A DNA stretch of 19,828 nucleotides from a virus (taxonomy: Duplodnaviria > Heunggongvirae > Uroviricota > Caudoviricetes). The stretch lies in the IMG/VR virus record IMGVR_UViG_2874920711_000008; one strand, written 5' to 3'. How positions within the stretch are numbered: position 1 is the first letter of the stretch; every line of letters begins with the position of its first letter. The position numbers were made by a program, and so were the translations under genes. The notes under the pieces were generated by a model that did no database searches, was not told the origin of the DNA, and was given only the letters and a program-made list of their open reading frames with translations. Below are positions 1 through 19,828 of this stretch, piece after piece.

Positions 1-813
1 TTACCAGCGGCCGGATGCGCCGCCCCCGCCGCTAAATCCGCCGCCACTTGAGCCTCCACCGGAACCGCTGTTGTCTGAATGATAACTTCTACCTGATGCT
101 CTTTTCTGAAGTACACATAAACAGGTAAAGACCATAAATATGGTGAAAGTAAAAAAGAAGGAAAATACAGCAATGGAAAAAGTTTTATCAGAGAACAGGA
201 ATAAATCTAAAAGATAGATTGCTGAAATACAGACTCCACTTTTACATGCGCGACAAAAATTACTGCCTTGATGAAAAAACCAGAAAGGGAAGAACATCAC
301 TGCAAATACCCAAAAAATAGCAAAGTAATAATGATCAGTGGAAGACGTTGATTCACTTTCTGAAGGATTAGCCGGATATTGGTGTTGTGAAGTGAGTTGG
401 TTATTCAAAGCGATTATAGCTAACTCTAATCCCTGAGCTAATTTTTGTTGTTTAAATGCGGGTATCATGTTGCTACGGATGATATCTCCAGCCAGAGCAT
501 CGGTTACCTTTTCTTCCAGCCCATAACCTACCTGGATGCGGACAGTGCGATCCGACCAGGCAACAATGATCAGTATCCCATCATTACGTTTGGCATCTCC
601 TAAACGCCAATTGTCAAAAACTCTTGTAGCATATTGTTCAATTGTCTCGTCTTTGGTTGTGGGAACAATTAATACAGCAATTTGCACTTGGGTATTATTG
701 AAAATAGATTCTAACTTGTGCGTCAGTTCTTTCTTTTCTTGTGAGTTTAAGCGTAAGCGCCCCATCAGCGACGTCTTGTGAAAATTGTCCTGTCTGGCAA
801 CAATCGCGCCCAT
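1..813 (-). CDS. ygcG: TPM-domain membrane protein (YgcG-like), 5'-truncated by the IS66 element; the first ~20 codons (753-813) and the ATG at 811-813 lie inside the IS left end
   Basis: 270-aa ORF ending at the window edge (stop = 1-3). From residue ~21 it has a TPM-domain-like core ([10 protein letters not shown]...[12 protein letters not shown]...[31 protein letters not shown]), then hydrophobic segments and a Gly-rich tail ([19 protein letters not shown]). No signal peptide or domain N-cap. Family assignment is from memory. Confidence 0.6.
753..763. repeat. IS66 left terminal inverted repeat (GTAAGCGCCCC)
   Basis: Exact 11-bp inverted match to 3449-3459; similarity beyond 11 bp is weak. 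Confidence 0.8.
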
Positions 814-834
814 CTATATTGATGGACACGAACG

Positions 835-1509
835 ATGAATTCCCAGACAACAAAAGATATTCCCTGCTTCCGTTCTTATTTGCCTGATGCCCTGCGTTTA
901 AGATTTGAAGATAAACTGACCATCCGGGCCATCGCTCAGCGTCTGGGTCTCAGTCATTCCACAATACATACGCTTTTTCAGCGATTTCTTGCATCCGGTA
1001 TCGCATGGCCATTGCCCGATTCAGTTTCATTCGCTCAACTTGACGCCATCCTTTATGCCAACAGAAAGAAGGAATTAACAGAGCCTCAAATCAGAGAAGG
1101 CTCATGGCGAAAAGAACGGCGAACCAGCTATAGCCGTGAATTTAAGGTCCGTCTGGCTAAGCAGGCGTTACAGCCTGGGGCTGTTGTTGCCCGGATCGCC
1201 AGAGAACACGATATCAATGATAACCTGCTGTTTAAATGGAAAAGCCAGTACGAGGACGGCTTACTGAGCGATGATGACATACAGGAATGCATGCCTGTCC
1301 CGGTGGCACTGACTGATACGCCGGAGCCGACCAGACCAGTTACAAATCCCTTCTGGCGTAACAAGCATGATGAGCGCCCTGAGGGGGCTCCCGGAAACGT
1401 CCCACGGTGCGAGCTGCATCTTAAATCAGGTGTGGTAAAACTGTTTGACCCTCTCACTCCGGAACTGTTACGGGCGCTAATCCGCGAAATGAAAGGGGGT
1501 ATCCGATGA
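835..1509 (+). CDS. tnpA: IS66-family accessory protein TnpA (orfA); true start may lie downstream of 835
   Basis: The C-terminal ~130 aa (RRTSYSREFKVRLAKQALQPGAVVARIAREHDINDNLLFKWKSQ...) look like IS66 orfA; stop overlaps the tnpB start (ATGA at 1506-1509). The N-terminal ~90 aa is an extra predicted HTH-like segment. No clear SD before 835. Confidence 0.65.
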   Translation: MNSQTTKDIPCFRSYLPDALRLRFEDKLTIRAIAQRLGLSHSTIHTLFQRFLASGIAWPLPDSVSFAQLDAILYANRKKELTEPQIREGSWRKERRTSYSREFKVRLAKQALQPGAVVARIAREHDINDNLLFKWKSQYEDGLLSDDDIQECMPVPVALTDTPEPTRPVTNPFWRNKHDERPEGAPGNVPRCELHLKSGVVKLFDPLTPELLRALIREMKGGIR

Positions 1510-1852
1510 TAACGCTGCCGACCGGTACCAGAATCTGGATCATCGCTGGCATCACAGATATGCGTTGTGGCTTCAATGGCCTGGCTTCGAAGGTGCAGAA
1601 CACGCTGAAAGATGACCCGTTCTCCGGGCATATCTTCGTCTTCCGGGGCCGCAGTGGCAAAATGGTGAAAATACTGTGGGCCGATCGTGACGGGTTATGC
1701 CTGTTCGCCAAACGCCTGGAACGGGGCCGCTTCGTCTGGCCGGTGACCCGGAAGGGAAAGTGCACCTGACGCCAGCTCAGTTATCCATGCTACTGGAGGG
1801 GATCGCGTGGCAACATCCCAAACGGACAGAACGGCCTGGCATCCGGATATAA
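1506..1852 (+). pseudogene. tnpB: IS66 TnpB, reading frame broken near 1750-1760
   Basis: MITLPTGTRIWIIAGITDMRCGFNGLASKVQ...ILWADRDGLCLFAKRLERGRFVWP matches the IS66 TnpB pattern. The ORF stops at 1769, but the next frame continues VHLTPAQLSMLLEGIAWQHPKRTERPGIRI to a stop at 1850-1852. The break sits in CCCGGAAGGG. Confidence 0.8.
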
Positions 1853-1871
1853 CCCGTGATAAAACAAGGGA

Positions 1872-3427
1872 ATGAACAATGAACTCCCCGATGATATTGA
1901 GCTGCTTAAAGCCATGTTGCGTAAGCAACAGAGTCGGCTTCGACAGTATGCCTGTCAGGTCGCGGGCTATGAGCAGGAAATTGAACGGCTGAAAGCGCAA
2001 CTCGACAGGTTGCGTCGTATGTTGTTCGGCCAGAGTTCAGAGAAAAAGCGTCATAAGCTTGAAAATCAGATCCGACAGGCAGAAAAACGACTGTCGGAAC
2101 TGGAAAACCGGCTGAACACAGCCAGAAATCTTCTGGAAGATGCATCGTCAGTCACAGATTCACCTGACACCAGTCCCCGTCAGAAAACCCGATCGCCAGT
2201 AAGCCTGAATCCCCGGGAGACACATCGCCTTCTGCCTGCTGAAACCAGTTGCCCGGCCTGTGGAGGTGTTCTGAAAGAAATGGGGGAAACAATCTCAGAG
2301 CAACTGGATATCATTAATACCGCCTTTAAAGTTATCGAAACCATACGTCCCAAACTGGCCTGTAGCCGGTGTGATGTCATCGTTCAGGCACCACTTCCCC
2401 CTAAACCGATCGAACGCGGTTATGCCAGTGCAGGGTTACTTGCACGGATCCTGGTCAGCAAATATATGGAACATATCCCTTTATATCGCCAGTCAGAAAT
2501 ATACGCGCGACAGGGCGTGGAGCTGAGCCGTAATACCATGGTGCGCTGGGTATCAGAAATGGCAGACAAACTCCGTCCTCTGTATATAGCGCTGAATGAC
2601 TATGTTCTGGAGGCAGGAAAGGTGCACGCAGATGACACTCCGGTGAAAGTACTGGCCCGGGGAACGGAAAGACGAAAACGGGTCGTCTGTGGGTATACGT
2701 CAGGGATGATCGTAATGCGGGTTCATCCCTGCCGGCAGCCGTCTGGTTCGCGTATTCGGCAGATCGCAAAGGAGAACATCCGCAGCTCCACCTGGCAAAG
2801 TATCAGGGCGTACTGCAGGCTGATGCCTATGCAGGTTATAACGTACTGTACGAAACGGGCCGGGTGAAGGAAGCCGGGTGCCTGGCCCACGCCCGCCGAA
2901 AAATCCATGACGAGGATGTGCGCCGTCCGACAGAAATGACTCAGGAAGCGCTCAGACGGATAGCAGAGTTATACGACATAGAAGCGGAGATACGTGGCAG
3001 TCCGGCAGAGGAACGGCTTGCAGTCAGAAAAGCCAGAAGCGTCCAGTTGATGCAGTCGTTGTACGACTGGATACAGTTGCAGAGGAAAACGCTGTCGAAA
3101 CATGCGGAGATGGCGAAGGCGTTCGACTATATCCTGAATCACTGGAATGCGCTGAACGAGTTCTGTCGTGACGGCTGGGTGGAAATAGACAACAACATCG
3201 GTGAAAACGCGTTACGATCGGTGGCGGTTGGAAGAAAAAATTATCTCTTTTTCGGCTCAGACAAGGGAGGAGAAAGTGCGGCGATCATCTACAGTCTGCT
3301 GGTCACCTGCAAACAGAACGAAGTGGAGCCGGAGGACTGGTTGCGCGAAGTGATCGAGAAGCTCAATGACTGGCCGTCGAACCAAGTGCATGAACTGCTG
3401 CCCTGGAACTTCTCGTCTGTAAAATAA
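1872..3427 (+). pseudogene. tnpC: IS66-family transposase TnpC, one frame break near 2655-2660
   Basis: The N-terminal ORF (1872-2867) is recognisable up to ...[11 protein letters not shown]; the C-terminal part continues in another frame as [62 protein letters not shown]... and joins ORF 2864-3427. The break is in a GCCCGGGG run. Combined length is ~518 aa. Confidence 0.85.
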
Positions 3428-3448
3428 TCCTTACGCTACGTACTTCTC

Positions 3449-3459
3449 GGGGCGCTTAC
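3449..3459. repeat. IS66 right terminal inverted repeat (GGGGCGCTTAC)
   Basis: Exact reverse complement of 753-763. Confidence 0.8.
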
Positions 3460-3460
3460 T

Positions 3461-3766
3461 GAAAAAGCAGAAACCAAAGGCGCGAAAGCCGCAAAGAACA
3501 GCGCTGCACAGGAAAACCCGGCACCGCTGGCAGACGTTATTGTGGCTGACGGTCAGGCGAATGAACCACGTCCGGCTGAAGACCCGGTTGCTGTACAGGG
3601 TGACGCCCCTGTCCGGCTGAACGTCAGGGCCGTGTCTGAAAACGGGTTCTGGCGCTGTGGCCGTTTCTGGTCACATATCGGTGAGGATGTGGCGGTGAGC
3701 GCTGCGGTTGCCACCCGCCTGATGGCAGAACCGAATCTGATTGTCCGGGAAGCGGAGAAAGGCTGA
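3461..3766 (+). pseudogene. 3' fragment of a phage structural gene (likely the gene upstream of Mu gp36), cut by IS66
   Basis: An open frame runs from the IS boundary (...EKAETKGAKAAKNSAAQENPAPLADVIVADGQANEPRPAEDPVAVQGDAPVRLNVRAVSENGFWRCGRFW...) to a stop at 3764-3766 that overlaps the next start. It has no credible native start; the tracked ORF begins at a GTG at 3542. Confidence 0.4.
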
Positions 3767-4203
3767 TGGGATACATCACGCAGGAAGACCTGTTACGCGC
3801 GGACGGCAATCTTGTCTGGAACATGGCGATTAACCGGGAAACCAACGGGCTGGATGAAGACAAAATCCGTCAGGCCATCAGTGATGCGGAAGCGGAAATT
3901 GATTCGTTTCTGTCCCGCCGCTACCAGCTGCCGCTGGGGGTGACGGAAATCCCGCGCCCGCTGCAACGCGTGGCGGTATCGCTGGCGTTTTACTGGTTAT
4001 CAGAGCGTGACAATCAAATCACGGAGCTGATCCAGAAACGCTACGACGACGCCATTAAAACCCTGCGTGAAATGGCGAACGGCACCCGTGACCTGGGCCT
4101 GCCGACGTATGCCACCCCGGCAGAAACCGACAACGGGAAAATTATTGTGGTGGGTGCCAATGCCCGGCTGTTCACCCGTAACAACCTGAAAGGGGTGCTG
4201 TGA
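3766..4203 (+). CDS. Mu gp36-like phage protein (DUF1320 family)
   Basis: 145-aa ORF, ATG overlapping the upstream stop (TGATG), just upstream of the tail genes. Family assignment is from memory. Confidence 0.55.
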   Translation: MGYITQEDLLRADGNLVWNMAINRETNGLDEDKIRQAISDAEAEIDSFLSRRYQLPLGVTEIPRPLQRVAVSLAFYWLSERDNQITELIQKRYDDAIKTLREMANGTRDLGLPTYATPAETDNGKIIVVGANARLFTRNNLKGVL

Positions 4204-4745
4204 TGGGGATTTCTGTACAGGTCAGCGGTGACCAGCGTCTGGAGGATATCCGCCGCGCCGTTGAAAAGCTGGCAGAGGGTTCATTGCAGTCAGAGCTGCT
4301 GGAAAGCATCGGTGCGGTGGTGGAATCACAGACCCGCCGCCGCATCATCGATGAGAAAACCAGTCCGGGTGGCGAACGCTGGCCGGACTGGTCTGACGGG
4401 TACAAAAAGACCCGCCACGGCAACCAGAGTCTGCTGCGCGGTGAAGGCCATCTGCTGGAGAGTATCCAGTACATCGTGGAAAACCGCGTGGTGCGTATCG
4501 GTTCACCGCTGGATTATGCCCGCATCATGAATGACGGCTTTTCCGGCAGCGTGCCGGTCAGCGCCCACAAACGGCTTATCTCGCAGTGTTTCGGGCGGGC
4601 GCTGAAATATCCGGTCTGGCAGACCGTCGGCGCACATCACCGCATGATGAACATTCCGCAACGTGAATTTCTGGGGCTGTCTTCTGCCAGCCAGCAGGAG
4701 CTGCAACAGGTTATCAGTCATTTCTGGAAGGAGGTTCTGCCATGA
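4203..4745 (+). CDS. Phage virion morphogenesis / tail completion protein (Mu G / P2 gpS-like family)
   Basis: ~180 aa with ...RRRIIDEKTSPGGERWPDWSDGYKKTRHGNQSLLRGEGHLLESIQY...REFLGLSSASQQEL, typical of this family. ATG at 4203 overlaps the upstream stop; stop overlaps the next start (ATGA at 4742-4745). Confidence 0.6.
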   Translation: MGISVQVSGDQRLEDIRRAVEKLAEGSLQSELLESIGAVVESQTRRRIIDEKTSPGGERWPDWSDGYKKTRHGNQSLLRGEGHLLESIQYIVENRVVRIGSPLDYARIMNDGFSGSVPVSAHKRLISQCFGRALKYPVWQTVGAHHRMMNIPQREFLGLSSASQQELQQVISHFWKEVLP

Positions 4746-5353
4746 CAGAACAACGCCCTGAACTGCGCACACCGGGGAGCACCGTTGCGGCCGCAGAGCA
4801 CATTGTGGCCTGGCTGCAGACGGCCCTTCAGGGGGACACCCCTGACCGGGCTGACGTGGTGGAGCGTCACATCGGCCAGTTCAACAGCCCGGATGAAGTG
4901 AAACGCTATCTGTCCGGTCGCACCGGCTGTATCCGTGTCGCGGCCCTGCGTGTCCGGGATATCAACCCGCGCGGCGGGCTGTCCGGTCTGGTCACCTGGG
5001 TGGCTTACATCATGGCGACGGATTCGTGGGGGTATTCCCGCGACGTGCGCTGTGAAGTGCTGGCCGGAAAGGTGATCAAACGCCTGCTGTCGTCGGATGC
5101 CACAGCGGGCATGGGGGCTGAACGCATGGCTGCTGATGTGCGGGCAGACAACATTTACTCCGTCAGCCTCGACGGGCTGGGTGTCACCATGTGGGCGGTG
5201 ACGTGGGAGCAGGAATTCCGGCTGGATGAAGAGATTGATCTCGCCGCGCTCCCGGATTTCCTGCGCCTCGGGGCGACACTGCGCAGCGGCGAACACACTG
5301 AAATTAACGACGTGATCCATGTACGGGGTGACGATGGAACAGAAACTGATTAA
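4742..5353 (+). CDS. Mu gp37-like phage protein (DUF1834 family)
   Basis: 203-aa ORF in the conserved position between the morphogenesis gene and the sheath gene; translationally coupled upstream. Confidence 0.5.
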   Translation: MTEQRPELRTPGSTVAAAEHIVAWLQTALQGDTPDRADVVERHIGQFNSPDEVKRYLSGRTGCIRVAALRVRDINPRGGLSGLVTWVAYIMATDSWGYSRDVRCEVLAGKVIKRLLSSDATAGMGAERMAADVRADNIYSVSLDGLGVTMWAVTWEQEFRLDEEIDLAALPDFLRLGATLRSGEHTEINDVIHVRGDDGTETD

Positions 5354-5518
5354 GCCAGCGCGGGAAAACGTCCGTGTCCGTAAACCGGATGGCGCACATT
5401 TATCCCGGAAGGGGAACGTCTCAACGTCTGCGCTTACTGGCTGCGCCGTGAAGCCGAGGGAGATGTGGAAATAACCACACTTCCGAAAAATAACAACAAA
5501 ACCAGAGGGAAAAAATAA
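5334..5518 (+). pseudogene. Small (~60 aa) phage protein upstream of the sheath gene, frame break near 5405-5415
   Basis: ATG at 5334 gives MEQKLIKPARENVRVRKPDGAHLS..., then the next frame reads EGERLNVCAYWLRREAEGDVEITTLPKNNNKTRGKK with a stop overlapping the sheath ATG (TAATG at 5516-5520). The break is in CCCGGAAGGGG. Confidence 0.3.
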
Positions 5519-6992
5519 TGTCGCTGGGTTCCATTCCTGATGATATCCGCGTCCCGCTTGTCTGGATCGATATCGACAATTCACAGGCGCTGGAGGGTGC
5601 ATCCGCGCAAAGCCGAAAAATTCTGGTCATGGGCCATGCGGTATCGTCCGGCAGCGCAGACGCCCTGTCACTGACCCGTATCACCAGTGACAGCCAGGCA
5701 GACCAGCTTTATGGCAAAGGGTCGATGCTGGCTGAAATGCTCAAAATGCTGCGTCGTGCCAACACGTACACGGAAACCTGGGCGATGCCGGTTGCCGCTC
5801 CTGAAGGCGCTGCCGCAAAAGCCACGCTGACCGTGCTGGGTACAGCGACCGAAGCCGGAACGGTGGCACTGCTGATTAACGGTGTGTCCGTTCAGGTGAG
5901 CGTGAGCGCCGGGGATACGAAGGAAAACATTGCAAAAGCCATTGCTGATGCGGTGACGAAAAAGCCTGCCACGCAGGTGGCCGCTGCGGTGAAGGATGAT
6001 GCCACGGATACCGTGGAGCTGACCGTGAACTGGCACGGCGTCACCGGCAACGGTGCCGACGTTCGCCTGAACTACCACACCGGTGAAGCCTTCCCGGCAG
6101 GTGTGAAGGTGACCGCAACCGCGTTTACCGGCGGCACCGGGACACCGGAAATGGCAGACGCCGTTGCGGCCATCGGCCCGGAGTGGTTTACCGATATCAT
6201 CGCCCCGTTCACCGACACGAAAAGCCTGAACACCCTGCGTGATGAACTGCTGAACCGCTGGGGCCGCTCAAAATGATGGAAGCGCAGCTGTGGACGGCGT
6301 TTTGTGGCACGCACGGGGAAACCGGCACGTTTGGTGAAACCCGCAATGACTGGCTGATTAGCTGCATCGGCACCAACCTGTCGCCGCATCCGGCGTGGAT
6401 GTGGGCCGCGTCATACGGCGCAACGGCAGCGTATCACCTTGCCATTGACCCGGCGCGTCCGCTTCAGACGCTGGTCCTGACCGGCATTCTGCCGCCTGCG
6501 CGTAATGTTCGCTGGGATATGCCGGAACGTAACCTGCTGCTGCATGACGGCATTGCCACGCACATGGTGGACGCCGGGGATAACGTCTGCATCGAGCGTG
6601 AAATCACCATGTACCGGGTTAACCAGTACGGTGATGCGGATGTGTCGTATCTTGATGTGCAGTCACCCGCCACGCTGGGCCGTATCCGTTACATCATTAA
6701 AAACCGTTTCTCGAACCGTTATCCGCGCCACAAGCTGGCGGATGATGACGTGCTGGACTCGCTGGATGCGGGGCAGCCGGTGATGACGCCGAAGCTGTGC
6801 ACTGCAGAGCTGCTGGATATCTGCCAGACCGAACTTCTCCCGGCGGGCCTTGTGGAAAACTTCAGCGATTACAGGGACACGCTTCAGGTGACACGCGACA
6901 GCAGCGATAAAAACCGCCTGAACTTTATCTGCCACCCGAATCTGGTGAACCAGTTGCGTGTGCTGGCAGGCCTGATTCAGTTCAAGCTTTAA
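5518..6992 (+). pseudogene. L: Contractile tail sheath protein (Mu L-like), split into two ORFs near 6270
   Basis: ORFs 5518-6276 (252 aa) and 6273-6992 (239 aa) are adjacent, same strand, together ~491 aa, followed directly by the tube gene; they join through a one-base frame change. Confidence 0.8.
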
Positions 6993-7001
6993 GGGGGCCA
7001 C

Positions 7002-7358
7002 ATGGCAAAAATTCTTGGCATGGCGACCATTCGCGTGAATGGCCGCGAAATTAAAACCGAGGGGAAATCCACGCTGAATCCGGGCGGCTTCAGCCGCACC
7101 CAGCATATGGGCGGCGGCAAGGTCTGGGGTATCTCCAGCAAGATGGCCTCGCCGTCCATCAAGGTAACCATTGCGGCGGCAGCGGATATGGACGTGATTG
7201 AAATCAGCAACTGGGAAGATGTCACGGTGATGTTCTACGGCGACAACGGCCTGAACTACATGATGACGGGTTCCGCCACGGATAACCCGGCAGAGCTGGA
7301 CGAGGATTCCGGCACCATCAGTGCCAACTTTATCGGTGAAAAATGCGTGAAGGTGTGA
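7002..7358 (+). CDS. M: Tail tube protein (Mu M-like)
   Basis: 118-aa ORF immediately after the sheath gene (MAKILGMATIRVNGREIKTEGKSTLNPGGFSRT...); size and position are canonical for a myovirus tube. Confidence 0.75.
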   Translation: MAKILGMATIRVNGREIKTEGKSTLNPGGFSRTQHMGGGKVWGISSKMASPSIKVTIAAAADMDVIEISNWEDVTVMFYGDNGLNYMMTGSATDNPAELDEDSGTISANFIGEKCVKV

Positions 7359-7359
7359 C

Positions 7360-7755
7360 ATGGCCGCAATGGAATTTGAACTGAAACACGGGCTTCTGAC
7401 CGGCAAAGGCACGGCAGATGAAACCCTGCATAAAACCGTGAAACTGCGCGAACTGACCGCCAGTGATGTGATTGATGCGCAACTGGCCGCAGAACGCGTC
7501 GTCATGGGCGGGAACGGAAAGGCGGTGGCCTACTGTTCTGAGGTGCTGATGGGACTGGAGATGATGCGCCGTCAGGTTGCGTCAATCGGTAATATCCCCG
7601 GCCCGCTGGACATGAAACAGCTGCGAATGCTCCACCCGGCAGACCTTGAGCTTATCAGCACGAAAGCGGCTGTGCTGGATGACATGCTTGAGGAGGTGGC
7701 AACGCGGGGGCGAACTGATGCCGCTGGCGTCGGCACTGATGAACCTGCTGGTTAA
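7360..7755 (+). CDS. Tail assembly chaperone (Mu gp41-like)
   Basis: 131-aa acidic ORF between the tube and tape-measure genes, the conserved chaperone position. Confidence 0.6.
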   Translation: MAAMEFELKHGLLTGKGTADETLHKTVKLRELTASDVIDAQLAAERVVMGGNGKAVAYCSEVLMGLEMMRRQVASIGNIPGPLDMKQLRMLHPADLELISTKAAVLDDMLEEVATRGRTDAAGVGTDEPAG

Positions 7756-7855
7756 CCTGTCTTCGCGATTCAGCATTCAGTACCTGGAACAGCTGCCCCT
7801 GCAGCAGTTGTTCCGCCTGATAAAGCAACTGGAGAAACAGCATGGCAACAGGTAA
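7646..7855 (+). CDS. Alternative-frame extension of the tail assembly chaperone (candidate frameshift product, G/GT-like)
   Basis: An ORF in the +1 frame overlaps the chaperone 3' end, encodes a helical-looking peptide (...LMPLASALMNLLVNLSSRFSIQYLEQLPLQQLFRLIKQLEKQHGNR) and ends just inside the tape-measure start (7842). Confidence 0.4.
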   Translation: MSLSARKRLCWMTCLRRWQRGGELMPLASALMNLLVNLSSRFSIQYLEQLPLQQLFRLIKQLEKQHGNR

Positions 7856-9682
7856 CCGTCTCAGCACGGAAATCATGATCAACCTTGCCGGGAACCTGAC
7901 CGCCAAAGCCCGGCAGTACGGTGCAAACATGTCGCAGTTCGCCCGGAACAACCAGAAGGCCATGCGCCTGGTCAAAGCCACAACGGAGGCTGCCGGGCGC
8001 AGTCTGGATGCGCTTGGCAACCGCTACACGGCGATGATTGCCGGGTTCGGTGGTGGTATGACCCTTAAAGGCCTGACAGATTTTGATGCGCAAATCCGCC
8101 GTGCGGGTACAAATGCAAAACTGACCGATGAGCAGGTATCCCGTTTAAGAAAAAACATCCGGGAAACCGCCAGAATGTCAGACATTCGCCTCAGTGCCCA
8201 GGTCTTACTGGAAGGCCAGGATGCACTGTATGGCCTGACCGGTAAGCCGGAATTTGTTGAAAAAAACATCCGCAATCAGGGCTGGCCACGCAGGCATTCG
8301 GGACTGCGCCACAGGATGCCGCGGCACTGATGGCACAGATGTCCGAAAAACAGATTGAAGCGCCTCAGGAGGTTGAAGGCATGTTCGACCGCTTCTACCA
8401 CCAGTTTTCCATTGGTTCGGTTGGTGTGGATCAACTGGCGCGTGTATCAGCAAAACTGTTTTCGATTTATACCGGTGGTGGCAAAGAGGCGATAGCCCAG
8501 TTGGGGCACTTGAACAGATGCTGGCAAAAACAACCGGCTCTGCGGATGAAGCGGTGACCGCGCTGAACAGTATCTGGAGTGAAGTCACCCGAAAAGACAA
8601 TATCAAGTTTCTGAAAAGAAACGGGGTTGATGTGCTTGATCCTGTCACAGGAAAACCCCGTCTGCCTTATGACGTAATCAGAGACGTTGTCAGGCGGGCA
8701 AAATTTAATGAGCAGAACTTGCAGGATGTTTTCGGGGATACTTCCATGCGTGGATTAAGGGCACTGCTCAGTGAAGACGCCCTTCAGCTAACAGAAAAAA
8801 TGATTTACGCCCCGGTTGAATCCGGTGCCATGAGAAAAGCTGCGGAGAAAAACGCCCGGAGTTTTCAGTCTGCGATGCAGTCCCTGAAGAATGAATATGA
8901 GGTTTTTGCTGAAAAAAATCTGGCAAAACCCGTTCAGGACCTGGCGGATGCCATCAACAGCGTGGACCAGAACTGGTTGCAGGTCGGTAAATATATGGCA
9001 ATTGCGCTGGGTGGCATTATCGCCGTACGTAAGACGTACAAGCTCGGTAAAACCATCCACGACATCATGAATCCCAAAGGGAAAGGCAAAGGGATACCCG
9101 GCGGTATTACGGATGTTTTCGGCTCCGGCGTGATGCCGGTGTATGTGGTCAATATGGGCAGTGGCGGGATGAACGGCAATGTCGGTGGTCTGCCGGATGC
9201 GCCGGATTCATCACGCAATCCCGTAACCCACGCAATCCACGAGGTCCGGGTAACCGCGGAGGTAATGCGGGCAAAGGCGCTGGCATCATCGCCGGTGCCC
9301 TGGAATTTTACGATTTTCTGACCACGCAATACGCCCTGCCGGGTGAGATTGACAGTCTTACAAAATCCGTGGCCGGTGATGCCAGCGCCAGCCCGTGGGA
9401 GCGCGAGTTCGCGCAACAAAGCCAGGATAACCAGAAAGCGCTCGAGTCCGTCTGGCGTAAGGTAACGGACTGGTTTAATTCGCTGGGTGACAAGAACATT
9501 GCCGACCCGCGACCGTGGGCAGGTATGCAACCCACACAGAATTATCCTTTCCTTCCGCAACAATTGCAGGGGAAATCCGTGTGGTGGTGGAAGGTGATGC
9601 CCGCGTGAAAAGCGTCAGAGTGGATCAACCCGGCGTCAGACTCAGTGCGCAGGCTGGCGTCACCAGCGTGGAGCAGGGTTAA
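7842..9682 (+). pseudogene. Tail tape measure protein (Mu gp42-like), split into at least 4 ORFs
   Basis: Co-linear ORFs 7842-8330, 8330-8557, 8518-9321 and 9369-9608 in frames 0, 2, 1, 0, plus a final stretch ...VVVEGDARVKSVRVDQPGVRLSAQAGVTSVEQG ending at 9680-9682 (TAATG overlap with the next gene). Total ~613 aa. The adjacent frame reads cleanly across the first break (...GLATQAFGTAPQDAAALMAQMSEKQ...). Confidence 0.75.
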
Positions 9683-10953
9683 TGACAACGAGCAACGGTA
9701 AATGGGACGGGCTGCGCGACGCCTCGTTTCGTGGCGTCCCCTTCTTTCTGGTGGATACGGAGGGCACCGGTGGTCGTCGTGCCATTCCCCGTGCTTATCC
9801 CCGGCGTGAAACCGCCTGGACGGATGATAACGGGGCCGTTCCGGGGCAACAGCAGATTAACGCAAAGCTGCCAGGTAAAAACTTCCGGGATGATTTAAAC
9901 GCCCTTTTAGATGCGCTCAATACCCCGGCCCGGCGAGCTTGTCCACCCGTGGTTCGGGATACAGACCGTACAGGTTGGCAAGGTCACCCATCGCCTCTGC
10001 ACGGAGGAAGACGGCATTGCGTATGTCACCTTTGAAGTGTTTGAGGCAGGCGAGCGCCTGTTCCCGTCTGCGGCGGATAACACGCAGCAGGAAGTGCTGA
10101 CAGGCATTGATGCGGTGAAAGCCGCCATTGACGATGGCGACTGGTTCGGCGCACTCGACGGGCTGGGTGACATGGCCGACAGTTTTCTGGCCGATATGGA
10201 AAACCTTGTGGCTAACCTGCCCACGTTACCGGCAGCACTGAATCAGTGGATGGACAGGCTGAAGCATTTTAAGGCGATGGCCGGAACCCTCATTGCCACA
10301 CCGGGGCGTCTGGTCAGTGAGCTGTCAGCACGGGTGGAAGATATTGCGGGCCTTGTGACGGAACCACCCGAAGCACTGGCGGTTTACACGACATTACGCA
10401 ACCAGTGGGCCGGAGAACGTGCCAGGCAGATTGCCACCGGCGCACTGCCGGAAGATATCACCGTGAAGCCCGGCAGCGTGGCAGACGGCAACCCGGCTTT
10501 GCCATCGGGCTGTCACCGGATTATCAGCCGGTATCTGACAGCCTGCAAAAGAACATTGACGACTTCCGCCAAGTGGTTGTGCTGGGAGCCCTGCTGGGAC
10601 AGGCCAGTGCCGTGGCCTCGATGACGTTCGATACCCGTGATGCGGCGTTATCTGCCGGTGACACGCTGGCGGCTGAACTGCATGAGCAGGCGGTGGCGGC
10701 GGTGGAAAACAACCAGCGGACATTGTGGCGAACGCTGCGCGATTTACGGCAGGCCGTGATTACGGATGCCCGCGAGCGTGCCGCCCGTCTGCCGGAAACC
10801 CGGCAGGTGACGCTGACCACAACCACCTCTGCCGCATTGCTGGCATGGCGCGAGCATGGTGACACACGCCGACGGGATGAAATCGTGCAGCGTAACCGCC
10901 TGCGTCATCCGTCATTCATCCTACCGACGCAACCTGTGGAGATCACCGACTGA
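9682..10953 (+). pseudogene. N: DNA circularisation protein (Mu N-like), frame breaks near 9925 and 10490
   Basis: The N-terminus MTTSNGKWDGLRDASFRGVPFFLVDTEGTGGRRAIPRAYPRRE matches the DNA-circulation N-terminal family, and ...PGELVHPWFG... continues in the next frame. Three ORFs (9682-10035, 9911-10624, 10405-10953) join through breaks in CCCCGGCCCGG and AACCCGGCTTT. Confidence 0.75.
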
Positions 10954-12018
10954 TGGAATCCGTGATTCTTACCGTTGACGGCAAACTGTGGGAAGGCTGG
11001 ACGGAAATGTCCGTCAGCCGTTCCCTGAAGGCGATTGCCGGTGAGTTTGAACTCAGTGTGACAACCCGCTGGTCAGCGGCGGCACCGCGCGTGATTCGTG
11101 AGGGGCAACCCTGCACGGTCAGGCTGGGCGCAGATACCGTGCTGACGGGGTATATCGATGATTTTATTCCCGGCTATGAGGCTGAAAACGTGGAGATTCG
11201 CGTCATGGGGCGCGATAAAACCGGCGACCTGGTGGACTGCTCTGTGGTGCATTCGTCCGGGAAATGGAAAGGCGTGCGGCTTGAACAGGTGGCGGCTGAT
11301 GTCTGCCGCCCGTTCGGGATAACCGTCATCACGGAAACCCCGACCGGGGAGGCATTTGCGTCTGTCGTTCTGGAACAGGGTGAAACGGGCTTTGAACTGC
11401 TCGACCGGCTGGCAAAACAGCGCGGCGTTCTGCTGACGTCTGACGGCGCGGGTAACCTGATTATCACCCGCGCCTCTTCCGTTCGCGCGGGCGTGTCACT
11501 GGTGCTGGGAAAAATATCCTCGCCGCCCGTGGGCGCTTCAGCTGGCGGGAGCGTAACAGCCAGTACATCATCAAGGGCACCACCAGTGCCCGTGGCAAAC
11601 TGTGGGACAGCCAGCCTGCCCGATGGTGGGCGGTCGCCAGTACATCACCGAAGCCCCGGAAATTAACCGTTACCGCCCGCGCATTCTGGTCAATGAAGAC
11701 AGCCTGACCGTGGGCGGGCCAGCATTCGCGGGAATGGTACAAAGCCCGGATGCTGGGAGAGTCCCGCACGACGGAAATCACGGTGGCAGGCTGGCGCGAA
11801 CAGGGCGACAGCGGCCCGCTGTGGCAGACCAACCGCCTTGTCGATATCGACGACAGCATTCAGAACCTGAAAACCACCTGGCTGATATCCGGGGTGACAT
11901 GGACGGATGGCGCACAGGGAGGATGACGGTTCTGGCGCTGGTTCCGCCTGAATCACTGGACATGCCGGAAATGAAAGCGAAGACGAAAAAAACAAAGGCG
12001 GTGGCCACATGGGATTAA
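10953..12018 (+). pseudogene. P: Tail/baseplate protein (Mu P-like, gp44), several frame breaks between ~11500 and ~11930
   Basis: A 237-aa N-terminal ORF, then plausible protein sequence alternating between frames (ENILAARGRFSWRERNSQYIIKGTTSARGKLWDSQ; RQYITEAPEINRYRPRILVNEDSLTVGG; EWYKARMLGESRTTEITVAGWREQGDSGPLWQTNRLVDIDDSIQNLKTTWLISGVTWTDGAQGG; MTVLALVPPESLDMPEMKAKTKK). Stop at 12016-12018. Confidence 0.6.
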
Positions 12019-12544
12019 ACGCAATTGCCCGCCGCCTGCGACTGATGGTTGACCGCGCTGTTGTCCGCCTGGTGTCTGACGGTCTGGCACGGCAGAACCT
12101 GCAAATTCAGACGCTGGCAGATGCCACCGATGACGACGTGGAACGCTTCCAGAACTACGGGTTTACGTCCGTTCCGCCGGAAGGTTCTGAAGCCATTGTG
12201 ATGGCCGTTGGCGGACGGCGTGACGGGCTGGTTGCCATCGCGGTGGAAGACAAGCGATGTCGCCCGAAAGGACTGTCCCCGGCGATGTCAGGGTGTATCA
12301 CCGGGACGGCAAATCACACATCACCCTGAAGGAAAACGGCGTCATTGAAATCACAGGAGAACAATTAGACTTTTCAGGGAAAACGGTAAATCTCACTGCC
12401 GACGAACTGCTGAATATTATCGGTAAACAAATGAAATTCGTCGGTCCCTGTGAATTCACTGAAGATGTCAGAATCAAGGGTAAATCATTCAGCGAACACA
12501 TTCATAAGGACGGCGACAATGAGAATACATCACCGCCCGTATGA
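12009..12544 (+). pseudogene. Baseplate assembly/spike protein (Mu gp45-like), one frame break near 12250-12300
   Basis: ORFs 12009-12329 and 12257-12544 are co-linear and read as one protein (MGLNAIARRLRLMVDRAVVRLVSDG...PGDVRVYHRDGKSHITLKENGVIEITGEQLDFSGKTVNL...). Confidence 0.7.
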
Positions 12545-12991
12545 CGACAGAAATCCGCTGGAATAACATGCTCTCACGGGGTGACATCACCGTCACCCAT
12601 AACGGCCTCTCACGGGATGAGGGCTGGTCACTCAGGTTCTTATCTGCCTTTTCACCGATGCCCGCGCTGATGACGATGATGTCATTCCTGACGGCTCCGG
12701 CGACCCGCGCGGCTGGCCGGGCGACACGTACAGCGATTTTTCGTGGGTTCCCGCCTGTGGCTGCTTGAGCGTGAAAAGCTGACGGAAGATGTCCGCCTGC
12801 GCGTGGAAGATTACGCGCGGCTGTCCATGCAGCCGCTTCTGCGTGCCGGTTACGCCCGTAACGCCACCGTCACGGCCAGCATCATCATTCCTGACCGTAT
12901 TGCCTTTCTGGTGGTGTTAACCCGCCCGGACAAAACCACACTCAGAATCGAAATCACCCGTCGATGGGAGGCCACCATTAATGCCGTATGA
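12541..12991 (+). pseudogene. Baseplate protein (Mu gp46-like, GP46 family), two frame breaks
   Basis: N-terminus MTTEIRWNNMLSRGDITVTHNGLSRDEG, a middle piece in another frame (...DDDVIPDGSGDPRGWPGDTYSDFSW), and a C-terminus in the third frame (GSRLWLLEREKLTEDVRLRVEDYARLSMQPLLRAGYARNATV...). Confidence 0.65.
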
Positions 12992-13953
12992 AATCCCCAC
13001 GCTGGGCAAACTGATTGCCGACGGCGAAAAAGATATTGCGTATGAACTCGGCCTGCAAAAGCTGCCGCCTGTCAGTGTTGAGCAGGCGCTGAACGTGTCA
13101 TTCAGCAGTCAGGTCCGGGATTTATACGACCATCAGAGCTGGATTAAGGACCAGATAATCCCGTCCACCACGTCTGATGATGAAACCATTATCAAAACAG
13201 CAAAGTATGAAGGCGTTATCCGCAAGCAGGCCACCTTTGCCAGCGGGCGGGTGACCTTCACCAGTCAGTCCCCCTTCCGGCAGAAACCCGGATGCAGTCC
13301 GACACGAACCAGGTGTATCAGGTACTCACGTCCGGCGAGGTGCAGGACGGCGAGGTCACCGTCATCGTGCAGGCTGAAGAAGCCGGTGTGGAGGGCAATC
13401 TTGCTGCCGGTGCCGTACTCACCCTGCTGTCCCCGCTGCCCGGAACGGCCAGCACAGGCGCGGTGGCTGAAGGTGGCATCACCGGTGGCGCAGACACTGA
13501 ATCCATCGCAGCGCTGCTGGACCGTCTGCTGTATGTGCGCCGCAATCCACCGACAGGCGGCGCGTTGCATGACTACGTGATATGGGCGCGTGAAGTGCCG
13601 GGCGTCAGCCGCGCGTGGGCGTGGGATGCATGGCACGGCCCGGCACGGTCGGGCTGGCATGGCTTTATGATGACCGGGAAAACATCGTGCCAACCCGCGA
13701 AGACCTGAAGACAATGGAGCAGTATCTGTTCTGCCACAAACACCCGGCCACGGGCGTGATGGTGGGTAAACCGGGCGGCATTGAGGTCTGGCCGGTACAG
13801 GTCAGGCTGAAGAAAGTCAGCATATCCATCCGTCTGACACCGGACAGCCTGGCGAACAGGAGCGCCGTCCGGGCAAACCTGACCGCGTTACAGAAGACAC
13901 TGGCACCCGGTCAGACGCTGCCGGGCGGTTTACCTGTATTGATGGCGTCATGA
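12981..13953 (+). pseudogene. Baseplate J-like protein (Mu gp47-like), split into three ORFs
   Basis: ORFs 12981-13580, 13292-13708 and 13615-13953 are co-linear in frames 0, 2, 1; the real-looking parts (MPYEIPTLGKLIADGEKDIAYELGL...; ...EVQDGEVTVIVQAEEAGVEGNLAAGAVLTLLSPLPGTA...; ...LKTMEQYLFCHKHPATGVMVGKPGGIEVWPVQ...) follow one another. Confidence 0.7.
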
Positions 13954-14051
13954 CACCATTAATCAGCGAACGCACCCGTGAGCTGGAATGCCTGCTGAAG
14001 CATTACCGGCTGGCGGGCACGGAATATGAATATTATTACACCGGAGAATAA
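13950..14051 (+). CDS. Short ORF (33 aa, MTPLISERTRELECLLKHYRLAGTEYEYYYTGE) between the baseplate J gene and the fibre gene
   Basis: ATG overlaps the gp47 stop (ATGA); its own stop lies 3 bp before the fibre ATG. It sits where a Mu gp48-type gene would be but is far too short. Coding status is uncertain. Confidence 0.25.
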   Translation: MTPLISERTRELECLLKHYRLAGTEYEYYYTGE

Positions 14052-14162
14052 TTTATGTTTTATGTGGATAACCCGACGGGTGTGCCGGTAATGCCACCTG
14101 TCGCGGCTGAATTAAGCAAAACAACGCTTTATTTCACCGAAGGCGGGAACGGTATTCCGCCC

Positions 14163-14172
14163 ACGTATCCGG
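14163..14172. repeat. Left copy of the 10-bp direct repeat CGTATCCGGG (target-site duplication of the IS4-family element)
   Basis: Identical 10-mer lies immediately outside both CTGA...TCAG termini (14163-14172 and 15472-15481). Confidence 0.7.
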
Positions 14173-15471
14173 GCTGAGGGATCCCCACAAAATTACTGCT
14201 AATAAACCAGCACCATATTTCGGTAGGTTCTGGACAGATGGTTTAGAACTGTGCTCAGTACTGTTCGTCTTAAAATAAGTGGCGAGTGTCGAAGAACATT
14301 CTTCGCTAACGTCAGATATGAGATAACCCGCCGGGATTTAATGCTGTTAGCCTGATATTTCAGGTGTAACCCTTTATTTTCAGCGTGATAACCGAGTAAC
14401 CACATTACGATAGTGCTCAACGTTGCCAGCAGACTCAGAACCAGAATTCTTCCTGTTGAACGACTTTTGCTGGCCCGAAGACCAAATCCGAAGCGCCCGT
14501 TCTTTTCATCACGAAAGTTTTGCTCTATCTGCATTCGCCGACTGTATAACTTGATGATTTCTCGCGCTCTGAAGTCATTTGTACTGCTGAAGATCAACCA
14601 GGCTTCTTTTGCTGATTTGCTCTGTTCTTTGTCTGTTTTGTTTAAACCACTCTGACCTTTCGAACGTTTCTTTTTTCGCCCTTTTGCCGATTTCTTATAG
14701 GTGTAAAAATGCCCCCGGATGCTTTTTTTCCTTTCTTTAACCAGCCTTCCAGCCCCATATATTCCGGTGTTTTACATTCAGGGCTATCCGACACTTTTAA
14801 CCATCTTTCAGGCGCGTTATCGAGGCAATACTGAACGTTATTTCTGATCCGACCAATAAAATCCCAGCCCAGAGAAGTAATATGGTGAAACCATGCGCTC
14901 TGAAATCCAGCATCCGTGACAATAATAACCCTGGCATCGGGGGCAGGGATTGAGCAAGGGAATCAAGGAAATCATGTTGTATCAATGGATTATTTTGTTT
15001 TTCAGAAGGAACAACCTTACTCAATAACGGAATGGAACGCCCGTCACACAGAAGGCTGGCACGAAGAACATGATGCTCCTGGAGGGATAGCCACTCCAGT
15101 CTACGGCTATTACACATAAAGATAACTGCCGTGTCAGCATTGAAGTGATATTCCTGAAAATCATTGGAATATCGCGATGGAGCGCCTCATTACCCATGAG
15201 GCGATCAATACGTTTGCTCTTATTCTTAACTTGTGCATTACCCGGGAAAAAACGTCCGATACTGGTCAGCGTCAGAGATGCTCCGTTGATTAACGCCACT
15301 GTGGCATCCATCAGGGCATTTTGTCGGTACTGATGAAATGGTGCTAAGGCATCCCGGAAGAAATTCTGACATACTTTATGAACAGGCATAGCAGTGATCT
15401 CATTGAATTGTTGGCACAAATCAGTAGATCACATAATGCTATGTCTGTCTCGTTTTCTGGGGATTCCTCAG
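14173..15471 (-). mobile_element. IS4-family (IS10-like) insertion sequence, 1299 bp, inserted in the tail fibre gene
   Basis: Termini CTGAGGGATCCCC (14173-14185) and GGGGATTCCTCAG (15459-15471) are inverted repeats with one mismatch and resemble the IS10 outside end (CTGAGAGATCCCC). Flanked by the 10-bp direct repeat. Contains a minus-strand IS10-like transposase. Confidence 0.8.
14199..15389 (-). pseudogene. IS4-family (IS10-like) transposase, in at least 4 frame segments
   Basis: Minus-strand segments align in order to IS10 transposase: N-terminal (...TLTSIGRFFPGNAQVKNKSKRIDRLMGNEALH...VDWS), middle (...HVLRASLLCDGRSIPLL...VIIVTDAGFQSAWFHHITSLGWDFIGRIRNNVQY...) and C-terminal (...IFSSTNDFRAREIIKLYSRRMQIEQNFRDEKNGRFGFGLRASKSRS...). 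One break sits at a T7 run (14723-14729). Confidence 0.8.
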
Positions 15472-15481
15472 CGTATCCGGG
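15472..15481. repeat. Right copy of the 10-bp direct repeat CGTATCCGGG
   Basis: See 14163-14172. Confidence 0.7.
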
Positions 15482-16372
15482 GCCGGACTGGTTTAATATT
15501 ATTCAGTCTGAATTACTGGAAATACTCCGGCAGGCAAATATCAAACCGGATAAAAACACAACCGACCAGATTATGACAGCGCTGAAAAAACTGTTTATTA
15601 CGAACAGTGGTTCAGCCGGAGCTATTGCCGGATTAACCGGTCAGAATAATACATTCCCTTATTTTACCGGCAAAGACACAATGGCATTAACACCGCTCAG
15701 TGCGTTTGTGCGCAGTATTCTCGGGAAAAACAGCGCCAGTGAATTTATTAAAGCAATCGGCCTGTCACCAGACATCCTTTTATCAAAAGGACCGGTGACA
15801 GCATTAAGCAGTACAGCACAGGGCAATGCAGGACTTCAGATGTATGAAGTGTACAACAACGGCTATCCCACAGCTTATGGCAATGTTCTGCATCTGAAAG
15901 GCGCGGCAGCATCTGGCGAAGGCGAACTGCTGATTGGCTGGAGTGGCACGAGCGGTGCACATGCTCCGGTTTATATTCGCTCAAGGCGTGATACCACCGA
16001 TGCAGTCTGGTCTGAATGGGCGCAGGTGTTTACATCAAAAGACAGCTTCAACGCAGCATCCGCCACAAAACTACAGACCCCACGCAAAATTAACGGTACG
16101 GCATTTGATGGCACCAGAGATATCACCATCAGCAGCACCGATTCTGGTGCAGTACGTGATTTCAGATACACCAGCGAAGTGTTTCACAATCCCGGTGGTA
16201 ACGAAATTTCCTGGGTATTCCGCGCGCCTTCAGGGTGTATTTTGTCAGGTATTAACGTTCAGGAAACTGGCAAAAGCTCTGCGGATAACATCGGGGGTGT
16301 GTATTACAAACAAACTCAGATTTATATCAATGGCGGATGGCGCACGGTATCCGGCTAATTAAGGAGAAAATA

Positions 16373-16903
16373 ATGGAACTCAGAAACGTCACGCGTTATT
16401 ACCCGGAAGAAATGCCTTATGGTGAAAACATTCAGTATTTCCGCAGTGAAGACGGACAGGATTTTTATGAATCACTGGATAAATTCACGAAGAAATACAA
16501 ATTATGTATTCACCCGGAAACCGGCGTGATTTATTCAATGGCAGAAGACGTGTCTCGTCTTTATCCTGTTGGTTTTACCATTGTGGAAGTGGATGAGCTG
16601 CCGGAGGGTTTTGACATCGAAGCCAACTGGTATTACCGGGATGGCGAAGTACTGCCAGTTCCTGTTGATTATTCGAAACTGGCAGAAAAGCAACGTCAGC
16701 GCTTGCTGAATGAAGCAAAGGAAATCACTTCCGACTGGAAAACCAAGCTGGAGCTGGGCACCATCAGCGACGATGACAAAGTCCGTCTTACGCAGTGGAT
16801 GGAATATATCAAAGCGGTGAAGGTGCTGGATTTAAGCACTGCTACCGATGAAATCTCCTTTGATGCCATCAACTGGCCGGAGCGTCCCGATGCCGCAGCT
16901 TAA
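16373..16903 (+). CDS. Tail fibre assembly chaperone (Tfa; Mu U / P2 G-like)
   Basis: AAGGAG SD 7 bp upstream of the ATG at 16373; ~176 aa; directly downstream of the fibre gene; Tfa-like features (...PEGFDIEANWYYRDGEVLPVP..., C-terminal ...DEISFDAINWPERP). Confidence 0.75.
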   Translation: MELRNVTRYYPEEMPYGENIQYFRSEDGQDFYESLDKFTKKYKLCIHPETGVIYSMAEDVSRLYPVGFTIVEVDELPEGFDIEANWYYRDGEVLPVPVDYSKLAEKQRQRLLNEAKEITSDWKTKLELGTISDDDKVRLTQWMEYIKAVKVLDLSTATDEISFDAINWPERPDAAA

Positions 16904-18296
16904 AGGTGTGATTAAAACGCCCACGGGAGAACCGCTGGGCGGCGCAACCATTACACTGACCTCCCTGCACAACCGTGCAGGGATTCTGAAAGGCGTTTTC
17001 AGCCACGTCACCACACAGAGCGGGGAGTATGACTTCCCCGTTCTGCCGGGCGTGTACAGCGTTCGCCTGACACAGAGCGCACAACGCCTTTCAGAAATCG
17101 GTGTCATTCGCGTTTATGAAGATTCAGCGGACGGTTCGCTGAATGATTTTCTGGGCGCAACTGATATTGACCTGCGTCCGGAATCCCTGAAGAAATTCGA
17201 AGAGCTGGCGCAACAGGCGCAGCAGAGTGCCGGGGCCGCAGCCGGAAACGCACAGCAGACGGCGCAGGATGTGGCGGCAGCCGCAACGGCCCGTGATGAT
17301 GCACAACGTTTTGCGGAGAAAGCCCGACAGGATGCAACCGTCACAGCTGAGGACAGAAAGGCCACTGCGGAAGATGTGACAAGCACAGGAGCAAATGCAG
17401 CCGCAGCCGGACAGAGCGCACAGGATGCCGCAGGTTATGCCCGCGCAGCAGAACAGGCCAAAAATGACATTGATGCTGCGCTGACCGGCACTCTGAAAAT
17501 GGCTAACCATCTGTCAGAAATCGCAGCAGCAGGCGAAAAGGCACAACAGAAGTCCCGGGATAATCTGGGGCTGAAAAGTGCGGCCACGATGGAAGCACAG
17601 AGCGACATTTACGACCGGACAAAAGGCCGTCTGGCGATACCCGGCGCATTCGGCTTTGGGTGTGCTTTTCTGCCTGAAGATGTTATCCGTTTTGACACTA
17701 AGAGTGATTTCCTGGCCTGGGTAAGGAATGCGCTGCCAGGTGAGTATTCCGTTGCTGGCCCCTACGGCATCATCATACCCGACACACGGTTTGAAGGGGG
17801 GCTCAGCATCCGGTGGACTGATGCACGCCCTGAGACAACAGAACCGAGGTACAGAGCCAAATCCCTTACTTTTTACGGCATTAACGGCCCCATTTATCAC
17901 ACCCGCTACTGCTACTGGCCCATATCCAGACTGACTGGCTGGGTGAAAATAAATATAACCACAGAAGATATTATTTACAGAATCGTGGCGAGCTCTGTCC
18001 GCAACAGATGGGGAGACCCTGACATTGGCGGGCTGATTATTGCTGCGTACCAGGGAAAAGCTGACGGTGATAAAGACATCAGACTTGTCAGGGGGCGGTC
18101 ATACAGAGGCTCACGACTGGGACCGGTGGGGATTTCAGCGCCCTGTACTCCCACCGGAACGCATATAGTATACCCACAATATTTCATTACGGGATGTTCA
18201 GAGCATTCATTACCGGGGTCATATTGCGCCCTGTCCGGGGTGCCGGATACATATGTCTCTGGCGCAATGCTTGGGCTTTTTATTCGCACATCGTGA
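16890..18296 (+). CDS. Second tail fibre protein with a lambdoid Stf-type N-terminal domain
   Basis: Intact 469-aa ORF from the ATG at 16890 (GGAG SD upstream; overlaps the tfa 3' end). N-terminus MPQLKGVIKTPTGEPLGGATITLTSLHNRAGILKGVF...VYSVRLTQSAQ...IRVYEDSADGSLNDFLGA resembles prophage side-tail-fibre N-termini, followed by an Ala/Gln-rich stretch. Confidence 0.7.
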   Translation: MPQLKGVIKTPTGEPLGGATITLTSLHNRAGILKGVFSHVTTQSGEYDFPVLPGVYSVRLTQSAQRLSEIGVIRVYEDSADGSLNDFLGATDIDLRPESLKKFEELAQQAQQSAGAAAGNAQQTAQDVAAAATARDDAQRFAEKARQDATVTAEDRKATAEDVTSTGANAAAAGQSAQDAAGYARAAEQAKNDIDAALTGTLKMANHLSEIAAAGEKAQQKSRDNLGLKSAATMEAQSDIYDRTKGRLAIPGAFGFGCAFLPEDVIRFDTKSDFLAWVRNALPGEYSVAGPYGIIIPDTRFEGGLSIRWTDARPETTEPRYRAKSLTFYGINGPIYHTRYCYWPISRLTGWVKINITTEDIIYRIVASSVRNRWGDPDIGGLIIAAYQGKADGDKDIRLVRGRSYRGSRLGPVGISAPCTPTGTHIVYPQYFITGCSEHSLPGSYCALSGVPDTYVSGAMLGLFIRTS

Positions 18297-18306
18297 GGAA
18301 TGCACT

Positions 18307-18872
18307 GTGGAAATTAAAAAAATCATTAATCCCCGTTATACCGAAAGTGGCGCAGTAGACTGTGACGTTTTTTTGACGACAGGGACCAGGCAGTCCCCTA
18401 CACAGCCACCGCTGATGATGTCGCTCCGACGGGTCAGCAAATCTGGCAGGAACTGCAAAGCGGCAAATGGGGTGAGATAGCCCCATTCACTGTGACACCA
18501 GAAATGCTGGAAGCGGCCAGAGAGGCCAGACGTCAGGAAATTGAAGCATGGCGCACAGAACAGGAGGCGAAGCCGTTCACGTTTGAATGGAACGGTCGTA
18601 TCTGGGATGCTGGCCCCGACTCACTGGGCCGCCTGTCCCCGGTGGTCATGCTGGCAAAATCTGTCGCGGCACAAACAAATATGACGTGGAGTGATGCGGA
18701 TAATCAGCAGGTGCAGCTGACGACGCAGGAACTTGAGGAACTGGCCACAGCGATGATACAGGCCATTGTTGAGCGCAACGATGAGATTTATCGCTGTCAG
18801 CGGGAGATGAAAGAACAACTTTCTCTGTTGCCCACACTGGACGAGGTGAGAGCGTTCAGACCAGGCGATTAA
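18307..18872 (+). pseudogene. Tail fibre assembly protein with DUF4376-like C-terminus, frame break at a T7 run (18368-18374)
   Basis: GTG at 18307 after a GAGGA SD reads VEIKKIINPRYTESGAVDCDVF; after the T7 run the next frame continues FDDRDQAVPYTATADDVAPTGQQIWQELQSGKWGEIAPFTVTPEMLEAAREARRQEIEAWRTEQEAKPFTFEWNGRIWDAGPDS... to a stop at 18872. One extra T restores a single ~188-aa ORF. Confidence 0.6.
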
Positions 18873-18894
18873 ATAATCAGTTTGTATAGTTTAT

Positions 18895-18996
18895 GACGAT
18901 CGATAGAATCATATCGATCGTCGGTTTGCATCAAGTGTGATTAAATACCCCCAGCCCTCCGGGCAGCGATATCCTGTTATTACACTGGGGGAAATT
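18895..18996 (+). promoter_or_regulatory. Putative mom-operon regulatory region: GATC-containing palindrome (18904-18931) plus a C/G-rich segment upstream of com
   Basis: Perfect 11-bp inverted repeat GACGATCGATA/TATCGATCGTC around a 6-nt spacer holds two GATC sites (18907-18910, 18925-18928); then CCCCCAGCCCTCCGGGCAGCGATATCCTGTTATTACACTGGGGG up to the com SD. Mu mom control is known to use Dam-methylated GATC sites and C-protein binding; assignment here is by position and analogy. Confidence 0.4.
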
Positions 18997-19182
18997 ATGG
19001 ACTCTGTTCGTTGTAAAAATTGCAATAAATTGCTGTTTAAAGGAGGTTTTAAGCATATAGAAATCAAATGTCCTCGCTGTAAACGTTACATTGTCATATC
19101 GAGTGCCCGGGAGCATCCCACGGAGCTGTATTGTGGGAAAAGAGAAGAAATCACGCATTCTGACAAAACCCTGCGTTATTGA
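18997..19182 (+). CDS. com: Com, zinc-finger translational activator of mom
   Basis: 61-aa [64 protein letters not shown] with a CxxC...CxxC...C arrangement, recognisably Mu Com; GGGG SD upstream; 3' end overlaps the mom 5' end. Confidence 0.85.
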
Positions 19183-19828
19183 GTATGAAGGCCGGATTGT
19201 CGGCTATGGTTCAAGGGAGCTGCGCGTTGAAACCATATCCTGCTGGCTGGCCCGCACAATCATTCAGACAAAGCATTATTCCCGCCGTTTTGTGAATAAC
19301 TCCTGGTTGCATCTGGGCGTATTCAGTGGACGTGATCTGGTTGGTGTTCTTCAGTGGGGATATGCCCTTAACCCCAACTCAGGGCGTCGCGTTGTGCTTG
19401 AAACGGATAACCGGGGCTATATGGAACTGAACCGCATGTGGCTACACGACGACATGCCCCGCAACTCTGAATCACGGGCCATCAGCTACGCGCTGAAAAC
19501 CATCAGGTTACTGTATCCGTCAGTGGAGTGGGTTCAGTCCTTTGCAGACGAACGTTGCGGGCGTGCAGGTGTTGTGTATCAGGCGTCAAATTTTGATTTT
19601 ATTGGCAGCCATGAAAGCACATTCTACGAACTGGACGGTGAGTGGTATCACGAGATAACGATGAATGCGATTAATCGTGGAGGGAAGCGCGGCGAATATT
19701 TACGAGCGAATAAGGAGCGGGCCGTGGCGCACAAATTTAATCAATATCGTTACATCAGGTTCCTGAACAAGCGCGCAAAAAAGCGACTAAACACTAAGCT
19801 ATTCAGGATTCAGCCTTACCCGAAGTGA
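19133..19828 (+). CDS. mom: Mom, DNA adenine modification (anti-restriction) protein; start uncertain (open frame from 19091, GTG at 19133 gives 231 aa)
   Basis: ...[99 protein letters not shown]... is recognisably Mu Mom; overlaps com as in Mu. The stop TGA is the last 3 bases of the window. Confidence 0.85.

Follow-up and report, generated by a model that had tools for sequence, protein, structure and literature searches.

A defective ISSfl3 copy between ygcG and a Mu-like prophage remnant as the probable endpoint of a 55-kb inversion in a Shigella dysenteriae-type chromosome

Introduction

In the window, the whole 19,828-nucleotide stretch of DNA analyzed here, an IS66-family element separates a host gene from the late genes of a Mu-like prophage, both flanking genes are truncated at their 5' ends, and the 8-bp sequences on the two sides of the element differ. 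The question is how these two flanks came to be joined. The original prediction attributed the junction to an IS-associated deletion or recombination that removed the start of the host gene together with the left half of the prophage.

With 100% identity, the window matches CP026824.1:3337787-3357614, a Shigella dysenteriae-type genome whose assembly carries about 2 indel errors per kb, many of them in homopolymers. Among 5,426 complete Escherichia coli genomes searched, none had ISSfl3 in ygcG and none had a ygcG-IS-phage join. The comparison therefore had to rest on Shigella assemblies, which were found via exact-protein look-ups (comparison loci are cited below by L numbers). The non-inverted sister genome CP027027.1 was used both as the parental state and as the better assembly. 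The literature searched yielded nothing on this locus beyond one sister record, cited as S. boydii.

Results and discussion

The element and its flanks

The terminal inverted repeats of IS66-family elements start with GTAAGCG according to ISfinder descriptions. The element in the window (Table 1) has a start of this type, the perfect 11-bp sequence GTAAGCGCCCC being found at 753 and, inverted, ending at 3459, and it has the gene order of the family, namely, tnpA (HTH), tnpB (IS66 Orf2-like), and tnpC (DDE_Tnp_IS66 plus zinc finger). GTAAGCGCCCC has only these two matches in the window, even with one mismatch allowed, but the 11-mer matched two or more times in 12 of 200 shuffles, so the repeats are statistically weak by themselves. 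The boundaries are secure because of homology: dozens of ISSfl3 copies from E. coli and EIEC stop at 752/753 and 3459. Copies named ISSfl3 in the RefSeq annotation of the best matches share the ends and the tnpA-tnpB-tnpC layout at 99.5 to 99.8% identity over the whole element. Unlike the named ISSfl3 (~2754 bp), however, the window copy has a 44-bp deletion in tnpC, which gives 2710 bp in CP027027.1 versus 2707 bp in the window, and its flanks come from two insertion sites. An IS66-family element with perfect 11-bp ends had thus been correctly recognized, and the reported lack of a target-site duplication holds as well, since homologous copies confirm the boundaries between which GTTTAAGC (745-752) and TGAAAAAG (3460-3467) are unequal.

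The left flank had been described as an AT-rich host gene cut at its 5' end, and it proves to be the 3' part of ygcG (GC, ~41%; phage part, 54 to 64%). It is 97% identical to E. coli ygcG (L002, 4001-4752), and the first 103 nt of the intact E. coli gene are absent from the window. The remnant can be read as a 270-aa fusion ORF (1-813) with its start ATG within the left end of the IS, the protein being named SD15574_3086 (Shigella dysenteriae 155-74). The right flank is indeed a GC-rich, 5'-truncated phage gene, lacking only ATGAG, but it is a small hypothetical ORF rather than the structural gene that had been proposed; in intact relatives, it comes after the Mu-like major head gene gpT.

Table 1. 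Features of the window, with positions, strand, and basis of assignment
Feature	Position	Strand	Basis or remark
ygcG, 3' 752 nt (~250 codons + stop); TPM-domain gene	1-752	-	Pfam TPM_phosphatase, E = 1.8e-35
GTTTAAGC, one of the two 8-bp target repeats from the original ISSfl3 insertion into ygcG	745-752		
ISSfl3 (IS66 family), defective	753-3459	+	99.5-99.8% identity to copies annotated ISSfl3
Left terminal inverted repeat core, GTAAGCGCCCC	753-763	+	
tnpA, 224 aa, intact	835-1509	+	Pfam HTH_23, HTH_Tnp_1
tnpB	1506-1852	+	Pfam TnpB_IS66, E = 4.6e-31
tnpC	1872-3427	+	Pfam DDE_Tnp_IS66, zf-IS66, LZ_Tnp_IS66, DDE_Tnp_IS66_C
Right terminal inverted repeat core, GTAAGCGCCCC	3449-3459	-	
Phage 103-aa hypothetical ORF without its first 5 nt (ATGAG)	3460-3766	+	Intact relatives: ATGAG followed by TGAAAAAGCAGG
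Late part of Mu-like prophage: gp36, virion morphogenesis, sheath, tube, tape measure, baseplate, tail fibres, com, mom	3460-19828	+	Pfam
Second IS (IS4 family, IS10-like ends) in tail-fibre gene	14174-15471		Gap versus intact prophage

Reciprocal junctions and gene order

In CP027027.1, the two flanks of the window IS belong to two separate ISSfl3 copies, which have identical sequences and lie 56,311 bp from each other in inverted orientation. At the first site (ygcG3'-GTTTAAGC-IS-GTTTAAGC-ygcG5'-queE), GTTTAAGC is found on both sides of the IS, whereas intact E. coli has it once; this is a simple insertion into ygcG with the 8-bp target duplication typical of ISSfl3. The second site lies in a Mu-like prophage remnant within the metV type VI secretion (T6SS) island and reads T6SS-left, phage left end ...CTCTAAAT-IS-TGAAAAAG, phage late genes.

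The source genome combines these flanks differently. To the window junction, GTTTAAGC-IS-TGAAAAAG, there corresponds a reciprocal junction 55 kb to the left (L049, 3273377-3293718), which reads T6SS, phage left end ...CTCTAAAT-IS-GTTTAAGC-TACTCGTAAG... and continues after the IS into the 5' end of ygcG, queE, ygcE, and yqcE. This record was reached by a homology search with the truncated T6SS ORF, which led to the source genome variant P0003; of its two sides, one is collinear with L029 and the other with L004. The two ISSfl3 copies of CP026824.1 are opposed (3280477-3283180, reverse; 3338539-3341245, forward), and the flanks are swapped reciprocally, from GTTTAAGC/GTTTAAGC and CTCTAAAT/TGAAAAAG to GTTTAAGC/TGAAAAAG and CTCTAAAT/GTTTAAGC. 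The copies are separated by 55,358 bp in the source and by 55,398 bp in the parent (56,311 bp less a 913-bp IS present only there); these lengths agree within 40 bp, and within the interval the outermost ~10 kb on either side were read.

Taken from these comparisons, the window IS is very probably one endpoint of a ~55-kb chromosomal inversion between two inverted ISSfl3 copies, and the mismatched flanks would result from recombination between them. Because the copies do not differ, the crossover cannot be placed within them. The order ygcG-eno-pyrG-...-metZWV-T6SS in E. coli XYEH3783, where the phage-free site CCGTGAGAACTATC is found, matches the arrangement of CP027027.1, and a perfect 8-bp duplication is possible only as the primary insertion state, which together argue that the CP027027.1 arrangement has the ancestral polarity. 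The original prediction had suggested looking at related genomes and at other copies of this IS with reciprocal flanks. Both comparisons were informative: the former yielded the interrupted ygcG and the prophage copy of CP027027.1, and the latter yielded the junction 55 kb away.

A join of the wrong flanks over the 2.7-kb repeat during assembly, the true genome being parental, is very unlikely, even though CP026824.1 contains many homopolymer indels and the NCTC assembly GCA_900618165.1 has both junction types. In that assembly, the parental junction is on a low-quality 6-kb contig (L037), whereas the window-type junction is in a 2.7-Mb contig (UYIS01000022.1; L005) and was thus obtained independently of CP026824.1. 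In addition, both reciprocal junctions are present in CP026824.1 and are mutually consistent, and long reads normally span a 2.7-kb repeat.

A single IS-mediated deletion, by adjacent deletion or by recombination of direct copies, would have taken the ygcG start, adjoining host DNA, and the prophage's left half at once. It would account for the lack of a target duplication and for the 5' truncation of both flanking genes, and the prophage does lack 18.3 kb; nevertheless, we regard it as extremely improbable. The ygcG start was moved, not deleted as had been supposed, because it is found at the reciprocal junction in the same chromosome, where it carries GTTTAAGC and is followed by queE-ygcE-yqcE. 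A deletion would also have removed eno and pyrG, given that eno...barA lie between ygcG and the T6SS genes in E. coli, but both adjoin the ygcG remnant of the window. Finally, the prophage loss is already present in the non-inverted genome. On these sequence comparisons, the deletion model is refuted for the window junction and would hold only for an older deletion within the prophage. Recombination, the other process that had been invoked, is retained in the form of the inversion.

The prophage remnant

The phage part of the window, which reaches the window end, is 98% identical to the FDAARGOS_943 prophage. Phage_Mu_Gp36 and Phage_tail_S were found in the window by Pfam, and related gene calls include Gp41_Mu, Gp45, GP46, Gp48, and Mom. 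The T6SS island lies ~115 bp past mom, beyond an IS4. As in the intact Mu-like prophages of E. coli STEC346 and FDAARGOS_943, the late genes are in the order gp36, sheath, tube, tape measure, baseplate, fibres, and com/mom, TATTCAAGATA-type motifs are repeated at both ends, and the phage would have inserted without site preference, duplicating a few host base pairs. The phage-free target site CCGTGAGAACTATC is uninterrupted in 988 E. coli genomes; at the occupied site, AGAA is found on both sides, with only 4 bp readable as duplicated versus the Mu-type expectation of 5 bp. Unlike the intact prophages, this one is a remnant with two further IS insertions and with its ends now 55 kb apart.

Sized against the intact STEC346 relative, the stretch replaced by ISSfl3 is 18,323 bp long and contains the genes for the repressor, ner, A, B, gam, mor, lysis, terminase, portal, protease, and gpT. 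With transposase A/B and the repressor absent, the remnant does not qualify as a functional prophage. The FDAARGOS_943 prophage was dropped as the intact reference for deletion size, its left end being unrelated to that of the remnant. The IS-TGAAAAAG junction is common to many Shigella assemblies (L010, L017, L028-L037). In the non-inverted genome CP027027.1 and in other Shigella genomes, 208 bp of the phage left end is kept, followed by ISSfl3 and then by the late genes, an arrangement which indicates that the prophage deletion is older than the inversion. By this comparison, the 18.3-kb loss is a separate, older IS-associated deletion common to several Shigella genomes; the left half of the prophage is gone, as had been stated, but not through the event that formed the window junction.

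The IS4-family copy in the tail-fibre gene (DDE_Tnp_1 gene calls in L021, L024, and L026) has a 9-bp direct repeat, CGTATCCGG. This is a simple insertion of the usual kind, and it provides an internal control.

Transposase genes and mode of recombination

The intact tnpA product (HTH_Tnp_1, E = 9e-24) was found as an exact protein in 1798 blocks of a public assembly collection, and the genomes returned were all S. flexneri type. In the window, tnpB reads as 87 aa, with one G lost from a G-run at ~1749 (IS position 998), versus 115 aa in CP027027.1 (gene calls in L004 and L029). For tnpC, DDE_Tnp_IS66 was found with E values of 1.2e-42 and 2e-28 and zf-IS66 with 2.3e-17. An alignment of seven IS copies places the 44-bp deletion at 2209/2210, and two more one-base homopolymer losses are located at ~2175 and ~2656. 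The one-base frameshifts in tnpB and tnpC are probably homopolymer assembly errors. Biological decay was rejected as their cause, as they are single-base losses in homopolymers that are missing from better assemblies, and the apparent frameshifts in the CP026824.1 record should be read mostly as sequencing artefacts. By contrast with these, the 44-bp deletion makes tnpC a genuine pseudogene, judged from the aligned copies, and the window ISSfl3 would therefore be unable to make its own transposase.

Two inverted copies with exchanged flanks could also be produced in one step by intramolecular replicative transposition, in which a lone ISSfl3 in ygcG attacks the prophage. TnpC could be provided in trans by some 20 further ISSfl3 copies (19 sites in one EIEC chromosome). 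Such an event predicts the same 8-bp target with its adjacent phage DNA at both junctions (...GTTATGAG TGAAAAAG-IS). The reciprocal junction instead has the phage left end ...CTCTAAAT, which is 18.3 kb away in the intact phage, the parental genome already has both copies, and the 44-bp deletion breaks tnpC in both of them, leaving this route exceedingly unlikely. For the inversion by recombination between resident copies, the 2.7 kb of 100% identity and flank patterns unlike those of transposition point to host recombination, presumably RecA dependent rather than mediated by the transposase.

The history would thus begin with transposition of a Mu-like phage into a T6SS-island gene beside the metV tRNA genes. 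An ISSfl3-associated deletion then took 18.3 kb of prophage, with the repressor, transposase A/B, lysis, terminase, portal, and head genes, leaving the 208-bp left end, ISSfl3, and the late genes. An identical ISSfl3 entered ygcG at a distance of ~56 kb, oriented oppositely, and produced the 8-bp duplication GTTTAAGC. Homologous recombination between the identical inverted 2.7-kb copies would finally have flipped the segment between them (the ygcG 3' part, eno, pyrG, relA, barA ... metV, and the left part of the T6SS island), after which each IS copy would keep one flank from each parent. Comparison of the sequences documents the last three of these four steps.

Relation to known Shigella inversions

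Inversions mediated by IS are reportedly evident from comparison of the S. flexneri 5b and 2a chromosomes. In a set of E. coli and Shigella genomes, 103 of 114 reconstructed inversions fall on Shigella branches (PMC8072062). The ygcG/T6SS case is of the same kind, in that the segment is bordered by two copies of one IS in inverted orientation and flanks are exchanged reciprocally with no apparent loss of DNA; it is small (55 kb), and one of its endpoints falls within the remnant of a prophage in a T6SS island. This particular inversion was not found described in the literature searched. IS-driven inversion is a known, routine kind of rearrangement in Shigella, and the present locus adds one more documented case and changes no concept.

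Across strains, the IS-phage junction is joined to at least four left flanks: ygcG, the phage left end ...CTCTAAAT (L028, L029, and L037), a T6SS gene directly (L017), and the bamA-uppS region (L030). A frequent, reversible flip between the identical inverted copies, with cultures of this Shigella lineage holding both orientations, seems unlikely. If it did occur, the IS copy would count as a hot spot of recombination and might even act as a switch, splitting and rejoining the halves of the T6SS island.

As a worked example, the locus suggests that mismatched IS flanks should first be read as recombination between copies and that a reciprocal junction should be sought before a deletion is inferred. 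For annotation, 55 kb separates the two pieces of ygcG, and the Mu-like prophage is a dead remnant with separated ends. The metV T6SS island has been broken three times: the phage, ISs, and the inversion each interrupt it.

Boundaries and flanks of the ISSfl3 copy in the window

The element between ygcG and the Mu-like prophage is a catalogued insertion sequence, ISSfl3 (IS66 family). Direct reading places GTAAGCGCCCC at 753 to 763 and its reverse complement ending at 3459, and a pattern search of the window tolerating one mismatch returned two sites only. Because two 11-mer matches also occurred in 12 of 200 shuffles, making the pair statistically weak by itself, the boundaries were set by homology: alignments to dozens of copies that carry the annotation “IS66-like element ISSfl3” (99.5 to 99.8% identity), drawn from 5,426 complete E. 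coli genomes, end at 752/753 and 3459. The original observation of perfect 11-bp ends is confirmed, and direct reading agreed that the 8-mers outside them differ (GTTTAAGC on the left and TGAAAAAG on the right).

The truncated host gene predicted on the left is ygcG, which encodes a TPM domain; its 3′ part (97% identity to E. coli) lacks the first 103 nt. An exact-protein look-up with the ygcG fusion ORF returned six contigs, including CP026824.1, whose positions 3337787-3357614 are 100% identical to the window; GenBank lists the protein as hypothetical, from Shigella dysenteriae 155-74, and a sister record in the accession series of CP026824.1 is cited as S. boydii. The right flank is, as predicted, a GC-rich phage gene truncated at its 5′ end: a 103-aa ORF lacking its first 5 nt, which in intact Mu-like prophages comes after the major head gene gpT. 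Phage sequence extends to the window end, as far as com/mom, and GC content rises from 41% left of ISSfl3 to 54 to 64% on the phage side.

Features of the window
Feature	Coordinates	Strand	Basis or remark
ygcG, 3′ part	1-752	-	
ygcG fusion ORF	1-813	-	270 aa
tnpA	835-1509		Pfam, IS66 gene
tnpB	from 1506		Pfam, IS66 gene
tnpC	1872-3427		Pfam, IS66 gene; two pieces
Phage sheath gene	5518-6992		
Phage tape-measure gene	7842-9321		
Second IS	14174-15471		IS4 family, ~1.3 kb

Reciprocal exchange of ISSfl3 flanks

In the sister genome CP027027.1, ISSfl3 lies in ygcG as a simple insertion between ...GAGTTTAAGC and GTTTAAGCTACTCG..., with the ygcG 5′ end and queE next, and intact E. coli ygcG (...GAGTTTAAGCTACTCG...) has the target 8-mer once. 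Set against the intact gene, a comparison proposed with the original prediction, this is a typical IS66 insertion that duplicated 8 bp of target. A second ISSfl3 in CP027027.1 is joined at its right end to the phage as in the window (TGAAAAAGCAG) and at its left end to ...CAGTATTGGCTCTAAAT, downstream of the T6SS genes clpV and vgrG. These two copies are identical by sequence comparison, inverted, and, from locus coordinates, 56,311 bp apart.

The truncated T6SS ORF adjoining the second copy, used as a homology query, led through the singleton protein P0003 to the reciprocal junction in CP026824.1 (L049, 3273377-3293718). Its order is dotU, ompA, hcp, clpV, vgrG and following genes, ...CTCTAAAT, ISSfl3, GTTTAAGCTACTCGTAAG..., the ygcG 5′ end, queE, an IS630-type element, ygcE, and yqcE, collinear with the T6SS/IS locus of CP027027.1 on one side and with its ygcG::IS locus on the other. 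The other proposed check, a search for an IS copy with reciprocal flanks, succeeded within the source genome, and the flanks have been exchanged reciprocally between the two states.

8-mers flanking the two ISSfl3 copies (left / right)
Genome	Copy at ygcG 3′ part	Other copy
CP027027.1 (parental)	GTTTAAGC / GTTTAAGC	CTCTAAAT / TGAAAAAG
CP026824.1 (recombinant; first copy in window)	GTTTAAGC / TGAAAAAG	CTCTAAAT / GTTTAAGC

The copies in CP026824.1 are likewise inverted and 55,358 bp apart, the parental figure being 55,398 bp after subtraction of a 913-bp IS found only there. Exchanged flanks, inverted copies and matching spacing together indicate that the step at the window junction was an inversion and that the ygcG start was relocated; the predicted deletion of that start does not stand, as the ygcG 5′ end is present at L049. 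E. coli XYEH3783 shows the order ygcG, eno, pyrG, mazG, relA, barA, ..., mltA, three tRNA-Met genes, and the T6SS island (tssB ... hcp, clpV, vgrG ... tssM ...), which is kept in CP027027.1 but not in CP026824.1. In addition, no state other than that of the primary insertion can carry a perfect 8-bp duplication. On both counts the window arrangement is the derived one.

Host homologous recombination between the 2.7-kb identical inverted copies would yield the inversion and is the best match to so exact a reciprocal exchange. A one-step inversion driven by transposase would leave one and the same 8-bp target, with neighbouring phage DNA, at each of the new junctions, whereas the reciprocal junction bears phage DNA that is 18.3 kb distant in the intact phage; the existence of a parental two-copy state and the broken tnpC of both recombining copies also speak against it. 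Misassembly of the window junction is unlikely, because both CP026824.1 junctions are mutually consistent and the independent NCTC assembly (GCA_900618165.1) carries a window-type junction in a 2.7-Mb contig. IS-bounded inversions are well described in Shigella genomes, and this case does not depart from the known kind; a survey placed 103 of 114 reconstructed inversions on Shigella branches and noted lineage-specific expansion of IS66 elements (PMC8072062).

Sequence errors and a lesion in ISSfl3

CP026824.1 has many single-base gaps when compared with the other assemblies; it differs from UYIS01000022.1, the 2.7-Mb NCTC contig, by 20 gaps and 2 mismatches across 10.8 kb, or about 2 indel errors per kb. 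Split genes include pyrG and relA, which lie close to the window but not in it, and the sheath and tape-measure genes. The window ISSfl3 differs from the CP027027.1 copy solely by three 1-base losses in G/C runs (~1749, ~2175, and ~2656); the apparent frameshifts there and in the two phage genes are homopolymer losses relative to both CP027027.1 and UYIS01000022.1. For this reason, the shortened tnpB and some of the disruption in tnpC are probably assembly errors.

A 44-bp deletion in tnpC, at 2209/2210 between TCCCCGGG repeats, is a real lesion. It is common to the window copy and its recombination partner in three assemblies, but CP026836.1 and PSSP01000001.1 lack it in their orthologous copies at the phage junction. 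Occurrence in both partners but not in the orthologues suggests gene conversion or in-trans mobilisation of a defective copy.

An older deletion in the Mu-like prophage

The 208 bp left of the T6SS-side ISSfl3 contain three TATTCAAGATA-type motifs, matching in reverse complement those found past mom at the right end of the phage, and are the left end of the phage. A synthetic “empty site” built from both host flanks found a one-piece match in 988 E. coli genomes; in XYEH3783 it reads CCGTGAGAACTATC, within a hypothetical gene of the T6SS island, which argues that the phage transposed into the island. AGAA is present on both sides of the phage.

An intact relative in E. coli STEC346 has a left end 99.5% identical to that of the remnant. 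There, the TGAAAAAG site and the base at which the remnant stops, the two positions adjoining ISSfl3, lie 18,323 bp apart, so that ISSfl3 replaces 18.3 kb of prophage encoding repressor, ner, transposase A and B, gam, mor, lysis, terminase, portal, protease, and gpT. No target duplication was found at the prophage-side ISSfl3 site; the loss may have occurred via adjacent deletion or via recombination between two direct ISSfl3 copies. CP027027.1, which is not inverted, shares this loss, as do CP026836.1 and the small NCTC contig, and the junction of ISSfl3 with TGAAAAAG by itself occurs in at least a dozen assemblies. The loss is an older event, separate from the inversion. The predicted loss of the left half of the prophage was thus real, but it did not form the window junction, since CP027027.1 already has it. 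The checks first proposed were the right ones, and the deletion reading is replaced by an inversion plus an older deletion.

Other junctions and insertions

In CP026875.1 (locus L017, 5605-5640), the ISSfl3 left end meets T6SS host DNA right at the edge of the phage (...CCGTGAGAA, then GTAAGCG), and the whole 208-bp phage left end is absent. In PSSP01000001.1 (locus L030, 1-7157), the IS-phage junction has bamA-rseP-cdsA-uppS and an IS4 on its left (flank CAGTCACT), which indicates a further, much larger rearrangement through the same copy. Joined to such other left flanks in other strains, the phage-junction ISSfl3 has recombined repeatedly.

The NCTC assembly contains both junction types: the inverted ygcG-IS-phage order in UYIS01000022.1 and the parental one (T6SS, phage left end, IS, phage) on UYIS01000006.1 (6,089 bp; ~30 indels in 5 kb). 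This may reflect a mixed culture or an un-inverted minority subpopulation.

The second IS in the window has IS10-like ends (CTGAGGGATCCCC... and ...GGGGATTCCTCAG) and interrupts a phage tail-fibre gene; with its clean 9-bp direct repeat, CGTATCCGG, it is, unlike ISSfl3, an ordinary simple insertion. Just beyond 19828, ~37 bp past the mom stop, an IS4 occupies the same right-end position in the two Mu-like copies that the source genome has, beside typA/glnA and beside the T6SS island, and is absent from three other strains (L022, L026, and L027); these may be another flank-exchanging IS pair. In the phage left-end remnants of two strains, two different ISs, one IS630-type and the other IS5-like (913 bp), have inserted at a CTAG at positions no more than 3 bp apart (CP026836.1 locus, 6963-6990; CP027027.1 locus, 6082-7010), which fits the known CTAG/TA target preference of these families.

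Follow-up and report, generated by a model that had tools for sequence, protein, structure and literature searches.

Under-called G/C homopolymers laid over a degraded Mu-like prophage tail module in Shigella record CP026824.1

Nearly every long gene in the 19,828-nucleotide stretch of IMG/VR record IMGVR_UViG_2874920711_000008 that was analyzed here (the window) is broken into pieces in successive reading frames, which raises the question of whether the breaks are errors in the consensus or the decay of a prophage. A preliminary description favored consensus errors, and the splitting of the genes that it named was apparent both in the list of open reading frames and in the record's own gene calls. 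Alignment to intact homologues placed every single-base break in a homopolymer, always as a deletion in the window, as had been proposed. Of the 26 single-base breaks, 24 bore out the proposal of errors rather than decay; the two that did not are an A5 run in P and a T7 run at positions 18368-18374. The window contains ygcG and ISSfl3, an element of the IS66 type, followed by the tail half of a Mu-like prophage with the IS4-type element ISSfl1 inside it, and by com/mom. The second insertion element had been called IS10-like; RefSeq copies of it are annotated as IS4-like ISSfl1, and those of the IS66 element as ISSfl3.

Source record and comparison assemblies

CP026824.1 (GCA_002949875.1) contains the window with identical sequence, and it is the only contig on record with the broken 252 amino acid sheath fragment. 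The window was compared with three nearly identical assemblies of independent origin: the TIGR draft of S. dysenteriae 1012 (L009), CP027027 (L010/L017), and UYIS01000022 (L021). These are very close relatives, though not necessarily the same strain, and the 24 sites are therefore strictly "private to this record". The three lie 3-17 substitutions from the window over approximately 21 kb; the window has 3 substitutions and 26 one-base deletions in 20.6 kb relative to UYIS01000022, 4 substitutions and 27-28 one-base deletions in 21.4 kb relative to CP027027, and 17 substitutions and 29 one-base deletions relative to S. dysenteriae 1012. The relatives are mutually consistent, L010 and L009 being one indel apart in 21.4 kb, and UYIS01000022 has the same chromosomal context as the window's genome (relA-mazEFG-pyrG-eno-ygcG-ISSfl3, then the prophage).

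Single-base deletions in G/C runs

The single-base changes of the window relative to intact homologues consisted of 26 deletions and no insertions, far above chance. Twenty-four of these deletions sit in G/C runs of at least 3 nt, a class of run that accounts for 7.3% of the aligned bases; in the relatives the affected runs measure 3-6 nt, and all 24 losses are private to this assembly. We inspected 33.5 kb of the CP026824.1 genome for indels and found 36 deletions, no insertions and 5 substitutions, with a frameshift density of approximately 1 per kb. The fraction of shortened G/C runs was 2 of 588 (0.3%) at 3 nt, about 18 of 125 (about 15%) at 4 nt, 11 of 31 (35%) at 5 nt and 3 of 4 (75%) at 6 nt. 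None of the 344 A/T runs of 4-7 nt in the 33.5 kb was shortened; the single T9 run was. Genes outside the window carry the same defect. In pyrG, an essential gene located 1.6-2.9 kb upstream of the window, two G4 runs are shortened to G3 and the gene calls give pieces of 83 and 449 amino acids, compared to 545 in UYIS01000022 and in E. coli, and the downstream type VI secretion gene tssM is called in four pieces, compared to 1043 amino acids in CP027027 (L010).

Inserting the 24 missing bases left zero gaps relative to S. dysenteriae 1012 over 12.9 kb and restored full-length tnpB (115 amino acids), sheath (491), tape measure (614), N (424), gp45 (178), gp46 (150) and ISSfl1 transposase (407). 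The sites in the prophage genes are all on the plus strand. They begin with a C4 to C3 loss in the small DUF2635 gene (5404-5406), which the preliminary description had missed, and a G5 to G4 loss that splits the sheath into 252 and 239 amino acids (6260-6263). The tape measure has exactly the four breaks that had been counted: G4 to G3 at 8279-8281, G5 to G4 at 8503-8506, C4 to C3 at 9220-9222 and G5 to G4 at 9569-9572. Three fall in N, the DNA circularization protein (C5 to C4 at 9923-9926, C4 to C3 at 9929-9931 and 10492-10494), and four in P (C4 to C3 at 11619-11621; G4 to G3 at 11716-11718, 11730-11732 and 11917-11919). The remainder are in gp45 (C5 to C4, 12277-12280), gp46 (G4 to G3, 12621-12623 and 12745-12747) and gp47 (C6 to C5, 13270-13274; C4 to C3, 13639-13641). 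The sites in the DUF2635 gene, P and gp47 were placed by alignment, and those in the sheath, tape measure, N, gp45 and gp46 by alignment together with restoration of the reading frame.

The insertion elements

On the chromosomal side, ygcG (1-813, minus strand) encodes a 270 amino acid TPM-domain protein (Pfam TPM_phosphatase), lies in the order mazF-mazG-pyrG-eno-ygcG as in E. coli, contains no private indels, and abuts ISSfl3 on its 3' side. ISSfl3 (753-3459, plus strand; tnpA 835-1509, then tnpB and tnpC) is 99.6-99.8% identical to annotated copies. No target-site duplication flanks it (the flanks are GTTTAAGC and TGAAAAAG), and it therefore marks a rearrangement junction that truncates the prophage; its right junction lies 5 nt inside the gene that in intact prophages comes directly after the major head gene (position 5996 in L001). 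Three plus-strand artefacts occur within it. The break in tnpB, described as lying near 1755, was correctly recognized: it is a G3 to G2 loss at 1750-1751 (CCCGG/AAGGG), with GGG in L003, L021 and L017. Relatives place two more in tnpC, C5 to C4 at 2175-2178 and C4 to C3 at 2656-2658, the latter also correctly recognized. In addition, tnpC carries a real lesion in comparison with L003, a 44-nt out-of-frame deletion at about 2210 between direct repeats of TCCCCGGGA (junction 2198-2222, plus strand). Both UYIS01000022 and CP027027 (L017) are gapless relative to the window at this point, their tnpC being called as 123 and 382 amino acids, and the 44 nt are still present in L018 and L014.

ISSfl1 (14174-15471, minus strand) has inserted into a tail-fibre gene, with copies of a 10-nt duplication, CGTATCCGGG, on either side (14164-14173 and 15472-15481); this is a real insertion, common to relatives. 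Relative to a canonical copy, the one in the window has 2 substitutions and has lost a single base at 3 places, all of these in the transposase: C5 to C4 at 14753-14756, G6 to G5 at 14939-14943 and G3 to G2 at 15081-15082. The losses were placed by alignment and restoration. The first site reads C5 in L009, L021 and L004 and C4 in CP027027, and could reflect a genuine mutation or a systematic error that recurs. The T7 run at 14723-14729 that had been offered as a break is not one, having the same length in canonical ISSfl1 and in every relative. With the consensus errors set aside, the ISSfl1 transposase is probably intact.

Lesions shared with related genomes

The preliminary description had excluded larger deletions and had predicted an intact tail module, mom and both IS transposases. 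This held for com/mom and, probably, for the ISSfl1 transposase. It did not hold for tnpC of the IS66 element, given its shared deletion, or for the tail module, in which P and the DUF4376 chaperone gene are frameshifted, 573 nt are missing from gp47/gp48, and the tail-fibre gene is interrupted by an IS; the prophage itself is cut off by ISSfl3.

The frameshift in P, the baseplate hub, is an A6 to A5 change at 11510-11514 (plus strand). The tract is A5 in all lineage relatives (L009, L010, L014, L017, L018, L021) and A6 in intact prophages (L001, L002, L013, L016, L020, L022), and P is called as 251 amino acids in the relatives compared to 356 when intact. Similarly, the DUF4376 tail-fibre-associated gene has a T8 to T7 change at 18368-18374 (plus strand), one of four sites that the preliminary description had put forward as examples of error; the tract is T7 in the window, L009, L010, L011 and L012, whereas L001 and L002 have T8 and a gene of 208 amino acids. 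Both are real, lineage-fixed frameshifts, the two of the 26 single-base breaks outside the private set. Two further deletions are real and common to relatives. One removes 12 nt in frame from the tape measure at about 8967; the other, of 573 nt, lies at a 6-nt microhomology, TGCCGG (13919-13924, plus strand), and takes out the last approximately 43 codons of gp47 and the first approximately 151 codons of gp48. L009, L010/L017 and L021 are colinear with the window across the latter, their gp47 being 324 amino acids and without Baseplate_J_C; gp47/gp48 is undeleted in L018, L001 and L022.

Origin of the breaks

The 24 G/C-run breaks are under-called homopolymers in the consensus and not natural decay, since they are private, are deletions only, depend on run length, are specific to G/C and also occur in essential pyrG. 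We consider it very likely that G/C-run consensus errors in CP026824.1 are laid over a truly degraded Mu-like tail module. The consensus would have systematically dropped one base from short G/C homopolymers, creating 24 false frameshifts in the 19.8-kb window; beneath them would lie a genuinely decayed module, as expected in IS-rich Shigella genomes, truncated head-proximally by ISSfl3 with its own damaged tnpC and further disrupted by the lesions in P, gp47/gp48, the tail-fibre gene and the DUF4376 gene. Such IS-driven decay is known from Shigella prophages, and the ISSfl3 truncation, the ISSfl1 insertion with its duplication, the 44-nt and 573-nt microhomology deletions and the two fixed frameshifts all resemble it. 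These lesions are common to the sister assemblies including S. dysenteriae 1012, but such decay accounts for only about six lesions and not for the 24 breaks in G/C runs. That all of the frameshifts are genuine, produced by replication slippage in homopolymers during reductive evolution, is highly improbable: pseudogenes and IS elements abound in Shigella genomes, natural indels also favor homopolymers, and the locus does have real shared lesions, the A5 and T7 tracts among them, but 24 of the 26 breaks are missing from three independent assemblies only 3-17 substitutions away, indels outnumber substitutions by about 7:1 or more with no insertions, pyrG has two like lesions, a canonical-looking ISSfl1 copy has three frameshifts but only two substitutions, and A/T runs are spared. 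A recent burst of G/C-run deletions in a real hypermutator, such as a mismatch-repair deficient strain, is scarcely credible. Mismatch-repair defects do increase homopolymer indel rates in a length-dependent manner, but they also raise transitions, give both +1 and -1 events and affect A/T runs, in contrast to the 5 substitutions, 36 deletions, absent insertions and 0 of 344 A/T runs (4-7 nt) found here. Extrapolated, one frameshift per kb, with two in pyrG, would inactivate a large share of the genes, which is hard to reconcile with a strain grown for sequencing.

The consensus errors may have arisen on another platform or pipeline (Nanopore, 454/Ion Torrent or faulty polishing), all of which have homopolymer problems, but this is unlikely. 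Flow-based platforms give over-calls as well as under-calls and have no G/C preference, and the pattern here is of deletions only, which fall in G/C runs of 3-6 nt and leave the shorter A/T runs untouched. This is the pattern reported for unpolished PacBio (CLR-type) assemblies, in which errors in medium-high GC genomes are mostly single G/C deletions in 4-6-nt homopolymers and truncate essential genes, DNA gyrase in the published example (ARAMIS, PMC8574707) and pyrG here. Nothing substantive differs from the published errors, although their density here, approximately 1 per kb, is toward the upper end, and, like them, the present ones are absent from independent assemblies. The neighboring accessions CP026808-CP026840 are Shigella records, a block deposited together, and one of them, CP026832, is explicitly cited in the literature as one of the PacBio sequences of Kim et al. 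Yassine et al. 2022 (PMC8795385) describe the Kim et al. 2018 Shigella genomes as PacBio-only with numerous homopolymer indels and report that these closed genomes were left out. On the basis of its place in the accession range and of the error signature, we infer that CP026824, itself not found mentioned in the literature searched, belongs to this set, and the same evidence points to an unpolished PacBio-type long-read consensus as the cause. Homopolymer errors of this kind are already on record for a group of unpolished PacBio Shigella genomes, and CP026824 falls within the accession block of that group. The shared A/T-tract frameshifts in P and the DUF4376 gene are very unlikely to be sequencing errors that recur in every assembly. 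Both lie in homopolymers and several of the relatives are long-read assemblies, but the tract lengths are equal in independent projects (the TIGR draft of S. dysenteriae 1012, a DBFX contig and a Logan assembly of run SRR29980942), this assembly has no private errors in A/T runs of 4-7 nt, and P is consistently truncated to 251 amino acids in the gene calls of the relatives.

The Mu-like prophage remnant

The remnant (3460-19828, plus strand) was identified from Pfam assignments and is 98% identical to a prophage of E. coli FDAARGOS_943. It encodes the virion-completion and tail genes gp36-like, S-like, DUF2635, sheath, tube, chaperone and tape measure, followed by N, P, gp45, gp46, gp47, tail fibres, assembly proteins, com and mom. 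This order, with gp48 after gp47, is that of Mu-like E. coli prophages, Mu, D108 and SfMu, and the Pfam families are Mu-specific; unlike those prophages, only the distal half is present beside ISSfl3, the head and early halves not being adjacent to it. Phage Mu gave no megablast-level DNA match outside com/mom, and the only two other matches to the window in the phage collection were short. The com (61 amino acids) and mom (231 amino acids) genes (18997-19828, plus strand) are intact, have no indel relative to relatives, and are 87-88% identical at the DNA level to those of Mu, D108 and SfMu. The tail-fibre region is mosaic, positions 15472-17284 being closer to E. coli RM11911 than to FDAARGOS_943.

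Sequence source and organization of the window

The window is identical base for base to part of GenBank record CP026824.1 (Shigella, assembly GCA_002949875.1; here called the source) when compared with the fetched locus, and an exact-protein look-up recorded the 252 amino acid fragment of the broken sheath gene (5518-6276) in one contig only, CP026824.1. Chromosomal ygcG occupies the left end (1-813, minus strand); upstream of it, beyond the window, lie mazF-mazG-pyrG-eno in an order conserved as in E. coli. An IS66-type element, ISSfl3, follows (753-3459; 99.6-99.8% identity to annotated ISSfl3 copies), and from 3460 to the end the window consists of the distal half of a Mu-like prophage that is 98% identical to the complete prophage of E. 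coli FDAARGOS_943. The prophage is interrupted by an IS4-type element (14174-15471; 99.6% identical to ISSfl1) and ends on the right with com and mom, which show 87-88% identity to those of phages Mu, D108 and SfMu. Terminal inverted repeats are present on both insertion sequences, with ends GTAAGCGCCCC...GGGGCGCTTAC for ISSfl3 and CTGAGGGATCCCC...GGGGATTCCTCAG for ISSfl1.

Pfam analysis of the gene calls supported the gene names used in the preliminary description, namely sheath, tube, N (DNA_circ_N), P (GpP-like), gp45, gp46, gp47 (Baseplate_J), DUF4376, Com and Mom. Phage_Mu_Gp36, Gp41_Mu, DNA_circ_N, GpP-like, Phage_Mu_Gp45, GP46, Baseplate_J, Zn_ribbon_Com and Mom occurred in Mu order, as expected of a Mu-like prophage. 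A complete Mu-like element was not found in the window, where ISSfl3 and chromosomal ygcG occupy the place expected for the head genes; the early region, lysis, terminase, portal and head genes are carried by five intact related prophages (that of FDAARGOS_943, L013, L016, L020 and L022). A search of phage collections returned matches mainly at the level of com and mom and did not help in indel calling.

Two stretches differed from their nearest E. coli counterparts. The tail-fibre and assembly region (15472-17284) is mosaic: no alignment to the FDAARGOS_943 prophage, elsewhere the closest, was obtained for 15737-16864, and E. coli RM11911 matches the whole stretch at 95.8% identity. Compared with E. 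coli AB66, the 3' part of ygcG (minus strand, about 20-40) is 18 nt shorter through an in-frame deletion within a CCG-rich repeat; UYIS01000022 also has this deletion, which we therefore regard as natural variation.

Fragmentation of the genes and comparison with sister assemblies

The preliminary description had noted that nearly every long gene is split into successive frames and had ascribed the splits to bases under-called in homopolymers. The fragmentation itself is seen both in the list of open reading frames and in CP026824.1's own gene calls, in which the sheath is called as 252 + 239 amino acids and the tape measure protein as 162 + 75 + 267. Alignment to an intact E. coli prophage over 10.5 kb gave 19 gap events, every one a deletion in the window: 17 single bases in homopolymers, one pair of adjacent run losses and one in-frame deletion of 12 nt. 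An additional T8 to T7 change lies at 18368-18374. Relative to the canonical copies, ISSfl3 lacks a single base at three sites and a further 44 nt through one deletion; in ISSfl1 single bases are likewise missing at three sites, alongside only two substitutions. Breaks predicted near 1755 and near 2656, and four within the tape measure gene, were all recovered by alignment. The T7 run at 14723-14729 had also been named as a break, which it is not: the run is identical in every copy.

Sister assemblies with the same arrangement were retrieved by exact-protein look-ups and consisted of AAMJ02000030 (S. dysenteriae 1012, a TIGR draft; PMC2974192, PMC6397287), CP027027, UYIS01000022 and two short contigs (a DBFX record and the Logan assembly of run SRR29980942). 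Colinearity between UYIS01000022 and the source extends from relA through pyrG, eno, ygcG, ISSfl3 and the prophage up to position 15332, and over this span the source differs by 3 substitutions and 26 one-base deletions. Both CP027027 and strain 1012 are colinear with the source from 6908 to 8.4 kb past the window. Relative to them the source has 27-29 one-base deletions, with 4 substitutions against CP027027 and 17 against strain 1012; between these two relatives there is one indel in 21.4 kb. The deviating record is always CP026824.1, in which a base is always missing and never extra. At every private site AAMJ02000030, CP027027 and UYIS01000022 keep the longer run, with the exception of 14753, where the shorter run is common to CP027027. 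The reverse possibility, that insertion errors lie in the references rather than in the window, was rejected, because the E. coli prophages agree with four independent assemblies and all of them give intact proteins of family length.

In the strain 1012 draft (2866-4052 of the retrieved locus), N is called as 42 + 305 amino acids and P is uncalled, even though there is no indel relative to CP027027; among the 15-17 substitutions of that strain there may be a nonsense change or a draft error.

Signature of the private deletions

With the relatives as the reference over 33.5 kb, we counted 36 one-base deletions, no insertions and 5 substitutions private to the source; all 24 private events within the window were one-base deletions. 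Thirty-five of the 36 events fell in G/C runs of at least 3 nt, which make up 7.3% of the bases. Shortening affected 2 of 588 G/C runs of 3 nt (0.3%), about 18 of 125 runs of 4 nt (about 15%), 11 of 31 runs of 5 nt (35%) and 3 of 4 runs of 6 nt (75%). None of 344 A/T runs of 4-7 nt was affected, and the single T run of 9 nt was shortened. The rate of loss thus climbs with run length and varies by base, as in a homopolymer artefact. Adding one base to each of the window's 24 privately shortened runs left no gaps against strain 1012 over 12.9 kb, and the restored products were tnpB of 115, sheath of 491, tape measure of 614, N of 424, gp45 of 178, gp46 of 150 and ISSfl1 transposase of 407 amino acids.

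The preliminary description had proposed core genes as a check, and these are split as well, which points to error and not decay. Just upstream of the window, pyrG, encoding the essential CTP synthase, has two G4 to G3 losses (positions 1624 and 2881 of L006, the upstream stretch of the source; -2859 and -1602 relative to the window) and is called as 83 + 449 amino acids, versus 545 in UYIS01000022 and E. coli. Downstream, the type VI secretion gene tssM is in four pieces in the source versus a single protein of 1043 amino acids in CP027027.

A type VI secretion cluster adjoins the prophage remnant. In the stretch downstream of the window (L008, 13061-18387; about 20000-25500 in window coordinates), ten more private one-base deletions were found, including a T9 to T8 change at about 26834, and these split tssM and an IS4-type transposase (119 + 277 amino acids versus 442-448).

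We also considered that the runs might be phase-variable or programmed-frameshift tracts, which vary in length among close isolates or within populations and are usually 7 nt or more. This was rejected: the G/C tracts, of 3-6 nt, deviate in this assembly alone, and the two A/T tracts that are broken, A5 in P and T7 in the DUF4376 gene, are invariant in all members of the lineage. The consensus-error explanation holds for 24 of the 26 one-base breaks, which are absent from the relatives, and fails for the two A/T-run breaks, which the relatives share. The breaks that first drew attention to this locus are an artefact of a kind already documented.

Single G/C deletions in runs of 3-6 nt with truncation of essential genes match the published description of PacBio consensus errors, which in genomes of medium to high GC are mostly single G/C deletions in homopolymers of 4-6 nt that truncate essential genes (PMC8574707). 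For the closed PacBio Shigella genomes of Kim et al., comparison with Illumina data from the same strains gave 9-584 allele differences (PMC8795385). Records CP026808-CP026840, which flank CP026824 on both sides, are Shigella, and CP026832 is explicitly cited as a PacBio sequence of the Kim et al. set; from this accession range, CP026824 appears to belong to the same batch. The link stays indirect, since a literature search found no mention of CP026824 or GCA_002949875 and the supplement of PMC8795385 has no accession list. From the signature, the accession block and two reports (PMC8795385, PMC10132075), we infer that the source is a long-read (PacBio-type) assembly made without short-read polishing.

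The significance of the private breaks is as a data-quality flag only. If the density in these 33.5 kb holds genome-wide, the assembly would contain roughly one false frameshift per kb, and gene calls, pseudogene counts, cgMLST alleles and inferences of decay would be unreliable unless the sequence were polished or read in a frameshift-aware manner. Private and shared breaks can be separated through sister assemblies, here 24 artefacts versus two real frameshifts and four real structural lesions.

Lesions shared by the lineage

Six lesions are found in independent relatives and are thus real properties of the lineage: the ISSfl3 junction, the 44-nt tnpC deletion, A5 in P, a 573-nt deletion, the ISSfl1 insertion and T7 in the DUF4376 gene; none of the 24 G/C-run sites is shared in this way. 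The tail module and the two transposases are therefore not all intact, as the preliminary description had supposed they probably were, and its statement that larger deletions are absent is wrong. The underlying biology is that of an ordinary, IS-degraded, defective Mu-like prophage remnant in Shigella.

ISSfl3 lacks a target duplication (its flanks are GTTTAAGC and TGAAAAAG) and meets the prophage 5 nt into the first gene past the major head gene, so that the remnant is not contiguous with the early, lysis and head genes. Its right-hand junction also occurs in four other assemblies. In CP027027 (L017, 1-6100), the sequence to the left of the same junction is a type VI secretion vgrG region and not ygcG; together with the lack of a target duplication, this implies that an IS-mediated inversion or translocation separates the two genomes. 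The 44-nt deletion in tnpC lies between TCCCCGGGA repeats and is common to UYIS01000022 and CP027027, with tnpC called as 123 + 382 amino acids. That it might be a common trait of ISSfl3 copies was rejected, as no single-piece E. coli RefSeq copy runs across the junction and the deletion was otherwise present only in those two assemblies.

Within the prophage, a 573-nt deletion at TGCCGG microhomology (13919-13924) has removed the C-terminal domain of gp47 and about 151 codons of gp48. ISSfl1 sits in a tail-fibre gene with a 10-nt target duplication; an under-call in the left copy (GGG versus GGGG) was considered and rejected, since the relatives are all identical here and the duplication simply measures 10 nt. 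In P, the run at 11510-11514 has gone from A6 to A5, leaving a protein of 251 instead of 356 amino acids; six related assemblies share A5, and six intact prophages have A6. The DUF4376 gene likewise shows T7 in four other assemblies from independent projects. The 12-nt in-frame deletion in the tape measure gene is also shared, and is harmless.

Slippage decoding of frameshifts has been described for some Shigella type III secretion genes. It is conceivable, although very improbable, that slippage, transcriptional or ribosomal, would allow low-frequency decoding of the A5 of P (baseplate hub) and the T7 of the DUF4376 gene (tail-fibre-associated), so that these frameshifts would not be dead ends; the remnant would then still make some full-length protein. 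The one observation in favor of slippage is that both tracts are homopolymeric and fixed across several lineages, and the baseplate is crippled in any case by the gp47/gp48 deletion.

One site in the ISSfl1 transposase (14753-14756) is ambiguous. It is C4 in CP026824 and CP027027, and C5 in strain 1012, UYIS01000022 and the canonical copy, so C4 could be either a real allele of the ancestor of CP026824 and CP027027 or the same systematic error made twice. An 8-nt tandem duplication (CATACAGG) in tnpA of ISSfl3 occurs in UYIS01000022 only (L021, 6526-6533; about 1278 in the window); it splits tnpA into 161 + 72 amino acids and is absent from the window, CP027027 and two further ISSfl3-bearing loci (L014 and L018).

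Follow-up and report, generated by a model that had tools for sequence, protein, structure and literature searches.

The question raised by this locus is whether the phage genes lying to the right of an IS66-family element are what is left of a prophage, one half of a complete prophage split by the IS, or a contractile tail cluster turned to another use. The window, i.e. the whole stretch of DNA analysed (19,828 nucleotides), belongs to chromosome CP026824.1 (Shigella dysenteriae/boydii group). Its positions 3460-19828 hold the late half of a Mu-like prophage, with all genes on the + strand and in the order gp35' (a truncated gp35-like gene), sheath, tube, tape measure, N, P, baseplate, two fibre/chaperone sets and com-mom. 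Judging from sequence comparison with sister assemblies, this region is very probably what survives of a transposable Mu-like prophage in the Shigella chromosome, now cryptic, truncated by an IS and decaying, in which most of the apparent frameshifts stem from assembly errors.

The assignment to Mu relies first on protein families. ORFs of the window matched Phage_Mu_Gp36, Phage_tail_S, sheath (split), Tail_tube, Gp41_Mu, a tape-measure fragment, GpP/Gp44, Mu_Gp45, GP46, Baseplate_J fragments, Caudo_TAP, phage_tail_N, DUF4376 and Zn_ribbon_Com, and over window ORFs and sister loci together the Mu-specific families gp36, gp41, gp45, gp46, N and P stood in Mu-type late order. The tail, baseplate, fibre and com-mom content and order given in a preliminary description of this DNA are thus borne out by Pfam and by the identity of Mom to that of Mu. 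As that description had also stated, the window was found to contain no repressor, transposase, activator, lysis or head genes, and searches for head, lysis, transposase and regulator genes were also negative over the 10 kb preceding it. The DDE transposase A and the ATPase B, present in complete relatives, were found neither in the window nor in its flanks; the remnant has lost them, which is no argument against Mu-like ancestry. An Rfam scan of the window gave no match.

The left boundary could be placed to the base. Positions 1-752 (- strand) belong to the host gene ygcG, of which they hold the 3' 752 nt; this gene encodes a TPM-domain protein, is 97-99% identical to E. coli ygcG and has its first ~103 nt cut off from the remainder by the IS. 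The latter, ISSfl3 (IS66 family; 753-3459, + strand; tnpA, tnpB and tnpC), is 99.8% identical to the reference element, and its inverted repeats (GTAAGCG.../...CGCTTAC) were read directly. Its tnpC carries a real 44-bp deletion in addition to three assembly-error deletions. Position 3460 is the base directly following the right inverted repeat ...GGGGCGCTTAC, and from there the sequence aligns from nt 6 of a 103-aa gene located downstream of gpT (major head gene) in complete prophages. The left prophage breakpoint is hence the gp35-like gene minus its first 5 nt, ATGAG (3460-3766). Two further readings of the preliminary description agree with this arrangement, namely that the module right of the IS66 is co-directional, as it lies wholly on the + strand and starts directly after ISSfl3, and that the IS cuts a head-proximal gene. 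The same junction was present in at least seven assemblies (CP026824.1, CP027027.1, PSSP01000001.1, CP026836.1, CP026875.1, UYIS01000022.1 and AERN01000091.1), whereas none of the GTDB representative genomes contained it, so that the source does not belong to these species representatives.

Many late genes appear broken in the window. Intact genes are a Mu gp36 (J)-like gene (3766-4203; PF07030, E=6e-31), a virion morphogenesis gene of family Phage_tail_S at the Mu gp37/K position (4203-4745; PF05069), a 203-aa gene without Pfam family at the gp38 position (4742-5353), the tail tube (7002-7358; PF10618, E=1e-38) and the tail assembly chaperone Gp41_Mu (7360-7755; PF23746). Sheath, tape measure, N, P, gp45, gp46 and gp47 are fragmented, mostly through deletions in G/C homopolymers that are private to the source assembly. 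The sheath (5518-6992; 491 aa in sister assemblies) is split by such a 1-bp deletion at 6260, and its 252-aa fragment was found on the source contig only. Likewise, the small DUF2635 gene (approximately 5319-5518; 61-66 aa in sister assemblies) is broken in the source assembly alone by a 1-bp deletion at 5404, with no gene call there. The tape measure (7842-9682; 614 aa in sister assemblies) carries private deletions at 8279, 8503, 9220 and 9569 besides a real in-frame 12-bp deletion at 8967. By comparison with sisters, N, the DNA circularization protein (9682-10953; 424 aa in these assemblies), is interrupted by private deletions at 9927, 9929 and 10492. Further ones affect gp45, a Q/V-type spike (12009-12544; 178 aa in sister assemblies; deletion at 12277), and gp46 (12541-12991; 150 aa in sister assemblies; deletions at 12621 and 12745).

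Altogether, about 23 one-base deletions were counted in the window, all of them in G/C runs and private to the source assembly. If every frameshift were real, the source strain would have undergone massive pseudogenisation, far beyond that of its sisters, and both the strongly fragmented ORF map and the pseudogene build-up for which Shigella genomes are known would fit such a view. However, alignment with the nearest sister, CP027027.1, over 14.4 kb showed only 2 substitutions against 19 gaps, each of the 19 being a 1-bp deletion of the window inside a G/C run; the near-identical ISSfl3 and ISSfl1 copies of the window bear the same type of deletion, and pyrG (CTP synthase), relA and rlmD are split in the source assembly only. 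Genuine decay on this scale is therefore very improbable. Since pyrG, relA and both IS elements are broken in the same way, the private deletions are to be read, from their sequence pattern, as homopolymer assembly errors and not as decay. The CP026824.1 assembly carries roughly one G/C-homopolymer deletion per kb, and its pseudogene or decay calls cannot be trusted without polishing, even for essential genes such as pyrG.

Once these errors are set aside, sheath, tube, chaperone, tape measure, N, gp45 and gp46 are intact, and four real lesions common to sister assemblies are left. Gene P (gp44 baseplate hub; 10953-12018, delimited by sister comparison) is frameshifted by an A6 to A5 change at 11510, common to four other assemblies, with a product of 251 aa, and carries private errors too; it is probably a genuine lesion as judged from its sharing, although, being a homopolymer change, it could represent a recurrent error despite the five assemblies that have it. 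A 568-bp deletion running between TGCCGG repeats (junction near 13919-13924) shortened gp47 (Baseplate_J), removed nearly all of gp48 and fused the former to the tail of the latter (12981-14051); it is present in CP027027.1 and absent from PSSP01000001.1, and gp47 additionally shows private errors at 13270 and 13639. Fibre gene 1 is divided into its first 39 codons (14055-14172) and its last ~293 codons (15473-16358) by ISSfl1, an IS4-like element (14173-15472, - strand; 99.6% identical to the reference ISSfl1) with inverted repeats GCTGAGG/CCTCAGC and an 8-bp duplication GTATCCGG at 14165-14172 and 15473-15480. This identical insertion is common to four assemblies; it had been missed in the preliminary description. 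The tip of fibre 1 is unlike that of the E. coli reference prophage. Downstream, the tail fibre assembly protein (Caudo_TAP; 16373-16903) and fibre gene 2 (phage_tail_N, 468 aa; 16890-18296) are intact, and the fourth lesion lies in a DUF4376 gene (18247-18872), a probable second fibre chaperone, frameshifted by a T8 to T7 change at 18368-18375 that is common to CP027027.1 and PSSP01000001.1.

These lesions bear on the possibility that the head-less tail cluster is, or is becoming, a domesticated tailocin, i.e. an R-pyocin-like killing particle. A contractile tail module without head genes, in which sheath, tube and the other components named above are intact apart from assembly errors, could suggest it, and R-type tailocins (R-pyocins and similar) do consist of contractile tail genes without head genes, as in the remnant. 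However, P is frameshifted, gp47/gp48 deleted, fibre 1 split by ISSfl1 and the DUF4376 gene frameshifted, neither a lysis cassette nor a regulator was found in the window or its flanks, and the additional IS insertions in the module differ from one sister strain to another, which is a pattern of neutral decay. The remnant thus differs from R-type tailocins by its broken baseplate and fibre genes, its lack of dedicated lysis and regulatory genes and its strain-variable decay. A complete and intact tail, baseplate and fibre set is not present, four lesions being common to independent assemblies, which argues against a tailocin, and this explanation is almost certainly wrong. The "complete contractile-tail set" of the preliminary description does not hold even when assembly errors are discounted, and its idea of a tailocin precursor is contradicted by the real lesions in baseplate and fibre genes. 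Its core reading, that the remnant is unable to make phage, is upheld: neither particles nor tails can be formed.

The fate of the missing half was addressed through the phage ends and the host site. Over the 10 kb left of the window only host genes were found (ygcG-eno-pyrG-mazG-mazEF-relA). In CP027027.1 and CP026836.1, ISSfl3 is immediately preceded on its left by a ~211-bp piece of the phage left end bearing three TTCAAGATA motifs, and in un-inverted sister genomes the DNA beyond this left end is host T6SS DNA; head and lysis genes, whose presence just outside the window would have indicated a merely divided prophage, were thus not encountered there. At the other side, where the preliminary description had proposed looking past 19828, a Mu-type right end and host junction do occur ~1.56 kb further on, past an IS4 that sits in the mom terminator. 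This end contains three copies of TATCTTGAA, the inverse of the left-end motifs, and borders on the T6SS gene that also adjoins the left end. The end sequences of the prophage are TATG...TTTA. The flanking host repeat reads AGAA (4 bp) with a mismatched fifth base, 5 bp being expected for Mu. Insertion loci vary among relatives, with sslE/glcA in E. coli and the T6SS gene for the remnant. A chimeric query made of host and left-end DNA detected no complete prophage at this T6SS site in complete E. coli genomes; as this collection contains no Shigella genomes, the result carries no weight. A transposition hot spot at the host/left-end junction was considered and rejected, two different IS630-family elements lying there in the same CTAG tetranucleotide.

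The window copy of ISSfl3 is flanked by GTTTAAGC on the left and TGAAAAAG on the right, a hybrid pair also found in UYIS01000022.1, and the simple insertion into ygcG in CP027027.1 displays a perfect 8-bp duplication of GTTTAAGC. The window copy is a hybrid, recombinant element, and for this reason lacks the 8-bp target duplication. It could then be proposed that the IS only split a complete prophage, whose other half would have been carried to another part of the genome by an IS-mediated inversion; the missing target duplication and the ygcG junction of the source strain, itself an inversion product, are in agreement with this. However, un-inverted sisters have a single ISSfl3 between the 211-bp left end and gp35', with the T6SS gene on both outer sides, and ~16.8 kb are absent from the locus, an outcome that inversion cannot produce. 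Among the exact matches listed, gp36, gp37 and gp38 occurred at one place in the source and at two in CP026836.1, which is a weak argument in the same direction; this last genome hosts a complete, closely related Mu-like prophage alongside the remnant. A homologue search with the head-side DUF2730 protein returned cluster representatives only, at most 97% identical. A mere split is therefore highly unlikely, and the early and head half (~16.8 kb) appears to have been deleted from the locus, because sisters show only the 211-bp left end followed by T6SS DNA. The alternative that ISSfl3 and the tail half moved as one transposition unit was prompted by CP026875.1, in which the IS meets host DNA exactly at the expected start of the phage left end. 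It was rejected as a general explanation, as the true 211-bp left end is kept between host DNA and IS in CP027027.1 and CP026836.1.

From the sister genomes we infer the following history of the deleted, and not split, prophage. The phage would have transposed into a 404-aa gene of the T6SS cluster. A deletion associated with ISSfl3 may then have taken out the stretch between left-end nt ~212 and gp35 codon 2, ~16.8 kb in which the genes for repressor, transposase A/B, Mor/C-type activator, lysis, terminase, portal and capsid lay. Later decay would comprise ISSfl1 in fibre 1, the P and DUF4376 frameshifts, the 568-bp gp47/gp48 deletion and the IS4 in the mom terminator. In the source strain, recombination between the ISSfl3 of the remnant and an inverted ISSfl3 in ygcG would have produced a ~56 kb inversion, which set ygcG beside the remnant and parted the latter from its own left end.

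The module least affected by this decay is com-mom. A cluster of GATC (Dam) sites (18890-18925), aligned with the Mu mom regulatory region and conserved, precedes com (18997-19182; PF10122; 61 aa in sister assemblies) and mom (19133-19828; PF25680; 231 aa), both intact, the last bases of the window being the mom stop codon. Mom shares 219 of its 231 residues (95%) with Mu Mom. Mu late and mom promoters are C-dependent. Because a Mor/C-family activator is missing, the late genes and com-mom would be expected to stay silent in strains without a related complete prophage to provide one; a consensus scan detected no promoter-like site above background at the right end of the IS, which is weak evidence. 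As com-mom is the sole module wholly intact in every assembly while tail genes are decaying, it may be asked whether selection keeps it as a helper-activated anti-restriction cassette, remnants with two ends being natural mini-Mu elements. This is improbable. If true, the Mor/C-type activator of a complete co-resident Mu-like prophage would turn on com-mom DNA modification, and the remnants with both ends (CP027027.1 and CP026836.1) could be mobilised and packaged by the helper.

The biological weight of these observations is small, since prophage truncation, decay and rearrangement driven by ISs are expected for Shigella genomes, and the element is an ordinary cryptic prophage of a kind already known. 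The locus nevertheless offers a clean example of an IS-associated internal prophage deletion followed by inversion between inverted IS copies, and also of sister assemblies distinguishing real lesions from assembly artefacts.

Among known systems, the closest are complete Mu-like prophages of the same lineage, such as that of E. coli FDAARGOS_943 beside glcA/sslE and the second copy of S. boydii CP026836.1. Complete E. coli/Shigella relatives share 93-98% nucleotide identity with the window over 3460-13924 and 16865-19824 and have the same gp35-to-mom gene order. The window differs from them in that ~17 kb are missing at the left (c/ner-like genes, A, B, gam, Mor-family activator, lysis, terminase, portal, protease and gpT), that the fibre-1 tip is different and that it has IS insertions and deletions of its own. 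Mu, D108 and SfMu display the same late order (J-K-sheath-tube-chaperone-TMP-N-P-gp45-46-47-48-fibres-com-mom) and, as in the remnant, repeated binding motifs at their ends. Megablast-level DNA similarity is confined to com-mom (87-88% identity, with the GATC cluster upstream of com conserved). Unlike Mu, the remnant has no invertible G segment or gin, two co-directional fibre/chaperone pairs being found instead, and its end sequences (TATG...TTTA with TTCAAGATA motifs) are different. Finally, the SfMu paper mentions, without coordinates, a cryptic Mu-like prophage of Shigella boydii with gp36/gp37 homologues (PMC4406740). S. boydii 965-58 and S. dysenteriae 155-74 have annotated proteins of the remnant, and that cryptic prophage is likely the present locus.

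The window corresponds to positions 3337787-3357614 of chromosome CP026824.1 (GCA_002949875.1). S. dysenteriae 155-74 and S. boydii 965-58 have named proteins specific to this locus, and citations assign the sister chromosome CP026836.1 to S. boydii. From left to right, the window comprises the 3' portion of host ygcG (1-752, minus strand; 97-99% identity to E. coli ygcG), the IS66-family element ISSfl3 (753-3459; 99.8% identity to other copies, terminal repeats GTAAGCGCCCC... and ...GGGGCGCTTAC) and co-directional phage DNA (3460-19828), the mom stop codon coinciding exactly with the window end. Pfam analysis of the window ORFs returned the late genes listed in the preliminary description, in the order gp36, Phage_tail_S, sheath, tube, Gp41_Mu chaperone, tape measure, N, P (GpP/Gp44), gp45, gp46, Baseplate_J (gp47), fibre 1 with its Caudo_TAP chaperone, fibre 2 (phage_tail_N) with a DUF4376 protein, Com and Mom. 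That inventory overlooked a second IS interrupting the phage DNA, the IS4-like ISSfl1 (14173-15472, minus strand; 8-bp duplication GTATCCGG). The prophage break at 3460 proved exact: alignment with complete E. coli Mu-like prophages placed the first phage base of the window at nt 6 of the 103-aa gene following gpT, the major head gene of these prophages.

Had the IS merely split a complete prophage, head, lysis and regulatory genes could be expected beyond the window. Its left flank consisted of host genes (eno, pyrG, mazG, mazEF, relA and rlmD), with no head, lysis or regulatory gene to the left of the window, and the earlier reading of a headless prophage stands. Beyond 19828, about 35 nt past the mom stop, the loop of the hairpin that forms the mom terminator contains an IS4 element (14424-15850 of flanking stretch L006; 12-bp duplication GCGGTTAATGCC). 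The source chromosome and CP027027.1 share this insertion, which PSSP01000001.1 lacks. The phage right end beyond this element is intact, with three TATCTTGAA motifs and the final bases ...TTTTGCGCGCTTTA, and joins a host gene encoding a 404-aa T6SS protein of the KPHS_23130 family (L006 15952 onward; L025 8392-9606), within the cluster vgrG ... tssM-tssA-PAAR. Since the prophage lies inside this gene, the T6SS locus is disrupted in this Shigella lineage. In the uninterrupted E. coli cluster, the host sequences that flank the remnant are contiguous within one 404-aa gene.

The other phage extremity survives in CP027027.1 and CP026836.1, where the left repeat of ISSfl3 is separated from host DNA by about 211 bp of retained phage left end. 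This segment reads TATGACTAGGTAATTTATTCAAGATA..., and its three TTCAAGATA motifs are inverse to those at the right end; the CTAG at its nt 6-9 received a different IS630-family element in each of the two genomes (L012 5587-6738 and L044 1882-2808). The 8-mers beside ISSfl3 in these chromosomes are unlike each other (CTCTAAAT vs TGAAAAAG), and one IS thus marks an internal deletion of about 16.8 kb, from nt ~212 of the left end to codon 2 of gp35. Two direct ISSfl3 copies may have recombined, or an intramolecular transposition may have caused the loss. In CP026875.1 (L019 5620-5640), these 211 bp are missing with base precision: host DNA runs up to the starting point of the phage left end, and the ISSfl3 left repeat follows directly.

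CP027027.1 carries a second ISSfl3 in ygcG, flanked by a perfect 8-bp duplication (GTTTAAGC), about 56 kb from the remnant copy and in inverted orientation. A single IS with ygcG on its left and gp35' (the gp35-like gene lacking its first 5 nt) on its right occurs in the window and, independently, in UYIS01000022.1; this arrangement is the product that an inversion between two ISSfl3 copies would be expected to generate. The tnpC gene of ISSfl3 has lost 44 bp between TCCCCGGG repeats (2209-2218), a real deletion common to the copies of the sublineage. It is identical in the ygcG and remnant copies of CP027027.1, so both copies are defective, through either a common origin or homogenisation.

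Frameshifts required separate treatment. Relative to the E. coli reference prophage, the stretch 3460-13924 shows 19 indels, of which 18 are single bases missing from G or C runs of the window. Over 14.4 kb, 2 substitutions and 19 gaps separate the window from its closest sister, CP027027.1, every gap being a one-base G/C-run deletion on the window side, and a multi-assembly table showed nearly all of these deletions to be private to the window. The same defect affects its IS copies (three in ISSfl3, two or three in ISSfl1), which are otherwise near-identical to other copies. Host genes are split likewise in CP026824.1 only (pyrG into 83+449 aa, relA into 556+189 aa, rlmD into 188+255 aa) and are whole in four other assemblies of the region. 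The sheath (491 aa), tape measure (614 aa), N (424 aa), gp45 (178 aa) and gp46 (150 aa) are whole in sister assemblies, and a 252-aa sheath fragment is known from the CP026824.1 contig only. Given these private deletions, split host genes and whole sister genes, we interpret some 23 frameshifts in the window as homopolymer under-calls. CP026824.1 shows about one 1-bp G/C-homopolymer deletion per kb across the window and its flanks (L005/L015/L020); pseudogene calls drawn from it are unreliable, and the frameshift picture obtained from the window alone had to be corrected, most breaks being assembly artefacts. Independent assemblies, PSSP01000001.1 (L008/L046) and S. boydii 965-58, have a sheath split into 337+161 aa, probably a real lineage-specific frameshift other than the window's private one.

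Lesions were counted as real when common to independent assemblies. The ISSfl3/gp35' junction at 3460 is found in at least seven assemblies. Four have ISSfl1 inserted in fibre gene 1 at codon 40, among them the S. boydii/dysenteriae assemblies CP027027.1, PSSP01000001.1 and AKNA01000002.1. An A6->A5 change in P (11510), probably real and yielding a 251-aa instead of a 356-aa product, is common to five assemblies and a T8->T7 change in the DUF4376 gene (18368) to three. A 568-bp deletion between TGCCGG repeats, which takes away the terminal part of gp47 together with most of gp48, is present in CP027027.1 and not in PSSP01000001.1; the tape measure has a 12-bp in-frame deletion. Additional IS insertions in the tail module differ among sister assemblies. 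The contractile-tail set, previously described as complete and likened to a tailocin precursor, is thus incomplete, the shared lesions damaging baseplate hub, wedge and fibre functions. Identity as a tailocin was rejected on the broken baseplate and incomplete tail set; the pattern is one of neutral decay, not domestication.

Mu late operons and Pmom require an activator of the C/Mor family, and mom translation in Mu requires Com. With the activator gene absent from the locus, expression of the remnant genes would be expected only where a related complete prophage provides the activator. A consensus scan of the ISSfl3 right end gave no promoter-like site. In S. boydii CP026836.1, a complete, closely related Mu-like copy is present in the same genome as the remnant. 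For the source chromosome, exact look-ups of three proteins returned one place each among the matches listed, which argues weakly against a close second copy.

The late genes, com-mom and end motifs of a Mu-like transposable prophage were all found in the remnant, A/B being missing through loss; it is descended from, and works like, such a prophage. Mu, D108 and SfMu showed no megablast-level similarity to the window outside com-mom. Within this region, 219 of the 231 residues of Mu Mom are identical in the remnant's Mom, and a cluster of GATC sites ahead of com aligns with the Dam/OxyR region of Mu. At the DNA level, the distal portion of fibre gene 1 and its Caudo_TAP chaperone gene (15736-16865) are unrelated to the corresponding part of an E. 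coli prophage (L001 28573-29810) otherwise 98% identical to the window, indicating exchange of a fibre-tip module. The element is of an already known kind, and the SfMu paper (PMC4406740) mentions a cryptic Mu-like prophage of S. boydii. Complete Mu-like prophages of about 33 kb in E. coli share 93-98% identity with the phage part of the window.

Follow-up and report, generated by a model that had tools for sequence, protein, structure and literature searches.

The tail assembly chaperone gene of a Mu-like prophage very probably carries a programmed -2 ribosomal frameshift site of the type known from phage Mu. The window that we analysed is a stretch of 19,828 nucleotides (IMG/VR virus record IMGVR_UViG_2874920711_000008), and the site is the slippery octamer GG_GGG_CGA (GGGGGCGA) at positions 7706-7713 of the plus strand. 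In the zero frame, the codons involved are CGG (7705-7707), GGG (7708-7710, in the P site) and CGA (7711-7713, in the A site), within the context ACG CGG GGG CGA ACT (T R G R T); the +1 frame reads this region as CGC GGG GGC GAA CTG. The octamer lies in phase 1, and from there 49 nt lead to the end of the zero-frame stop codon. Mu has the identical octamer in the same codon phase, in the context ...GAA CGG GGG CGA GTG... (1850-1857 of Mu locus L004). Judged by its sequence, the window site is homologous to that of the -2 frameshift in Mu gp41, which has been characterised by experiment; the mechanism has already been described, and the one mildly new element would be a conserved upstream Shine-Dalgarno-like sequence, a candidate stimulator of a bacterial -2 shift.

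The window contains the tail module of a Mu-like prophage, which shares 98% identity with an E. coli FDAARGOS_943 prophage over 7.5 kb. Around the site the genes run tail tube, chaperone, tape measure, as they do in Mu and in E. coli prophages that have been annotated. The order is fixed on the upstream side by the tail tube gene (7002-7358, plus strand; Pfam Tail_tube PF10618, E 1.3e-38), annotated as 'phage tail tube protein' in E. coli relatives. It is followed by the chaperone gene, which occupies 7360-7755 on the plus strand and encodes, in what we call the zero frame, a 'G'-like product of 131 aa belonging to the Mu gp41 family. This protein matches Pfam Gp41_Mu PF23746 over residues 8-118 (E 4e-37, 127 bits against a cut-off of 27), Phage_TAC_7 as a second Pfam family, and PHROG 508, 'tail assembly chaperone'; it is 43.5% identical to Mu gp41 (tblastn, E 3e-16). 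The Gp41_Mu domain ends at residue 117/118, which is the slip site. Downstream on the same strand, the tape-measure gene begins at ATG 7842 behind a ribosome binding site, GGAG, at 7831-7834. Relatives annotate it as 'phage tail tape measure protein', and its end, near 9700, is approximated from an intact homologue of 1857 nt; in the window it appears as several ORFs (7842-8330, 8330-8557, 8518-9321 and onward). A megablast search of 6900-8400 against the phage collection gave no match; to reach Mu, a search at the protein level was required.

The original prediction started from an ORF in the +1 frame that overlaps the 3' end of the chaperone gene and stops just inside the tape-measure gene, with a GGGGG run in the overlap. 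Both the ORF list and the sequence bear this out. The ORF runs from a TTG at 7646 to 7855 on the plus strand (69 aa), in the +1 frame relative to the chaperone ORF at 7360-7755; the overlap is 110 nt long (7646-7755), and the stop codon, TAA 7853-7855, lies 14 nt inside the tape-measure gene. The TTG start is merely mechanical, the +1 frame being open from 7616. The GGGGG run, at 7706-7710, forms the core of the slippery octamer. Taken by itself, the overlapping ORF is no more than expected by chance, because 80 ORFs of at least 30 aa are found in 6.5 kb of the G+C-rich window and the octamer occurs once there against 1.12 occurrences expected. It is conservation that marks the ORF and the octamer as non-random.

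The relatives comprise Mu, D108, SfMu, Yersinia Mu-like phages, Klebsiella phage Kp4866-3, Shewanella MuM16-2, Vibrio martha and 1.028.O, Pasteurella Pmp9, Alteromonadaceae B23, three E. coli prophages and some 160 IMG/VR loci. Reduced to 85 unique chaperone-plus-extension sequences and 16 further unique contexts, they amount to 101 unique relatives, a phylogenetically non-independent sample dominated by one enterobacterial clade. The octamer is present in phase 1 in every one of them (85/85 and 16/16), even though chaperone protein identity falls to about 40% across the set. In each case, too, a zero-frame stop codon follows 13-49 nt 3' of the octamer, and the +1 frame stays open for 100-145 nt past that stop, ending at or near the start of the tape-measure gene. 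Comparison with Mu and its relatives, proposed in the original prediction as a search for a conserved slippery site and an extension ORF, thus recovered both, the site being an octamer rather than a canonical heptamer. Homologues with one uninterrupted chaperone ORF of about 165 aa, which the same prediction named as the evidence that would count against it, were absent from the 101 unique relatives.

Conservation of the site exceeds what the protein sequence would ask for. In the 85 unique relatives, R116 is encoded by CGG in 84 and AGG in one, G117 by GGG in all, and R118 by CGA in all. Elsewhere in the protein, columns of Gly, Arg, Leu, Ser, Val, Ala and Pro that are at least 90% conserved use two to six synonymous codons, with entropies of 0.4-1.75 bits, and the conserved Gly and Arg columns alone use two to five. 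Per-position information is 2.0 bits across the octamer, falling to near zero at positions -2 to -8 and at +8. In the Arg-Gly-Arg codons it is the nucleotides themselves that are fixed, not just the amino acids.

The segment that a frameshift would add, the 'T'-like extension, spans 7712-7855 on the plus strand, with 47 codons from GAA 7712 to AGG 7850-7852 followed by the stop codon TAA 7853-7855, and all relatives have this +1 (equivalently -2) frame open. In pairwise comparisons past the zero-frame stop, synonymous changes make up 47% of the differing codons when these are read in the +1 frame, as against 14% and 4% in the other two frames. The extension peptides follow a common pattern, G-[ED]-L-x-P-L...R-F...L-x-Q-L-P-L-R-Q-L, and a profile of the enterobacterial extensions matches one built from the Mu, Pasteurella and marine extensions with 96.6% probability (hhalign, E 5e-10). 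When the conceptual fused proteins of the window and Mu are compared, they align colinearly through the junction (BLASTP, E 2e-25). The extension belongs to PHROG 38797, a family of 'unknown function' (E 2e-33); a search for a Pfam family found none for the extension, and a search for a solved structure found none matching the fused protein. Comparison of these sequences indicates that the extension truly codes for protein, that it does so in the +1 frame alone, and that it is homologous to the extension of Mu. The site, its phase, the geometry of the frames, conservation down to the nucleotide, the signature of coding sequence and the homologous extension were all read from this locus or from its relatives.

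The usual type of chaperone frameshift, a -1 slip of the lambda G/GT type, does not occur here. From 7707 the -1 frame reads GGG GCG AAC TGA, closing after three codons, and beyond this point it is open only over 7743-7820. The canonical -1 mechanism is impossible because such a shift would terminate at TGA 7716-7718, and G_GGG_CGA does not fit the X_XXY_YYZ pattern of the lambda heptamer; a canonical -1 site at the end of the chaperone gene was ruled out on both counts. The original prediction had suggested a programmed frameshift of the G/GT kind, which holds in that the site is a Mu-type signal, but its canonical -1 site falls with the TGA codon. It had also remarked on the unusual +1 direction. 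Entry into the +1 frame is correct, and what looked like an oddity of this sequence is accounted for by the documented Mu mechanism, a -2 slip.

Xu, Hendrix and Duda are said to have described, in 2004, the -2 frameshift of Mu gp41 on GG_GGG_CGA, a report known to us via citing papers and a GenBank note. The note, in the Mu GenBank record, is attached to a joined CDS (Mu_56) and reads 'verified -2 translational frameshift in PMID 15469818'. Mu is also mentioned as a user of -2 frameshifting in PMC5009743, its efficiency is given as about 2.2% in PMC3498833, and PMC3458567 refers to tandem -2 slippage on GG GGG CGA with a tRNA-Arg of anticodon ICG in the A site. Our own literature search for the octamer string returned only irrelevant matches, such as ribosome binding sites in Burkholderia phages.

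On this model, most ribosomes would translate 7360-7755 to yield the 131-aa chaperone, which corresponds to gpG of lambda and gp41 of Mu. At the start of slippage, the P site would hold tRNA-Gly paired with GGG 7708-7710, and the A site tRNA-Arg (anticodon ICG) paired with CGA 7711-7713, a rare codon. In a small fraction of cases both tRNAs would move back two bases, to GGG 7706-7708 and GGC 7709-7711, after which decoding would resume at GAA 7712 in the +1 frame and continue to TAA 7853-7855. The predicted fusion product of 165 aa (118 + 47) would read ...ATRGR-ELMPLASALMNLLVNLSSRFSIQYLEQLPLQQLFRLIKQLEKQHGNR. If the pair works as gpG/gpGT of lambda does, the N-terminal part that both products share would bind the tape-measure protein and the extension would recruit the tail tube protein; a fixed low ratio of the 131-aa and 165-aa products would presumably be needed for tail assembly. 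Tandem slippage and an efficiency of about 2% are taken from the Mu literature, and the functions of the two products, like the role of the upstream GGAGG, are what we infer. The -2 direction, too, is carried over by analogy from Mu, whose chaperone is only about 43% identical to that of the window.

The window has one feature that Mu lacks, and it bears on direction. An internal Shine-Dalgarno-like element, GAGGAGGT (7690-7697, plus strand, with GGAGGT at 7692-7697), is a candidate 5' stimulator by virtue of its predicted duplex and its conservation. Its predicted pairing with the 3' end of 16S rRNA, at -12.3 kcal/mol, is the strongest in the gene, where the background minimum is -7.4, and an element of -6 kcal/mol or lower stands at the same place in 78 of 85 relatives, that of the Mu group being weak. 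The core of the element is a GGRG island at -14 to -11 (7692-7695 in the window), which includes two third-codon positions (G in 51/52 and 49/52 unique contexts). The island is kept in nearly all non-Mu relatives, the Mu/D108/SfMu group being without it. It persists while the residue it encodes shifts from Glu to Gly, and the preceding codon, whether for Ser, Thr, Leu, Ala, Met, Gln or Lys, always ends in G. The 3' end of the Shine-Dalgarno-like element lies 10 nt upstream of the P-site codon GGG 7708. Such elements are spaced 9-14 nt from the site in -1 shifts and 3 nt in +1 shifts (PMC5009743), and a backward shift is therefore favoured here, because a spacing of 10 nt falls within the former range and not at the latter value. 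The upstream GGAGG may thus be a stimulator of backward slippage.

The main competitor of the -2 slip is a +1 shift at the same site, in which the P-site tRNA-Gly would move from GGG 7708-7710 to GGC 7709-7711 with the A site waiting on CGA, giving a 164-aa fusion that reads ...TRG-ELMPL.... We consider this improbable, though it is the alternative that survives best. Since +1 and -2 shifts enter the same frame, sequence alone cannot separate the two directions, and a slowly decoded A-site codon is a classic stimulator of +1 shifts; here the rare A-site codon CGA is invariant. However, the identical octamer in Mu is reported, in the sources cited above, to shift by -2, and the two G residues 5' of the GGG codon (7706-7707) are kept in 52 of 52 unique contexts; these are needed for re-pairing after a -2 slip but not after a +1 slip. 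The spacing of the Shine-Dalgarno-like element, 10 nt from the P-site codon, also departs from the 3 nt typical of +1 sites. A +1 site of the prfB/RF2 type would combine such an element 3 nt upstream with an A-site codon that is either slow or a stop. With the element 10 nt away, that arrangement is absent at the window site, and CGA, a rare sense codon, is only a loose fit to the A-site half of it.

It is less probable still that the extension is a separate small gene, starting at its own ATG 7718 with GGGGG 7706-7710 serving as its ribosome binding site. That ATG belongs to the +1 frame and follows the G-run by 7 nt, D108 carries the stretch as a gene of its own, '41.5', and PHROG 38797 is a stand-alone family. 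The Met encoded by ATG 7718 is not conserved, however, being replaced in relatives by Val, Thr (ACG), Lys (AAG) or Leu/Trp, and a ribosome binding site would have no need of the invariant CGA or of the exact, invariant phase that the octamer keeps with the upstream gene. In Mu, moreover, the fused product is annotated as verified in the GenBank record.

We give next to no credence to the idea, raised in the original prediction, that the G5 run was mis-called and that the true sequence is either a canonical -1 site or a continuous ORF of about 165 aa. A general suspicion of homopolymer errors was well founded elsewhere in the window. Relative to near-identical references, nine single bases are deleted (5404, 6260, 8279, 8503, 9220, 9569, 9927, 9929 and 10492), all of them in G or C homopolymers (G5 to G4, G4 to G3, C5 to C4, C4 to C3), and three are cases of G5 read as G4. 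The deletions split the sheath gene (5518-6276 and 6273-6992), the tape-measure gene (8279, 8503, 9220 and 9569) and the DNA-circularization gene, a pattern that fits systematic homopolymer under-calling rather than natural pseudogenes. At 7706-7710, however, the suspicion fails. The region 7340-7900 shows no indel relative to three complete E. coli genomes, the stretch CGCGGGGGCGAACTGATG being invariant. Between the window and two IMG/VR contigs that match it at 99.85% identity over 3.4 kb there is one mismatch, together with four single-base gaps; all of these lie outside 7706-7713, where the site is identical. The G5 run and the zero-frame stop recur in 101 of 101 unique relatives, which come from many independent projects and include Mu, none with a continuous ORF, and the -1 frame is closed by the TGA discussed above. 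Comparison on this scale indicates that G5 at 7706-7710 is genuine and not a homopolymer error. Slippage of RNA polymerase on the G5 run, to give a shifted mRNA, is equally hard to credit, for although a homopolymer run does stand at the junction, the known bacterial cases involve long A/T runs of about 9 nt (PMC5009743), G5 is short, and an invariant CGA and a fixed codon phase would have no role in such a process.

For the -2 slip, a second candidate stimulator lies downstream, a possible G+C-rich hairpin at 7715-7733 (plus strand, -11.1 kcal/mol) that starts 2 nt after the A-site codon. It is a weak candidate. Similar hairpins occur in the enterobacterial clade, being weak or absent in Mu and the marine phages, and a conserved downstream RNA structure was unsupported by the z scores, which were -0.37 for the fold in the window and -1.3 on average over 55 contexts. 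A consensus structure of 14 sequences 3' of the site came to -0.54 kcal/mol, with little covariation. We suggest, tentatively and with more doubt than conviction, that in the enterobacterial clade the -2 slip is boosted by the upstream GGAGG and possibly by the downstream G+C-rich hairpin as well, both without a counterpart in Mu. If true, dnaX-like 5' and 3' stimulators would here be seen for the first time in a bacterial -2 frameshift cassette, whose efficiency could be well above the 2% or so of Mu.

The closest known system is the pair formed by Mu gp41 and its frameshift-extended form (Mu_41 and Mu_56). The two loci share the octamer, its codon phase, the Gp41_Mu family, the gene order, a zero-frame stop soon after the site and a homologous extension in the +1/-2 frame. 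They differ in several details. Mu gp41 has a 20-residue N-terminal insertion that is missing from the window chaperone (the two being about 43% identical), and its zero-frame tail after the site is 7 codons long, as against 14 in the window. The Mu extension stops 15 nt before the start of the tape-measure gene, whereas that of the window overlaps the start by 14 nt. The strong Shine-Dalgarno-like GGAGG 10 nt upstream in the window is not found in Mu, and the possible G+C-rich hairpin downstream is weak there.

Lambda gpG/gpGT shares with the window a logic of two products with a common N-terminus, made in a fixed ratio from a gene just upstream of the tape-measure gene. Lambda uses a canonical X_XXY_YYZ heptamer and a -1 shift, however, and the likeness is one of logic and geometry. 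The E and E+E' proteins of P2 are likewise a tail assembly chaperone pair made by a -1 frameshift. In lambda, neither product of the pair is found in the virion (PMC5009743). The E. coli dnaX gene has a Shine-Dalgarno-like element 5' of its site and a stem-loop 3' of it; the window resembles it in the former (at about 10 nt here, within the range of 9-14 nt) and possibly, with its hairpin, in the latter. In contrast, the slippery sequence of dnaX is A_AAA_AAG, its shift is -1 and its efficiency is about 50%, whereas the stimulators in the window are only predicted ones and the hairpin is without statistical support. Frameshifting by -2 is also known from arterivirus nsp2TF and from Trichomonas vaginalis virus 1 (PMC5009743), but these involve eukaryotic ribosomes and other slippery sequences and stimulators, and they are evolutionarily unrelated.

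These observations have consequences for annotation. The predicted 165-aa frameshift product is routinely missed by automated annotation, which in the RefSeq E. coli prophages and several phage records compared here gives either the short chaperone only or the extension as a separate hypothetical protein. The RefSeq E. coli prophages (3461-3956 in both L001 and L003) carry only a short 'phage tail assembly protein', with the frameshift product absent, and D108 has the equivalent stretch as the separate hypothetical gene '41.5' (1862-2008 of L006). The 'unknown function' label of PHROG 38797 is part of the same systematic gap for the -2 product. A G5 run in the overlap of two ORFs in low-quality sequence is not necessarily an error, and the one described here, a slippery site, should stay uncorrected. 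The invariance of GG_GGG_CGA over about 100 diverse Mu-like elements offers a simple diagnostic for a rare bacterial -2 frameshift, and the conserved upstream GGAGG is a testable candidate stimulator.

The prophage in the window may be defective or poorly sequenced, and the signal could be out of use in this host, since an IS66-family element occupies the place of the expected head genes and nine frameshifting deletions lie in neighbouring genes. The element (835-3427) consists of an HTH_Tnp_1 ORF at 835-1509 and an IS66 transposase split into 1872-2867 and 2864-3427, and it sits directly 5' of a Mu gp36-like gene (3766-4203), in the position expected for head genes. At the left end, 1-813 of the minus strand, there is a host gene with a TPM domain, and the prophage appears to be truncated on that side. 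A related prophage in E. coli UMNF18 is degraded too; it has a partial sheath gene right after the major head gene (2440-3093 of L002) and a baseplate gene annotated as frameshifted (7063-7501). It seems that more than one host carries only the remnant of a Mu-like prophage of this clade.

One further length difference in the window, 12 nt in frame at 8967 in the tape-measure gene, lies between direct repeats, CCAGAAC...CCAGAAC. The 12 nt are present in E. coli FDAARGOS_943 and missing from the window and from the two 99.85%-identical contigs (L017 and L019). Because both contigs share the absence with the window and FDAARGOS_943 has the 12 nt, this difference is a natural length polymorphism and not an error.

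Follow-up and report, generated by a model that had tools for sequence, protein, structure and literature searches.

A copy of the insertion sequence ISSfl1 very probably entered codon 40 of an S/gp49-type tail fibre gene in a Mu-like prophage by cut-and-paste transposition, with a 10-bp target duplication and loss of the fibre, in an ancestral event; the frameshifts that make its transposase gene look disrupted in the window are most likely assembly errors. The window referred to throughout is the whole stretch of DNA that was analysed, 19,828 nucleotides in length. The insertion sequence, the gene family and the insertion itself are already contained in public records under names such as 'phage tail protein, partial' and 'hypothetical protein'. 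This is a known insertion sequence and an ordinary event in the decaying prophage of an IS-rich pathogen, and it matters little outside annotation; it is usual in Shigella for IS insertions to turn prophage genes into pseudogenes. In annotation, the two parts of the fibre gene should be treated as a single pseudogene, disrupted by an IS and belonging to the remnant of a Mu-like prophage.

Insertion site and the interrupted fibre gene

The features at the insertion site are the following (coordinates of the window):

14055-14173, plus strand: 5' part of the fibre gene, codons 1-39 and two nucleotides of codon 40, corresponding to residues 1-40 of Mu tail fibre S
14164-14173, no strand: left copy of the target duplication, CGTATCCGGG, located by script; present once in the empty-site allele of E. 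coli RM11911
14174-15471, minus strand (that of the transposase): element assigned by sequence to ISSfl1 (IS4 family, IS10-like group), 1298 bp here and 1301 bp in intact copies
14174-14193, no strand: terminal inverted repeat distal to the transposase start, CTGAGGGATCCCC..., with a Dam site GATC at 14180-14183
15452-15471, no strand: terminal inverted repeat proximal to the transposase start, reverse complement CTGAGGAATCCCC..., without GATC
15472-15481, no strand: right copy of the target duplication, CGTATCCGGG, located by script and by comparison with the RM11911 empty site
15482-16358, plus strand: 3' part of the fibre gene, residues 41-331, shaft and distal domain, without frameshift or stop
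16373-16903, plus strand: tail-fibre assembly chaperone (176 aa), immediately downstream; PF02413 Caudo_TAP, phrog_136 with E 3.3e-57

The fibre ORF starts with the ATG at 14055, which has a GGAG 9 nt upstream, and its translation, obtained by sequence reading and by script, leads to ...GIPPTYPG. Position 14173 is the second base of codon 40 and the left terminus of the element, CTGAGGGATCCCC, begins at 14174; its C completes the codon as GGC, and a TGA follows in frame. The interrupted ORF reads MFYVDNPTGVPVMPPVAAELSKTTLYFTEGGNGIPPTYPG up to this TGA and thus yields a truncated product of 40 aa. At the other side the element ends in ...GGGGATTCCTCAG with 15471 as its last base. Two perfect copies of the 10-mer CGTATCCGGG reside directly outside the two ends of the 1298-bp element; by chance, a 10-mer would match at fixed junctions with a probability of about 1e-6. 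The terminal inverted repeats are identical at 12/13 and 17/20 positions.

The preliminary description had proposed an IS inserted 39 codons into the fibre gene with an intact 10-bp duplication, and this is borne out by the two perfect repeats and by the empty site described below. It had correctly read the right terminus, ending at 15471, and the resumption of the fibre frame behind it, and had placed the left terminus at 14173, one base below the actual position. The difference matters for in silico excision: removal of 14173-15481 (1309 bp) breaks the frame, and removal of 14174-15481 (1308 bp) gives a continuous ORF of 331 codons ending at 16358. Deleting 14164-15471 is equivalent, and excising the element while keeping both repeat copies again breaks the frame.

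The search for uninterrupted alleles that had been proposed led to a 996-bp allele in Mu-like prophages of E. coli. The full length of the restored gene can be aligned without gaps to E. coli chromosomes, with 97.5% nucleotide identity in strains RM11911, RM13745 and RM13752 and 97.4% in strains XJ34 and XJ6-3; a megablast search of the restored gene against the phage collection gave no match. The allele of RM11911 encodes a protein identical to the restored fibre protein at 325/331 residues, and its DNA reads CCCACGTATCCGGGGCCGGACTGG across the junction, with one copy of the 10-mer. The element is thus a true insertion with target-site duplication.

By homology, the interrupted gene is a counterpart of the gene for Mu tail fibre S (gp49). 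In the restored protein, residues 1-81 can be aligned with the identically numbered residues of the Mu protein (5yvq_A) with an E-value of 4.6e-21, the alignment including a 16-residue stretch against TWPGMDWFNIVQAELL, and the full-length protein matches phrog_1833, 'tail fiber protein', with an E-value of 8.8e-116. No family was found for the fibre protein in Pfam and NCBIfam searches. The gene follows homologues of gp46, gp47 and gp48 and precedes the Caudo_TAP chaperone, as judged from the annotation of RM11911 and from Pfam matches of the neighbouring genes in the assemblies L013-L017 (L014-L017 carry the same prophage as the window; L014 is AAMJ02000030, L015 is CP027027, L016 is PSSP01000001 and L017 is UYIS01000022). 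The order gp46-gp47-gp48-fibre-chaperone, with Com and Mom at the end of the prophage, is the same as in Mu, where S (gp49) is paired with the chaperone U (gp50). The likeness of the fibre itself is restricted to the N-terminal 81 residues: Mu S has 504 aa and the restored fibre 331 aa, and their bodies are unrelated apart from a weak C-terminal match. An invertible G segment and an invertase, as in Mu, are not annotated here; in their place lie a DUF4376 gene and a second fibre gene whose N-terminal domain is of the lambda-Stf type (PF08400), and no recombinase is annotated or matched between the fibre genes and com/mom in RM11911 and L013-L017.

Cryo-EM of Mu shows gp49 anchored through its N-terminus to a docking loop (residues 133-155) of the wedge protein gp48 (PMC11915804). 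This docking role and the homology of residues 1-81 support the earlier proposal that the element separates the attachment N-terminus from the fibre body. Since the cut falls inside the N-terminal gp48-docking region, a complete, attachable fibre would no longer be formed, and fibre function would be lost. The sequence of events can be pictured as follows. Judging from its family membership, the element would have moved by non-replicative cut-and-paste DDE transposition as in IS10 and IS50, with a staggered cut of 9-10 bp in the target and repair fill-in giving the 10-bp CGTATCCGGG duplication. The TGA contributed by the IS terminus would then end translation at 40 residues and leave the remaining 291 residues of the fibre, i.e. 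shaft and distal domain, without their native start. The event would have occurred in a strain ancestral to a number of S. dysenteriae and S. boydii strains, as one of several lesions of the prophage.

ISSfl1 and its other copies

We assign the element to ISSfl1 on the basis of sequence identity. Over 1298/1301 bp it is 99.6% identical to a copy in E. coli FDAARGOS_943 (NZ_CP065615.1) that is annotated as 'IS4-like element ISSfl1 family transposase', and it shares 99.4-99.7% identity over the full length with copies on Shigella invasion plasmids (e.g. pWR501 and pCP301). The termini are the same, and, with three homopolymer bases put back into the window sequence, so is the DDE transposase of 397 aa. 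The intact transposase scores 362.8 bits (cutoff 152) against NCBIfam NF033591, 'IS4 family transposase', and matches Pfam PF01609, DDE_Tnp_1. ISSfl1 is named from Shigella flexneri. Naming is inconsistent between sources, as the original record of pCP301 calls the same element 'ISSfl3 ORF'.

Among the matching plasmid records, 68 of 107 are from Shigella, and a full-length copy is present in one of 5426 complete E. coli genomes. Relatives with 70-90% identity are widespread and occur in Salmonella, Photorhabdus, Serratia and Yersinia. When genome contigs were scanned for a degenerate pattern of the two IS ends, no Shigella copy was retrieved and only distant relatives were, from Arsenophonus, Pseudescherichia, Erwinia, Mixta, Pseudoalteromonas and a MAG; these loci proved of use solely in the comparison of hairpins. 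Most database copies of ISSfl1 reside on invasion plasmids, whereas the copy in the window is chromosomal and lies inside a prophage; the location of the database copies suggests that the inserted copy came from a plasmid.

The other copies examined are flanked by duplications of 9-10 bp, similar to the one in the window. When the element is taken as CTGAGG...CCTCAG, the duplications comprise 10 bp in the window and in FDAARGOS_943, 9 bp in pWR501 and in the plasmid of S. boydii ATCC 49812, and 10 bp in chromosome CP049278.1, in which the transposase of the ISSfl1 copy is named S. boydii. The base 5' of the left terminus is a G in 5/5 independent insertions. This invariant G may be part of the element, in which case the duplications would amount to 9, 9, 8, 8 and 9 bp, respectively. 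Whichever way the G is assigned, ISSfl1 duplications differ in length by one base, unlike those of IS10 with their strict 9 bp. The C that follows the right terminus was also considered as part of the element and is ruled out, as the flanking base is an A in two copies, namely L012 and L026, the latter a further chromosomal copy.

Age of the insertion and state of the prophage

Identical junctions are present in at least seven assemblies (L013-L018 and L020). Both junctions are identical in L013-L017, while L018 starts exactly at the left terminus of the element and has the right junction, and L020 has the right junction. Because the same junctions recur in independent assemblies, the insertion is not an assembly artefact. 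L014 represents S. dysenteriae 1012 (PMC2974192), and AAMJ00000000 is given in the literature as S. dysenteriae 1012, serotype 4. The 40-aa truncated product is encoded on 11 contigs named S. dysenteriae or S. boydii; the one source name shown for it is 'phage tail protein, partial [Shigella boydii]'.

Some of these strains also allow a relative dating. A deletion of about 556 bp that fuses the genes for baseplate J and gp48 is common to the window, L014, L015 and L017; a stretch of 19 bp, 13906-13924, is covered by both alignment pieces. L016, with 36 substitutions relative to the window over 12.9 kb, carries the insertion together with intact genes for baseplate J (358 aa) and gp48 (194 aa), and the insertion is therefore older than the deletion. 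It appears from these comparisons that several S. dysenteriae and S. boydii strains inherited the insertion from an ancestor, which makes it an event at the level of a clade and not of a single strain. The earlier wording of a 'recent simple insertion' can thus be kept as far as 'simple' is concerned, given the perfect duplication and the empty site; 'recent' is relative and does not apply in the sense of strain-specific, as at least seven assemblies share an insertion that predates the 556-bp deletion. The insertion can be used as a clade marker in some S. dysenteriae and S. boydii strains.

The region around the fibre gene is collinear with the Mu-like prophage of RM11911, which encodes, in this order, a gpT-family major head protein, a gp436-family protein, sheath, tube, a DNA circularisation protein, baseplate proteins, GP46, baseplate J, a YmfQ family protein, the fibre, a tail-fibre assembly protein, the second fibre, the DUF4376 protein, Com and Mom. 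The window counterpart of the gp436-family protein matches Pfam Phage_Mu_Gp36, and the counterpart of the YmfQ family protein in L016 matches Pfam Phage_Mu_Gp48. The prophage in the window is a remnant. It starts at 3460, just past the position of the major head gene, and its left half is missing; between it and a chromosomal gene for a TPM-domain protein (1-813, minus strand) resides an IS66-family element with TnpA, TnpB and TnpC (about 835-3427). A frameshift in the gp44-like baseplate gene is common to L016 and L017 and is therefore taken as real, and gp48, the docking partner of the fibre, is mostly deleted in the source strain. With the left half lost, the gp44-like gene frameshifted and most of gp48 gone, the loss of the fibre is moot. 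The ISSfl1 transposase gene is oriented against the tail operon, and the insertion would accordingly be polar on the genes for the chaperone and the second fibre.

Competing readings of the element and its fibre-side end

Three further features bear on how the element and its effects are to be read:

14199-15389, minus strand: ISSfl1 transposase gene (397 aa when intact), with 1-bp run deletions at 14752, 14938 and 15080
15378-15453, plus strand: strong predicted hairpin over the transposase start codon (15387-15389, minus strand), with one GATC per arm (15396-15399 and 15427-15430)
15441-16358, plus strand: hybrid ORF of 305 aa that has its ATG within the IS end and continues in frame through the fibre body; called in sister assemblies

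The preliminary description spoke of an IS10-like element. IS10 and IS10A, known from Tn10 and Tn1999-type elements, share with ISSfl1 a similar size, an IS4-family DDE transposase of about 400 aa and a stable hairpin overlapping the transposase start. The 13-bp termini, CTGAGG(G/A)ATCCCC, are identical to those of IS10A at 12/13 positions at each end, one base differing per end: the distal end CTGAGGGATCCCC corresponds to CTGAAGGATCCCC, both with GATC, and the proximal end CTGAGGAATCCCC to CTGAAGAATCCCC, so that the GATC is found solely at the end far from the transposase start in both elements. In spite of these similarities there is next to no probability that the element is IS10 itself or a remnant of Tn10, a possibility already refuted by the identity values. 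The transposase shares a mere 34.8% amino acid identity with that of IS10A over 368 residues, and family matches to IS10A and ISVsa5 range from 35 to 37%, as opposed to the near-identity of the DNA to ISSfl1 noted above. The typical target duplication of IS10 is 9 bp, compared with 10 bp for the insertion in the window, and the IS10 hotspot consensus, NGCTNAGCN, is unlike the target sequences of ISSfl1. Furthermore, only one copy of the element is present in the window, and the 1301-bp copies lack passenger genes, the transposase being their only annotated gene. The relationship to IS10 thus appears real but distant, and 'IS10-like' is fair as the label of a group, supported by the termini, though not as the name of an element that proves to be ISSfl1.

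Another reading takes this ISSfl1 copy as old and decayed, with a transposase pseudogenised by three frameshifts, and the insertion as a fossil that is not potentially mobile. It draws on the state of the gene in the window, where, relative to an intact copy, C5 is shortened to C4 at 14752, G6 to G5 at 14938 and G3 to G2 at 15080, and the gene is split into four ORFs of 132, 50, 106 and 132 aa. The window is identical to CP026824.1 (GCA_002949875.1), with 100% identity over the 13,456 bases compared, and this assembly deviates from its relatives in a peculiar way. Relative to L017 there are 19 one-base length differences between 8278 and 15080, all of them deletions in the window and all in G/C runs, next to 4 substitutions, no insertions and no affected A/T runs. 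Sixteen of these 1-bp deletions lie outside the element and none of them recurs in the sister assemblies; the same pattern of G/C-run deletions is seen against the more distant prophage of RM11911. Such a pattern argues for under-calling of homopolymers in the assembly and not for mutation. The orthologous element has 1301 bp with all three bases in L014, L016 and L017, L016 and L017 have the 397-aa transposase called, and L015, which also has homopolymer gaps, lacks only one of the three bases. Run deletions aside, the IS copy in the window differs by no substitution from those in L014, L015 and L017 and by one from that in L016. We therefore regard a decayed element as quite unlikely. The three frameshifts are very probably errors of the CP026824.1 assembly, and the real copy of ISSfl1 most likely encodes an intact 397-aa transposase. 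The same under-calling makes the homologues of sheath, tape measure, gp43, gp44, gp45, gp46 and gp47 look fragmented in the window. The dense 1-bp deletions in G/C runs of CP026824.1 cause false frameshifts, the three in the transposase gene among them, and the frameshifted genes of the window should not be taken as biology.

A third group of readings concerns the hybrid ORF at the fibre-side end of the element, which makes an N-terminally truncated fibre protein formally possible. Besides the 305-aa version there is a longer one of 326 aa with an ATG at 15378. The exact 305-aa protein is encoded on 4 contigs ('MULTISPECIES [Shigella]') and a one-residue variant on 7 (S. dysenteriae), and the database names are 'hypothetical protein [Shigella]' and 'phage tail protein [Shigella dysenteriae]'. 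In exact protein look-ups the 305-aa ORF and the 176-aa chaperone were matched; the 326-aa ORF and a 482-aa ORF (16848-18296) were not, because gene callers picked other starts. It is conceivable, and in our view very unlikely, that the ISSfl1 end drives expression of the hybrid ORF and that the resulting anchorless, truncated fibre protein is kept by the Shigella host for some function. Very little probability attaches to the broader notion that the insertion was retained as useful, be it through an IS-driven hybrid of 305 or 326 aa acting as an anchorless receptor-binding protein or through selected silencing of the fibre operon. Such a scenario would fit the presence of an ATG within the IS end that shares the frame of the fibre body, as well as the 877 bp downstream, which are still open after divergence of the lineages, and an outward promoter is known for IS10 at the end that corresponds to the fibre-side end of ISSfl1. 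However, a promoter and terminator scan of 13900-15700 revealed no consensus sigma-70-like outward promoter and nothing meaningful otherwise, and no obvious ribosome-binding site precedes the ATG at 15441 or that at 15378. The open frame is explained by very low divergence, with 1 substitution in the fibre part relative to L017, and the several other inactivating lesions of the prophage point to neutral decay.

A related, less exotic reading concerns the conserved hairpin at the same end. It may be an element for fold-back control in the style of IS10, resembling RNA-OUT, and may serve the ISSfl1 group as an antisense regulator of the RNA-OUT type so far absent from Rfam; a scan of 13900-15700 against Rfam, RNA-OUT included, gave no match at E<=1. 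The 132-nt stretch 15340-15471 is predicted to fold at -50.1 kcal/mol (z = -6.35), and 0 of 200 shuffled sequences were as stable. The hairpin is kept in four ISSfl1-like elements, with relatives from Arsenophonus, Pseudescherichia and Mixta, and 6 of its 38 predicted pairs are changed on both sides, which is thin evidence with four sequences.

One-base deletions and lesions of the baseplate genes

Compared with the sister assembly UYIS01000022 (locus L017), the window carries 19 one-base deletions between positions 8278 and 15080 and only four substitutions. All 19 deletions fall into runs of G or C and the window is the deleted side every time, while not a single one-base deletion relative to L017 is present in window 15081-19828. 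Most of the tail and baseplate genes as well as the IS transposase are fragmented in the window by these deletions, a pattern that has the appearance of under-called homopolymers in assembly CP026824.1. The affected positions are:

8278, 8502, 9219, 9568, 9926, 9928, 10491, 11618, 11715, 11729, 11916, 12276, 12620, 12744, 13269, 13638, 14752, 14938, 15080

The gene for the gp44-like baseplate hub carries a frameshift that, unlike these run deletions, is apparently genuine, since it is common to L017 and L016, the latter being the locus of sister assembly PSSP01000001. Relative to E. coli RM11911, the reading frame is lost after ...VSLVLGK, resulting in a product of 251 instead of 356 amino acids.

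L017 4569-5640 (also in L016): frameshifted gp44-like gene
window ~10953-12018: its counterpart

At window 13906-13924, about 556 bp are deleted relative to E. coli RM11911 and L016, such that the gene for baseplate protein J (gp47) is joined to the end of gp48 and most of gp48 is lost. The alignment pieces flanking the lesion overlap by 19 bp, which suggests a deletion between short repeats. The loss is shared by the sister loci L013, L014, L015 and L017 and is absent from L016, where the ISSfl1 insertion already exists. It may be added that gp48 is the docking partner of the interrupted fibre.

Features of the ISSfl1 element

A strong hairpin (z = -6.35) with GATC in both arms covers the start codon of the ISSfl1 transposase. 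Three other genera have ISSfl1-like elements in which it is conserved, some of its pairs being altered on both sides, and Rfam returned zero family matches for it. The structure may be a control element of the RNA-OUT or fold-back type.

window 15378-15453, plus strand: hairpin at the transposase start
L003 2255-2364, L004 2795-2904, L007 365-474: counterpart hairpins in distant ISSfl1-like elements
window 15441-16358 (or 15378-16358): hybrid IS-fibre ORF

The hybrid ORF begins within the end of the IS and runs in frame into the fibre body; its product is already present in public protein sets as WP_004996298.1, 'hypothetical protein [Shigella]'.

At all five ISSfl1 target sites (window 14164-14173 and the independent copies in L001, L011, L012 and L026), GG or GGG adjoins the left IS terminus, and the duplication varies between 9 and 10 bp among these copies. 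This could reflect a preference for certain targets or ambiguity in the terminal base. The naming of the element as ISSfl1 or ISSfl3 differs from source to source: in the original annotation of pCP301 (AF386526.1 / NC_004851.1) it is an 'ISSfl3 ORF', the NCBI pipeline assigns it to the 'ISSfl1 family', and a Photorhabdus relative is listed as 'Transposase ISSfl3' in UniRef.

Edges of the prophage remnant and the second fibre region

1-813, minus strand: chromosomal TPM-domain gene
~835-3427: IS66-family element (TnpA 835-1509, TnpB 1506-1769, TnpC split into 1872-2867 and 2864-3427)
16890-18296: second tail-fibre gene, encoding a prophage tail fibre N-terminal domain (PF08400)
18492-18872: DUF4376 gene, after the second tail-fibre gene

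The IS66-family element sits between the chromosomal TPM-domain gene and the middle of the Mu-like prophage. The prophage junction lies at ~3460, Mu-like homology begins directly past the position of the major head gene, and the prophage lacks its early and head half in the window. The second tail-fibre gene and the DUF4376 gene occupy the place of the invertible G segment of Mu, and no invertase was seen. In L016, the second fibre is broken up into two genes (224 and 234 amino acids). Com and Mom follow the DUF4376 gene, and the Mom stop codon forms the window end. Just to the right of it, directly past Mom, L013-L015 and L017 contain an IS4-type element (Nterm_IS4 and DDE_Tnp_1; L017 13560-14906) that is missing in L016. 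The element is followed by a type VI secretion region (IcmF, PAAR).

Follow-up and report, generated by a model that had tools for sequence, protein, structure and literature searches.

Positions 14055-18872 of the window (the whole stretch of viral DNA analysed here, 19,828 nucleotides) likely form the distal end of the late operon, encoding the tail, in a decayed Mu-like prophage, carrying two co-directional receptor-binding modules that would both be displayed in intact relatives. The region encodes, in order, a fibre of Mu S type, an assembly protein of Mu U type, a PF08400 fibre and a DUF4376 protein, followed by com and mom, and all six genes lie on the + strand. The original prediction had described two co-directional pairs of fibre and chaperone, and its open reading frames and families were confirmed by domain matches.

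Gene families and the absence of an inversion switch

The features of the window on which the analysis relies are the following.

835..3459, + strand: IS66-family element (Pfam HTH_Tnp_1, zf-IS66, DDE_Tnp_IS66, IS66_C)
13919..13924: junction of a 567-bp deletion (blastn against locus L001), with microhomology TGCCGG
14055..14173, + strand: 5' fragment of fibre 1, a Mu S-type baseplate fibre, codons 1-39 (ORF MFYVDNPTGVPVMPPV...)
14164..14173: left copy of the target-site duplication (9-10 bp), CGTATCCGG(G), read from the sequence
14174..15471 (1298 bp), - strand: ISSfl1, IS4 family, IS10-like, with a DDE transposase gene (from its ends and identity to an annotated copy)
15472..15481: right copy of the target-site duplication, CGTATCCGG(G), read from the sequence
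15472..16358, + strand: remainder (3') of the fibre 1 gene, continuing the reading frame of codons 1-39 after removal of the IS and one duplicate copy
16373..16903, + strand: tail fibre assembly protein, Mu U / lambda Tfa type (PF02413 Caudo_TAP, 1.2e-22)
16890..18296, + strand: fibre 2, 468 aa (PF08400 phage_tail_N, 1.8e-28)
18253..18872, + strand: DUF4376 protein, putative chaperone of fibre 2, start codon uncertain (PF14301, 3.8e-18 on 18492-18872)
18937-19182, + strand: com (PF10122 Zn_ribbon_Com)
19091-19828, + strand: mom (PF25680 Mom, 1.3e-75)

The assembly protein, with an AGGAG ribosome-binding site upstream of its ATG, matches Mu U over its full length (26% identity, E 3e-21) and PHROG 136 (3.3e-57), and the end of its gene overlaps the start of fibre 2 by 14 nt. 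Fibre 2 is composed of a collar domain of lambda Stf type (PF08400), a long helix and a globular C-terminal domain. It matches PHROG 2636 (8.2e-198) and, by phmmer, the collar spike of phage XM1 (PDB 7kjk, 5.8e-10) and Ur-lambda Stf (PDB 9e7m, 1.3e-9). When the AF2 model of fibre 2 was searched with Foldseek, its N-domain gave E values of 1.8e-6 (XM1 gp40) and 3.4e-6 (Ur-lambda Stf), with a TM score of 0.85 to the lambda Stf N-domain. The lambdoid Stf-type N-terminus that had been proposed for the second fibre is borne out by this model and by the PF08400 match.

The DUF4376 gene shows an apparent frameshift at 18367, where T8 (18360-18367) is read as T7; this is probably a sequencing artefact. 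The homologue is intact in L001 (208 aa), to which the repaired translation is 96.6% identical, and also in the independent assembly L010. DUF4376 proteins serve as fibre chaperones in Alteromonas phages (PMC7289586, PMC10579305). The chaperones of phages V22 (gp27) and A5 resemble the window protein in their C-terminal DUF4376 domain and in the position of the gene directly downstream of its fibre, but no similarity is detectable beyond that domain and the chaperone role in enterobacteria is putative.

As for a switch, a search of the region returned no inverted repeat of more than 18 nt at 83% complementarity, and the gix-core pattern gave 5 matches against 8.9 expected by chance, so that no gix-like site stands out. 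With Mu Gin as a tblastn query the window gave no match, and Mu itself was the sole match among the window and 89 loci. The original prediction, which named inverted repeats and crossover sites as the features to look for, agrees with these results. Its statement that no recombinase gene is present holds for an invertase, but not for the DDE transposase gene of ISSfl1, which lies inside fibre 1.

A cryptic switch of a kind other than Gin, alternating the fibres by recombination between the cassettes or by slipped-strand phase variation, might be read into the T8 run of the DUF4376 gene, whose length varies between assemblies. However, comparison with L010 revealed 20 one-base indels, all of them deletions in homopolymer runs of the window. 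The 19 besides that in DUF4376 are scattered over genes of unrelated kinds and fall mainly within runs of 3-6 G or C, which is the signature of sequencing error. Since all 20 apparent frameshifts are absent from this colinear, independent assembly, they are probably sequencing errors. Furthermore, no repeats common to the two cassettes were found, and we regard the chance of such a switch as negligible.

ISSfl1 insertion and decay of the prophage

In the window copy, the fibre 1 gene has been split after codon 39 by ISSfl1. The two cassettes had been taken to be complete, which does not hold for the first, the earlier reader having read across the element; the ORF listed from 14055 continues into the IS and stops at 14177. 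The ends of the element are IS10-like (CTGAGGGATCCCC and CTGAGGAATCCCC), and with 99.6% identity and 100% coverage it matches a copy annotated as "IS4-like element ISSfl1 family transposase." Its transposase gene is an intact 410-aa ORF in L010 and appears in the window as four ORF pieces, caused by three one-base homopolymer deletions. The empty single-copy target site, CCCACGTATCCGGGGCCGGAC, was found in a relative (L032), which also carries an intact allele of fibre 1 (99.3%). Frame arithmetic on the sequence gives a reconstructed fibre 1 of 331 aa, which matches PHROG 1833 ("tail fiber protein") over its full length (8.8e-116). Residues 1-81 resemble the Mu tail fibre S (PDB 5yvq/9ki1, E 4.6e-21; 38% identity to Mu S by BLASTP), and the C-terminal residues 243-331 resemble a "short tail fiber" (PDB 9cuy, 1.2e-14).

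The 567-bp deletion has removed most of the YmfQ/gp48 gene (about three quarters) together with the 3' end of the gene for baseplate J/gp47. On the left, the prophage is cut off by the IS66-family element, which replaces everything left of the neck genes; prophage sequence restarts at 3460 within a gp35-like gene, the position at which the blastn match to a complete relative (L006) begins. Head, packaging/terminase, lysis and early/transposition genes are absent from the window prophage. The window is a tail-only remnant of a Mu-like prophage, probably integrated in the genome of a Shigella or a closely related E. coli.

These observations bear directly on whether the window holds an intact mosaic host-range module that displays two fibres at once. 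Gene order, common strand and missing invertase are as that reading describes, yet fibre 1 is split, the gp48/YmfQ gene is mostly deleted, and head, terminase, lysis and transposition genes are lacking. Both the IS insertion and the 567-bp deletion recur in the independent assembly L010, and the arrangement is the norm of its lineage and not a local mosaic (see below). We consider an intact module highly improbable. Given the split, the deletion and the missing genes, the window copy cannot display fibres; the part of the original prediction that favored display of both fibres over switching can be retained for intact relatives, where the lack of an invertase and of crossover repeats agrees with it. 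Because the genes of the fibre module lie close together or overlap, and promoter or terminator signals between them do not exceed chance, simultaneous expression is a sensible reading for those relatives.

Conservation of the module and proposed placement of the two fibres

The four-gene order is not confined to the window. Among 5426 complete E. coli genomes, 194 match part of the region, and those relatives that were inspected among the 194 carry the same gene names in the same order. In IMG/VR, 55 of 80 loci encode baseplate J, YmfQ, a fibre with a Mu S-type N-terminus, Tfa and a PF08400 fibre in order, most of them followed by DUF4376, and com-mom follows the second cassette in 21 of the 80; these proportions are biased toward three relatives, whose peptide patterns were used to seed the survey. 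In Actinobacillus phage vB_Apl-pPE4, gp67-70 represent these four families in unchanged order, downstream of homologues of baseplate J and YmfQ, and the order is kept between phages of Enterobacteriaceae and Pasteurellaceae at 34-38% identity. It is also found in many E. coli and Shigella prophages. No invertase was found in phage phiP27, pPE4, the inspected E. coli relatives or the IMG/VR loci. The proposed comparison with the fibre loci of other Mu-like prophages thus returned the same order without an invertase, whereas the notion of a one-off mosaic is contradicted by phiP27, pPE4 and the many E. coli and Shigella prophages. Judged from these sequences, the four-gene layout is ancestral among temperate myoviruses with Mu-type tails, where it is widespread, and a two-fibre module is of an ordinary kind, already known and annotated in related phages.

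It could be argued that the second cassette is a passenger from lambdoid prophages without a role in the Mu-type virion, either as dead cargo or as a fibre for lambdoid phages resident in the same cell. Side tail fibres of lambdoid phages are the best-known members of the N-domain family, most phage matches are to lambdoid or Stx phages, and some IMG/VR loci have PF08400 fibres without nearby baseplate genes. Against this, the four-gene order is conserved at the distance given above, the fibre 2 gene overlaps the gene upstream, and a myovirus bearing the collar domain on its virion exists (XM1). As estimated from substitution rates, the fibre 2 family is under purifying selection (omega 0.32 at dS 0.87; 0.19 for the N-domain). 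Among relatives the N-domain is kept and the distal part swapped: one variant, for example, is a 605-aa fibre lacking a chaperone, and in another a 301-aa adaptor precedes an SGNH/GDSL hydrolase. Such modular exchange behind a constant N-domain is expected of a working receptor-binding protein. A passenger of either kind is unlikely. On the window branch, fibre 2 has accumulated in its C-terminal domain 14 non-synonymous and 3 synonymous changes relative to L001, small numbers that would fit a relaxation of constraint once the module was inactivated.

In intact relatives, the four genes would be cotranscribed, and both fibres are probably produced at the same time, assembled on every virion and docked at different sites. 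In Mu, the N-terminus of the fibre gp49 docks on a loop of the wedge protein gp48 (PMC11915804); fibre 1 shares this N-terminus and therefore should dock on the baseplate as in Mu, on the gp48/YmfQ loop. Fibre 2 has a different N-domain and would dock elsewhere, through its collar domain. The N-domain of gp40 of the Vibrio myophage XM1 binds the neck (PMC10457771), and in Ur-lambda twelve copies of the Stf N-domain surround the gpV/gpM junction as a collar (PMC12617516). By analogy with XM1 gp40, the collar domain's only solved myovirus homologue, the most likely site for fibre 2 would be the neck, where the head-completion ring meets the tail-terminator ring, a placement that rests on this one structural precedent. 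No sequence similarity was found between the neck proteins of the window lineage and XM1 gp4 and gp5, and no experiment or virion proteome placing fibre 2 on any Mu-type myovirus particle was found in the searched literature. In lambda, the same collar domain lies near the tail tip, an observation that weakens the case for the neck; fibre 2 may instead sit close to the baseplate.

Alternatively, fibre 2 could compete with fibre 1 for the same six baseplate sites, giving mixed or stochastic particles. Shigella phage Sf14 has two fibre types on a Mu-like baseplate (PMC11821841), and both fibre genes directly follow the wedge genes. Nevertheless, fibre 2 has no similarity to the N-terminal docking segment of Mu S, and in both solved cases the collar domain binds hexameric ring junctions and not a wedge loop. 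We find such competition improbable; by analogy with these structures, fibre 2 is probably not a second baseplate fibre. The variable C-terminal parts of the fibres would be exchanged through recombination between relatives, with a change of host range.

Comparison with known systems

The Stx2e phage phiP27 (NC_003356) encodes a fibre (L54), an assembly protein (L55), a second fibre (L56) and L57, with the same families, order and strand as the window (unclassified fibre, PF02413, PF08400, PF14301), directly behind baseplate J and YmfQ-type wedge genes and likewise without an invertase. L56 is 36% identical to fibre 2 across 99% of its length, and the two N-domains are just 37% identical. Unlike the window, phiP27 is an integrase-type phage, its module ends at attR and not at com-mom, and its genes are intact. 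A complete Mu-like prophage of E. coli FDAARGOS_943 (NZ_CP065615, 338-373 kb) is closer, with 98-99% identity in tail genes, fibre 2, DUF4376, com and mom and the same gene order. All four of its fibre-module genes are intact, without ISSfl1 in fibre 1 or the YmfQ deletion, and its head and early regions are complete. It differs from the window in the allele of the fibre 1 C-terminus and assembly protein, and blastn finds no counterpart in it to window 15729-16864.

XM1 gp40 (PDB 7KJK) and Ur-lambda Stf (PDB 9E7M) share with fibre 2 a homologous N-terminal beta-sandwich, a long coiled-coil helix and a distal binding domain, although their distal domains are unrelated to that of fibre 2. Judged from its number, gp40 is probably encoded elsewhere in the XM1 genome, far from the tail genes gp5-gp18. 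Lambda is a siphovirus whose collar wraps the tube/tip junction.

The invertible G segment of Mu (S, U, U', S', gin) occupies the same genome position, between wedge gene 48 and com-mom, and the N-terminus of S, together with U, is homologous to fibre 1 and the assembly protein of the window. The second module of the window occupies the place of U', S' and gin. The window lacks gin, gix sites and an alternative on the opposite strand; its second fibre carries a separate start codon and an N-terminal domain of a different type, whereas the Mu alternative shares the constant part of S. Each layout gives the phage two receptor specificities, with expression that alternates in Mu and would be simultaneous in the window-type layout, the outcome being a fixed dual specificity as opposed to the phase-variable specificity of Mu.

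Interruption of the first fibre gene and state of the prophage

The original prediction described two complete tandem fibre cassettes on one strand, with no recombinase gene in the interval. The co-directional order of the four genes and their common strand agree with the ORFs and domain matches, whereas completeness fails at the first gene: the ORF list of the window has no long ORF from 14055, and fibre 1 is split by an insertion sequence.

Features of the window (coordinates, strand, description)
1-813, minus: host TPM-domain gene, left flank of the IS66-family element
835-3459, plus: IS66-family element; prophage sequence begins at 3460
14055-14177, plus: 5' ORF of fibre 1, 40 codons, MFYVDNPTGVPVMPPV...TYPG (ORF list)
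14174-15471, minus (transposase): ISSfl1 (IS4 family, IS10 group)
between 14199 and 15419, minus: four ORF pieces, IS4-family transposase-like (ORF list)
15378-16358, plus: ORF with the 3' part of fibre 1 (ORF list)
16373-16903, plus: assembly protein, PF02413 Caudo_TAP (1.2e-22), aligning with Mu U along its whole length at 26% identity
16890-18296, plus: fibre 2, PF08400 at 99.7 bits (Pfam gathering cut-off 26.6)
18492-18872, plus: C-terminal DUF4376 part, PF14301 (3.8e-18), of a small protein directly 3' of the fibre gene
after the DUF4376 gene, plus: com and mom, the com start lying 64 nt past the DUF4376 stop

IS10-like ends can be read from the DNA (CTGAGGGATCCCC at 14174, and CTGAGGAATCCCC on the other strand, ending at 15471), and a target duplication, CGTATCCGG(G), lies on either side of the element (14164-14173 and 15472-15481). 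The element shows the marks expected of ISSfl1 (terminal inverted repeats, a DDE transposase, a target duplication of 9 bp and, in a related locus, an empty site), and the copy is 99.6% identical over its full length to an annotated ISSfl1 in E. coli FDAARGOS_943. Its transposase ORF is intact, at 410 aa, in the independent assembly L010. When the element and one copy of the duplication are taken out, a 331-aa fibre 1 is restored in frame. The related IMG/VR locus L032 carries the same fibre 1 allele at 99.3% with the site unbroken, CCCACGTATCCGGGGCCGGAC, and it is there that an uninterrupted reading frame of the Mu S-type fibre is found. Because ISSfl1 lies within fibre 1, the first cassette is not complete, and a transposase gene sits inside the interval reported to be free of recombinase genes.

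E. coli FDAARGOS_943 has a complete, almost identical Mu-like prophage, and compared with it the window carries three structural lesions, of which ISSfl1 is the first. The second is a 567-bp deletion between TGCCGG microhomologies (junction at 13919-13924). It cuts off the baseplate J/gp47 gene before its end and fuses it to the last 133 nt of the YmfQ/gp48 gene, some three quarters of which are lost; L010 has the same deletion. The third is the IS66-family element. It stands beside the host TPM-domain gene and has replaced all that lay left of the gp35-like gene, including the entire head, packaging, lysis and early region; its own transposase is split in two ORFs (1872-2867 and 2864-3427).

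The window also carries one-base indels, 15 by comparison to the FDAARGOS_943 prophage (L001) and 20 by comparison to L010, all of them a missing base in a homopolymer run. The 20 deletions span 8278-18367 (e.g., 9568, 11715, 13269, 14752 and 18367) and break the tape-measure, baseplate, transposase and DUF4376 frames. L010 is colinear with window 7909-19828 at 99.74%. It has ISSfl1 and the 567-bp deletion in common with the window and lacks all 20 indels, and its ISSfl1 transposase and DUF4376 genes are intact. True pseudogenisation by the small frameshifts is rejected, since all are one-base homopolymer deletions and the L010 ORFs are intact; they look like sequencing artefacts from systematic homopolymer undercalling. 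We conclude that the structural lesions (ISSfl1, the deletion and the IS66 replacement) are real. Whether or not the small frameshifts are real too, the element is a tail-only remnant, unable to form particles. In protein comparisons fibre 2 comes closest to sequences of Shigella sonnei and S. dysenteriae (95-98% identity), which, together with ISSfl1, points to a Shigella or Shigella-like host.

Composition of the two modules and the search for an inversion switch

Residues 1-81 of the reconstructed fibre 1 match the Mu tail fibre S (PDB 5yvq/9ki1, E = 4.6e-21; BLASTP 38% identity). The reconstructed protein is a full-length member of PHROG 1833 and has no Pfam match. The matches to the solved Mu S and U sequences mean that the first cassette is already placed, and all four module proteins belong to existing PHROG tail-fibre families.

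The start of fibre 2 precedes the stop codon of the assembly protein by 14 nt, so that the two genes overlap. By sequence, fibre 2 matches the collar spike of Vibrio myophage XM1 (gp40, PDB 7kjk, E = 5.8e-10) over residues 3-187, and it also matches the Ur-lambda Stf N-domain (9e7m, E = 1.3e-9). In the AF2 monomer model, residues 1-75 form a beta-sandwich, residues 98-225 a helix with pLDDT below 50, a candidate coiled-coil shaft, and residues 260-468 a globular domain whose pLDDT reaches 80-90 in parts. Foldseek places the modelled N-domain on the XM1 and lambda structures (E = 1.8e-6 and 3.4e-6), and its superposition on Ur-lambda StfN (TM 0.85, rmsd 2.0 A, 93 columns) assigns it to the StfN fold. 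The structural check proposed for the fibre C-termini was run for fibre 2 with AF2 and Foldseek, and its C-terminal domain found no confident match in the PDB. Matches to phage K gp144, phi812 and the R2 pyocin fibre had a probability of ≤0.5, and a receptor is not inferable from them.

Intact homologues of the DUF4376 protein have 208 aa in L001, 188 in phiP27 and 187 in pPE4. In Alteromonas phages, proteins of the DUF4376 type act as fibre chaperones (PMC7289586, PMC10579305), and the need of such a protein for folding the upstream fibre has been shown only for gp27 of Alteromonas phage V22 (PMC7289586). By analogy, the DUF4376 protein of the window is a putative chaperone of fibre 2.

The predicted absence of an invertase and of crossover repeats was upheld. 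A tblastn search with Mu Gin found no match at E ≤ 1 in the window or the related loci, while Mu, as a positive control, was recovered. The longest inverted repeats in 13500-19828 are 14-18 nt with 83-100% complementarity; they are scattered and none flanks a cassette. The gix core AAACCNNGGTTT, allowing up to two mismatches, matches five times against 8.9 expected from shuffles, i.e., it is under-represented. Furthermore, the module genes are all on the plus strand (4/4), with no alternative C-terminus or chaperone on the opposite strand, and fibre 2 begins at a start codon of its own with an N-domain unrelated to that of fibre 1, so that no constant N-terminus is shared. No plus-strand promoter-like site was found between the module genes, and terminator-like matches were within chance. 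In Mu, by contrast, the corresponding interval is filled by U', S' and gin of the G segment. All three hallmarks of a Gin/Cin/Pin-type invertible host-range segment (Mu G, P1 C, e14 P) are missing here.

Distribution of the layout and constraint on the second fibre

The module had been taken for a mosaic, which comparison with the fibre loci of other Mu-like prophages does not bear out, the same order being found widely. Part of the region was matched in 194 of 5426 complete E. coli genomes. In the relatives inspected, the common order is YmfQ, tail protein, assembly protein, PF08400 fibre, DUF4376 or another distal module, com and mom. The same four families follow baseplate J and YmfQ homologues in the same order in the isolated Stx2e phage phiP27 (L54-L57) and in Actinobacillus phage vB_Apl-pPE4 (gp67-70). 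A scan of IMG/VR with an N-domain alignment, classified with phmmer, returned 80 loci, and 55 of them have baseplate J, YmfQ, a fibre with the Mu S N-terminus, Tfa and the PF08400 fibre in order, mostly followed by DUF4376; seeding with the N-domain biases these proportions towards relatives. Com and mom follow the second cassette in 21 of the 80, and a Gin homologue was found in none (0/80). The corresponding GTDB genome scan yielded five loci, the derived peptide patterns being narrow. In three IMG/VR loci (L037 6262-10973, L047 5637-11331 and L082 5130-10991), two PF08400-type fibres stand in tandem with baseplate J and YmfQ absent upstream; lambdoid-type phages may stack two collar-domain fibres too. 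The layout is the lineage's standard module, already annotated in phiP27 and many E. coli genomes.

Within this layout, distal parts are exchanged. Among relatives, the fibre 1 C-terminus and the assembly protein are swapped as one unit; window 15729-16864 is 99% identical to L032, while blastn aligns it to nothing in FDAARGOS_943. Behind the constant N-domain of module 2, the distal part varies among E. coli relatives: a 535-aa fibre with DUF4376, a 605-aa fibre without a chaperone, and a PF08400 protein of 301 aa with a small ORF and an SGNH/GDSL hydrolase behind it. An example of the last is L007 4490-7216 (E. coli STEC719, NZ_CP041411), where the 301-aa protein, a 100-aa ORF and a 456-aa hydrolase occupy the second-cassette position, which suggests an enzymatic receptor-binding module on the same collar domain, possibly O-antigen-deacetylating.

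Between the window and the diverged locus L026 (dS 0.87), fibre 2 has an omega of 0.32 overall, and of 0.19, 0.14 and 0.35 in the N-domain, helical part and C-terminal domain, respectively. An order that holds in phages of different bacterial families, a start that overlaps the upstream gene and the modular swapping of distal parts likewise argue for a working virion protein in the lineage and not cargo. On the window branch (window 16890-18296 vs. L001 7772-9178), the C-terminal domain has 14 non-synonymous and three synonymous changes (omega ~1.5); the counts are small, and the excess may be due to decay or relaxed constraint after inactivation, or to diversifying selection.

The display of two fibres at once, as originally predicted, does not apply to this remnant, and constitutive dual display is the best reading for its intact relatives. 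The window itself is of little weight, being a dead prophage remnant with a layout known from phiP27 and many E. coli genomes. Three corrections follow: an IS was overlooked, the frameshifts are mostly sequencing errors, and the "mosaic" is the lineage norm.

Proposed docking of the two fibres

Mu gp49 is held at its N-terminus by the fibre-docking loop of the wedge protein gp48 (PMC11915804). Fibre 1 has an N-terminus homologous to this docking segment, and the gene for its partner, gp48/YmfQ, is mostly deleted in the window. The N-domain of fibre 2 is a different one. In XM1, six gp40 trimers sit on the neck via the N-domain, touching the head-completion protein gp4 and the tail terminator gp5, with a 100-residue coiled coil and a spike behind the N-domain (PMC10457771). 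In Ur-lambda, twelve copies of the Stf N-domain form a collar at the gpV/gpM junction (PMC12617516). In both phages the domain binds where hexameric rings of the tail or neck meet. By analogy, fibre 2 would not compete for the gp48 site, and on a sheathed tail the neck would be its likeliest position.

When the neck proteins of the lineage were compared by sequence with XM1 gp4 and gp5, only Mu gp36 (gene product J) matched. The connector complex in the Mu cryo-EM structure consists only of the gp29 portal, gp36 and gp37. The lineage of the window has a Phage_tail_S (P2 gpS-like) virion morphogenesis gene (window 4200-4745), with the gp36-like connector gene on one side and the sheath gene on the other; a further neck or tail-completion ring might bear on the binding site of the collar-domain fibre.

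In the literature searched, no study addressed the function of the second fibre of Mu-type myoviruses. One structural precedent favours the neck as its position on a contractile-tailed virion. The broader proposal, by the same analogy, that the PF08400 protein is a neck (collar) and not a tail-tip fibre across the lineage of temperate myoviruses with Mu-type tails and this module (phiP27, pPE4 and the Mu-like prophages of E. coli and Shigella included) is tentative, and we give it a rather low probability. If true, each virion would carry two spatially separate receptor-binding sets (Mu S-type fibres at the baseplate, swappable collar fibres where head and tail join), this fixed dual display would be an evolutionary alternative to the Gin-driven switching of Mu, and the collar domain would be a portable adaptor for siphovirus tail tips and myovirus necks alike. 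For specialists, the point of note is that a large group of Mu-type myoviruses, where Mu has the G-segment switch, probably makes a second receptor-binding protein constitutively. This protein combines the constant Stf-type collar domain with freely swapped distal parts (fibres, SGNH hydrolase, chaperone-less forms).

Follow-up and report, generated by a model that had tools for sequence, protein, structure and literature searches.

The question raised by this locus is whether the palindrome upstream of com and mom in a Mu-like prophage is a methylation-sensitive operator, and how it is related to operators of this kind that are already known. The mom product is a toxic DNA-modifying enzyme that shields phage DNA from restriction, and the multilayer control of mom is a textbook example of methylation-dependent gene regulation. 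An earlier note on the stretch of DNA analysed here (19,828 nt, referred to as the window) had proposed a methylation-sensitive operator of the Mu mom type. This proposal is supported by homology, conservation and exclusive association with com-mom, and the palindrome is probably the core of a Dam-methylation-sensitive OxyR operator of com-mom that would act through the Dam/OxyR mechanism.

The window is a Mu-like prophage of E. coli and is 99.6% identical to strain VL40 (L002) across 18700–19250. The genes around the palindrome are as follows.

18492–18872, plus strand: 3′ part of a DUF4376 tail-fibre-assembly-type gene (Pfam DUF4376, L002 annotation); context, outside the operator.

18997–19182, plus strand: com, translational activator of mom (Pfam Zn_ribbon_Com).

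19133–19828, plus strand: mom, DNA adenine modification enzyme (Pfam Mom, E = 1e-75), with a GTG start assigned by homology to Mu.

The com-mom DNA shows 83% nucleotide identity to Mu com-mom. In the VL40 prophage, the head, tail and baseplate genes are followed by two tandem tail-fibre/assembly pairs and then by com-mom. In the window, the tail-fibre and assembly gene pairs, two in tandem, occupy 15378–18872 without a gin invertase or an invertible segment. The DUF4376 gene (18246–18872) carries a 1-bp deletion relative to VL40, and the frameshift, with its break at 18367/18368 adjoining a T-run (18368–18374), leaves just a 126-aa ORF from 18492; the gene is a pseudogene unless the deletion is a sequencing error in the homopolymer. 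The tape measure and DNA circularization proteins, which are single long CDSs in VL40, appear at about 8400–12000 of the window as several overlapping shorter ORFs, which suggests more frameshifts or local divergence.

An inverted-repeat search recovered the palindrome as GACGATCGATA-gaatca-TATCGATCGTC at 18895–18922, with 11-nt arms that are 100% complementary and 6 nt between them. The perfect 11-bp palindrome with two GATCs described in the earlier note was thereby confirmed, with the GATCs at 18898 and 18916. Its start had been placed correctly at 18895, but the position 18904–18931 given for it elsewhere was 9 too high, and the distance to com, put at about 70 bp, was measured as 74 bp from the palindrome end to the com ATG (18997). 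The two GATCs are 18 bp apart, start to start. The palindrome sits within a 124-bp intergenic region and is the longest perfect inverted repeat (loop ≤12) of the window. GATC is rarer than expected by a factor of two in the window (35 copies against about 76), whose whole length has only one further pair of GATCs spaced within 20 bp.

We compared 34 distinct upstream sequences from E. coli genomes and viral contigs, among which two types were distinguished. Sequences of the Mu type have gin upstream, three GATCs and OxyR-like half-sites scoring 7/7, and those of the window type have no gin, two GATCs, perfect 11-bp arms and half-sites scoring 8–9/5. Mu was represented by AF083977 (L001), and the control region of agn43 (flu), another classic Dam/OxyR switch, of E. 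coli K-12 (PMC2909390), by NC_000913 (L055). The parts of the palindrome and the site that follows it are listed below.

18895–18905, unstranded: left arm GACGATCGATA, from the inverted-repeat search; only 18895 varies among the 19 window-type variants.

18898–18901, unstranded: GATC1, a Dam target homologous to Mu GATC1 and agn43 GATC-I; invariant in 34 of 34 upstream variants.

18906–18911, unstranded: central 6-nt spacer (gaatca); three of its six positions vary, and the first two bases are hypervariable among relatives.

18912–18922, unstranded: right arm TATCGATCGTC, invariant in window-type variants; TATCGATCGT is identical to the agn43 GATC-II context.

18916–18919, unstranded: GATC2, a Dam target; its 18-bp distance from GATC1 is that of Mu.

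18929–18932, unstranded: CATC in place of the lost third Dam site, 13 bp beyond GATC2, where Mu has GATC3 and agn43 has GATC-III.

In Mu, Dam methylation of three GATCs in a 43-bp upstream region stops OxyR binding, and mom transcription requires the activator C (PMC7549136, PMC3378877 and PMC4461284). A BLAST search against phage records missed the homology of the operator to Mu, as Mu, D108 and SfMu matched only from 19007 on, inside com. The homology was detected through a direct ungapped comparison, in which the two sequences share ATAG-N7-CGATCGA-N10-TCGATCG and an 18-bp spacing of the first two GATCs. The aligned rows are given below.

Window: TATAG TTTATGA CGATCGA TAGAATCATA TCGATCG TCGGTTTG CATC

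Mu: TATAG AAAACGA CGATCGA ATCAATTAAA TCGATCG GTAATACA GATC

This alignment is the opposite of the dissimilar site arrangement that the earlier note had named as evidence against its own proposal. Regarding the number and spacing of the GATCs, which it had suggested comparing with Mu, the 18-bp spacing is the same but the number is two instead of three: Mu-type regions have three GATCs within about 43 bp (PMC7549136, citing Sun & Hattman 1996), and CATC stands at 18929–18932 in 19 of the 19 window-type variants. The same note had regarded the single tight palindrome as a departure from Mu. This view does not hold, since Mu has a weaker dyad with 7-bp arms and agn43 has a 9/10 form. In Mu, the bases ATAG...CGATCGA are the final codons of gin (IENDDRIN*), and the gin stop codon is located between GATC1 and GATC2. 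The same bases are coding in Mu and non-coding in the window, which indicates that the constraint acts on the DNA site.

The half-sites were scored on the 10 specified positions of the OxyR consensus ATAGnTnnnAnCTAT (PMC2909390, PMC4856963), and their register is based on these scores and on analogous sites in agn43, gtr and opvAB.

18886–18900, unstranded: OxyR-like half-site A, ATAGTTTATGACGAT, matching ATAGnTnnnAnCTAT at 8/10 positions and overlapping GATC1 with its 3′ end.

18917–18931, unstranded: OxyR-like half-site B, ATCGTCGGTTTGCAT, weak at 5/10; the centres of A and B are 31 bp apart.

Mu half-sites: A at 848–862, 7/10, and B at 879–893, 7/10; centre spacing 31 bp.

agn43 half-sites: A at 306–320, 8/10, and B at 338–352, 8/10; centre spacing 32 bp.

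The canonical half-site spacing for reduced OxyR is 32 bp (PMC4856963). Half-site A has the same register as the A half-sites of Mu and agn43, and is one of only 6 positions that score 8/10 among 19,814 in the window. Among about 39,600 pairs in the window, the pair formed by half-sites A and B, with 13/20, ranks in the top 8 and is tied second best; as the OxyR consensus is degenerate and scores of 8/10 and 13/20 arise by chance a few times per 20 kb, the pair score is suggestive and not decisive. Each half-site has a GATC at its inner end, GATC1 in A and GATC2 in B. The midpoint between the half-sites is the centre of the palindrome (18908.5), and the midpoint in agn43 (329) is the centre of its dyad. 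Given this coincidence, an OxyR tetramer site with the palindrome as its symmetric inner core is the most likely reading. The simple half-site model gives no explanation for the invariance of the inner arm bases (GATA/TATC), which fall within the nominal spacer separating the half-sites.

The conservation of the operator was evaluated in the 19 window-type variants. Variation was seen in 8 of 46 operator columns and in 41 of 78 columns elsewhere in the intergenic region (Fisher p = 1.2e-4). Within the operator, the positions that varied were the 'n' positions 18923 and 18924 of half-site B and 18890 of half-site A, the spacer positions 18906, 18907 and 18911, and positions 18928 and 18895. At 18906–18907, the dinucleotides GA, GC, AC, CC, TC and CA were found among relatives. 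The sole substitution in the arms is G to A at 18895 (L010/L023), which breaks the outer hairpin pair and raises half-site A to 9/10; half-site A changed only at its 'n' position and by this G to A towards the consensus.

The window type is present in 49 of 5,426 complete E. coli genomes (about 1%). In a search of 2.9 million viral contigs with ACGATCGATA-N6-TATCGATCGT, all 18 contigs with the palindrome also carried com-mom. A looser pattern, CGATCGA-N10-TCGATCG, matched more than 120 unrelated viral contigs and was uninformative. When E. coli prophages were compared, the element accompanied com-mom and not the upstream gene: where the upstream genes differ (an intact tail fibre, a truncated one or an IS3 insertion), homology between the prophages sets in at about 18881, just 5′ of ATAG. 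Two further copies were observed in rearranged surroundings. In E. coli bR_120_Kylling (L009, 2501–2669), the palindrome has 12-bp arms and a 4-nt loop, GACGATCGATAA catc TTATCGATCGTC, and a deletion fuses the operator to the 3′ end of mom; on the 138-kb plasmid pPS1T_138kb (L056), the operator lies with com and a truncated mom remnant among IS elements.

A Mom scan of genome contigs found three loci only. Among the relatives, the more diverged com-mom operons L004, L049 and L051 retain three GATCs and half-sites 31 bp apart, with GATC layouts of 18/13 in L004 and L051 and 31/13 in L049. Their operators are located at 2746–2791 (L004), 2237–2291 (L049) and 2258–2291 (L051), and in L049 GATC1 is shifted to the 5′ end of half-site A while the half-sites are still 31 bp apart. 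In a Scandinavium locus (L003), half-site B scores 9/10. The third GATC is present in Mu, in agn43 and in all the other com-mom operons examined, which indicates that the window type is a derived, two-GATC exception.

In regards to the promoter, one further feature of the intergenic region was considered.

18943–18954, plus strand: C-rich block AAATACCCCCAG, tentatively a possible late-activator (C) box; it resembles the Mu late-promoter box and is conserved in window-type variants.

The Mu late promoters share ATAACCCC(A/G)G (PMC4461284). The earlier note had counted the C/G-rich segment after the palindrome among the features that fit Mu-type control; such a segment is present, but its resemblance to the Mu box is weak (AAATACCCCCAG versus ATAACCCC). 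Oligonucleotides of the Mu late promoters (lys, I, P and mom) gave no significant match in the window, and hits to ATA(A/C)CCC(C/G) were scattered and without clear meaning. A promoter scan found no sigma-70-like promoter and located no −10 element or +1 position. The activator gene is located outside the window. In a second inverted repeat (18942–18954 and 18985–18997; 13 nt, 85%), the C-rich block (CCCCCAG) is paired with the Shine-Dalgarno sequence of com (CTGGGGG). The idea that this repeat masks com translation on read-through transcripts was dropped, as the RNA fold was no better than shuffles (z = −0.4).

The palindrome could instead be read as RNA, as an intrinsic terminator or stability element that ends the late tail-fibre operon and insulates com-mom from read-through. 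It begins 23 bp past the end of the last tail gene (stop codon at 18872), and the hairpin of 11–12 bp is stable, with an MFE of −24.4 kcal/mol and z = −4.7 against shuffles, so that an RNA-level role is possible. In addition, a terminator scan found no other candidate between 18873 and com, and some relatives (L008) have GUCGUUUUGC after the stem. The element thus resembles a rho-independent terminator in being a stable stem-loop right after the last gene of an operon, but it differs in having no U-tract: the stem is followed by GGTTTGC (GGUUUGC in RNA), with three U only, and the scan made no call there, in line with the earlier note, which had judged a terminator unlikely on the same ground. 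The Mu homologue likewise has no U-tract, and its stem of 7 bp encloses a 10-nt loop with the gin stop codon inside. An Rfam search of the hairpin gave no match. Hairpin pair counting revealed no informative covariation, as the one class-level swap of A:T for T:A fits a DNA dyad equally well, and the sole arm change is uncompensated. What is conserved is the identity and spacing of the GATCs, and the element is kept with com-mom in prophages that have another upstream gene or an IS3 insertion in it. A terminator or RNA element is therefore unlikely to be the main role of the palindrome.

A protein other than OxyR might also account for a perfect dyad. In the two-GATC lineage, OxyR could have been replaced by another dimeric regulator, encoded by the phage or by the host (Fis, SeqA or Fur, for example). 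Such a protein is conceivable because half-site B is degenerate, and the dyad turned perfect while GATC3 was lost; moreover, Fis protects −107 to −84 in Mu, overlapping the GATC1 area (PMC3378877), and a Fur/Dam switch is known in another system (PMC3145626). However, the same dyad is present at 9/10 in agn43, whose regulator is OxyR (PMC2909390). The centre of the dyad is hypervariable and thus not read, and the conserved ATAG 7 bp upstream of the palindrome is in keeping with OxyR but not with a protein confined to reading the 28-bp dyad. These three observations favour OxyR. The 18-bp spacing would place the two GATCs on different faces of the helix, which would be poor for SeqA. A resemblance of GATAGAATCATATC to a Fur box, seen by eye, was rejected because the central bases are hypervariable. 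We consider replacement of OxyR very unlikely. The notion that the palindrome is a functionless product of chance or a relic, a remnant of the lost 3′ end of gin with symmetry derived from self-complementary CGATCG words, is hardly credible. Part of the symmetry is indeed automatic with two copies of the CGATCG core, and when the whole 19.8-kb window was simulated 300 times with a first-order Markov model, arms of at least 11 bp occurred somewhere in 4.7% of the simulations. However, the flanks GA/TC and ATA/TAT are inverted too, the operator is significantly less variable than the flanking intergenic DNA, the palindrome occurs only beside com-mom in the viral collection, and the layout is kept across Mu, the diverged com-mom operons and agn43.

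For an operator of the host repressor OxyR, which is the reading we prefer, the following mechanism can be proposed. A reduced OxyR tetramer would occupy the half-sites at 18886–18900 and 18917–18931, the midpoint of which coincides with the centre of the palindrome. With the GATCs unmethylated, or perhaps hemimethylated, OxyR would be bound and the com-mom promoter off. Dam methylation of both GATCs would block OxyR, and with OxyR excluded the phage late activator would switch on com-mom, upon which Com would enable mom translation. We infer OxyR binding, methylation sensitivity, repression and C dependence from homology. The poor half-site B (5/10) and the missing third GATC could lower the affinity for OxyR or alter the geometry of binding. 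It is quite unlikely that the symmetric two-GATC operator of the gin-less lineage works differently and is more than a degenerate copy of the Mu site. If it did, OxyR might bind chiefly through half-site A and symmetric inner CGATCGATA contacts and give agn43-like heritable ON/OFF methylation states at the mom operator in lysogens, or the dyad might have been taken over by another dimeric regulator or double as a hairpin that insulates com-mom from read-through of the tail-fibre operon now adjoining it.

The OxyR operator proposed here reveals no new mechanism. It adds a sister operator with two GATCs and a perfect dyad, found in about 1% of complete E. coli genomes, and provides a natural 'minimal' operator in which to ask how many methylated GATCs, and which half-site contacts, exclude OxyR.

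Judged by homology, the palindrome is the counterpart, in this Mu-like prophage, of the Mu mom GATC control site, which holds mom off until methylation has occurred, and is a variant of a known element. It resembles region I of Mu, a cluster of Dam-methylated GATCs with an OxyR/MomR operator 5′ of the C-dependent Pmom, in its identical place upstream of com-mom, in its OxyR-like half-sites 31 bp apart and in the C-rich block downstream. The window has two GATCs (CATC at 18929) whereas Mu has three, and its dyad arms are perfect over 11 bp and not 7 bp. Half-site A is stronger in the window (8 versus 7) and half-site B is weaker (5 versus 7). In Mu, half-site A and GATC1 lie inside the gin CDS, whose last nine codons overlap them, whereas in the window they are non-coding, after a tail-fibre-assembly gene and without gin. 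The window DNA downstream of the operator, which would comprise the promoter region, is not alignable to Mu by BLAST.

The agn43 control region reads ATAG AATAAAA CGATC AATATCTATTT TATCGATCGT TTATAT CGATC, and it has in common with the window ATAG-N7-CGATC followed by the same 10-mer, TATCGATCGT. Its dyad is ACGATCAATA / TATCGATCGT, and the dyad common to agn43 and the window is ACGATC(A/G)ATA / TATCGATCGT. As in the window, the dyad centre is the half-site midpoint and the GATCs lie at the inner ends of the half-sites. Unlike the window, agn43 carries three GATCs, spaced 19/13, and the centre of its dyad is 7 nt long; both of its half-sites score 8/10, and they are 32 bp apart. The agn43 operator is located at or downstream of the transcription start and yields heritable ON/OFF phase variation, whereas the window site lies upstream of a presumably activator-dependent phage promoter. 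According to PMC2909390, it is not known whether mom phase-varies. The resemblance of the agn43 (L055, 306–375) and Mu (L001, 848–912) regions extends beyond the OxyR site: in both, GATCGAT(A/T)A is followed by AATAACC, whose offset from the third GATC is the same. This hints at a common ancestry of the two regions. agn43 is located in the cryptic prophage CP4-44.

The gtr operons of Salmonella and P22 and opvAB are similar to the window in that GATCs are embedded in OxyR half-sites at the spacing of the reduced tetramer, and methylation blocks OxyR binding in these systems (PMC2909390, PMC4856963). They have three or four half-sites with alternative occupancy and 13-bp GATC pairs inside one half-site, whereas the window has one half-site pair and lacks GATCs paired at 13 bp. 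The comparison suggests that in Mu, agn43 and the window alike, the dyad reflects the two-fold symmetry of the site of the reduced OxyR tetramer.

Follow-up and report, generated by a model that had tools for sequence, protein, structure and literature searches.

The com and mom genes

The window, i.e. the whole stretch of 19,828 nucleotides that was analysed, ends on its right side with two overlapping genes, com and mom. The genes and their start signals are arranged as follows:

18987-18992, plus strand: Shine-Dalgarno sequence of com (GGGGGA)
18997-19182, plus strand: com, from ATG at 18997 to TGA at 19180-19182, encoding a 61-aa zinc-ribbon protein of the translational activator type
19103, plus strand: alternative in-frame GTG start of mom, counterpart of the ATG behind the 241-aa numbering of Mu Mom
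19133-19828, plus strand: mom, with GTG start, 231 aa, and TGA stop at 19826-19828

Both genes are intact, and the stop codon of mom is made of the final three bases of the window. The module was compared to those of phage Mu (Mu_52/Mu_53), phage D108 and Shigella phage SfMu, to which the DNA of 19007-19828 displays 87-88% identity. As in Mu, com precedes mom and the pair lies at the very right end of the prophage, and the overlap between them measures 50 nt, just as in the Mu record AF083977 (com 35768-35956, mom 35907-36602). The presence of a genuine com-mom operon of the Mu type was thus confirmed, the similarity being far beyond chance. The initial annotation had described a complete com-mom pair at the right end with an overlap as in Mu, which was borne out on both points.

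Pairwise alignment of Com with Mu Com, which is one residue longer, revealed 44 identical positions out of 62 (71%, E = 8e-33). All four zinc-ribbon cysteines are conserved, C6, C9, C25 and C28 being aligned to C6, C9, C26 and C29 of Mu Com. A Pfam scan detected PF10122 with 30.5 bits (cutoff 22.9), and the Com protein of a prophage in E. coli FDAARGOS_943 is 100% identical to that of the window. A PDB sequence search with Com as query gave nothing at E <= 0.01. From the PF10122 match, the four cysteines, the position overlapping mom and the cognate RNA target (see below), the protein is assigned to the Com family. As in Mu, it would be expected to bind the mom leader RNA and to stimulate translation of mom.

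Mom was aligned with Mu Mom over its whole length without any gap, with 220 of 231 residues identical (95%, E = 2e-173). The Pfam family PF25680 was matched with 254.2 bits (cutoff 27.1) over profile positions 1-202 of 202, and the entry 'Methylcarbamoylase mom' of the PDB (8bv8) was matched over the full length, also gap-free, with E = 1.4e-152. Com, Mom and the DUF4376 protein encoded just upstream gave no NCBIfam hit at E <= 0.001. PGAP gives the names Com and Mom to these proteins despite the empty NCBIfam scan, and Pfam was used instead.

Biochemical work on Mu Mom, together with its crystal structure (Silva et al. 2026, PMC13219725), allowed the residues of the enzyme to be considered one by one. 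Mom belongs to the GNAT superfamily and acts as a Gly-tRNA(Gly)-dependent transferase, the product of which is N6-carbamoylmethyl-dA (6-NcmdA) (PMC13219725). The acetamido-adenine chemistry given in the initial annotation is therefore out of date. In the 241-aa numbering, residues R111, S124, D149 and R151 are required for the activity of Mu Mom, and W48, H58, Y59, Y159 and W181 contribute strongly to it (PMC13219725). All nine of them are conserved in the window protein, as are all the active-site and dimer-interface residues named in the same study. Residue Y28, for which the alanine mutant showed no significant effect in Mu Mom (PMC13219725), is also conserved. An HTH-like insertion (about residues 175-209), essential for activity and proposed to contact DNA (PMC13219725), is complete and gap-free. 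Four of the eleven substitutions that separate the window protein from the crystallised Mu enzyme are located in this insertion, namely K191N, Q195K, V198E and V209A. At the codon level, mom differs from Mu mom by 51 synonymous and 11 non-synonymous changes, and the excess of synonymous differences suggests past purifying selection. Judged by the PF25680 threshold, the activity residues and the HTH-like insertion, the protein is assigned to the Mom family, for which a similarity network of 9,647 sequences has been published (PMC13219725), and it is likely to be enzymatically active. Taken by its sequence, the operon looks functional. The exact Mom protein was found in 199 blocks of public assemblies.

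The reading frame of mom is open from a TTG at 19091. The start in the Mu GenBank record is the GTG homologous to 19133, PGAP places the start at the equivalent GTG in a 98%-identical prophage of E. coli VL40, and the GUG start has been placed in the stem of the translation-inhibition hairpin (PMC6483171). Since the three sources agree, the start of mom was fixed at GTG 19133. The earlier proposal of a start other than ATG, with the frame open from 19091 and a GTG at 19133 giving 231 aa, proved correct. Mu has an ATG ten codons upstream of its GUG start, where the window has the GTG at 19103. In a second lineage of E. coli prophages this upstream codon is an ATG and is the one used by PGAP. 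A 231-aa form of Mu Mom ('Delta10') was reported to be active, while the recent biochemistry is numbered on 241 aa (PMC13219725). The 231-aa form is the one found in the GenBank annotation.

The mom leader RNA and the promoter region

Two hairpins were predicted in the RNA that precedes and includes the start of mom:

19103-19116, plus strand: predicted Com-target hairpin, stem GUGC/GCAU, hexaloop CCGGGA, with the motif CC(N)3GAG
19116-19138, plus strand: predicted translation-inhibition hairpin, stem UCCCAC/GUGGGA
19122-19125, plus strand: Shine-Dalgarno sequence of mom (GGAG), in the loop of the translation-inhibition hairpin, the 3' arm of which includes the GUG start at 19133

The Com-target hairpin of Mu and its motif CC(N)2-3GAG were defined by SELEX and SHAPE, and Com was shown by experiment to bind this short hexaloop hairpin, which adjoins the translation-inhibition hairpin (PMC6483171). 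The model of translation inhibition itself goes back to Hattman and to Wulczyn and Kahmann, as summarised in PMC6483171.

Both hairpins are present side by side in the minimum free energy (MFE) fold of the 45-nt segment 19098-19142, in line with the start-sequestering hairpin expected in the initial annotation, and with a Com-target hairpin in addition. When 81-nt windows were folded, the z-scores were not significant and the MFE structure was unlike the expected hairpins. The fold z-scores of the leader, that of the 45-nt segment included, are not significant on their own because the sequences are short, and the argument for an RNA switch thus rests on homology to the characterised Mu element. 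This homology is close. The stem UCCCAC/GUGGGA is identical to that of Mu, where it likewise carries the GGAG loop and the GTG start, and both stems are kept in Mu as well as in two prophage lineages. The Com-target hairpin of Mu also displays a hexaloop with CC(N)3GAG, but has the loop CUGCGA and an A-U stem pair, whereas the window has CCGGGA and a G-U pair. The CC-NNN-GAG motif and the stem are maintained in three natural variants, of which the middle bases are UGC in Mu, CGG in the window and AAA in the prophage copies L012-L015. A scan of the whole window at the Rfam gathering thresholds detected no family, and Rfam holds no model for the mom leader.

Upstream of com, the following elements were recognised:

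18895-18922, plus strand: 28-bp palindrome GACGATCGATA-GAATCA-TATCGATCGTC, located between the DUF4376 gene and com and formed by a perfect inverted repeat of 11 bp
18898-18901 and 18916-18919, plus strand: two GATC (Dam) sites 18 bp apart inside the palindrome, each of them also a PvuI site
18954-18985, plus strand: putative activator-dependent promoter region, with the dyad GCCC-TCC-GGGC at 18954-18965, a variable stretch of 10 nt, and GTTATTACAC at 18976-18985

The palindrome is conserved in all 15 aligned prophage copies. In the alignment, its two GATC sites coincide with the first and second of three such sites in Mu Pmom and show the same 18-bp spacing, while the third one is absent from the window; at Mu Pmom, PvuI fragments of 60, 18 and 182 bp have been described (PMC3378877). 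The palindrome is therefore likely to correspond to the GATC cluster that lies upstream in Mu Pmom, a region under the control of Dam and OxyR, and a similar control may operate here.

The promoter itself differs from that of Mu. Mu C binds to a 16-bp imperfect dyad centred at -43.5, and the Mu promoter has a 19-bp spacer with a T-stretch (PMC2582627, PMC3378877). In the alignment to Mu, the C-binding dyad, the -35 hexamer ACCACA, the T-stretch and the -10 hexamer TAAGAT of Pmom were all absent upstream of com, the Mu dyad TTATGCCCCAATAACC being aligned to TTAAATACCCCCAGCC in the window. A scan of 18700-19300 for sigma-70 consensus promoters gave zero sites, which fits with an activator-dependent promoter but falls short of proof. 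Across the 15 prophage copies, the promoter region consists of a conserved block, a variable stretch of 10-13 nt and an invariant GTTATTACAC, a pattern that was seen in two prophage sub-lineages. A -10 assignment at 18968-18973 was considered and found unconvincing, as the hexamer varies among lineages (TATATC, GATATC, CATGTC, CGTATC). Position 18968 is a G in most Shigella copies (GATATC), and a T in the intact E. coli relatives and in the Shigella-series copy L004 (TATATC).

In an intact relative (L003), the start codons of lysis, protease and com are each preceded, at a distance of 43-53 nt, by the motif GCC(N0-1)TCCG(N0-2)CA. The plus strand of this relative contains six occurrences of the motif against 0.7 expected from shuffles, a count to be read with the post hoc definition of the motif in mind. 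As the motif was defined after the sequences had been seen, it is considered as a lead only towards a lineage-specific late-promoter element. Altogether, the window promoter appears to be related to Mu Pmom but of a different type, and presumably matched to the Mor-family activator of its own lineage. Transcription of com-mom probably depends on such an activator, an assumption that also leans on the post hoc motif.

An IS-truncated prophage remnant

The window is 100% identical to positions 3346919-3367614 of CP026824.1 (L006), a chromosome of the Shigella series. From 3460 to 19828, it is about 98% identical to complete Mu-like prophages of E. coli FDAARGOS_943 (NZ_CP065615) and VL40 (NZ_CM177011). 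Those two prophages have the same gene order DUF4376-com-mom and the same regulatory region, their Mom proteins differ from that of the window by one or two residues, and PGAP names the two proteins 'Com family...' and 'tRNA(Gly)-dependent adenine aminoacyltransferase Mom'. The com-mom pair described here is thus already known, its genes being named in near-identical E. coli prophages and its mechanism being published. The FDAARGOS_943 and VL40 prophages are complete: besides head and tail genes, they possess early, lysis and terminase genes and a Mor-family activator, and nothing interrupts their right end. In contrast, the window copy is truncated by IS66, interrupted by IS, and followed by an IS4 element 39 nt after mom.

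A megablast comparison of the whole window to 50,697 phage records gave matches to Mu, D108 or SfMu for 19007-19828 alone, and the rest of the prophage showed no similarity to Mu at this level. The upstream neighbour of com-mom also differs, being gin and the invertible G segment in Mu and the DUF4376 tail-fibre-associated gene in the window. By sequence, the prophage is assigned to a different Mu-like lineage of E. coli and Shigella, and not to Mu itself (Muvirus mu). It is a real remnant, from which the IS66-family element has replaced everything to the left of the gene that follows the major head gene; a host gene with a TPM domain is also found left of position 3460. From this locus, the genes for the repressor, the transposase and the Mor-family activator have disappeared, as have those for lysis, terminase, portal, protease and the major head protein. 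A tblastn search with the Mor-family protein of the relative gave no hit at E <= 10 in the window or within 10 kb on either side of eight Shigella copies. In the same genome (CP026824.1), a second copy beside typA-glnA (L005) is an even shorter remnant of the right end.

Beyond the window, IS4 is inserted in the terminator hairpin that follows the mom stop, with a 13-bp target duplication GCGGTTAATGCCG, and the right end of the prophage continues after it, to ...GCGCGCTTTA. The sequence common to Mu and the window prophage extends for about 40 nt beyond the mom stop and takes in the terminator hairpin. Both the absence of an own C activator, noted in the initial annotation, and the right end that it proposed to look for downstream were thus found.

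The tail genes appear shattered in the window. In the main alignment to FDAARGOS_943, 18 of the 19 single-base indels are -1 deletions in runs of G or C, and the last one lies in a run of A. In comparison to the same locus in CP027027 (L010), 16 out of 16 single-base indels are -1 deletions in G/C runs, next to one substitution, and the independent assembly AAMJ02 (L007) agrees with CP027027. Since two other assemblies of this locus lack these indels, most of the tail-gene frameshifts are assembly errors in CP026824.1. An old and heavily decayed prophage was rejected on the same grounds. The lesions common to CP027027 and AAMJ02 were considered as real:

about 835-3459: IS66-family element on the left side, truncating the prophage at window position 3460
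about 11510: frameshift at an A-run in a baseplate gene
about 13924: deletion joining the baseplate J gene to gp48
14174-15471: IS in a tail-fibre gene
18368: frameshift at a T-run in the DUF4376 gene
after mom, beyond the window: IS4 insertion

The genes found intact in these two assemblies are com and mom, the DNA-circularization gene, gp45, gp46, and the second tail-fibre gene together with its assembly gene. Because many genes of the remnant are intact in the cleaner assemblies, it appears to have decayed only recently, through the action of IS elements. Readers of this record should be warned that the prophage looks heavily pseudogenised mostly as a result of assembly artefacts. The intact 832-bp com-mom is also unremarkable, as its neighbours are intact too and the right end was spared by the truncation. 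Its integrity in an error-prone assembly was likewise considered and rejected as a sign of significance: com-mom holds four G/C runs of at least 4 bases, and with about 24% of such runs being shortened, the probability that none was hit is approximately 0.33.

Expression and fate of the com-mom operon

The best explanation is that a functional-looking com-mom operon of the Mu type is stranded in an IS-eroded Shigella prophage that is Mu-like but not Mu, has lost its activator and is most likely a silent leftover, a reading to which we give high confidence. As com-mom is a well-studied anti-restriction system, the significance of the locus lies mainly in its correct annotation, and what is added here is its context: a prophage other than Mu, a different type of promoter, a right end cut by IS4 and frameshifts that are artefactual. 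The operon looks functional but is orphaned from its activator.

The way in which the operon would work was taken from Mu by homology. A weak promoter without consensus -35 would need a late activator of the Mor/C family, and the upstream pair of Dam sites (GATC) would be expected to modulate it. From the bicistronic mRNA, com would be translated, and the CCCC zinc ribbon of Com would bind to the hexaloop hairpin at 19103-19116. This binding would open the adjacent hairpin at 19116-19138, which sequesters the Shine-Dalgarno sequence and the GUG start of mom. Mom would then be produced and would pass glycine from Gly-tRNA(Gly) to the N6 of adenine in double-stranded DNA, where the glycyl group would rearrange to N6-carbamoylmethyl-dA, a modification that would block many restriction enzymes.

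Since the activator gene has been lost together with the early, middle, lysis and head regions, com-mom is most likely transcriptionally silent, having been stranded not long ago and not serving as a function that the host maintains. The initial annotation proposed that the operon was either tightly silent or co-opted. Tight silence is plausible in view of these losses, whereas co-option found no evidence, many other genes of the remnant being intact in the better assemblies. No strong terminator was found between the upstream tail-fibre genes and com, so read-through from these genes into com is possible. In addition, a gene of the Mor/C type located elsewhere in the genome, or carried by a superinfecting SfMu-like phage, could activate com-mom in trans.

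It might be proposed that the operon is a silent reserve, switched on by the Mor/C-family activator of another Mu-like prophage or of a superinfecting relative, and that it would supply Mom during the lytic growth of the activating phage. The upstream regulatory region is 98-100% identical to that of intact relatives, a motif of this region also precedes the lysis and protease genes of an intact prophage, Mu-like phages of Shigella such as SfMu do exist, and several such remnants are present in the genome. However, no activator gene was found in any of the regions inspected (the window and 10 kb on either side of eight Shigella copies), and the G at 18968, a position of a possible -10-like hexamer at which the intact E. 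coli relatives have a T, could weaken the promoter. We regard such a reserve as unlikely, though as the strongest of the alternatives to a silent leftover.

The copy could also be cryptically dead, i.e. its frames would be open while substitutions in Mom, Com or the promoter abolish its function. The eleven substitutions in Mom would count for this, the more so as four of them fall into an insertion required for activity (PMC13219725), together with the merely 71% identity of Com to Mu Com and the T-to-G difference at 18968. Such a loss of function is improbable, considering that every experimentally important residue of Mom is kept, that Com and Mom are 100% and 99.6% identical, respectively, to their counterparts in E. 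coli prophages that appear complete, and that the changes in the loop of the Com-target hairpin preserve both the motif defined by SELEX and the pairing of the stem.

Finally, the module might have been domesticated, the host keeping com-mom for a benefit of low-level or conditional Mom production. The host might profit by shielding its own DNA, or DNA that enters the cell, against restriction, or by a toxic abortive response once a related phage provides C. Identical Mom proteins are indeed found in at least three chromosomal contexts of Shigella (T6SS genes, typA-glnA and mobA-dsbA), and one minimal remnant of about 1.6 kb (L008) has only DUF4376-com-mom beside an IS3-family element. There are also E. 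coli remnants in which IS3 or truncated tail-fibre genes adjoin an intact com-mom, and at the window locus the DUF4376 gene just upstream is truly frameshifted while com-mom is not. Yet a look-up by exact protein returns intact copies only and is thus subject to ascertainment bias, com-mom was spared by the left-side IS truncations through its position at the extreme right end alone, and many other genes of the remnant are intact too. Selection during the time spent in active phages can account for the excess of synonymous differences from Mu, no promoter of the host type was detected in the sigma-70 scan of 18700-19300, and Mom is cytotoxic if mis-expressed (PMC3378877). Domestication is therefore the least credible of the explanations considered, and it is very improbable. 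The same low credence is given to the broader idea that the intact com-mom at several independent IS-eroded Shigella remnants has been retained as conditionally useful, and is not merely undecayed. If this were true, one possible use would be that the late activator of a superinfecting Mu-like phage turns the operon into an anti-restriction helper or a toxic trigger of abortive infection.

If Mom were expressed in such strains, which is not expected, it would alter restriction patterns as well as the methylation calls from SMRT or nanopore sequencing.

A mosaic prophage and the genomic contexts of its com-mom module

The relation of the prophage to Mu was investigated by megablast of the whole window against 50,697 phage records. 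Mu-like DNA (87-88%) was restricted to the com-mom module (19007-19828), about 40 nt on its 3' side and a GATC pair on its 5' side. No megablast match to Mu-group phages was obtained for the structural genes (prophage part, 3460-19000). On the basis of this comparison the prophage is a mosaic and, because only the module and its flanks resemble Mu DNA, an exchange of com-mom among Mu-like lineages is suggested.

The identical Mom protein was detected in remnants occupying at least three chromosomal contexts in Shigella assemblies, two of the copies being present in the window's own genome (the window locus L006 and the second remnant L005).

Loci with the identical Mom protein
typA-glnA locus: L004, L005, L009, L011
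T6SS locus: L006, L007, L010
mobA-dsbA-polA locus: L008

The L008 remnant is reduced to about 1.6 kb (DUF4376-com-mom) adjoining an IS3-family element, and its prophage right end is unbroken. At the window locus, the right end is interrupted by the following element:

L006 10736-12258: IS4, immediately past the right edge of the window

A distance of 39 nt separates the stop codon of mom from the IS4 insertion, which lies within a terminator hairpin and is accompanied by a target duplication of 13 bp, GCGGTTAATGCCG. Beyond IS4 the prophage right end continues and finishes at ...GCGCGCTTTA. L005 displays the same mom-IS4 junction, yet host DNA near typA follows directly, which suggests an IS4-mediated rearrangement.

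Probable assembly errors and genuine lesions

About 20 one-base deletions were found between 5404 and 15080, nearly all of them within G/C homopolymer runs (for example at 5404, 6260, 8279, 9220, 9927, 11619, 12277, 13270 and 14938). The genes they disrupt are those for the sheath, tape-measure, DNA-circularization and baseplate proteins and those of IS elements. None of these deletions occurs in CP027027 (L010) or AAMJ02 (L007), two further assemblies of this locus that differ from the window by only 1-13 substitutions. From this comparison the deletions look like systematic assembly errors of CP026824.1 rather than pseudogenisation.

Two other lesions, both within 13906-15472, are real, since they are common to the other assemblies. 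One is a deletion which fuses baseplate J (at residue ~315) with gp48 (at residue ~152). The other is an IS of about 1.3 kb of the DDE_Tnp_1 family (transposase whole in L007, 407 aa) inserted in the first tail-fibre gene.

On the left side, the following features were identified:

1-813, minus strand: host gene encoding a TPM-domain protein
835-3459: IS66-family element encoding TnpA, TnpB and TnpC

The IS66-family element is located between the host gene and the prophage, and has replaced all of the prophage to the left of the gene following the major head gene. The reading frame of TnpC is broken in two at ~2864, which may be one more homopolymer artefact.

The region upstream of com

18253-18872: DUF4376 gene, associated with tail-fibre genes
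18954-18965: motif GCC(N0-1)TCCG(N0-2)CA (also at 2302, 10013 and 26900 in L003)

While Mu harbours gin and the invertible G segment at this place, the window prophage carries the DUF4376 gene. A real frameshift in a T-run at 18368 interrupts the gene in the window, and likewise in L010 and L007. The E. coli relatives have it unbroken (208 aa), as do L005, L008 and L009.

In the intact relative L003, the motif is located 43-53 nt 5' of the start codons of lysis, protease and com. Directly 5' of the lysis and protease copies lies a terminator-like hairpin, GCCGGTAAATCCGGC, with a T-run; it is identical in both cases. The motif, defined after the fact, is a candidate late-promoter element of this Mu-like lineage. 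Position 18968 is G (GATATC) in most Shigella copies, while L004 shares T (TATATC) with the intact E. coli prophages; remoter relatives display CATGTC or CGTATC. Given this variation, the hexamer, which lies upstream of com, is at best a tentative candidate for a -10-like element.

Database naming of Com and Mom

Neither Com nor Mom was matched in a scan of the NCBIfam library (E <= 0.001). PGAP designates Com in RefSeq relatives as 'Com family DNA-binding transcriptional regulator', which conflicts with its role as an RNA-binding translational activator. Three product names are in use for Mom across these relatives: 'protein mom', 'Mom family adenine methylcarbamoylation protein' and 'tRNA(Gly)-dependent adenine aminoacyltransferase Mom'.
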